In this document: piece after piece, positions 1-33,471 of the stretch
Numbering within the stretch: the first letter of the stretch is position 1
Layout of the letters: each line of letters begins with the position of its first letter
Source of the DNA: Catajapyx aquilonaris
Lineage: Eukaryota
Length of the DNA: 33,471 nt
Assembly (NCBI GenBank): GCA_000934665.2
Contig: KZ539100.1
Coordinates: 1-33,471 of the forward strand
Reading direction: 5' to 3'
The notes under the pieces: generated by a model
Databases searched by the model: none
What the model saw: only the letters and a program-made list of their open reading frames with translations
Told to the model about the DNA's origin: nothing
Made by a program: the position numbers and the translations under genes

Positions 1-1014
1 GTTGTGACTCCAGAGGATGTGATGAACTGTGCATGGGGTAGCCCCCAGTGTTTCCTTTTTTAGTTGTGAATTTTTTTAAATAATGATTGGTATTTTTTGT
101 TTTTGTGGCTTAAAACTGAGCTTTGCTTGGAACTGATTGATTTTTTTCCTTTGGAATTCTTTTTTAAAATGCCTTGTGAACTTTCTGAACTCTTAAATTT
201 TTGTTTCACCTCTTTTTTTGAGTGTGTTTTGTGGCGAATACCCATCCTTTCTCCTCCCTAATCCCTTCCCCCCTCCCCTGTTAATCCTTTTGGGTCCTGA
301 TGTGTTGGTGTTGGCAAGTGCTCGACTTCTGTGACACACGGGTGTGGTGTTGGACAGTTTGGGACGACGCTGGGGTGACCTCGCCGCATGCCTGGCGGCC
401 ATGGTCTGGGCTACAGACGTGAGTTAGCTGGCGACCGAGACTGCCAGTGAGCTACGTAGAGGCGCCGGACATGGTGTCATGCGGGATGTACCAGGACGTT
501 GGTGCACCGCTGGCGTGGGGGCTGTCTGGATGCTGACCCGGCGTGAAGCAGTGGTTGAGAGAGGAGGTTGCAGCCCAGCGAAAGAACGAGACCATCCGGA
601 TGTGGACGGCTGGAGATGAACCGGCACTTTGGACGAACTGTTTTCCCTTTTACCCCCACCCCCCGCCACATCACATTGATTTTTTTTTTTTTTGTAATGT
701 TTGGTGAGTTCCTCCTGGTCACTCAAGCTAGTGTCCGGGGTGATGTGACAGAATTGTACTGCCCGCCTTGCTCTTCCCCGCCGGGAGAGGCACCACTTGC
801 CGGCGGCGGGGAGGGGGGAGGCGGGGGAGAGGGGGGAAGAGAGTCGAGTGTGAGCAGCCGAGTAGGGTGGACGCATAGAGGGTCGTCTCCCTGGTGAGTT
901 GCAATGAGTGCTGTACTCCTACCTGATTGGGCATTAAAGCAAAGCGTAACGAGGCAGTCTGTGTTCTGATTATGGAATCGGCATACAAGGTAACCTTTGA
1001 CCTCTGAGGTCACA
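1..1014 (+). mobile_element. 3' part of an LTR retrotransposon (internal tail plus 3' LTR), probably Gypsy/Ty3-type
   Basis: Ends in the LTR at 744-1014, preceded by a short purine-rich stretch (GGGGTGA) at the PPT position. The matching 5' LTR plus PBS is at 32226-32523. No recognisable pol ORF in 1-743. Confidence 0.65.
744..1014 (+). repeat. LTR (271 bp), 3' copy
   Basis: TGTGAC...GTCACA inverted termini; internal ATTAAA; followed by ACCT (1015-1018); differs from 32226-32503 by one substitution and a 7-bp indel. Confidence 0.92.
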
Positions 1015-3790
1015 ACCTGCCTTGTCAATGTTATTCCCAAGTGTGGGATACCAGTTTCCAACCGAATAAAAAAGCCCGCCTTTCTTTTAGGAAGACTAAA
1101 AAACTTTTTTATAAAGTAGTTCTGAATTTGTTCCATATAATGTCCATGTAACGAGTACCCCAGGTTGGAAAAGCGTATTGTGCAATGGGAATAACATGAC
1201 TCACATACAGCTTCTTTGCTAACATAATGTCACGTAACCGTAGTCTAACTAGGGTAGGCCAAAGAGCATTAATTGCTGCTATCGCTTTGGACTTTGTAGA
1301 TTCAGCCATCTTTACAAATTTGCCCGACGAGGAGAAAATCACCCCTAAATATTATTTGTACTGAGAAACAATTTCAAGTGGTTGATCAGCCACCTTGAAC
1401 ACCAGACCTCGTGGTAACCGACCCGCTTTTCTAAAAATCATCACTTTGGTTTTATTGATATTCAGTGTCAGGTGCATGTTGGAAAAGAAAGTTACAGTGG
1501 TCTCTAATGCCTTTTTCAAGTGTAGTGGATTGCTCGCCATTAAAACTATGTCGTCATCATAGGCTAAATAGTGTAGTACATCTGCCTGATTCGCTTCAAA
1601 ATTCACACCATGAGCTCCAGATTCAGTTAGAACTCCCCCGAGGCCTGCTATGTAAATATTAAACAGTACAGGCGAAAGAACCTCCCCCTGCAGTACTACT
1701 CCATTCCCCACATGTAAATGTATGTCCGGTTCGCCTAAGCCTGGAGTGATGCGGAACTTATTATAGTAAATGTCACGGACAATCGCAATAAATTGAGTGC
1801 TTATACCGCTCATTTGCATTGTTGCGTGGTTCACCGTGTCAAAGGCTTTTGATAGGTCTAGGAAAGCGGCGTATAGTTTCCCCTTCGGTGGGTTAATGTA
1901 ACGTTGGATAAACATATTCAGCGTGAAAATATGGTCTACACAGCCCCGACCCGGCCTGAAAGCAGCTTGGGAGTCCGTGAAAAGCCCAGTTTTTTCTATC
2001 CAACCTATCAAACGCTTTGCTAAGATATATGTAAAAAAGTTTCAACTTATTATTAACTAACGATATGGGCCTATAATTTACTGGATCATTCCGGTCACCA
2101 CTTTTGAAAATAGGGATCACCTTGGATTGGGTCCACTATTCCGGAACACTTGCTGATAACAAACTACTGTTAAATAAACCTATGCCTGGTTGCACCAACA
2201 AAATTACCGGTCCGATAGCTCCTAATGGACAGATAGGTAGACCTTTTAACATGTGCTATCGGTCCGTTAGGAGCTACCGGACCGGTAATTTTGTTGGTGC
2301 AACCAGGCACTAGGAGTGAGTCAAAAACATCCACCGTATCAATCCGTAAAAAGGCGTTTGGAACTAGATCAGGGCCAGCAGCCGAGCTGGTTTTAAGAGA
2401 GGTTAAGGCTTGCAATTATCCAACAGTGACACCACACAATGTACCAACTCAAAAGATGCAGGGCCATACGCCTTGCATTTATAAATCGACTTCAAGTTAT
2501 AGTAGCTCCACCATATCGGTTGGCTCAGGGCAACATTTAGTTTTTTTTCCCTATGTTTTTTAACTGTCCTCCAGAAGGTCAAATCGTTTGTGGTTAGCAG
2601 GGCCCTCAGCGGGACCGCGTAATATTTCCTCTTTTTTGCCGTCCTGCAGTTTCTATATGTACGGCGTTGCAACAGATATGCAGATAAAGTGTCGGTTTTT
2701 TTTTACTCCGCCAGTCCTTCAAAAGCCAGCAAGTGTCTTTGACCGTTGACTAATTCGTCATCGAACCAGGGGGCATATGACTGCCTGCTGTGCGCCACGG
2801 TAGTTGGCTTCCTTATCGAGACAAATCTAAATTCGGTTAGAATCTTGTGCGCACTTTGTTCAAAAAATTCCGCACCAGCTGTCAGTGACCTACTTGTTAT
2901 TACATCATACCATTTTTGTGCACAGATATGCGGTGCAAGAAAATTAAATCCTTCCTCCTACCAACATCCACCTGTCCGATTCAGGCAACATTGTCTCCAC
3001 AGGCACAGACAATGACGCAACTAGCGGAAGATGGTCTGATACTATTGAATTATGTATCGCAAAGTCCGTAACCACCGGGATCAACATGGCTGATACCGCA
3101 ATAAAATCCACCACACTTTGCCCTTGACCTTGCAGCCCCAAAAAGGTCAAATCACCCAGAGAATCCGCCGGAAGCGAACCATTTAGCAAAAACAAGAAAC
3201 TTTCTACACAGACGTTTATCAAGTGCTCTACCCCTAGAGTTTACCTTTACATCAGCTGACTTTCTCTCTTGCATTACACTGTTACAAATTGATAATTCTC
3301 TGGGGTGCGCAATCTGAGCATCACTTAACCTAGCATTAAAGTCAAAAATAATTAAATTCCCTTCACAATGATTATTACTGTCAACAATTCTGGTAATGGC
3401 TGCTGCCAGTTGGCCTTCGATGTCTCCGGTTGGGGTCAGGTAGACCAAAAACAGTATAGGGTTGACCCTACGTACTCCCGGGAGCAAGATTTTCACAGCT
3501 AAAAAAAAAAGTATCCGATGCTATCAATTGTGGAGAAAGCTCTTTCTGGACCCAAAGTAACAGACCCCCAGAGGGGCGGCCTCGCGTCTTCCTTCTCGAC
3601 GCAGTCACTTGAAACAATTCGCACTGCGACCAACTAAGCGATGGCTTCAAAACCACTGATAGCCATGTTTCCACCGCACCCAAAATGACACACAATCACC
3701 ACGAGGAGTGAAACTTTTAAACTCACGCCACACTATGCTCACTGGTAGGCTACTCCATGCACGTTCCAGCTTACCACACTCAAACATTGC
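1015..3790 (-). pseudogene. LINE ORF2 (AP endonuclease plus reverse transcriptase), frameshifted
   Basis: EN motifs SWNVHG, VETW, RGRPSGG, DFNAR, SVVDF, SDHLP. RT motifs GPDLVPN, IPIFKSGD..NYRPISL, QAAFRPGRGC.DHIF, FLDLSKAFDTV, LQGEVLSPVLFN, YDDD (degenerate YADD), KTKVMIF. Several stops and frameshifts. Confidence 0.93.
2183..2309. mobile_element. Foldback MITE (PIF/Harbinger-like) inserted in LINE ORF2
   Basis: About 55-bp near-perfect inverted arms (TGCCTGGTTGCACCAACAAAATTACCGGTCC...); 3-bp TSD CTA (2180-2182, 2310-2312); removing it restores the RT frame (DSLLGLFN...W..SKVIPIFK). Confidence 0.85.
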
Positions 3791-3952
3791 GATTTTCGTG
3801 CTGCTGGGGCGGGTGTCCCACGTTGTCTCAGTTGACCATCGGCGGGGTGGCTTCCTCCGGGTCTGCCTGGCTGAGGGACTGGGGCTGGTGGGCCGTTACA
3901 GCTTACAGGATTTGCTGTTGCACACTTGGGGTTCTTCGTATTGGTTTGACCA

Positions 3953-4724
3953 TCAAGGGGCGACCTGGCCGCGGCATATATCACTCTTCGTTGAGAAACG
4001 TGGCTGACCTTCAAGACGGGGCTGACCGGCTGGGCGAAGTTCCTCCAGCAAGGCTGCAGCTGGTTTACCGCCCGTTTGCCGAAGCCCCGTACCAGCTGCA
4101 TCAAGGTCAAATGTCGCACCGTCAATCTTCAGGCCGGCCAGTTGCAATAAGGAGGCCCGGTATCCCTTGTCCCTGGCTAAGTGCAGGTACGGCATCAGTT
4201 TTGATCTCCTGGCTCTGGTTAGCTGCGAGAAGTCCACGCGAAAGGTCGATCCTTTTAATAGTCTGCCATTCGAGATTACCTCCTGCTTGTCTTTGAATCG
4301 CAAAAATTTTGCAATCACCGGACGCGATCCCGTGTCCCGACCTAATCGGTGCACACGATCAAATTCAATGCGTGCCGGATCCTTGTGCAACTTAATTAAA
4401 CTCTGCCACAAAACTGATGCGCACTCGGTACTCCGATTCGGACCATGTATGCACCGGGTTTGTCCTCCAATCCAAAAAGTAGCAAGTTGTTGCGGCGTGA
4501 CTGGTCTTGAAGATATATGTTAGTTGATCAGTTAAATCTCGGACCCGAGTGTCCGTTTCGGCCAGTTGGGCTTCCACCCACGAAACCCTGTTGTTGGTTG
4601 TCACGAGATCGTCCTTCAGTGTGTCAAAACGCTCTTCCAGCTTGACCGTAACCTGGTCCAGCTTTGTATGTAAGCTGGATTCCATCTTCGCCAGTAGCTC
4701 GCGAATGTCCTGAATTGACGCCAT
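3953..4724 (-). pseudogene. LINE ORF1 (coiled coil plus L1-type RRM/CTD), frameshifted
   Basis: ATG at 4724 (MASIQDIRELLAKMESSL..., heptad-like); downstream frame has IEFDRVHRLG..RPVIAKF..KDKQEV...LKGS...DFS..TR..R..L, typical of L1/Transposase_22-like ORF1. Confidence 0.85.
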
Positions 4725-4802
4725 TTTACCGCCTCCGTTATCACGGCTAGCAGGAGCAAGAACGACACGTGTTGTCTGCTCAAGGGTTGGGCTGCGTGTG
4801 GC

Positions 4803-4852
4803 TGACAATAGTGTGTGACAATAGTGTGTGACAATAGTGTGTGACAATAGTG
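4803..4852. repeat. 13-bp tandem repeat (TGACAATAGTGTG, about 3.8 copies) at the LINE 5' end
   Basis: Read directly. Confidence 0.9.
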
Positions 4853-6412
4853 CATGAAACAGACAGGTGTTGAGGTGTAGGCCTGGGTGTAGGTGCTGGT
4901 ATACTACCTGTAGCGTTCGAAGCGCAGTGCTTGAGAAGTTGTAGTTCCTTCCTCGGGTCCTGAGAAAGGAACGGGCAATTCTGTGGAACATGCGACCTGG
5001 GGTGACACCCTCCATCGGAATCAGTAGGTTCCGGACCTGGCGGAGGGTCACGTTCCCAGACCTGGAACAATTTATAGTTAGTATAATGGTATAATTATGG
5101 GTGGAATTTGTGTCCCACTACTGGTTATTGTTAACTGAGCAGTACCAGTGCCAACACTGGCACTGCTAAGTTAGCAGCAACTATAGCAGTGGGATCACCC
5201 AATGTCTTTTGGTCCATCACTTTGCTTGAACATAACACATACCGGAAGAAAAAGAGCGGCAGACGGACCCGCCTTGCGGGACAGATAGGAGCGGGGGCGG
5301 GGGGCGCAGGCGGGGCTGGAGCCACAGTAGGACGAGGAGCTCCCAAGGACACGGGCAGGAGAATGAAGGCACTGGTTTTCGATGGAGGGGATTCCCCGCT
5401 GATTGAATGACGCGCGATGATTGGCCCCACAGCATCCCAGCATGGAGACCACGATAGTCATGACCTCGGGGAGGGCAACACTATTTTTTTTACGTCGCAA
5501 ATGCTATTATGATATTGTGTGCCTCAGCAGCAGCTAATGTGATTCCCAGCGTTACAGCATGTCAGAGACAGTAGCATATATTTTGATATTTCCTGCATTT
5601 GTTATATGATGACAATGATTCCGTGCACCGCCTTACCAGCATGCGGTTGAAAATTCGCCGATCAAATATTATCGCTCACGCGTAAAGAATGGCTTATGCA
5701 TTTCTGAATAAGGGATGATCAAAGGTATCTATTGACTTACCAAAAGTCAAATTCGGTCCAGTAGTCCTACCTGGAGAAATTGGAGCTCGAAAATCGCCCA
5801 AATGCGGTGGTGATCCATATTTTAGGTTTTTTAATTATTATTTATTTCCAACCCTGCGTGACCTATCACAATGAAGTTTTGCATTTAGGCAAAGGTGATT
5901 GGCCTATACATCCTAATCCTAAATATCACTTTGTTGAAATCATAATGCTATGACGAGGTGCGGCTATCGGGAATATACAGGGTGGCCGGTAAATGGCGCA
6001 CAAGCTTCAGCTAGCGAGATTCCTTGTGAAACACCCGTATAATTATGGAAGTGTAGGTCATATTGCTCTCCGAGGCCTGGTTAGGGCTCATGAGACCTCC
6101 AAAGCCCTGAGACGAGCGGTGTGGGTTCCGGAAACTCGCAGATATAGGAAGCTCCTTGCCTTTTTATAAAATACCCTTACTTACTTGGTCCATGTATTCG
6201 TCACCCGCCAAAGGGAAGGGGCAATAAGTGGGGGGCAAGAGTGCGGTTTGTCTGTATAGATTCGGTTTCATGGGCCTCGAGAGTGTTCCTGTGGCATATA
6301 GTATAACTGCAAGCTGCACTGCACACCTAACCAATAGAGAATTGTTTGTAATGGAATCAATATACTTGCACAGTCCTCACAGGAAGACATTGAAGGTTAC
6401 ACTCAACACAAG

Positions 6413-6418
6413 TTTATT
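6413..6418 (-). terminator. Probable poly(A) signal of ZNF gene A
   Basis: AATAAA on the minus strand about 200 nt after the stop; conserved in gene C (17398-17403). Confidence 0.55.
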
Positions 6419-6619
6419 GTCCATCCTTGCTCTGGTGAGCTCGGATTACAAGTGGCCCCTCCTGGGCCCATCTTCCTCTCCACCCGATGAAAGGGATGAG
6501 GGAGGGAAATGGTCCGACCCAACCCCCATGGGGTATGGGACGTCACAGTTTATGTTCCTATGCACTGTTCCTTGTGAATTCTCAACTTACATAAATTACG
6601 AAATTTTGTCTGGCACATA

Positions 6620-7291
6620 TCACAAGTTTTCTCTCGTATGAATTCGCATGTGAACCTTCAATTTACTTGAATCACTAAATTTTTTCTGGCACACCTCACA
6701 AGTGAATGGTTTTTCTCCTGTATGCATTCGCATGTGCTTTTTCAAATGACTCGAATCAGTAAATTTTTTCTGGCACACCTCACAAGTGAATGGTTTTTCT
6801 CCTGTATGAATGCGCATGTGCTTTTTCAAATCACCTGGATAATTAAATTTTTTCTGGCACACCTCACAAGTGAATGGTTTTTCTCCTGTATGAGTGCGCA
6901 TGTGAATTTTCAATTCACTTGGATAATTAAATTTTTTCTGGCACACCTCACAAGTGAATGGTTTTTCTCCTGTATGAGTGCGCATGTGAATTTTCAAATC
7001 ACTTGGATAATGAAATTTTTTCTGGCAGACCTCACAAGTAAATGCCCCCTTGACTGAATGAATTCGATTGTGAGACATCAGCTGCTTTGAATCAGAAAAT
7101 TCTATCTGGCAAATATGGCAATAAGTGCTTTTACTATGAATCATCATGTGCAATTTCAAATCATGCTGGGTGCCAAAAGGTTTCTGACACATTCTGCACT
7201 GAAATGGATTATTTCTACCGCATATTCCTCTGCTCCTTTCCTCTTGCATCCCACTCTCTTCAACTCCATCTTCACTTGTCACATGCAGGAC
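6620..7291 (-). CDS. ZNF gene A, finger exon (7 C2H2 fingers); spliced protein about 311 aa
   Basis: Acceptor TTTCAG|GTC at 7292/7291, phase 0; CxxC..HxxxH repeats with TGEKPF linkers; joins exon 9892-10155 in frame. Confidence 0.92.
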   Translation of the reverse strand, partial: VLHVTSEDGVEESGMQEERSRGICGRNNPFQCRMCQKPFGTQHDLKLHMMIHSKSTYCHICQIEFSDSKQLMSHNRIHSVKGAFTCEVCQKKFHYPSDLKIHMRTHTGEKPFTCEVCQKKFNYPSELKIHMRTHTGEKPFTCEVCQKKFNYPGDLKKHMRIHTGEKPFTCEVCQKKFTDSSHLKKHMRMHTGEKPFTCEVCQKKFSDSSKLKVHMRIHTRENL

Positions 7292-7319
7292 CTGAAATGT
7301 AAATGACAGGACATTAATT

Positions 7320-7700
7320 TCTATTAAGAAGTATGGAAAGTGTGAAGCTTTCAACCTGATTTTGGCATTTGGAAGACATTCCTTCTTATGAAAGCTCAAG
7401 GGATTGTCTCAGAGATCCTCTCATTGTAGAGACGGATGCAAGGAGAGATGCACTATCAGCTCTGCACTCCTCAAGGACAAGGGGTTTACGGGGATATTCT
7501 TCACTCTAGGTCACAATATCACACCCGAGACAATATCTTCCTGTCCACCCAGGAGCTTAAGGTGAGAATAACAACTGCCATAAGTGCTGAACCAGACGTA
7601 CCAGCACTGCCCGCTGTGCAATAAACCAGCTCCAAATAGGACTATGCCCATCCACAAAAAAGGAGATCCAAATGACCCTAAGAATTACCTAATCACTCAC
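7320..7700. mobile_element. Old LINE remnant in the gene A intron
   Basis: PIHKKGDPNDPKNY (RT motif, + strand); homologous to 19050-19400 in gene C and weakly to about 13630-13720 in gene B. Confidence 0.6.
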
Positions 7701-8021
7701 GTGGTGATTTGCCAATCTTGTTTTGTCCCTTCTCCCTCCCGCCTTTTTCTAGTCAAGTTCTTAACATGGTTTTATTTTTGGCTTCACATAGATAAAAGAA
7801 TTGCAGGTGTAATTAGCCAAAGAGGCCTTACCACCTGTGGGCAACAAACCAACGATGTCCGGCTCCCAGATCCATACAGTCTGGGGCCGGGGCATACGAA
7901 ACGTTCCAAGTCAATATTGTCCCAAGGAAGAACCGGAGCCGAAGCCCCAGGCCCCCGGAACCAGCATTAGCCCAAGCCCCCCTGGGCCGGCTTCACATAC
8001 TGCAATTCAATGTCATGTGGC

Positions 8022-8296
8022 CAGGCGCGGATCCAGGGGGGNNNNNNNNNNNNNNNNNNNNNNNNNNNNNNNNNNNNNNNNNNNNNNNNNNNNNNNNNNN
8101 NNNNNNNNNNNNNNNNNNNNNNNNNNNNNNNNNNNNNNNNNNNNNNNNNNNNNNNNNNNNNNNNNNNNNNNNNNNNNNNNNNNNNNNNNNNNNNNNNNNN
8201 NNNNNNNNNNNNNNNNNNNNNNNNNNNNNNNNNNNNNNNNNNNNNNNNNNNNNNNNNNCCCCCCCCCCCCTGAAAACATTTCTGGATCTGCGTCTG
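8022..8296. mobile_element. hAT-type non-autonomous element spanning the assembly gap
   Basis: TIR CAGGCGCGGATCCAG / CTGGATCTGCGTCTG; 8-bp TSD CATGTGGC (8014-8021, 8297-8304). Confidence 0.85.
8042..8258. other. Assembly gap (N run) flanked by G and C homopolymers
   Basis: Run of n characters. Confidence 0.99.
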
Positions 8297-8387
8297 CATG
8301 TGGCACATGCTTTAGCCTAACGAATAAGTTTGTTATAATGAACACAAGAAATGAGCAGGATGTACTGGATCCCTTTATTTATCATAT

Positions 8388-9171
8388 TGTCAGACATGGA
8401 ACAAGAATCCAGCCTCATTTGCGAGGCGTGGGACGGTTTTATTACAAAGACGCAATAAGTACGGGGTCATTCCTTTATTCCTGGAATAATAAGTCTCATT
8501 TCGTAAGCGTGGGATAGAATTGGTACCGAGACGCAAAAGAGTGAAGACACTCTTTTATTCCTGGGAAAGTATCCCACTATCATTGTGGAGAATGACTTGC
8601 CAACAAAAGTACCTGCGTCTAAGGAAGGTGAGCCACGTCAGAAAGCGTAAATAACATGAAGCAGTATAGGCTCACCCTTCCAATGACGAACAAAGCACTG
8701 TCAGCCACCTCCTGACCTTTGCGACTCATGCGATCTAATTCCGACCTTTGGGTGACTTTCCGACAGGAAAGGGTTTGGCGGGCGATGCACTAATACTTCG
8801 GAGAAATGCCATCCAGGAGGGGATATAAAAAGGGGTGGTCTATCTGACCAGAGACTGACTGAGACAGAGAGAGCTTGGCAGAGAGAGTTCCACCAACAGC
8901 CCAGATCAACGTAGATCTACCGTACAAGATGATTGGCATCAAGGGGCGTGAGTATAAGTCCTAACAGGACCCCCTGTTGTCTCCCCTCCAGTGTCTGTTG
9001 CTGTTTGTTGATCGTTCGTTCCCTGAATAAAAATATGTTTCATGTGGAAAACGAAGTGCGGTGTCTTTCTCCTGATCTCCCCTGCTTGACCAACTCGACT
9101 GAGTATTCCGGCACCGAAAGATCTGCCGAATTACGACCCTATTTTGCCGCTAAACTGGCGACAATCTGACA
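8388..9171 (+). mobile_element. Solo LTR (784 bp) in the gene A intron, antisense to the gene
   Basis: TGTCAGA...TCTGACA termini; 4-bp TSD ATAT (8384-8387, 9172-9175); TATA-like GATATAAAA near 8822; AATAAA near 9026. Confidence 0.88.
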
Positions 9172-9891
9172 ATATAAGATGTTTTTCTCCCCGAGTATGG
9201 GCGTCTTACGGACTCCGTTAAACACTGACACAAATTACCTGAAGATGCATGGAATGATGATAATTATTATCTTCTACTGCATATGAAGAACTACATAAAG
9301 TGGAAAGCCGCGTTTGCCCCTATCTGTTGCGGTTGAGACCCTGATACCTGTCAACAGACGGGCAGACAGAGCCATTCTAAGAGACTTTTTTTTTTTTTTT
9401 TCGATGATGATAAAAGTCTAAAGAGGGAAGAGCAAGAGGATGCACTATATTGAGCGCGCCGGATCTGACATCGCTCATATCTCGAAAATGGCTGCGAAGC
9501 GTGGGTTTTTACGTTCACCAGTGAATTCTACGCATGTGATTTACCCTCTGACCGATTTTTGTCCAAATCCTTCATATGGCTACATAGGGAGTTGTGGGGG
9601 CCTGGTCTGGGCTAAAGGCATACAACAAGCAGAAGACATTGTGAATCCATGGTAAAATGATGATCCATACTCTCTTACGGGGAAAAAAAAAACACTTGAA
9701 TGTGATCAAATAGGCAAATATCATGCAGATGTTGGAAGGGGAACAATTTACATCAATAAGTGGCTGAACAGGCAGAGCTGGAGGGTGGGTACTCCCACAA
9801 TATCTTTTCCATGCCTATGTGTTTGATTAGGATTGATGATTTGTTGTCGCTTCTGGGTAAAATTATACTGCAATTTCAGCAGATGGCTTAC

Positions 9892-10155
9892 CCCACTATT
9901 CCCTCCAGATCCAAGACCCAAAGGGTCATCTTCATCATCACCCTCCCTGGGCATGTCCACCACCATCTCCTCCTCCGCTTCCTCCTTCTTGACCTCAAGG
10001 AGAGTGTCTTCCATGAGCGCAGTAGACTCACTGTCCAGCCATGGTGGTGGTGCTTCCTCCTCCTTCACCCTTAGCCTCCAACTCTCCTCATCCACTGTGA
10101 TGTCCTCCTCCTCCTTCACTTCCTCCTCCTTCTTTATCTTCAGGATGAAAGACAT
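9892..10155 (-). CDS. ZNF gene A, first coding exon (88 aa acidic N-terminal domain)
   Basis: TTTGCAG|GGCC-ATG start context; MSFILKIKKEEEVKEEEDITVDEESWRLRVKEE...DDPL; donor GG|GTAAGC at 9891; 264 nt, phase 0; upstream UTR-intron donor GTGAGT at 10311. Confidence 0.88.
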
Positions 10156-10491
10156 GGCCCTGCAAACACAAGAAGTGGAGGTCATGGAGTCAAGGAGTAT
10201 TCCAATCAAGGCAACAATACTGAAGATGAGGAACATTATTCCTCTGAGAAGTGTGGGCAAAGGGAAGCAAACCAGATCAGTTCCATCCCCACCACTACAA
10301 CTTCAACTCACCCTTCTTCTTCCCTCCAGAGTGCCAATTGATGCGTGGACGAGAGGGGAAGGGGGAAGAAGAGTCCCTCCCCCGTCTGGGGTTCCAATGG
10401 AATCCAGGGGACTGTGAGACGGGTTCAAACAGAGTTCCTATTCACACGAAAAGAAGAAGAAGAAGATAGAATCGTCAGGACAGAATATTCT

Positions 10492-10625
10492 TCAGGCGGC
10501 CATCTTTTTTATGCAAATGAGGGTGCGTTCCTACCCCCACACCTGGTCGGAAGGACGGGATTAGACGCTATTGCTACTTCCCAAGTCGCCGCTACTGGTG
10601 AGGCTGCTATGCGCTAATAGCTCTT
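10492..10625 (-). promoter_or_regulatory. Conserved promoter/5' cassette of gene A
   Basis: GCGGCCATCTT (YY1/Pho-like), ATGCAAAT, GAGGGTGCGTTC, GGAAGG, CGCTATT and GCCGCTACT blocks repeated upstream of the paralogues. Confidence 0.7.
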
Positions 10626-10888
10626 CTCGGAACATAATCATTACACTTTCTCACTTTTGTTAAAGAAAGGTTCCGATGTTCCGATTTAACTCAAAGAATT
10701 CTGGAATCGATCCTCATAAAGTGTCCCTTCTGAGAATAGTATTCCACGAGCCACTCCATAAATTAATAATGTCTAGGCTACTTCCTGAAATAAAATAAGG
10801 AACTTCAATAATGAGAGGGTTTGGTATTTTGTGAATTTCTTTGTGGTTCATGGAGAGAATTTATTGCCATCAAACATTATGCACAACC

Positions 10889-10891
<3 letters not shown>

Positions 10892-10923
<32 letters not shown>
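10892..10923. repeat. (CT)n microsatellite
   Basis: Read directly. Confidence 0.95.
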
Positions 10924-10927
<4 letters not shown>

Positions 10928-11495
10928 ACTGGTTTTTAAAGAATGCAACATTAAAAATTTCTTCACACATATTGTCGTCAACTAGTTCACATTCTAAGGT
11001 CGTTTTCGAGGGGGCGGATTCTGATTTTTTTTTTTTCCCCATGAGCCAACAAATAGTCTGTGAGGATGGGCAGAGTTGTTTCCCCTAAATGTAACGTATT
11101 TGATGTAACTCTGCCTACTGCTGCAAGTGGTTTGCATTATTATTTTGTACAACTTTTTTACAAGGAATTCCGCACAATAATGCAAGGTGACTCTAAAGTC
11201 AGGTTTCACAGGTAAGTAGCAGCAGAGCCCGTTCTTCGCATGGCCTATTTCCATGGTGATCACACCAACACAATCCCGTCGCCACGGGCAAACAAAAAAC
11301 AAAGAAACTTTGCCTTGCGTAGATTTTGAAAATTTATAGCAGCAAACCCGTGTGTAGTGTCGGGTGTTGAACTTGGTATCAGCCAATGTGTCACGCAGAA
11401 GTGATTGAAAGCGGAGGGAGAATATTATCAAGTACAGTACCAAATACAGTTTTACGCCGTTCGATTGTATGCCGGTTTGAAAATAACATTTTTAA

Positions 11496-12012
11496 CCCTG
11501 TAACCGTGCCATGGGGTCTTTTTGGACCCCAAGGAAAAAATGCATGTAAATGATAATTACAATGAACGTCTGCCATTTTTTTTACAGTATGACCGAAGCA
11601 GGTTGGCATAGTGGATAAAAGGCGTCCGACTGCTAATCGGGAGGTCCTGGGTTCGAATCCCAGGGCAGGCAACCTTGGCCGTGGTTTTCTGTGGTTTTCC
11701 ACGGTCTTTCTACGATAATTCCGGGGTCGCTTCCATACAATAGGCCACAGTCCCTTCCTTTCCTATCCTTGGAGGTTGAATGGCAAATGCTGGGCCAACC
11801 TCCTTAAAAATATCAATTAAAGTATATAACAGGAAGTGCAGGTTTATTTTGAATTAGTGATCCTTTTAGGCATTGTTCAAAGAATGATTGTATATAGTCA
11901 ATACATTGAAAATTATTATATAAGAATTAATTGAAATAAAAATATGGTGGGGTCCGAAAAGACCCCACGGCACAGTTGCCGTAATACTCGTAGGTACGGC
12001 ACGGTTCCAGGG
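11496..12012. mobile_element. piggyBac-type non-autonomous element
   Basis: TTAA on both sides; TIR CCCTGTAACCGTGCC / GGCACGGTTCCAGGG (14/15); asymmetric subterminal inverted repeat GGGGTCTTTTTGGACCCC / GGGGTCCGAAAAGACCCC. Confidence 0.88.
11594..11812 (+). mobile_element. tRNA-derived SINE nested in the piggyBac MITE
   Basis: A box TGGCATAGTGG (11604-11614); anticodon-like stem-loop TCCGA-CTGCTAA-TCGGG; T arm CTGGG-TTCGAAT-CCCAG (B box); no acceptor stem; SINE-like body GGTTTTCTGTGGTTTTCC...AGGCCAC..CTTCC; ends approximate. Confidence 0.8.
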
Positions 12013-12359
12013 TTAAATTTAAAAATTGTGAAAAGCATGACCATAACAACACAATCTGAACATAAGCACAACACTTCAACACTTTTGAGTCCAACCCGCA
12101 CGAACATGAAATAATCATATTTTTTGTCTTTCGTGGTGGCTTATTGTGGCGGGGTCTATCGATAAATACAGTGCCGCATTGTTGGTCCTCATCGGAACGC
12201 TCCAAAGCCTGTTAAATGCCATGTCCAGAGCACGAAAATCATGATCCATCGCAATGATCAATATTACAAATTATGACAGCCTGGTTGTGAAACTGCCAAG
12301 AAAGATTTCATGTATACTTTGCTCAAGCCAGGCTGATAATAATGCCTACGGTAAAAGCC

Positions 12360-12517
12360 TGAGCAAGACCTGCAACTGCAACAAAAGATTTTCTGGCTCA
12401 CCTCACAAGCTAATGGTTTATCTTTCAATTCTTTCTGTTCGGATTCGCATGTGCCTTTTCAAATCACTTGAATGACGAAATTATTTTCTGGCACACTTCA
12501 CAACTAAATAGATTTAT
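12360..12517 (-). pseudogene. Decayed zinc-finger repeats downstream of the gene B stop
   Basis: After TGA the sequence continues TGTGAAGTGTGCCAGAAA...AAGGCACATGCGAATC...AAACCATT..TGTGAGGTGAGCCAGAAA with indels. Confidence 0.75.
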
Positions 12518-13570
12518 TCATGTATGAATTCGCATGTGCTGTTTCAAATGACCTGGATGATTAAATTTTTTGTGGCACACTTCACAAACATATGGTTTTT
12601 CTCCTGTGTGAACATGCATGTGATATTTCAAACTACTTGAAACACCAAATGTTTTCTGGCACACCTCACACTTAAATGGTTTATCTTCTGTATGATTTCG
12701 CATGTGAATTTTCAATGCACTTGATTCACGAAAGTTTTTCTGGCACACCTCACAAGTAAATGGTTTTTCTCCCGTATGAATTCGCATGTGCTTTTTCAAT
12801 GCACTTGAATCACGAAATTTTTTCTGGCACACCTCACAGGTGAATGGCTTTTCTCCTGTATGAATTTGCATGTGATTCTTCAATCTACTTGAATCACATA
12901 AGATTTTCTGGCACACCTCACAAGCGAATGGGTTCTCCCCAGTATGAATTCGCATGTGATTCTTCAATGTACCTGAATTACTAAATTTTTCCTGGCACAC
13001 CTCACAGGTAAATGGTTTTTCTCCTGTATGAATTCGCATGTGCTTTTTCAATGTACTTGCAACACTAAATTTTTTCAGGCACACATCACAAGTGAATGGT
13101 TTTTCTCCTGTGTGAATTTGCATGTGATTCTTCAATCTACTTGAATCACACAATGTTTTCTGGCACACCTCACAGGTGAATGGATTATCTCCGGTATGAA
13201 TTAGCACGTGGACTTTCAACTTACTTGATTCACGAAATTTTTTCTGGCACACCTCACAAGTAAATGGTTTTTCTCCATGAATTCGCATGTGCTTTCTCAA
13301 TGCACTTGAATTGCTAAACTCTTTCTGGCACACCTCACAAGGAAATGGTTTTTCTCCTGTATGGATTTGATTGTGAGACTTCAGCTGAGTTGAATCTTCA
13401 AAAGTGCTTTTACTATGAATCATCATGTGAAGTTTCAAATCGATATGCGTACCAAAATGTTTCCGGCATATTCTGCACTGAAATGGATTATTTCCATCAC
13501 ATTTTCCCCTGTCCGTGTCCTCTTGGATGCCATTCTCTTCAACTCCATCTTCAGTTTCCACTTGCACAAC
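12518..13570 (-). CDS. ZNF gene B, finger exon (11 intact plus 1 broken C2H2 finger); spliced protein about 430 aa
   Basis: Acceptor TTCCAG|GTT at 13571/13570, phase 0; open array with TGEKPF linkers. Confidence 0.92.
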   Translation of the reverse strand, partial: VVQVETEDGVEENGIQEDTDRGKCDGNNPFQCRICRKHFGTHIDLKLHMMIHSKSTFEDSTQLKSHNQIHTGEKPFPCEVCQKEFSNSSALRKHMRIHGEKPFTCEVCQKKFRESSKLKVHVLIHTGDNPFTCEVCQKTLCDSSRLKNHMQIHTGEKPFTCDVCLKKFSVASTLKKHMRIHTGEKPFTCEVCQEKFSNSGTLKNHMRIHTGENPFACEVCQKILCDSSRLKNHMQIHTGEKPFTCEVCQKKFRDSSALKKHMRIHTGEKPFTCEVCQKNFRESSALKIHMRNHTEDKPFKCEVCQKTFGVSSSLKYHMHVHTGEKPYVCEVCHKKFNHPGHLKQHMRIHT

Positions 13571-13745
13571 CTGGAATATGAATTACAGTACATCAATATT
13601 GATTATGCAGTGTAGATATAGAGCGATGCTTTCCATCTGCTTTGGTCATTTGGAAGGTACTCCTTATTACCAAGGGCTCAATTGAGGTTGTCTCACAGAT
13701 CCACATATTGAACAATCTAAGATTTCAGTGTAACTATATGATCTG

Positions 13746-14374
13746 TATGGGTGCAAGTCAATAAAGAATGAGAATGAATTAATTATTCACGGCATACACT
13801 AAGTAGGGTCCAGGTTGATATGGTGTTTCTCGGAATAGTCCCCACTGAGTTGTATCGAGTGCTTTCGTCAGATGTGTTCAGCCAGTACCTTCAAATCTGT
13901 CACGTAATTCTCATCAGTGACTGTTGCGTTCAGGGCACTTCATTTTGGTGAACCATTTCCCGGGATTCAGAGAATGTAATGGTCATTACATTTCCTGTTG
14001 ACCGAACAACCTCGGGCCTCCTTCAGTGTCAGAGAACTGTGTGATTTTCAGACTGAGCTCGCCTGTTTGCATTAGAAATTGCAGTGGTGAAGCCAACTCT
14101 AAACACCAGTAATGATGGAATTCAGGCAGGCCTCGCTGTGCTCTGCTTTCAGATGTTGAAGCGTCCTGCTCATCCCGAACATACTCCATTTTTCGTTGGC
14201 GAATTCCCACCATGCGGTGCAATGCTCTCCGAAGCATGTACATAAGAGCTCACAATTTTTTTCACCAACCCATGAGATCTGACTTTTCCCCCCCAAAAAG
14301 TGCTTGGCTGCCGTATATCTCTACAACATGATCCGTAGAAAATACATTCTCATCTTTATTGACTTGCCCTGGTA
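13746..14374 (-). mobile_element. Internally deleted mariner/Tc1 element
   Basis: Inverted termini GCAAGTCAATAAAG(A)ATGAGAATG / CATTCTCATCTTTATTGACTTGC with flanking TA; remnants resembling a mariner transposase N-terminus (FGEHC....KWSMF...RT; TVTDEN; LNSIITG). Confidence 0.65.
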
Positions 14375-15005
14375 TGTTGCAATTCTAAAAAAAAATGCCT
14401 GCTTTTTAGCTATTTTCAAAATTTAGCGATTTTTCCCTTCCCCATGGTACTTCACAATGTGGCTGAAACTTGATACCGTATTACCTCTCATAAAGCGGTG
14501 TATGCAAGTTCTCTTGCATAGTGCATATAAAAAATGTAGAGCATGTGACCAATCATATCCTTAGCCTGCTTTGACAGGGGAATCCCCTGCTCTAACTTAC
14601 TGTTTAGATAGTATTGCCAGACACTGCAATTGAAAGCAATATAGGCTACCATATTAGGAAAATGTGCCTTTTCAATTACATTAATTTCGATTTTCAGGCA
14701 AATGTCAAGTTTGGAAAGGATAATGCCACTTATGTGAAAACCTCGCCTTATACCGGCCGACCTCGCCTCATACCGCATGCCGGTATAGGCACCAGATGAG
14801 GCATTTCTAAAAACTGGTCCACCTCGACTACACTGGCATGCTGCTTCATGAGAGGGAATATGATATTAATTGTTACGGCATAGCTGTGTACAGCTGCAAT
14901 TTTGAAATACCAAAATGGCGTATAGTCTGGCAAATTTTGGCCCACTTGATTCAAAATGACCCGGATATTTAGAGGATTTTGGTTTTTCAAGTGCCACAAG
15001 GTTAA

Positions 15006-15960
15006 CCCTTAACTAGTGACCTGGAAAATCCTAACACTCACGGTGACCTGGGGTGTTTCAAGACCCAAGGGGATTTTTAAAAATATAAATTGCAATAATT
15101 TGCTTTTTAATTCTGTTACACAACACCTGCAACTGTTTTCTACAATTTGGTATAATTTTCAACTCTCTAGCTGCCGTAGAACGGAATTTAAAAAATCATA
15201 TACCTAACTACAATGGGGAACTAGCCTTCATTTTGGAAACTACATAATAAATTCGCCCATATTTTTTGGATTTTTTTGGCATATTCCGTTTTAAGATATC
15301 AGTTTCAGTTCTGGAGTAATTGGGGTTTTTATGTAGGCTGCTGGTGACGTCACTGTCAGCCTAGAAAATGTTGACGTCACGCGAAGTGAAATGAACGCAA
15401 AAATGGTGTTATAGAACGCGCCCCGTCATTGTTGTAAAATGCTTCGCTGTTGTTAGCAACCGTCCCATTCCGTGAGCAAGATAGCGGCCGGGGCGCGTAT
15501 TTATTCCAGGTCGCTCAAGACGCTTTGTACATGGCAGTGATGCCACCAGGTCGGAATTATCTGTCACCCGAATTCGACACATGAAGGCCCCCTTTCTCCA
15601 CCTCGATGGCCTACAGCCGCCTTGCGAATGCTTTCCGTCGTGTCCGCGGTTAATTCAAAGTCAAATTCCTCATATCTCGCAGTCAACCAGGCATTTCAGT
15701 GTACCCTTTCGAATGGCACCACCCGGCTGCCCCGTTTTTCCCGCCAATTTTGAAGGCACTTTTAAATGTGCCGTAATTTATCCAGTAATGTCATTTTGAT
15801 GCAACAGAGTGATGGAATGTATGTTTACAGGCATGGGCTAGCTAGTTATGAACAAAAATCCCAAATCCCAGACCAAGGCTACTTCCCCATTAAACATTTT
15901 ATTTAAAAAAAAAAAAATTGCACCTGGGGTGTTGAAAGACCCCAGGTCACCAGTTAAGTG
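15006..15960. mobile_element. piggyBac-type non-autonomous element in the gene B intron
   Basis: TTAA at 15002-15005 and 15961-15964; TIR CCCTTAACTAGTGACCTGG / CCAGGTCACCAGTTAAGTG (17/19); asymmetric internal repeat GGTGACCTGGGGTGTTTCAAGACCC. Confidence 0.85.
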
Positions 15961-16141
15961 TTAAAAATAAAGTTCAGACAGAAGGAATGGTCATTAAAGC
16001 TCATTATGAGTTACGAGTGACCTAATAAGGAACACGGAAATAGCAGTAAATATCCATGGACAAAAACTGCGTCCCTTATTGGTGTAATCTGGTGTGACTT
16101 GACTTGAGTGTAAAATATTGCATTTTCTGCTGATAATGTAC

Positions 16142-16381
16142 CCCACTAGTCCTTCCTGATTCAACTGCCAAAGGGTCCGCTTCATCCTCAACCTCCCTTG
16201 ACATGTCCACCAGCATCTCTTCCTCCTCCTCCGCTTCCTCCTTTTTGACTTCACAAAGGGTGTCTTCTATATCATCAAAGGAAGACGGCACTTCCTCCTT
16301 CAACGGCAGCCTCCAAGTCTCATCATCTTCCTCCACCTCCTCCTCCGCTTCCTCCTTCTTGATCTTCACGATGAAAGACAT
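16142..16381 (-). CDS. ZNF gene B, first coding exon (80 aa acidic domain)
   Basis: TTTGCAG|GACC-ATG; MSFIVKIKKEE...ETWRLPLKEE...EADPL; donor GG|GTACAT (weak but at the homologous position) at 16141; phase 0. Confidence 0.82.
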
Positions 16382-16702
16382 GGTCCTGCAAACACAAAGA
16401 GTGGAGGTCATTATGCCAAGTGTAGCATCCCCAATCAAGGCAATTGGAAAGAAGGAACATTCTCTCTGATGAGAGGTGTGTGGGCACAGGGAACAAGCTA
16501 ATCAGACAGGCACGCACTGATGATCACCACTCCACTCGCCCTTCTTCTCCTTCCTTCCTTCCTTCCCTCCCCAGTCCACACCACCCTTCAGAAGAGGCCC
16601 AAAAAGTCGACCGAACCGAATCCAGGGAATGAGACGGGTTGAAACGAGTTCCATTCACTCTCTCTCTCTGGACAACAAACTTCCAGATCGAATCAATATT
16701 GT

Positions 16703-16863
16703 TCAGGCGGCCATCTTTCTTTTCTTTTTCTTTTTTTTTATGCAAATGAGGGTGCGTTCCTGTCGCCACACACCGGAGAGTTGGAAGGACGGGCTTATGC
16801 GCTATTCATCCGCTCTAAAGAATCGCCGCTACTCGTAACGGCTGTTATCGGCTAATAGCTCTT
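16703..16863 (-). promoter_or_regulatory. Conserved promoter/5' cassette of gene B
   Basis: Same motif order as in genes A, C and D. Confidence 0.7.
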
Positions 16864-17593
16864 TTCGTCATTCATTCATTCGCGGTTCCGACGGGACACA
16901 CTTTTCTCTAGTTTATATGGGGACATGTGGATGTCCTTTTTCCCGACATTTGCAGTTCATCTGCTTGCGACAGGAAAATGAACCATTGAAAGATGGATAA
17001 TGCAAATCAAATGAAGAGTTGCAACAACATTCTCATATACCAATAATAATTATTTTGTGCCAAATCAACCCATCTCCAATAATCTGGCATCTATGAAATT
17101 ATAATGGCAGCTTTTTTCCTATTAACAATTTCCATTAAATATTTAATCGCAAAGGTATCGGACATGCAAATGCTCTATTATGCTATTCTGTGCCTCAGTT
17201 GTCAGAGACAGCATAATTATTGTGATATTTTCCTATGTTTAAAGAAAAAGAGCTAATGCGCGAAAGGAATTGTTTATGCATTTCTGAATAGGGCATGATC
17301 CAAGGGATCTGTTGTCATACCATAATTGGGAATGTAGAGTGACTCATCTAGCTACTACACAGTCCTCACAGGAAGACAAGGTTCCACTCAACACAAGTTT
17401 ATTGTCCATCCTTGCTTTGGTGAGCTCGGATTACAAGTGGCCCCTCCTGGGCCCGTCTTCCTCTCCACCCGATGAAAAGGGAGGGAGGGAAGTGGTCCCC
17501 CCTGGGGTATGGGACGTCACAGTTTATGTTCCTATGCACTGTTCCTGGTGAATTCTCAACTTACATAAATTACGAAATTTTGTCTGGCACACC

Positions 17594-19021
17594 TCACAAG
17601 TTTTCTCTTGTATGAATTCGCATGTGAACCTTCAAGGTACTTGAATCACGAAAGTTTTTCTGGCACACCTCACAAGCGAATGGTTTTTCTCCTGTATGAA
17701 TTCGCACGTGAATTTTCAAATGACTTGAATGACGAAATTTTTTCTGGCAGACCTCACAAGTAAAGGGTTTTTCTCCTGTATGGATACGCATGTGAATTTT
17801 CAACGGACCTAATTGAGTAAATTTTGTCTGGCACACCTCACAAGTGAATGGTTTTTCTCCTGTATGAATTCGCATGTGAATCTTCAAGTTACTTGAATCA
17901 CGGAATTTTTTCTGGCAGACCTCACAAGTAAATGGTTTGTCTCCTGTATGAATTCGCATGTGAATCTTCAAGTTACTTGAATCACGGTATTTTTTCTGGC
18001 ACACTTTACAGGTAAATGGTTTTTCTCCTGTATGAATTCGCATGTGAACCTTCAAAGTACGTGAAGAACGAAATTTTTTCTGGCATACTTTACAAGTAAA
18101 TGGTTTTTCTCCTGTATGAACTCGAACATGAGTTTTCAAACCAAGTGAATCACTGAATTTTTTCTGGCACATCTCACAAGTAAAGGGTTTTTCTCCTGTA
18201 TGAACTCGAACATGAGTTTTCAAACAAAGTGAATCACGGAAATTTTTCTGGCACATCTCACAAGTAAATGGTTTTTCTCCTGTATGAATTCGCATGTGAA
18301 TTTTCAACTTATCTAAATAACTAAATTTTGTCTGACACACCTCACAAGTGAATGGTTTTTCTCCTGTATGAATTCGCATGTGAGTCTTCAAGTTACTTGA
18401 ATCACAGCATTTTTTCTGGCACACCTCACAGGTAAATGGTTTTTCTCCTGTATGAACTCGAACGTGAGTTTTCAAACCAAATGAATCACGAAATCTTTTC
18501 TGGCACACCTCACAAGTAAAGCGTTTATCTCCTGTATGAATTCGCTTGTGACTGTTCAACTTACCTAAATGACTAAATTTTTTCTGGCACGTCTCACAAG
18601 TGAACGGTTTGTCTCCTGTATGAATTCGCATGTGAACGTTCAAGTTACTAGAATCATTAAATTTTTTGTGGCACACATCACAAGTGAATGGTTTTTCTCC
18701 TGTATGAATGCGCATGTGCTTTTTCAAAACAGTTTGACATTTAAATTTTTTCTGGCACACCTCACAAGCAAATGCCCCCTTGACTGGATGAGTTCGATTG
18801 TGAGACTTCAGCTGAGTCGAATCATCAAATTCTATCTGGCAAATGTGGCAATAAGTGCTTTTACTATGAATCATCATGTGCAATTTCAAATCATGCTGGG
18901 TGCCAAAAGGTTTCTGGCATATGCTGCACTGAAATGGATTATTTCTAAGGCATATTCCTCCGCTCCTTTCCTCTTGCATCTCATTCTCTGCAACTCCATC
19001 TTCACTTGTCATGTGCACCAC
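17594..19021 (-). CDS. ZNF gene C, finger exon (16 C2H2 fingers); spliced protein about 566 aa
   Basis: Acceptor TTTCAG|GTG at 19022/19021, phase 0; open array. Confidence 0.93.
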   Translation of the reverse strand: MVHMTSEDGVAENEMQEERSGGICLRNNPFQCSICQKPFGTQHDLKLHMMIHSKSTYCHICQIEFDDSTQLKSHNRTHPVKGAFACEVCQKKFKCQTVLKKHMRIHTGEKPFTCDVCHKKFNDSSNLNVHMRIHTGDKPFTCETCQKKFSHLGKLNSHKRIHTGDKRFTCEVCQKRFRDSFGLKTHVRVHTGEKPFTCEVCQKKCCDSSNLKTHMRIHTGEKPFTCEVCQTKFSYLDKLKIHMRIHTGEKPFTCEMCQKNFRDSLCLKTHVRVHTGEKPFTCEMCQKKFSDSLGLKTHVRVHTGEKPFTCKVCQKKFRSSRTLKVHMRIHTGEKPFTCKVCQKKYRDSSNLKIHMRIHTGDKPFTCEVCQKKFRDSSNLKIHMRIHTGEKPFTCEVCQTKFTQLGPLKIHMRIHTGEKPFTCEVCQKKFRHSSHLKIHVRIHTGEKPFACEVCQKNFRDSSTLKVHMRIHTRENL

Positions 19022-19049
19022 CTGAAATGTAAATGACAGGACATTAATT

Positions 19050-19770
19050 TCTATTAAGAAGTATGGAAAGTATGAAGCTTTCCACCTGATTTTAGCATTT
19101 GGAAGACATTCCTTATTACAAAAGCTCGAGGGATTGTCTCACAGATCCTCTGATTGTAGAGACGCATGTAAGGAGAGTACACTATCAGCTCTGCACGCCT
19201 CAAGGTCAACACAGAGTGCAATGCGATATTCTTCACGCTTGGTCCCAATTGAACAACCCAGACAACATCTTCCCGTGCACCCAGGAGCTTAAGGTGAGAA
19301 TAACAACTGCCATAAGTGCTAAACCAGACATACCAGCACTGCCTGAATCCCAATAAACTGGCTCCAAATGGGACTAATGCCTATTCACAAAAAAGGCGAT
19401 CCTTCCCATCCAATGTCTTTGCTCAAAAATAAGTTATTCAAAAAGTCGTCTAATAACAATTACACTAACAAGTAGACTATCTACTTTTCTTGGAAACCAT
19501 AACTTATAACTGAATGAACAAAATGGATTTAGACCCTCTATATCTGCTAACAAACACACATTTTCCCTGTCCACGTGCTCTCCCAACTTAAAACCAACAA
19601 AAAAACTGGATTGTTTACCGCATTTAGTGACATAATAAAACAAGCATTTGATTCATTCGATCACATTCACCTCATCAAGTTATCAAACATGCGTTTATCA
19701 ACCATATTAGCCTACAGTCCTACAGCAAGTTTAATGGGCGCTCCTTTACACTTGTCGGTAACTACAGAAT
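19050..19770. mobile_element. Old LINE remnant in the gene C intron
   Basis: + strand RT traces (PIHKKGD, GFRPS, LFTAFSD..QAFDS); shared with the gene A intron. Confidence 0.65.
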
Positions 19771-20495
19771 AGTTCTTTTTCTGGTGTATTTGGCGAGAAG
19801 GAAACTGAAAAAAAAAATGGAGGATTTTTTTTTTTGGTCCCGTGTAATTTATGAATGAGCTATAATTTCGCATTTCCGATGCATTTCATTGATCAGTATG
19901 CAGTAGTCTGGCCCACGGCCTATTACTCAGGTCGCGCAACTCCCTCCCCCTAAGCGTGAGCCACCGTGCCGTCCCTCCACAAAGCACTACTCCGGGCCTT
20001 GTTCAGGTGGCTGGCTCTGTGACTTTCCCTACTGACCCAGCTGCATTGGAAAGAATGGCTTAGGTGGGTTCAGAAAAGTGTCCGCCCGAACGTGATCCTA
20101 AAAGTAGTGCTCTGTGGAGTGACGCCAGCTCCAAATAGAACCTTCTCCTGTGGGGGGTAGCGCAACTAAGATCACGGCCTTCACCATATGGCTAGATAGG
20201 GAGTTGCAGGGGCCTGGTCTGGGCTAAAGGCATACAACAAGCAGAAGACATTGTGAATTCATAGCAAAATGATGATCCACACTCTCTGACAGAAAAAAAC
20301 ACTTTTCCAATAAAATAGGAAAATATCATGCGGATGTTTCAAGGGGAACAATTTACATCAATAAGTGGCTGAATAAGCAGAGCTGGAGGGTGGCTATTCC
20401 CAAAGCATCTTTCCAAGCCTGGTTGCTAGATTTGGATTGATGATTTGGTGGCACATGATCGTAAAATTATGCTGCAATTTCAGCAGTTTACTTAC

Positions 20496-20768
20496 ACCAC
20501 TACTTCCAGAACCTCCCGCTAAAGGGTCGTCCACATCTTCAACCACCCTAGGGATGGCCACCACCATCTCCTCCTCCTCCTCCTCCGCTTCCTCCTTCTT
20601 GACCTCACAAAGGGTGTCTTCCACGAGCGCAGTACACTCATTGTCCAGCCATGGCGATGGTGCTTCCTCCTCCTCCTTCACCCTCAGCCTCCAACTCTCC
20701 TCGTCCACTGTGATGTCCTCCTCCTCCTTCACTTCCTCCTCCTTCTTTATCTTCAGGATGAAAGACAT
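20496..20768 (-). CDS. ZNF gene C, first coding exon (91 aa acidic domain)
   Basis: TTTGCAG|GGCC-ATG; donor GT|GTAAGT at 20495; phase 0; UTR-intron donor GTGAGT at 20937. Confidence 0.88.
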
Positions 20769-21140
20769 GGCCCTGCAAACACAAAGAGTGGAGGTCATGT
20801 ATAGTCACGTCAAGTGTTGCATCCCCAATCACGGTGGCTGAAGAGGAGGGAGGGACACTCTCTCTCCCAGAGAAGTGTGTGGGCAAAGAGATGCAAACCA
20901 GATGAGTCCATCCCTTTCCCTCCCGATCCCCACTCACCCTTCCCTCTTCTTCCTTCAGACTTCAACTCGCCCTTCCTCCTCCTCTAGTGTGCCAACCAAC
21001 GATGTGTGGACGAGAGGGGAAGTGGGAAGAGTCCCTCCCCCGTCTGGGGTTCCAATGGAATCCAGGGGACAGTGAGACGGGTTCAAACAGAGTTACATTC
21101 ACCCGAAAGAAGAAGAGAGAGAATCGGGACAGAATAAAGT

Positions 21141-21268
21141 TCAGGCGGCCATCTTTTTTATGCAAATGAGGGTGCGTTCCTGTCGCCACACCCCAGAGAG
21201 TGGAAGGACGGGCTTATCCGCTATTCCCCCCTCGCCAGTCGCCGCTACTGGTGACGCTGCTATGCGCC
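21141..21268 (-). promoter_or_regulatory. Conserved promoter/5' cassette of gene C
   Basis: Same motif order; homology with gene D continues to about 21635 / 27815. Confidence 0.7.
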
Positions 21269-23137
21269 TTGAACAAATAAAAGCTCCATGGGCAATACAG
21301 TAGTACTCTTAATGGCAACTAGGTCAATGACGAGCAATTTTATGAGTCGGACATTATGAGAAAAATATTTCATAATGAGTACCAATGATTGTGACGCAGG
21401 GAATGCAATTATGCGGTTTATTTCCACACGAGTTCATGATCTGAATAATATCATGACAGATACCATATGACCTGTGACCTAATTCGACATCATCTGAACC
21501 GCTTCATTCATCCCTGTTCCATCCAACAAGCCCGTCAGCGTGTCCCCTAACCTCAACACGTACTCGGATGCTCACGCAAGCAGGTTATAATATATTCTTC
21601 ACGTCCAGCATAATATATCTTTGCTTCTTTTGTACGTAGGTTATAATATCTGTGTGGCCGTAAGAGTGAGAAGTTATTGGCGCTGGCTTGGAACTTGACC
21701 AAAGTTACATTTCCTGAGCGGGAAGGGAATGGGTCTTCACAGCTGCCGGGCATGGTAAATAATGGCCCTGCGATGATTGAGAAAACTGTACACATGATGA
21801 ATACTGGTAATGCAAGGGTAATCAATGTCCTCATTTATTTAACTTCCTCTACATGTCTCTCTTAGTTGAGCAGATTCATCTGCTGAATACTGATCCTGTT
21901 CTCACAATTTGTTTCTTATAATTATTATGTCCTATTTCTTCATATGGCTGATCGGGTGGTGCTGTGAACCGTCTCCCTCACATGGGCATCAGCCCCGCCC
22001 AGGTATAAATAAAAATCATGCTATCCAATCCCCTTAATCTGTCTGTCCGCTTGATTACATGATGATGCATCATCTGGGCAGTAGTTAACATAGCTTTCAC
22101 TTTCCACGTTCAACAATAATGGGACCCACTGCAGTGGAGGTGAGACACGCGCTGCTTATTAGCACCCTGGTGGGCTTTGTCCGCATGGTGACTCATCACC
22201 AACGTGCATGTAGTCATATACTTTCCCCCTGAGAGCGGCAGTATAGTGCCTGGACAGCCTGTGAGCCAACTGGTAGTGTCCGATTGTACTACATCCAAGT
22301 TGGGGAGTGGGCCAAGCATTGTTGCCAAGGTTTGGCAATGGGTCCGCCACTAGTAAGAAAATAAACATTGCTTTTTTAAGCGAATGACATACCCCACTTT
22401 TATTTCTGGACCATACTGCCCCAGGGTCATCTCCATATTTACCACCTCAGGCACATTGGCAAATTTCAGAACCTGGAGGTCTCCCTCCTGTATGAATTTT
22501 AATGCGACCTCTCGAATATTTTGCATCACAAAGGTTTTTCACTAATCAATGGCATATTTCCTGTATTATTGGGGTCCTACCCTTGGCCTGGGATTTGGGA
22601 ACGCTACACGAATAGCTCAACCATACATATAAACATCCACTCCACCACTTGTCGGCACCAAAATGTAATTCCTCGATAAATTATCGGGGGTTTAAAAGTC
22701 ACTCGAAAATTGGAGGGGAAAACGGGGCGCGGCCTAAAAAAGCGCATTCCCACTCCTGCCTAATACCAATAAGGTTACAACAGTGACGTCAGCAGGCCGT
22801 TGTCTCGCGGTCGTTTGATTCCGTGGTTAGGCAACAAACAAATTTCAAAGAAGCCCGCGGGTGCATTCCTGCCTCTGCACCGATCTTTTAACAACATTGA
22901 CGTCAGAGGCCAATACGATACCGTGTAATTATTATGATCTTGGATCGATCATAGGCATAGCTCGAAAACTAATATTTATTTCTTCAAACAAAAACACACC
23001 AAAATTAATTTAAAAGTGAGGAAGATTATTTACATGGGTTTCTAAAACGTAGGCTAGGACCCCATTGACATGAGATTTCCTATTATGTGCTAACAAAGCA
23101 AATGTTTATGGCCCAGCAAATAATAGACAGGTTTCTT

Positions 23138-23965
23138 TCATGCGTGAATTCGCATGTGGTCTTTCAAATGATTTGAATAACGAAATTTCTTCTGGCAGAC
23201 CTCACAAGTATAGGGTTTCTCTCCTGTATGAATTCGATTGTGCTTTTTCAAGTTACTTGAATGAGTAAATTTTTTCTGGCAGACCTCACAAGCAAATGGT
23301 TTTTCTCCTGTATGAACTCTAATGTGGGTTTTTAATGCACCTGGTTTACGAAATTTTTTCTGGCACACCTCACAAGTAAAGGATTTATATCCTGCATGAA
23401 TTCGCTTGTGCCATTGCAATGTATCTGAAGCACGAAATTTTTTCTGGCACACCTCACAAGTAAATGGTTTTTCTCCAGTATGAATTCGCAAGTGGACCTT
23501 CAAATTACCTAAATTAGTAAACTTTTTCTGGCACACCTCACAAGTGAATGGTTTTTCTCCTGTATGAATCCACTTGTGCTTTTTTAAATTACATGAATCA
23601 CGGAATTTTTTCTCGCACACCTCACAAGTAAAGGGATTATCTCCTGTATGAATTCGCACGTGCTTTTTCAATGTACCTAAATCATTAAAAATTTTCTGGC
23701 ACACCTCACAAATAAATGCCAGCTTGACTGGATGAATTCTGTTGTGAGACTTCAGCTGAGTCGAATCATCAAATTTTATCTGGCAAATATGGCAATAAGT
23801 GCTTTTACTATGAATCATCATGTGCAATTTCAAGTCATGCTGCGTGCCAAAAGGTTTCTGGCATATTCTGCACTGAAATGGATTATTTCTACGGCATATT
23901 CCTCTGCTCCTTTCCTCTTGCATCTCACTCTCTGCTACTCCATCTTCACTTGTCACATGCAGGAC
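23138..23965 (-). CDS. ZNF gene D, finger exon (9 C2H2 fingers); spliced protein about 364 aa
   Basis: Acceptor TTTCAG|GTC at 23966/23965, phase 0; open array. Confidence 0.92.
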   Translation of the reverse strand, partial: VLHVTSEDGVAESEMQEERSRGICRRNNPFQCRICQKPFGTQHDLKLHMMIHSKSTYCHICQIKFDDSTQLKSHNRIHPVKLAFICEVCQKIFNDLGTLKKHVRIHTGDNPFTCEVCEKKFRDSCNLKKHKWIHTGEKPFTCEVCQKKFTNLGNLKVHLRIHTGEKPFTCEVCQKKFRASDTLQWHKRIHAGYKSFTCEVCQKKFRKPGALKTHIRVHTGEKPFACEVCQKKFTHSSNLKKHNRIHTGEKPYTCEVCQKKFRYSNHLKDHMRIHA

Positions 23966-24189
23966 CTGAAATGTAAATGACAGAACATTAATAGCTACCC
24001 CCTGGCAAAAATTCACGACTGGCGTTTCGGGAGGTACCTGGGTATCAGGTTCCTGCGGTCCCGGGAATTGCTCAGCTGAGCCCTCACGGTCACGCAGACC
24101 AAACAAAATGACAGAGATCTGAACCACTGACTGTAAGTGTACTTGTCTCCCACCCAGACTCAAGACTTGTTATTTAGACTGTATGGTAT

Positions 24190-26655
24190 GGCATGGAAAT
24201 GGAATTAAATCCCATGATCTTCCTGAAGACATTGCACTTCCGAAACATCTAATGATACTAGGCATTGTTGAAACATGGCAGGAGAAAGCTCCAGATTTGA
24301 AATTTTGGAAAAATAACATGGTATACTATTCACAAGAGGAAATACTCCACAGGTAGGCCTTCGGGGGGTATTGCCCTCTTTTGTCATCCTAAGGTTCCAC
24401 CCAAACTTATTTCTAGTTCTCCTTACTATCTATTAACGGATCAAACTTTCAAAACTTTACATCGGTTTCTGGCTATCGCCTATTTTCCACCCACAAGAGC
24501 AAGTGCTGAAGCTTTACATGCCTTCTTTAAAGAAATCGAAACCAAGGTCTTACAAAACCAACTTTTGCTAACAATGGCAGTTCTGACTGCTCCAACAGGG
24601 ACATTTCAGCTTAACACCTACCCATCCAACACTAGAAGGATGAAGTAATATCTGTCAGAGGCCAACTACTTATCGAGTACCTTGAAAACTTGACACTCAC
24701 ATTATTAAATGAAACTACAGTAAATCGAACCATTCCCCAATTACCACTACCTTATTCTGGACTGGAAAAAGTGTGGACAAAAAAATTACAGAAATCCGAA
24801 GCTATTATACCACTCCCAAAATGATGAACCCCTCCGAATAATTAAATGGCCTGGAAGAGGAGTGTACGGAAAGGTTGACCAACAAACTCTGTACTGTACA
24901 GACCCGGGTCGAATTCTGCCCTTCCCAAGAAAATTTCTAATACAAAGAGGTATCATTAAGATAAGGCAAGTTGATTTACAAATACGTACATTCCTTTTCC
25001 CATAAGCCATGGGTGGACCCTACAGTTAAAAACCTTCACAAGATAATGTAGAACTACCGTAAAGATACTTAAAAATCACTACTCCAGCGTAAATTAGACA
25101 AAAAAAAAGACTGAGTTCTTCAAGGAGACACTAAACAGCCCCATTGACACACGAACGTTCAGTGGACGTTCGTGAATGTGCAGGGAATGTGATGTATGTT
25201 CTGTACATTCAGTGAACGTTCCGTGAATGTTCGTAGAGGGACATACATGGAATGTTTTACTTGAATGTTCTGTGAACGTTCAGTGAATGTTCCCCATTGA
25301 CACACCAACATGAAGAGGACGTTCGTGAATGTGCAGGGAATGATCTGAATGTTCCGTATGTTCAGGGAATGTTCCGTGAATGTTCATCTCTGGACATACA
25401 TAGAATGCTCTATTGGAATGTTCATTGAACGTTACGTGAACATTTCCTCGCGCGCGAGCGCCGCGCCACCTGTCGGCACTAGTGTATCTAAGTGCCGACA
25501 GGTGGCTACACTTATTGGGCAGTCGTCATCCGCCATATGGCCATAACCGCCATTAGTCCTGCCCATGGCCTGGCCATCAGCCGTATGCGGTCCCCCAGCA
25601 TTATCGGCAACCCCTAATTTGGTTGGACACGGCGCGGCGGTAGTTGGACGACACGGACGACACGTATGCAGACGAGCGAGTCGCCTGCTGGTGAAACTCA
25701 GAGGTGACGTTCACACTTTGTCTGCCATGATAGTATATAAAATATATGTATCTCTTATATGACACCATTTTCTTATTCCTCAAGGATAGAGAAAGCTCGT
25801 CTAGGGAATGAGGAACAGGACAGCATATAGTAGGAACAAGCACTGACAATGTCCTGTGTTGCACAAGGCACTGAAGGCTTCATTCACCAGTGACTGCGGA
25901 CTGCAGTGAACTCTTGTGGTCAGCAGTGACAATGTGCTCAAGAGGCTTCCTAGGATCCACATTCATGTTCTTATGTGATTAATAAAAGTCATATCCACAT
26001 GTTTCATAATGCAGTATGTGCATGCTTTAATCACCTGCAAGTATCCCGTATCTTAAAACATTCAGTGAACATTCAGTGAACATTCAGGTTATGTGCACTT
26101 TTCATTCAGTGAACATTCAAAGTATGTGCATAGAACATTCAGTGAACGTTCAGAGTATGTGAATAGAACATTCAGTGAACATTCAGAGTATGTGCACAGA
26201 ACAGTCAGTGGATGTTGATAACAAATGTGCAGTGAACGTTTCAAAATGAGACATCATCAACATTCACTTGATGTTCCCTTGAACATTCACTTGATGTTCC
26301 CTTGAACATTCACTGAACGTTCGAATGTTCAGCATGGAACGTTAACTGAACACAATGTTGATGTGTCAATGGGGAGATTAGCCAAAGCAAATGATCCGCG
26401 TGAATTCTCGCAACACATAAATAGGGACCACTCTCCCTGGCAAGCATAATCTGTGACGATACTCGGAAGGAATAGTTTCAAGAAACATGTTCTCGCTTCT
26501 AACTCCCGACGATAATAATGGGACACTGTCAAAACATATTAGAGTACGGAATAAATAGTTTGGACTAGAAAAAGAGCCTGACCAGGCTATTATGAAACTT
26601 TAGGATAAATCTGTACCAGGAATCGATGGTATCCCTAACTCATTCTTCAAGAAGG
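24190..26655 (+). mobile_element. Degenerate LINE ORF2 fragment (EN to start of RT) in the gene D intron, interrupted by a DNA transposon
   Basis: STGRPSGGIALF (EN motif, about 24350) and PGIDGIPNSFFK (RT N-terminus, about 26617-26652); boundaries approximate. Confidence 0.65.
25139..26374. mobile_element. EnSpm/CACTA(CMC)-like non-autonomous DNA transposon
   Basis: TIR CCCCATTGACACA / TGTGTCAATGGGG; 2-bp TSD AG; many subterminal GAAC(A/G)TTC(AGT) repeats at both ends; left end tandemly duplicated (about 152 bp, second copy from about 25292). Confidence 0.82.
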
Positions 26656-26718
26656 ATTGATGATTTATTGGTGTCTCTTCATCGTAAAATCATACTGTAA
26701 TTCCAGCAGTTTACTTAC

Positions 26719-26985
26719 ACCACTACTTCCAGAACCTCCCGCTAAAGGGTCGTCTTCATCTTCTTCCACCTTTGGCATGTCCACCACCATCTCTTCCTCC
26801 TCCCCTCCTTCCTCCTCCTTGATCTCGAGGAGAGTGTCTTCCACGACAGTAGAGTCACTGTCCAGCCATGGTGGTGGTGCTTCCTCCTCCTCCTTCACCC
26901 TCAGCCTCCAACTCTCCTCGTCCACTGTGATGTCCTCCTCCTCCTTCACTTCCCCTTCCTTCTTTATCCTCAGGATCAAAGACAT
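26719..26985 (-). CDS. ZNF gene D, first coding exon (89 aa acidic domain)
   Basis: TTTGCAG|GGCC-ATG; donor GT|GTAAGT at 26718; phase 0; UTR-intron donor GTGAGT at 27158. Confidence 0.88.
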
Positions 26986-27341
26986 GGCCCTGCAAACACA
27001 CAAGAGGGGAGGTCATGTATAGCCATGTCATGGGTAGTATCTCCCCTAATCAAGGCAGCTGAAGAGGAGAGAGGGACACTTTCTCTCCCAGAGAAGTGTG
27101 CGGGCAAAGTGAAGCAAACCAGATGGGTCCATCCCTTTCCCTCCCGATCCCCACTCACCCTTCCCTCTTCTTCCTTCAGACTTCCAACTCGCCATTCCTC
27201 CTCCTCTACAGTGCCAATTGATGCGTGGACGAGAGGGGAAGGCGGAAGAGTACCTCACCCCTCTCCCTCTGGGGTTCCAATGGAATCCAGTGACTGTGAG
27301 ACGGGTTCAAACGGAGTTCCATTCACACGAAAAGGAGAGAA

Positions 27342-27480
27342 TCAGGCGGCCATCTTTCTTTTCTTTTTTAAAATGCGAATGAGGGTGCGTTCCTGTAGCC
27401 ACACACCAGAGAGTGGAAGGACGGCATTAGACGCTATCCGCACCTCGCCAGTCGCCGCTACTGGTGACGCTGCTATGCAC
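27342..27480 (-). promoter_or_regulatory. Conserved promoter/5' cassette of gene D
   Basis: Same motif order; octamer altered to ATGCGAAT. Confidence 0.7.
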
Positions 27481-28050
27481 CTTGCACATGAAGCTCCATT
27501 GGGCAAAGGTCATCAGTGACGAGCAATTTTATGGGTCGGACATTAGTGCCCGAAAAAAATATATTTGATAATGAGTGCCAATGATTGTGACGCAGGGAAT
27601 GCAAGAAGCACATGAAAATCCAACATAAGCGGTTTATTTTCACACGAGTTCATCTGAATATCGTGACAGATACCATGACCTGTGACCTAATTCGACATCA
27701 TCTGAACCGCTTCATTCATCCCTGTTCCTTCCAACAAGCCCGTCAGCGTGTCCCCTAACCTCAGCACGTACTCGGATGCTCACGCAGTCACGTCCAACAT
27801 CTTTCGCTTCTTTCGCATGGAGAACCTGGGTGTAGAATAGGTCCATCGGATGTCCCACAGTTAGCAGTAGTAACTATCAGTGGGACAAAAATTCCACCCC
27901 GGATTTTTGGGCATGAAAACATAGGCACGAAAAAACCCTCAAATAGGCACTGAAATATACGCAGCATACAAAAAAAAAAAATCTGTAATAGGCACAAAAT
28001 GTCTACAGCAACAGTTTGATCCCGAGTGAGCCTTGAAACACTTTTTCTCA

Positions 28051-29046
28051 TTATTTGCTGGATTTGGGTGGCCTGTCTTTAGCATGCACTACCTTGATAT
28101 GCTGCTTGATATTTGGTCTGCCTGCAAATCTTTTCCCGCAAACGTCACAAGCGTAAGGCCTCTCCCCGGTGTGCTTCTGCCGAATGTGGGCCTCTACTTC
28201 ACTCTTGCAGCTGAAAGCTTTATCACATTGGGGGCATTTGACCAGTTCAATCTTATGTCTCCTCCTGTGATAGTAAAGAGCATATCTGGACGTGAAGCAT
28301 TTCCCACATTCTGTGCATACATGAGATTCATCTTCCACATGTACAAACTTGTGCTTTTTCAAATAACTCGCCATACGAAAAGCCTTACCACACACGTCAC
28401 ATTCAAAGGGCCATTCCCTAGCAGCGTGAGTAGAACCATGTCTTACCAAATTACTCTTCGTAGTGAATGCCATGTCACATACAGTGCACCTGAACCGTTT
28501 CTCTGGGCCTGCCTTCGTATGTCTAATCAAGTGACTCTTGAGGCTTACCTCGTCCTCAAAAGTGGAGGAGCAGAATTGGCATTTTAGTAGTTGCGCCTGC
28601 CCAACATGAATCAATTTCTTCTGACGTTTCAAGTTCTCCGTAGATTTATATCTACTGTTGCAAACGTCCCTAGCAATGGTTTTCTCTTTCACATGTGTAC
28701 TTGCATGCCTCTTTAAGTTATAGTTGCATCTAAATGCCTTGTCACACACTCTGCAAACATGATTTCGCCGGTGCACTTTTGCATGTGCCAATAATGTGTT
28801 TCTACTTCTGAAGGACTTGTCACATCTGGTGCACTTGTGGGGCCTCTCTACAGGATGAGATTTCTTGTGCCGGCTCAGAGACCTCAAAGTCTTGCATATC
28901 TTGCCACAAAGGTCACAAGGGAAAGTTTTTTCTACAGTTTGGGCGCATGCGTGGGCTCTGGCCTTCCTTTCCTCATTAAAAACCACTCCGCAGACTGGGC
29001 AAGGGAAAGGAGTCTGCGCCTTTGTGCTCTCTTGATCTGCATTTGC
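28051..29046 (-). CDS. ZNF gene E, finger exon (about 10 diverse fingers, the first C2HC-like, plus 1 degenerate finger); spliced protein about 457 aa
   Basis: Acceptor AATAG|GCA at 29047/29046, in frame with ORF 28051-28986; non-homogenised fingers (CDLC, CTRC, CRVC, CQFC, CTVC, CDVC, CTEC, CPQC). Confidence 0.88.
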   Translation of the reverse strand, partial: ANADQESTKAQTPFPCPVCGVVFNEERKARAHACAQTVEKTFPCDLCGKICKTLRSLSRHKKSHPVERPHKCTRCDKSFRSRNTLLAHAKVHRRNHVCRVCDKAFRCNYNLKRHASTHVKEKTIARDVCNSRYKSTENLKRQKKLIHVGQAQLLKCQFCSSTFEDEVSLKSHLIRHTKAGPEKRFRCTVCDMAFTTKSNLVRHGSTHAAREWPFECDVCGKAFRMASYLKKHKFVHVEDESHVCTECGKCFTSRYALYYHRRRHKIELVKCPQCDKAFSCKSEVEAHIRQKHTGERPYACDVCGKRFAGRPNIKQHIKVVHAKDRPPKSSK

Positions 29047-29135
29047 CTATTTTTTTATATAAAAAAACAGCATTACATTTATAAAAAGCCAAGTGATCTT
29101 GTCACCACAGCTGCTTTCAAAGCTACATGACCCAC

Positions 29136-29324
29136 CTTTTCCTTCTCCAGACCCTCATCTGAATGGTTCTGCTTCGTCATCCTGAAACGCTTCAGAATTT
29201 CCGTCGTGCTAGGACCTCGGACTGCATCCGACTCTGGTTTGACACTGACTGTCAGGATCAGGCCACTGTCCGCAGCCGAGCTTTCACCTGCACACTCTGC
29301 CTCCTCCTTGTTCGACATGGACGG
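29136..29324 (-). CDS. ZNF gene E, middle coding exon (63 aa)
   Basis: Acceptor TTTCAG|CCG at 29325/29324; donor AAG|GTGGGT at 29135; phase 0 on both sides; contains VKPE. Confidence 0.78.
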
Positions 29325-29602
29325 CTGAAATGAAACACACACAGTTAATAATCAGGAATGAAATCAGCAGCTGATGCCACCTCACGTTCTCTCATGCACC
29401 TTACAGGCACCTCCATAATCTCTATTGATATCAAATGCAAAGTTGGTTTCTTTGTCCAAGTTTGCTCACCCTGGCAACAGGTGTCATTTGAATCAGCAAT
29501 GGTTGATTGATTGTTGATTATTATGTGACACCATGGAAACAGGCCTGTGTGAAGAGAGGGTTGCGTTTCTGGTTAATCAACAGAGATATTCCGCATGCTT
29601 AC

Positions 29603-29791
29603 CGCAGCCACACTGCCGTCGTCTTCCTCCGTTCCCACACCGTCATTAGCCCCCGAAGCATATCTTTCAAAGAAGCCAGGGTCCTCCTCCAGGCAGGAAG
29701 GCGTCTCCTCCTTGATCCGCAGGAGCCAAGTCTCCTCCGTCGTGATCTCCTCGTCCTCATCCTCCGCCGCTTCCTTCTTGATGGTCGGCAT
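29603..29791 (-). CDS. ZNF gene E, first coding exon (63 aa acidic domain)
   Basis: MPTIKKEAAEDEDEEITTEETWLLRIKEE, homologous to A-D exon 1; donor CG|GTAAGC at 29602; phase 0. Confidence 0.8.
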
Positions 29792-29969
29792 CGAAGACAA
29801 TGTCCTGAAGCGCCAGCTACACTTATTGCGGGGTTTGAATTCACCGAATGCGGTCCTCTTTGTGTTCCGCAGGCCGACGAACGCCAGTGTGGTCCTCGCC
29901 AAATCAGTGCGAATCAGAGAAATCAGCAGGCGAAACGAGAAGCGAAAGAGAGAGAGAGAGAGAGAGAGC

Positions 29970-30100
29970 TCAGAAGGACGCCATCTTGGATTTGGAGAGG
30001 GTGCATTCGGACGCCTGCCTCGAAAAGAAGAACCGATCGGACACTGGGAAGGTGAATAGCCGCTATTGAATGTAACTGCTACCTCCAATCACTGCTACTC
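29970..30100 (-). promoter_or_regulatory. Diverged promoter cassette of gene E, next to a (GA)n tract at about 29947-29968
   Basis: Retains CGCCATCTT, GAGGGTGCATTC, GGAAGG, CGCTATT and GCTAC blocks in the same order. Confidence 0.62.
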
Positions 30101-31496
30101 GCTGATGTGTAGCAAAATGTAATGAACTTTTATTGCGATTACTCTCGCCAGTTCGGAAAATAATATTCTGTTAATTTAAAAAAATCATGTTACTCCATCC
30201 TATTAGTTACAATGTACATGTTGTTACCATTGAAATAACTTGCTAAGATTTCCGGCTTTGGTTTTTGTTACTCCCCGTTTGTGCGGCTACCACATTATAT
30301 ACTCTTATTAGTGAGAAGAGTGTCCGGATGGTCATGGGGCTTCCCTTGGTAATCTAACACGTTGGCCATGTGAAGCTTTGTCATAAGAGTGTTCAGATTG
30401 TCATGAAATGATTTGATGCGGGAAAAAGGTCATAACAATAATAACTGCAATAGGACAGGCAACAATAAAGGCCGTCTCCTACTGGAACTCTTCTCATCCA
30501 GTGTCTCCCCCAGATCCCCACAGATCAAAGAATGAATTTTCTTGCATATTATAATGGCCTTTATTTGCTTGAATTCATATAATAAGTTAATATTAAAGTT
30601 AAATATTAAAGAACAAAAACTTCAGTGTGTTACAATAATGAACAAAGTACTTGTACAATGGGTATTAAATTAAAAAATCATCCCGTCTCAACAAGAATTT
30701 ACCCGCACAAAGAGTTTTACCCCATTGTTTTGCTTTTAACTATTCCGACGAGGTGTCAATATAAAGAACAACACCAGGAACAGCACAAGATTCGAAAAAC
30801 TTGCCTCGGAGCAGGTGGAGGAGGAGGCGCTTTGCATCATTGACCAACCACCAGCCAATGGCACCTTTTCCCCAGCTTTGCAGTATTACATAGGAGCATC
30901 ATGGGACCAGGCTGCCATGTATGGTTCCACGGAACTCTGAAATCACAAGCACCAGATAATGCACATTGTTGAACTTGACACTACATCAGACAAACCCTAT
31001 ACTCATCAATAGTGAAAACAGGCCAAACCTTATGGGCGGTGCTTTCAGCCAAATGAGCCAAATCTCAACTGTGCAAACCAAATGATAAAAATGCAAATGC
31101 TCCTTGTCAGCATGCAACAATGAATATTGTGTGTAGACTAATGTACGGAAAATGAGACAATGATCTGACGTCTTCGGTTCTTCCATTGTTGCCTTTTTGT
31201 TCACACCGTTTACTCATATTATTTGCTCTGCGAGAGTATTCGTCTCGCATTTTCCGTACATTATAGCTGGTGCATTTGCAACATTGCCAGAAGGTTTCCT
31301 GCCTGTGTTGATGTTTTACTAGAAAATTGCTTTCAGGTATAGACGAAGAGCAATGGTGTCACAGGGATTCAATGACAATAGTATATTGTTAGTTCCATTT
31401 GTTGACATTGTTACCTCACAACTATTCTCTGGCTGATGATTATGATAACTGAGCAGCGAGCAATGATGGTGCGCAAACTACAGGCTGACAATAGCG

Positions 31497-32225
31497 TTTA
31501 TTTATTTGTACCCCGGCTTTAGGGTTAAGACTAACCCTTTAAGGGGGACACCGCAACCAAAAATACAGTCATTACATACACTTTTTTTGACAACCGAATA
31601 TTCAATCATTATATACATTTTTTTTGACATTCACAGAAAAAATCATGCATATCTACTATCAGTCTCTTTGGGGGGTTGTTGAAAACAAAAGCTATAGTCT
31701 GTCAGGCGGCATACGGGGTAAATCTACCAGGTATTGAGAGCGGGGAGTACCAAAAAAAAAAAACGGACAATCAAAAAGTAGATGAAAGAGGTCCAATTCG
31801 GAGGTCGTGTTGCACCACACACATGGTTCACCGTCAAATGAGAACTTATAGTTTTGAGACCAAAGAACTTTTGGTAAACCACGCAATCGAATCCATGTGC
31901 GCAGCGGGTTTAGTGGGAGATTATAAGACCAATAAACATCCGGGTGGTTTAGAGATTTGGCTGCGTAGTATGGGGCATAGGAAATAGAATTGGCCAAAAA
32001 TTCCTCGTCTTGCTTGGCGTAAAACTCTGTCAGGTAGGTGAGCGCCTCACTCGGGTTAGAGTTAAGCATTTGAGTATAGATACCTGGGGGTAACAACTTA
32101 TTGACATCCCTGCACCAATCAATTGAGACAGATCTTTGAACTGGTTGTGCCTTCGCGTATCCATACGCTGCAACCAATTAAGAGTTTGTTAATGTGTGGA
32201 TTTACAAGCTTCTGATTAATCACCT
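31497..32225 (-). mobile_element. 3' portion of the same LINE: ORF2 C-terminus with CCHC knuckle, 3' UTR and (TAAA)n tail
   Basis: CVWC......FHLLFDCP; (TAAA)n tail at 31497-31507; joins the 1015+ half in frame across the TSD ACCT. Confidence 0.88.
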
Positions 32226-32503
32226 TGTGACAGAATTGTACTGCCCGCCTTGCTCTTCCCCGCCGGGAGAGGCACCACTTGCCGGCGGCGGGGAGGGGGG
32301 AGGCGGGGGAGAGGGGGGAAGAGAGTCCGGAGTCGAGTGTGAGCAGCCGAGTAGGGTGGACGCATAGAGGGTCGTCTCCCTGGTGAGTTGCAATGAGTGC
32401 TGTACTCCTACCTGATTGGGCATTAAAGCAAAGCGTAACGAGGCAGTCTGTGTTCTGATTATGGAATCGGCATACAAGGTAACCTTTGACCTCGGAGGTC
32501 ACA
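32226..32503 (+). repeat. LTR (278 bp), 5' copy
   Basis: TGTGAC...GTCACA; preceded by ACCT (32222-32225); followed by a PBS. Confidence 0.93.
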
Positions 32504-32505
32504 AG

Positions 32506-32523
32506 TGGCGCCTAGCGTGGGGC
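32506..32523 (+). promoter_or_regulatory. Primer-binding site, tRNA-Lys(CTT)-like
   Basis: TGGCGCCTAGCGTGGGGC, 2 nt after the LTR; 16/18 match to the classical Lys1,2 PBS TGGCGCCCAACGTGGGGC. Confidence 0.85.
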
Positions 32524-33396
32524 GGCAGGACCGCATTAAGGTCAAGCCGCCCACCCACACACCAGCTTTGCTTTGCTTTAATAAGGTAGTCTGGTATCCC
32601 CAGTTCGTTACTCGGGCGTACGGACCTGCATAGGTCGCCCGAGTACCGGGGAAGGAAATCGCCCGAGTACCGGGGAAGGAAATGCCGACCTTTTCAGGTC
32701 CATATTTTCCATGAGGAAAGGGCCTGCCGAGGCCTTGACCGAGTACGGCACAAAGGAACCGAGAACCTGGAAAAGGCCCAAGATGGCCGTTTTTCAGCAC
32801 CTCGTGGTCTCTCCCCGCTCCTTAGCGGGAGAGCCAGGGGCTGTTGCCGGTCTTGTTGGCCGGCACAGTGGTGATGGTGCACCGCCCCAGGCTGGAGACG
32901 TCACGAGGTGGGTGGTGGGGAGAGGGGGCTTGGCGAAGCTGTCCTCATCCCACCCCCTCCTCCTCTCTCCCCTTTTTTGAAAAGGAGAGAACTCGGGCAC
33001 TGCACTCCCGCGCCATCTGCTGGCGGGCGGGAGAAAAAGGAGTTTCGGACCTCCCTTGCCATCTAGGGAGTGGAAAGAGAAGCTCTTTGAGAGCAACTTG
33101 CGCGGGAACTCCGAAATGCTTTGCGATAGGGTCAATCCTCTGCATGGGGATGGTACGGGGCTTGGTAGCCCCTGTGCTGTTGCAAGCAGACCGATTGTTT
33201 CTCCAGTTGGGAGGAGCTCTCCTGTTTCGCCACGGACAGGGAGCTCCTAGCGATCTTTTTCGCACCGGAGCAGCATGCACATTAGGTACGTATGTGCATG
33301 CGGTGATCTAGGTAGATCATGGGGCGCTGAAACTTTTCAGGCCCGCTAGAGCCGGTGTAACGGGCGAAACGTACCCCGGGCGAAATGTACCCACCC

Positions 33397-33463
33397 CGGT
33401 ACAAATCGCCCGGGTTATTTGTACCCCCCCGGGGGGTACAAATAACCCGGGCGATCTGTACCG
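33397..33463. repeat. 67-bp near-perfect palindrome within GGGCGAAA(C/T)GTACC repeats, probably part of a DNA transposon/MITE end
   Basis: 33-bp arms, one mismatch, 1-nt centre. Confidence 0.8.
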
Positions 33464-33471
33464 TGAGGGGG

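Follow-up and report, generated by a model that had tools for sequence, protein, structure and literature searches.

The two ends of this locus raise the question of how the halves of a single transposable-element (TE) composite came to lie on opposite sides of a gene cluster. By comparing the ends of the window (the whole stretch of DNA analysed, 33,471 nt), we found that a composite LINE/LTR locus appears circularly permuted around five C2H2 zinc-finger (ZNF) genes, with its two insertion junctions ~31.5 kb apart and in swapped order.

The zinc-finger array

The following ZNF features were placed between the junctions:

6573–10614, minus strand: ZNF1, with a finger ORF at 6623–7408 (Pfam zf-C2H2 and paralog alignments) and the N gap within an intron
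9573–10614, minus strand: ZNF1 5′ block with the acidic first coding exon (D20 repeat with an ATG and an acidic run)
12521–13582, minus strand: ZNF2 finger ORF (Pfam zf-C2H2, 10 stretches)
17597–19138, minus strand: ZNF3 finger ORF (Pfam zf-C2H2, 14 stretches)
23141–24169, minus strand: ZNF4 finger ORF (Pfam zf-C2H2, 8 stretches)
28054–29046, minus strand: ZNF5 finger ORF (Pfam zf-C2H2, 7 stretches), diverged

The five minus-strand ORFs form a tandem C2H2 cluster with 7–14 zf-C2H2 stretches each and a periodicity of 84 bp. Their units are ~5–6 kb long, TE-rich and arranged head-to-tail with 66–87% identity; self-blast gave no DNA-level match of ZNF5 to ZNF1–4. Neither KRAB, ZAD nor any other Pfam family was found as an N-terminal domain of the ZNF genes. 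The LINE occupies a spacer of this array.

One LTR retroelement inserted into one LINE

The composite was resolved into these parts:

1–743, plus strand: LTR retroelement interior, 3′ portion, directly 5′ of the 3′ LTR; non-coding in view, multi-copy
744–1014, plus strand: 3′ LTR (TG...CA), aligning with 32226–32503
1015–1018: left copy of the ACCT target-site duplication, directly after the left LTR on its outer side
1019–5480, minus strand: LINE 5′ part (RVT_1 match, tblastn of ORF2 homologs), degenerate; its 5′ end near 5480 is approximate
2183–2309: hairpin repeat inserted in the LINE, 127 bp, whose 54-nt arms are 94% complementary; further copies occur in the genome
31554–32221, minus strand: LINE 3′ part, with the ORF2 C-terminus, its Cys/His knuckle and the 3′ region; its 3′ end is approximate
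31554–31646: 37-bp tandem repeat in the LINE 3′ region
32222–32225: right copy of the ACCT target-site duplication, directly before the right LTR on its outer side
32226–32503, plus strand: 5′ LTR, aligning with the left LTR
32504–33471, plus strand: LTR retroelement interior, 5′ portion, with no coding sequence in view and a terminal palindrome at 33390–33470
32506–32522, plus strand: PBS-like site (TGGCGCC...), 2 nt past the 5′ LTR, as read from the sequence

The initial annotation had read the left end as 3′ LTR, ACCT and LINE 5′ half, and the right end as LINE 3′ half, ACCT and 5′ LTR; the LTR alignment, the ACCT positions and the collinear LINE parts confirmed this. Alignment of 744–1015 with 32226–32504 (272 and 279 nt) gave 1 substitution and one 7-bp indel, the same figures as reported before, and blastn identity of the pair was 97.1% over 279 columns. 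Both LTR copies start with TGTGACAG and end with GGTCACA. The right LTR is followed by AG and then by TGGCGCCTAGCGTGGGG, which resembles a primer-binding site. ARAGORN detected no tRNA genes for this putative PBS, and Rfam gave only a tRNA-like stretch within a high-copy repeat. The left LTR is preceded only by the short purine run GGGGTGA, which makes for a weak candidate PPT. The visible interior of the element, 743 and 967 bases, gave no Pfam match, gag and pol included, and translations of the 967-base part look non-coding; what remains of the element lies beyond the window, and the element may be autonomous or non-autonomous. Contig depth in short-read assemblies (see below) was ~4–5x that of unique pieces in bin 1–667 and ~14x in bin 668–1334, which holds the 3′ LTR.

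In the LINE, Pfam RVT_1 (PF00078) matched 1355–2041 of the minus strand (E 5e-22). Homologs of the LINE RT numbered 245 proteins at E ≤ 0.001; among the matches listed, many carried RVT_1 and Exo_endo_phos domains. An endonuclease-like region at ~3686–2968 was identified through tblastn of homologs with PF03372 or PF14529 (E 1e-10 to 3e-4), with no Pfam match in the ORFs there. A protein search with an ORF1-like frame at 4395–5117 (minus strand) retained 0 of 253 candidates at E ≤ 1e-5. The hairpin repeat falls in bin 2002–2668, where contig depth was 2000–3000.

Full-length arthropod LINE ORF2 homologs proved collinear on both LINE parts by tblastn: residues up to ~882–999 stop at the left junction, and C-terminal residues match 32015–31707 of the minus strand (best E 1.6e-5). 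For the three homologs worked through (P0004, P0011 and P0035) the two halves do not overlap and abut within 11–13 residues. The left frame ends in ...LTRQ at codon 1019–1017 with two bases over, and the right frame starts at 32220 (INQKLVNPHINKL...) with one base over, so that together these bases supply the V codon cited in the initial annotation. The continuous ORF2 proposed there for the joined halves held for ~105 codons around the junction and broke down beyond, with in-frame stop codons beginning at 1354 and 1111 and frame shifts near 1130–1229 and 32120–32177.

Both junctions thus go back to a single insertion of an LTR retroelement into a single LINE. The earlier proposal of a single event is supported by the LTR identity, the ACCT on both sides, the matching frame and the collinear LINE halves; a joint match of a 4-mer (1 in 256), a reading frame, collinear halves and near-identical LTRs far exceeds chance. 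The retroelement entered the ORF2 of a ~5.1-kb LINE in antisense, giving the 4-bp ACCT duplication, and the host LINE either was decaying by that time or has decayed since. The outer flanks of the LINE, whose ends are approximate, shared only chance-level 9–11-mers when searched for a target-site duplication of the LINE's own, and self-blast found no paralog of 5500–6369 or 29100–31700 within the window that could represent an empty LINE site in a paralogous unit.

In TE and segmental-duplication analysis, nested insertions that share a target-site duplication serve as standard markers of duplicated DNA. Here too, an LTR element within a LINE, an identical 4-bp duplication and a shared break point mark both ends as one event. 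Usually two complete copies are compared, whereas here each end holds half of the composite.

Contig depth and the join across the gap

Short-read contigs from four sequencing runs were compared with positions 1–20000. All four runs derive from one sample in one study and may be the window's own source data, and hence do not give independent evidence. Of the 8 unique contigs listed, 7 had a depth of 93–128 when summed over the runs and the other had 184; contig depth is not in itself a copy number. In the contigs of the four runs, the LINE 5′ part had no further copy at 95–99.9% identity, and its depth did not exceed the depth of the ZNF spacers. One contig spanned its stretch 2285–4509 without any difference and at the lowest depth, and in every run bins 2669–4002 had just a single contig over them. 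Variant contigs at 1428–1942 indicate close relatives of the LINE RT region in the genome.

These data bear on several accounts of the swapped order. Two independent insertions of the same LTR family, at the same ACCT site in two LINE copies flanking the cluster, might have arisen through target-site preference. The family is indeed multi-copy and young, its LTR is ~14x deeper than unique pieces, and the RT region has its close relatives. This account nevertheless requires the same 4-bp site together with complementary, non-overlapping LINE parts, and it is at odds with the lack of a second LINE 5′ copy at ≥95% and with the single contig per run over 2669–4002. To our knowledge no site-specific behaviour is recorded for this LTR element, and we regard such a coincidence as very improbable. 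The missing second LINE 5′ copy and the unraised depth speak against a duplication confined to the TE composite, and likewise against an older, diverged duplicate. These two observations leave a near-identical, collapsed duplication of the whole unit, or a false join in the scaffold.

The window probably represents a short-read scaffold in full, since both of its ends lie inside a multi-copy LTR element and the right end in a palindrome. Because the scaffold ends inside that element, the locus looks circularly permuted: contig A (1–8041) would lead over the N gap to contig B (8259–33471), on to the LTR element and back to A. The two window ends do not overlap so as to close a circle (longest common word 11 nt). 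Inference of the permuted order needs one join, over a gap among repeats, to be right. The join involves the following features:

8042–8258: N gap of 217 N, the sole scaffold join in the window
8023–9447: segment bypassed by a contig joint (8022 to 9448), containing the gap and an LTR-like low-copy repeat

The two readings left, a collapsed near-identical duplication of the whole unit and a false join at the single gap, are each an ordinary, known kind of event. Collapsed repeats and false joins are known from short-read assemblies (PMC7852129; bioRxiv 10.1101/2020.05.22.110833). The present scaffold is of this kind in having a multi-copy TE at both ends and one N gap in repeats; its ends represent the two sides of one locus, so that it closes into a ring.

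Our preferred reading, to which we tentatively assign a probability of about 0.45, is that a unit of at least 33.5 kb was duplicated in tandem and that the assembly collapsed the near-identical copies. After the LTR insertion, the five ZNF genes and the LINE/LTR composite would have been duplicated together, likely by unequal exchange within the ZNF array, and so recently that the assembler merged both copies into one. A collapsed tandem repeat in a short-read assembly appears as a permuted cycle. This is in essence the tandem duplication proposed in the initial annotation, except that the reciprocal junctions expected there outside the window would not exist as separate sequence in the assembly. 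Uniform depth across the unique contigs fits such an all-or-none duplication. It would also allow a copy-neutral rearrangement or a reintegrated circle (the latter already suggested in the initial annotation), with breaks in the LTR element and the ZNF1 intron, since no extra copies are then demanded. However, three breakpoints would have to rebuild a regular ZNF unit across the gap by chance, no such junction was seen, and the scheme is far less parsimonious than unequal exchange; we hold it to be highly unlikely.

A collapsed duplication presupposes a genuine gap join, and several observations favour one. The ZNF1 finger exon (6573–7669) and its 5′ block (9573–10614) lie on opposite sides of the gap, with a D17-to-D18 spacing of 2711 against 2685 and 2864 in other units and 1585 in unit 3. 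Both sides rank their paralogs alike (ZNF3 86.1%/79.8%, ZNF4 83.1%/75.7%, ZNF2 76.4%/66.5%). Under mild penalties the 60-nt gap flanks form an imperfect inverted repeat, with a score reached by 4 of 2000 shuffles and 23 of 3000 random window pairs; with strict gap penalties, no long inverted repeat across the gap rose above shuffles. No further copies of the gap-flank motifs were found within the window. A contig joint linking 8022 to 9448 was seen in three of the four runs and was missing in one (X1); both of its 22-mers are unique in the window. Gene-model collinearity, a common nearest paralog, inverted-repeat flanks and this weak joint thus speak for the join. Against the collapsed duplication, the shorter side of the joint has only 22 letters, below the bridge threshold of 31, and X1 does not show the joint. 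The window moreover holds only one period with no second copy seen, and two copies need an entry and an exit branch point, where the gap is the sole internal break.

The gap also sits among repeats. To its left, 7806–7988 is high-copy (bin depth ~3000–6500), with loose ends at 7804/7806 and 7988 in all four runs. On its right, the dominant contig over 8364–8704 differs from the window at 7 sites (within 8395–8578), and 8728–9234 has 1.6x the usual depth. These surroundings tell against the collapsed duplication and in favour of a scaffolding artefact without any macro-duplication, in which the true order would be 8259–33471, LTR element, 1–8041, with one LINE, one nested insertion and a longer ZNF array. 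The right end of contig A would have been wrongly tied to the left end of contig B over a repeat-rich intron, its real neighbour being a paralogous intron of close similarity. There is no join other than the gap, and none of the contigs listed from the four runs spans it; by the variant sites in the low-copy LTR-like repeat and the 1.6x depth, the left end of contig B has a second copy somewhere. LINE stretch 2285–4509 behaves as if from a single-copy locus, the multi-copy LTR element and the palindrome are typical scaffold stops, and no event need be so recent as to leave 2.2 kb without differences. Yet a random mis-join would rarely link the two contigs flanking the same insertion, nor would it be expected to leave the same nearest paralog and paralog order on both sides. 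Flanking the gap are the two arms of a single inverted repeat, neither of them high-copy; the 8022-to-9448 joint ties window-unique sequences in an intron part absent from the window paralogs, and the 217-N estimate suggests spanning read pairs. We consider a false join a serious possibility, if somewhat doubtful.

An extension of the collapsed duplication, which we think unlikely, is ongoing amplification, with an array of at least three near-identical ~35-kb units, perhaps polymorphic in the population, one boundary of which would since have gained the 1.4-kb segment 8023–9447. This would account for the coexistence of the 8022-to-9448 form and the gapped form, and for the window variant of 8364–8704 having only ~1/3 of unit depth in two runs (X3 and X4).

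Block-wise growth of zinc-finger clusters

The accepted view is that ZNF clusters such as tetrapod KRAB-ZNF and fish FiNZ-ZNF arrays grow in blocks through unequal exchange. The window shares with them head-to-tail C2H2 genes, the 84-bp finger periodicity and TE richness. It differs in that its genes have an acidic first coding exon and lack a KRAB, ZAD or other Pfam N-terminal domain, and in that block duplication is here deduced from one permuted TE marker on one scaffold.

Should the join be false, the scaffold needs re-ordering and ZNF1, which as drawn spans the gap, would combine two genes into a chimera. Under either reading the nested insertion provides a convenient marker of the locus. 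If the tandem duplication is real, the locus would offer a dated case of block-wise growth, by five genes at once, in an arthropod-type zinc-finger cluster; the process is well documented for vertebrate ZNF clusters and would be no surprise to a specialist. If amplification is ongoing, the nested LTR/LINE marker would time the block-wise expansion of a lineage-specific ZNF family in progress.

A LINE split by one LTR element

A reverse transcriptase domain (RVT_1) was matched on the minus strand at 1355-2041 by Pfam (E 5e-22), and a protein search returned arthropod sequences as the best LINE homologs. Full-length LINE ORF2 proteins aligned collinearly to both halves in tblastn, with the N-terminal and reverse transcriptase residues of the homologs at 3686-1011, stopping at the left junction, and their C-terminal residues at 32015-31707 (best E 1.6e-5). 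For the three homologs P0004, P0011 and P0035, the junction residue predicted from the left half differed by 11–13 from that predicted from the right half, without overlap. The reading frames were compatible: the left half closes at codon 1019-1017 with two spare bases, and the right half opens at 32220 with one.

Alignment of the LTR pair (744-1015 and 32226-32504) showed one substitution and one 7-bp indel, and both copies have the termini TGTGACAG...GGTCACA. The motif ACCT lies at 1015-1018, after the left LTR, and at 32222-32225, before the right LTR; a primer-binding-like site of the TGG type begins 2 nt past the latter. Given the LTR identity, the ACCT motifs, the collinear LINE halves and the fitting frames, a single LTR element was therefore certainly inserted, once and in antisense orientation, into a single LINE roughly 5.1 kb long. 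This bears out the initial annotation, which had traced both junctions to a single insertion. As a reading of the locus, independent insertions at the same site have a very low probability. The same annotation described a continuous ORF2; the frames do match across the junction, but the LINE overall is broken by in-frame stop codons that begin at 1354 and 1111, by frame shifts and by a hairpin repeat. This 127-bp repeat is inserted at 2183-2309, just upstream of the reverse transcriptase domain, and has 54-nt arms (94% complementary) and a 19-nt loop; its bin depth of 2000–3000 points to a MITE-like family with some 80 copies.

In the reverse transcriptase region (1428-1942), the contigs listed at about 10 variant sites depart from the window sequence, two of the differences being 3-bp deletions, and their depth is roughly double that of the LINE 5' part. 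They are close, 5'-truncated relatives of the split LINE elsewhere in the genome. Contig depth over the LTR element was about 4–5 times that of unique pieces, and over its LTR about 14 times. An exact 24-bp tandem repeat is present at 32635-32683, and a near-perfect palindrome (40-nt arms, 1-nt loop) occupies 33390-33470, at the right end of the window; it is either part of the leader of the LTR element or a fold-back artefact at the contig end.

The zinc-finger cluster and its permuted flanks

Pfam matches showed that five minus-strand ORFs in the 33,471-base window carry C2H2 finger arrays (ZNF1 to ZNF5, numbered from left to right).

Zinc-finger ORFs (Pfam C2H2) and conserved gene starts (sequence likeness)
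6623-7408, minus strand, ZNF1 finger ORF
12521-13582, minus strand, ZNF2 finger ORF
17597-19138, minus strand, ZNF3 finger ORF
23141-24169, minus strand, ZNF4 finger ORF
28054-29046, minus strand, ZNF5 finger ORF
10103-10194, minus strand, conserved ZNF start cassette
16329-16420, minus strand, conserved ZNF start cassette
20716-20807, minus strand, conserved ZNF start cassette
26933-27024, minus strand, conserved ZNF start cassette

ZNF1 to ZNF4 form units of about 5–6 kb with a mutual similarity of 66–87%, each comprising a finger exon and, 0.8–2.7 kb upstream, a 5' block in which an ATG is followed by an acidic run. No Pfam domain was matched in the N-terminal frames of the ZNF genes. The conserved gene start, on the minus strand, consists of an acceptor-like site, the ATG and a Glu/Lys-rich run (MSFILKIKKEEE...). 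The contig depth at 11340-12006 was ~48,000–72,000, against ~20–40 for unique pieces; this block contains a tRNA-like stretch at 11604-11663 on the plus strand, matched by the tRNA family of Rfam at 35.4 bits but not called as a tRNA gene by ARAGORN, and resembles a tRNA-derived SINE of very high copy number. A second extremely high-copy block lies in the ZNF2 intron (14675-16008, bin depths of 16,000–87,000 in the four runs), and the ZNF3 intron holds a piece of another LINE reverse transcriptase (19335-19676, plus strand; tblastn E 1e-5 to 3e-4).

Read on the minus strand, the order is LTR-element interior, LINE 3' part, ZNF5 to ZNF1, LINE 5' part and LTR-element interior. The order expected for a single split LINE is 5' part, LTR element, 3' part, and the window is therefore a circular permutation of the locus. 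A copy-neutral rearrangement or a reintegrated circle would be a most improbable explanation of this order. The window comprises contigs A (1-8041) and B (8259-33471), linked by its sole run of N (8042-8258). The window demands a second copy of the LINE/LTR composite only if it faithfully represents a single stretch of chromosome; with the order B, LTR element, A, no duplication whatever is needed. The window ends fall 743 and 967 bases inside the LTR element, and no overlap was found between them. Because both ends lie within a multi-copy element, the right end carries a palindrome and the ends do not overlap, the window is probably the entire scaffold.

The join across the gap

A false join at the gap, the real order being B, LTR element, A, is a plausible reading that we would rank second. 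Against it, the gap sits in an intron of a complete-looking ZNF1, the paralog ranking is the same on both sides (ZNF3 86.1%/79.8%, ZNF4 83.1%/75.7%, ZNF2 76.4%/66.5%), and the across-gap spacing of 2711 is similar to that of two of the three other units. Chance linking of precisely the two contigs that flank one insertion would also be unlikely, barring close paralogs. The 60-nt gap flanks, which likewise speak for the join, form an imperfect inverted repeat, its arms terminating in a G run and a C run, with a score reached by 4/2000 shuffles and 23/3000 random pairs; this fits a palindrome that halted the assembler. Contigs of three runs (X2, X3 and X4) join 8022 to 9448, in intron sequence not common to the paralogs in the window, and the 22-mer on each side is unique in the window. 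However, the shorter side of this joint is 22 letters, below the 31 set as the threshold for a bridge, X1 does not have it, and no contig among those listed for the four runs crosses the gap. The stretch skipped by these contigs (8023-9447) may be an insertion polymorphism.

Repeats beside the gap favor a false join. To its left lies a high-copy repeat, 7806-7988, and each of the four runs shows loose ends at 7804/7806 and 7988. To its right, the dominant contig over 8364-8704 departs from the window at seven sites (within 8395-8578), and depth over 8728-9234 is 1.6 times the usual value; this stretch therefore has another copy elsewhere, which could have caused the scaffolder to err. An LTR-like low-copy repeat with a TATA-like motif, AATAAA and a TGGCGAC... 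site spans 8259-9450.

Copy number and the duplication reading

Depth was taken from short-read contigs of four runs of one sample, compared with 1-20000; these runs may be the very data from which the assembly was built. Summed depths of the eight unique contigs listed were 93, 105, 184, 124, 109, 110, 128 and 121. The LINE 5' part (2285-4509) was covered by one contig, with zero differences in all four runs and the lowest depth, and no other contig was found in bins 2669-4002 in these runs. Neither a second copy of the LINE 5' part at 95–99.9% identity nor extra depth on the composite was found among the contigs of the four runs, which argues against a composite-only duplication or an older, diverged duplicate. 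Everything here is either present in at least two near-identical copies or all single-copy; contig depth itself is no copy number.

The reading we favor, at a probability of about 45%, is that the whole unit of at least 33.5 kb was duplicated in tandem very recently and that the assembler collapsed the copies. Such an event would have to be recent enough for 2.2 kb of decaying LINE to remain identical, which is uncommon and counts toward a false join; weak evidence on the gap join tips the balance slightly toward duplication. Probability beyond the four readings is unaccounted for. Of the macro-duplication proposed initially, the junctions of one insertion and the permuted order thus stand, and the duplication itself can be put forward only tentatively.

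If the whole unit was duplicated and its copies were collapsed, the reciprocal junctions predicted by the initial annotation would be absent from the assembly as separate sequence. Growth of ZNF clusters through tandem and block duplication, nested transposable element insertions that serve to mark duplications, and short-read assemblies with ring-like or misjoined scaffolds are all familiar. On our analysis, the locus is an instance of these known kinds and not a new mechanism.

Follow-up and report, generated by a model that had tools for sequence, protein, structure and literature searches.

Five clustered zinc-finger genes of Catajapyx aquilonaris with a conserved acidic first coding exon, a candidate repression handle bearing SUMO acceptor motifs

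A stretch of 33,471 nucleotides from Catajapyx aquilonaris (GenBank assembly GCA_000934665.2, contig KZ539100.1, positions 1 to 33,471, hereafter termed the window) carries five C2H2 zinc-finger genes (A to E), arranged in tandem on the minus strand with all reading frames intact. Ahead of the exon that encodes the fingers lies a short acidic first coding exon, which is a real, lineage-specific and unnamed exon of effector type with a presumed function. We give a probability of about 0.5 to the reading in which five intact poly-C2H2 genes stand in tandem with a common promoter, a 5′ exon and a disordered leader whose SUMO acceptor sites serve as a repression handle. The splicing, SUMOylation, repression and any TE target of A to E are what we infer from the DNA. 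The exons and upstream elements are listed below in window positions, with a slash at each splice boundary.

6620..7291, minus strand: gene A finger exon, 223 codons, 7 C2H2 fingers, stop TGA at 6620-6622; acceptor TTTCAG/ at 7291, phase 0
9892..10159, minus strand: gene A acidic first coding exon, ATG at 10155, last codon to 9892, 88 aa; acceptor TTTGCAG/ sets the exon start at 10159
10313..10629, minus strand: gene A promoter and putative non-coding 5′ exon, AAGATGGC element at 10506, donor after 10312; placed by the alignment and blastn block of B versus A
12518..13570, minus strand: gene B finger exon, 350 codons, 11 fingers; acceptor ATTCCAG/ at 13570, phase 0
16142..16385, minus strand: gene B acidic first coding exon, ATG at 16381, 80 aa
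16541..16867, minus strand: gene B promoter and putative non-coding 5′ exon, AAGATGGC at 16717, GC-type donor after 16540
17594..19021, minus strand: gene C finger exon, 475 codons, 16 fingers; acceptor TTTCAG/ at 19021, phase 0
20496..20772, minus strand: gene C acidic first coding exon, ATG at 20768, 91 aa
20939..21263, minus strand: gene C promoter and putative non-coding 5′ exon, AAGATGGC at 21155, donor after 20938 or 20971
23138..23965, minus strand: gene D finger exon, 275 codons, 9 fingers; acceptor TTTCAG/ at 23965, phase 0
26719..26989, minus strand: gene D acidic first coding exon, ATG at 26985, 89 aa
27160..27476, minus strand: gene D promoter and putative non-coding 5′ exon, AAGATGGC at 27356, donor after 27159
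28051..29046, minus strand: gene E finger exon, 331 codons, 9 fingers, non-canonical linkers; acceptor ATAG/ at 29046
29136..29324, minus strand: gene E putative middle coding exon, 63 codons, phase 0 at both ends, one V-K-P-E; acceptor TTTCATTTCAG/, donor AAG/GTGGGT
29603..29791, minus strand: gene E acidic first coding exon, 63 aa, of which only the first ~37 residues can be aligned with A to D
29811..30100 (bounds approximate), minus strand: gene E promoter region, GCACCCTC...AAGATGGC elements as in A to D, AAGATGGC at 29987

Splice sites of good consensus, with donors and acceptors all in phase 0, suggest that the acidic exon is spliced to the finger exon, and every acidic exon ends at a phase-0 GT donor (A GGG/GTAAGC, B GGG/GTACAT, C GGT/GTAAGT, D GGT/GTAAGT and E GCG/GTAAGC). 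The first-pass annotation had each gene splice a separate exon of 63-91 aa in phase 0 directly onto the finger sequence; the lengths and the phase-0 sites hold, but direct joining is doubtful in gene E, where a putative additional exon of 63 codons probably lies between the two, so that its acidic exon may have no direct junction with the fingers. A Pfam search with this putative middle exon returned no match. Genes B and C (dS ~0.8) can be aligned in two blocks only, one running from the promoter to the acidic exon and the other being the finger exon, and because the first block ends ~40 nt beyond the acidic exon donor, a hidden middle exon in A to D appears to be absent. An upstream ATG is in frame in A to C and out of frame in D, which supports a start at M-S-F/L with an intron just upstream. 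To the earlier gene picture we add the promoter and the short putative non-coding 5′ exon, which by their sequence are common to genes A to E.

When a profile of the five acidic exons was run against the six-frame translation of the window, exactly these five copies were recovered, the next match having E 1.4. The columns invariant in the five-gene alignment include I-K-K-E, E..W.L, K..EE and one proline, in agreement with the earlier statement that the IKKE, E(S/T)W and KEE elements are kept in all five. They fall in a conserved core of ~37 residues, where two invariant predicted SUMO acceptor motifs, namely I-K-K-E close to the start and psi-K-E-E followed by proline, flank an invariant E-E-[S/T]-W-x-L. 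The exon DNA is GA-rich and its product has a net charge of -15 to -23 with 14-24 Glu per exon, and the first-pass annotation had asked for position-specific conservation past this E/K bias. Such conservation was found, since the exon of the old paralogue E scores 73-82 in local alignment with A to D versus 33-34 +/- 6 in shuffles (z 6.7-7.9), the observed score being reached by at most 1 of 2000 shuffles. The dN/dS of the acidic exon is 0.25-0.53 and lies below 1 in 10 of 10 gene pairs, and in the comparisons with E the pN is 0.23-0.28 in the core versus 0.49-0.51 in the tail. The dS among A, C and D is only 0.2-0.3, while that of gene E is saturated at ~1-1.5; in the A/C/D group pS is 0.05-0.15 in the core versus 0.26-0.32 in the tail, and this low core value may reflect gene conversion instead of selection. 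A, C and D are recent duplicates, and the five copies are worth about three independent lineages (A/C/D, B and E), on which conservation of the acidic exon was judged.

None of the five acidic exons matched Pfam at E <= 1, so KRAB (PF01352), SCAN (PF02023) and BTB are absent as the first-pass annotation had stated, and its further claim of no Cys scaffold, hence no ZAD, is upheld by 0, 1, 2, 0 and 1 cysteines in A to E, none of them conserved, and by the lack of a zf-AD (PF07776) match. Against 1.84 billion representative proteins the exon profile gave nothing at E 0.001 except one chance repeat match, a threshold that a likeness of 28 residues, the length of FiNZ, could not reach. The profile-profile comparison with KRAB that had been proposed alongside the Pfam search was likewise without a match, since hhalign against 9 KRAB boxes returned a probability of 0.2% over 3 aligned columns, and a profile comparison with a cockroach N-terminal family gave no match. 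The picture of an unnamed N-terminal exon in an expanding ZNF family is thus borne out by tandem poly-zinc-finger duplicates and the lack of a catalogued match.

The motif psi-K-x-E occurs 4, 3, 4, 4 and 2 times in the acidic exons of A to E, as against 0.43, 0.43, 0.47, 0.40 and 0.12 expected from 5000 shuffles each (P 0.0004, 0.0052, 0.0006, <0.0002 and 0.0046; enrichment 7-17-fold), which matches the 2-4 SUMO acceptor consensus sites per exon noted before. Nearly every lysine is involved, with 17 of 29 at the acceptor position and 28 of 29 inside a motif or within 2 residues of one, and no inverted, psi-K-x-D or psi-R-x-E form was found in the five exons. In 12 of the 17 motifs the next six positions hold 3-5 acidic residues; the remaining five represent the conserved second site, behind which all five genes have a proline. 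Genes A to D also have one or two acceptor motifs beyond the core pair, with an acidic run behind each. This arrangement recalls the NDSM, defined by psi-K-x-E/D and an acidic stretch behind it to which Ubc9 binds (PMC5727262; PMC3395311), and the short SUMOylation sites implicated in human repression domains (PMC9890238 citing DelRosso et al.), the shared traits being several copies per segment of psi-K-x-E with an acidic run and their location in a disordered region of a DNA-binding protein. Those described in these sources are single motifs in unrelated proteins, whereas here 2-4 predicted sites are fixed in a heritable family exon. In a Drosophila screen, SUMO sites were reported to be no commoner in repressive than in non-repressive fragments (PMC9890238). 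Richness in psi-K-x-E is a generic trait of poly-zinc-finger proteins, neither peculiar to this family nor evidence for a special mechanism: outside the fingers of 202 unrelated poly-zinc-finger proteins, drawn from many animals, the motif is also enriched 4.4-fold (330 observed versus 75.6 expected). As for the SIM-like hydrophobic cores in acidic flanks that had been pointed out, [VIL][VIL]x[VIL] or [VIL]x[VIL][VIL] occurs 1-2 times per exon with no excess over shuffles (P 0.15-0.54), and the positions of these cores are not conserved in gene E.

The finger arrays hold 7, 11, 16, 9 and 9 fingers in A to E (Pfam zf-C2H2 E 4e-44 for gene A), and in gene B the second finger of the family is mostly deleted. 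Entropy over the 43 fingers of A to D is highest at positions 15, 18, 12, 11 and 14, among which are helix positions 3, 6, -1 and 2, which we take to be the DNA-contact residues; the DNA-contact positions are the most variable ones of these fingers. The array of gene E is 33% identical to that of gene C, and the best finger matches, at 26-48% identity, are spread over fish, insects, crustaceans and molluscs. AlphaFold2 gave the acidic exon a mean pLDDT of 62, a pTM of 0.17 and a single helix at 43-61, and its product is predicted to be intrinsically disordered. On the repression reading, the finger array with its paralogue-specific contact residues would carry the protein to DNA, the leader would be SUMOylated by Ubc9 with its NDSM-type acidic-run sites favouring modification, and the SUMO moieties would attract SIM-bearing co-repressors or heterochromatin factors. 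The acidic exon would thereby be a handle for repression, comparable in this to KRAB or FiNZ, and the A to E proteins might silence TEs through such SUMO-dependent co-repressors.

The same exon could be a transcriptional activation domain, in which W, L, F and M within acidic disorder contact Mediator or p300-type co-activators and the SUMO sites damp the output (synergy control), a reading that we consider possible although rather unlikely. Acidic activation domains are disordered and net acidic with interspersed aromatic residues and leucine, and the charge of the exon, its conserved W and L and its predicted disorder fit this description; repressor domains are reported to be less acidic on average, and the acidic composition with W, L, F and M suits an activation domain equally well (PMC12176270). 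The best conserved positions, however, are the lysine motifs and not the hydrophobic ones alone, and the clustered fast-diversifying families described so far, KRAB and FiNZ, repress (PMC10547256). Charge and disorder beside lysine/arginine-rich fingers would also suit an electrostatic autoinhibitor or DNA mimic that folds onto the basic fingers, curbs non-specific DNA binding and sharpens target choice with no cofactor. Acidic tails of DNA-binding proteins can act as electrostatic autoinhibitors, but we hold this explanation to be improbable here, as it explains neither why I-K-K-E, E-E-S/T-W-x-L and psi-K-E-E-x-P are conserved more than composition predicts nor why 28 of 29 lysines lie in or beside an acceptor motif.

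A little less probable still is a functionless low-complexity leader, whose likeness among genes stems from recent duplication and gene conversion and whose motifs are by-products of GAG/AAG-rich DNA. The low dS of A, C and D, their even lower core pS (compatible with gene conversion) and the GA-rich exon are in line with this, yet gene E, with its saturated dS and an unrelated-looking finger array 33% identical to that of gene C, has kept the core at z 6.7-7.9, and dN/dS stays below 1 in all pairs with five frames intact. We find it very improbable that the exon is a true but highly divergent homologue of cyprinid FiNZ or of KRAB by common ancestry. In its favour, the gene layout agrees, an effector-encoding first coding exon being followed by an exon for the fingers, and glutamate is abundant in both (PMC10547256). 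The approximate FiNZ string given in the first-pass annotation resembles the exon in its start and in an E-E-S/T-aromatic element, and the three columns that hhalign paired with KRAB are E-E-W. Against ancestry stand the hhalign probability of 0.2%, the lack of a Pfam KRAB match at E <= 1 and the empty protein search (apart from the repeat artefact), in which a 28-residue likeness lay below reach, as well as the reported limitation of FiNZ to cyprinid/cypriniform fish (PMC10547256). The FiNZ likeness is probably convergence.

Among known families, the FiNZ-ZNFs of cyprinid fish (Wells et al. 2023, PMC10547256) are described as having a short glutamate-rich N-terminus in the first coding exon, fingers in the next, no resemblance to a catalogued domain, and clustered, fast-duplicating genes. 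Consensus sites give A to E this glutamate-rich layout of first-exon domain and second-exon fingers, gene E probably having an additional exon. FiNZ differs in its 28 residues, as against a core of ~37 in an exon of 63-91 here, and in its reported restriction to cypriniform fish with knock-down evidence for TE repression (PMC10547256). The KRAB-ZNF clusters of tetrapods, as described, are likewise tandem, with an effector exon in phase with the finger exon and variable finger numbers and contact residues (PMC4592553; PMC10547256; PMC6444547). In place of the KRAB box (Pfam none, hhalign 0.2%) the present genes have an acidic leader predicted to be disordered, and no direct KAP-1/TRIM28 orthologue is reported for insects (PMC6444547). 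The hemipteran ZF271-like/APEZ genes (Panfilio et al. 2019, PMC6444547) are insect poly-zinc-finger genes that lie 4-8 to a tandem cluster; their linkers are canonical, their gene structure differs and turnover continues, and they are described with neither KRAB nor another catalogued domain. That account covers fingers only and leaves the cofactor as an open question (PMC6444547), while A to E carry a conserved non-finger first exon. ZAD-ZNFs of arthropods also place an N-terminal module ahead of C2H2 arrays and expand in a lineage-specific manner, but ZAD is described as a zinc-binding dimerising fold on four cysteines (PMC7913770), in contrast to the few non-conserved cysteines and predicted disorder seen here.

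Fast-evolving clustered zinc-finger families occur across animals, and the effector handle is known for few, namely KRAB and partly FiNZ, ZAD and SCAN; for the insect expansions the published view, as given in PMC6444547, is of fingers only with partners unknown. A conserved, exon-encoded and predicted-disordered leader with fixed SUMO acceptor motifs is a concrete candidate for such a handle, tempered by the frequency of the SUMO consensus beside finger arrays in many animals, and the contribution of the window is a clean five-gene example and a sharper motif grammar, with no new principle. A bolder and unlikely extension would make the acidic exon an arthropod counterpart of KRAB/FiNZ without a folded domain, that is, a portable, heritable multi-SUMO-acceptor cassette of promoter, 5′ exon and acidic exon by which any DNA-binding module encoded after it would be made to silence in a SUMO-dependent manner. 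If true, this would be the effector that has been missing from the "domain-less" clustered zinc-finger expansions of insects. In the window the cassette precedes two unrelated-looking finger arrays, and no transposase-derived partner of the acidic exon was seen there. As side observations, the RT flanking the cluster has its matches in Chordata and Arthropoda, and CpG o/e is 0.65.

The five C2H2 zinc-finger genes of the cluster (genes A-E) span 6620-30100, all on the minus strand, and each begins with an ATG-initiated acidic coding exon (the leader) of 88 (A), 80 (B), 91 (C), 89 (D) or 63 (E) codons that ends in a phase-0 GT donor in 5/5 genes. The finger exon lies ~1.5-2.7 kb further on in A-D and 0.56 kb in E, and is open in every gene (Pfam zf-C2H2, E 4e-44 in gene A and 4e-39 in gene E).

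Finger exons of the five genes
7291-6620, minus strand, gene A, 7 fingers, phase-0 acceptor with polypyrimidine tract
13570-12518, minus strand, gene B, 11 fingers, phase-0 acceptor with polypyrimidine tract
19021-17594, minus strand, gene C, 16 fingers, phase-0 acceptor with polypyrimidine tract
23965-23138, minus strand, gene D, 9 fingers, phase-0 acceptor with polypyrimidine tract
29046-28051, minus strand, gene E, 9 fingers, phase-0 acceptor with polypyrimidine tract

A profile built from the five acidic exons found five copies only in the six-frame translation of the window (E 2e-46 to 2e-22; next match E 1.4). The exon junctions of all five genes are those that we infer from consensus splice sites, and with such donors and acceptors in 5/5 genes, the acidic exon would stand in phase 0 ahead of the finger sequence throughout, as the first-pass annotation had placed it. 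Between genes B and C (synonymous divergence ~0.8), two alignable blocks remain, one running from the promoter through ~40 bases 3′ of the acidic-exon donor and the other comprising the finger exon and ~140 bases upstream. Because only these two can be aligned, the exon boundaries are supported and a hidden middle exon conserved in A-D is ruled out. The earlier claim that a separate exon is joined onto the fingers would hold for A-D and may not hold in that direct form for gene E, where a candidate exon lies in between.

29324-29136, minus strand, gene E candidate middle exon, 63 codons, open, strong acceptor and donor, phase 0 at both ends

This stretch is probably an additional coding exon, and the frame would be kept if it were skipped. 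An assembly gap of 217 N (8042-8258) falls inside the main intron of gene A, so the content and length of that intron are uncertain.

The leaders differ in age. Duplication was recent in genes A, C and D, which are 80-82% identical at the protein level (dS 0.2-0.3), gene B is older (dS 0.65-0.97) and gene E is saturated (dS 1.0-1.5), so that the five copies count as roughly three lineages. The first ~30 residues of E align to the other four with local scores of 73-82, compared with 33-34 +/- 6 for shuffled E, the observed score being attained by at most 1/2000 shuffles, and conservation is thus position-specific beyond a bias towards E and K. At the DNA level, E is similar to B and C over the first ~100 exon bases only, and pN in comparisons with E is 0.23-0.28 in the first 37 codons and 0.49-0.51 in the remainder. 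The scores and the contrast in pN together indicate that the conserved unit is a core of ~37 residues, composed of an invariant I-K-K-E, an acidic spacer, E-E-[S/T]-W-x-L, psi-K-E-E and a proline; the IKKE, E(S/T)W and hydrophobic-KEE elements previously traced in all five genes, including the divergent gene E, all fall within it. A second block, E-D-T-L-x-E-psi-K-x-E-E followed by an acidic run, M-V/L-V-D and D-D-P-L, is common to A-D only. Within A/C/D, pS is 0.05-0.15 in the core vs 0.26-0.32 outside, which could be due to gene conversion.

The SUMO acceptor consensus psi-K-x-E, searched as [VILMF]-K-x-E, occurs 4, 3, 4, 4 and 2 times in the exons of A-E, where 0.12-0.47 would be expected (5000 shuffles each; P <= 0.005 each), in agreement with the 2-4 per domain first read from the sequence. 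In total, 17/29 lysines occupy the acceptor position and 28/29 lie within a motif or at most two residues away, and the five exons hold no inverted, K-x-D or R-x-E variants. Five of the 17 motifs represent a conserved second site followed by proline in 5/5 genes, which we take to correspond to the “synergy control” motif. In the other 12, three to five of the next six positions are acidic, and judged by sequence the motifs of the acidic exon match the negatively-charged-residue-dependent SUMO motif, in which, according to two reports, Ubc9 is bound by an acidic stretch lying downstream of the consensus site (PMC5727262; PMC3395311). The hydrophobic cores likened to SUMO-interacting motifs (SIMs) did not hold up, being no more frequent than in shuffles (P 0.15-0.54).

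For comparison, we counted the motif outside the fingers in 202 poly-zinc-finger proteins, retained from the 206 fetched in two finger-exon searches after dropping those with <40 non-finger residues. In this set, which contains paralogues (e.g., several salmonid and cockroach proteins), psi-K-x-E was observed 330 times vs 75.6 expected from shuffles, with at least two motifs in 83/202. Since runs of I-K-E-E-type motifs also occur in teleost, cockroach, cricket and moth proteins of the fetched set, SUMO-consensus-rich acidic regions beside finger arrays are widespread, and the motif density of our family (3.2-4.5 per 100 residues of leader) is at the dense end, not unique. A cockroach zinc-finger family (P0126, P0102, P0104, P0164, P0161, P0096) has an N-terminus of the form M-D/N-V-I-K-x-E and 4-13 psi-K-x-E motifs; kinship with the A-E leader was rejected by hhalign (probability 0.3%), and the family is an independent case of a SUMO-consensus-rich leader.

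The exon is of a known kind, a lineage-specific effector-type exon coupled to a diversifying finger array, and this particular exon matches nothing catalogued. None of the five acidic exons had a Pfam match at the curated threshold, and KRAB, zf-AD, SCAN and BTB were missing from Pfam results even at E <= 1; cysteines number 0-2 per exon and none is conserved. Kinship with KRAB was further rejected by hhalign against nine KRAB boxes from fetched proteins (probability 0.2%). The first reading, of a domain with no cysteine scaffold (hence not ZAD) and with no KRAB, SCAN or BTB signature, is therefore borne out, and so is its description as unnamed, as no credible match was found for the five exons in Pfam, or for their profile in 1.84 billion representative proteins or in the PDB. 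The single match in the exhaustive search of the 1.84 billion (E 9e-4) was rejected as a repetitive, unrelated protein, all PDB chains gave chance matches only (E 0.27-0.46), a word-index search among longer proteins gave none at E <= 0.001, and the best score in the ESM Atlas (0.87, to an unnamed chordate cluster) was under the meaningful level. No orthologue carrying the leader appeared among the matches listed in two finger-exon searches (86; best 120 of 1130), which were all generic at 26-48% identity, with fish, insects, crustaceans and molluscs all represented. Literature searches found no published description of the domain, and it is on this sole basis that we call the acidic exon undescribed. 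The best local matches to the leader profile among 207 fetched proteins were C-terminal stretches (residues ~591-621) of two prawn zinc-finger proteins (P0038, P0042), which read psi-K-x-E, V-K-E-E-E-D and then E-G-Y-F-x-Q-I-K-E-E; this likeness to the leader core is not significant (domain E ~0.1 in that set of 207 proteins only).

AlphaFold2, run on the five-sequence alignment, gave a low-confidence model (mean pLDDT 62, pTM 0.17) with a single helix at residues 43-61, and intrinsic disorder is the best reading of the acidic exon from these values. We propose, with a probability of about 0.5, that the leader is a disordered acidic effector whose fixed lysines would be SUMOylated, the attached SUMO then recruiting SIM-bearing repressors. 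Support in principle comes from the part that SUMO sites play in human repression domains and from SUMO-dependent heterochromatin formation in Drosophila, both given in a report that also describes repressive fragments from a Drosophila screen as having no SUMO-site enrichment (PMC9890238). The leader might also be an acidic activation domain, a reading that its composition fits, going by a report on such domains (PMC12176270), and that we consider unlikely on the whole. We give little credence to an electrostatic role in which the acidic leader would autoinhibit the basic finger array, and slightly less to a functionless leader conserved through recent duplication; dN/dS is 0.25-0.53 in 10/10 pairs of leaders.

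The effector reading has a parallel in the FiNZ-ZNF genes of fish, which have the same layout and the same composition as genes A-E. The likeness in sequence drawn in the first-pass annotation, to an approximate FiNZ string, is a putative one, and if the host genome is that of an arthropod it is convergent. True homology to FiNZ or KRAB is a separate question, of descent, and seems very improbable to us. According to the original report, ~700 zebrafish zinc-finger genes carry FiNZ, a glutamate-rich stretch of 28 residues at the N-terminus, in their first coding exon, and it is described there as without similarity to known domains and as found in cypriniform fish only; morpholino knock-down de-repressed young TEs, with the cofactor given as unknown (PMC10547256). 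TRIM33 was proposed as the FiNZ partner, together with a common origin of FiNZ and KRAB, in a later article (PMC11603059). A nearer biological context for A-E may lie in hemipteran insects, with their clustered ZF271-like/APEZ expansions; these are described as lacking both a KAP-1 partner and any domain other than the fingers, and the authors urge a search for alternative partners (PMC6444547).

The finger arrays vary in number from 7 to 16 across the five genes. Among the 43 canonical fingers of A-D, positions 15, 18, 12, 11 and 14 have the highest entropy, which presumably include helix positions 3, 6, -1 and 2 (the DNA-contact residues), and there is no variation in the cysteines, histidines, leucine or linkers; variable contact positions and finger numbers are the pattern of families diversifying their DNA specificity. 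Fingers 1 and 2 are conserved in A-D, except that most of finger 2 is deleted in B. Gene B also has one linker without threonine and a GC donor (16540) in its putative 5′ exon, and may be drifting towards a pseudogene, though its frame is open. Gene E has non-canonical linkers and an array that shares 33% identity with that of gene C, no more than it shares with zinc-finger proteins from other phyla (26-38%, among the matches listed); it is either an old paralogue or a promoter-plus-leader cassette joined to a different array. In gene C (17594-19021), the adjacent fingers 12 and 13 differ very little, as would be expected if part of the array had been duplicated recently.

Alignment of the five upstream regions revealed ~470-500 bases of promoter-like sequence common to genes A-D, including a GCACCCTC element and a AAGATGGC element, both of which are retained upstream of gene E.

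AAGATGGC preceded by GCACCCTC in the five promoters
10499-10506, minus strand
16710-16717, minus strand
21148-21155, minus strand
27349-27356, minus strand
29980-29987, minus strand

AAGATGGC resembles the YY1/Pho core motif; if transcribed, it would open an upstream reading frame of 3-4 codons in a strong start context. In A-D, a donor (AAGG/GTGAGT; gene B has GC instead), a 152-198-base intron and an acceptor (TTTGCAG/) four bases 5′ of the ATG make a non-coding 5′ exon most likely. An upstream ATG (M-T-S-T...) was rejected as the start, because the frame is not kept from it in D and its position falls inside the polypyrimidine tract of the acceptor; in A-C it is in frame, and would be intronic if the 5′ exon is non-coding. 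Dinucleotide repeats lie near the upstream sides of gene A ((CT)16, 10892-10923) and gene E ((AG)11, 29947-29968).

Open reading frames flank the cluster.

1352-2041, minus strand, reverse-transcriptase ORF (Pfam RVT_1, E 5e-22)
723-1229 and 32119-32511, minus strand, extended ORF stretches of nearly identical sequence, one towards either end of the window

The near-identity of the latter indicates that one repeat family brackets the cluster, and the Atlas places the reverse transcriptase near chordate and arthropod clusters both. Between A and B, a tRNA match on the plus strand (11604-11663; Rfam, 35.4 bits) probably stems from a repeat of tRNA origin or from a decayed copy, ARAGORN having reported no tRNA gene in the window. 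The CpG o/e of the window is 0.65.
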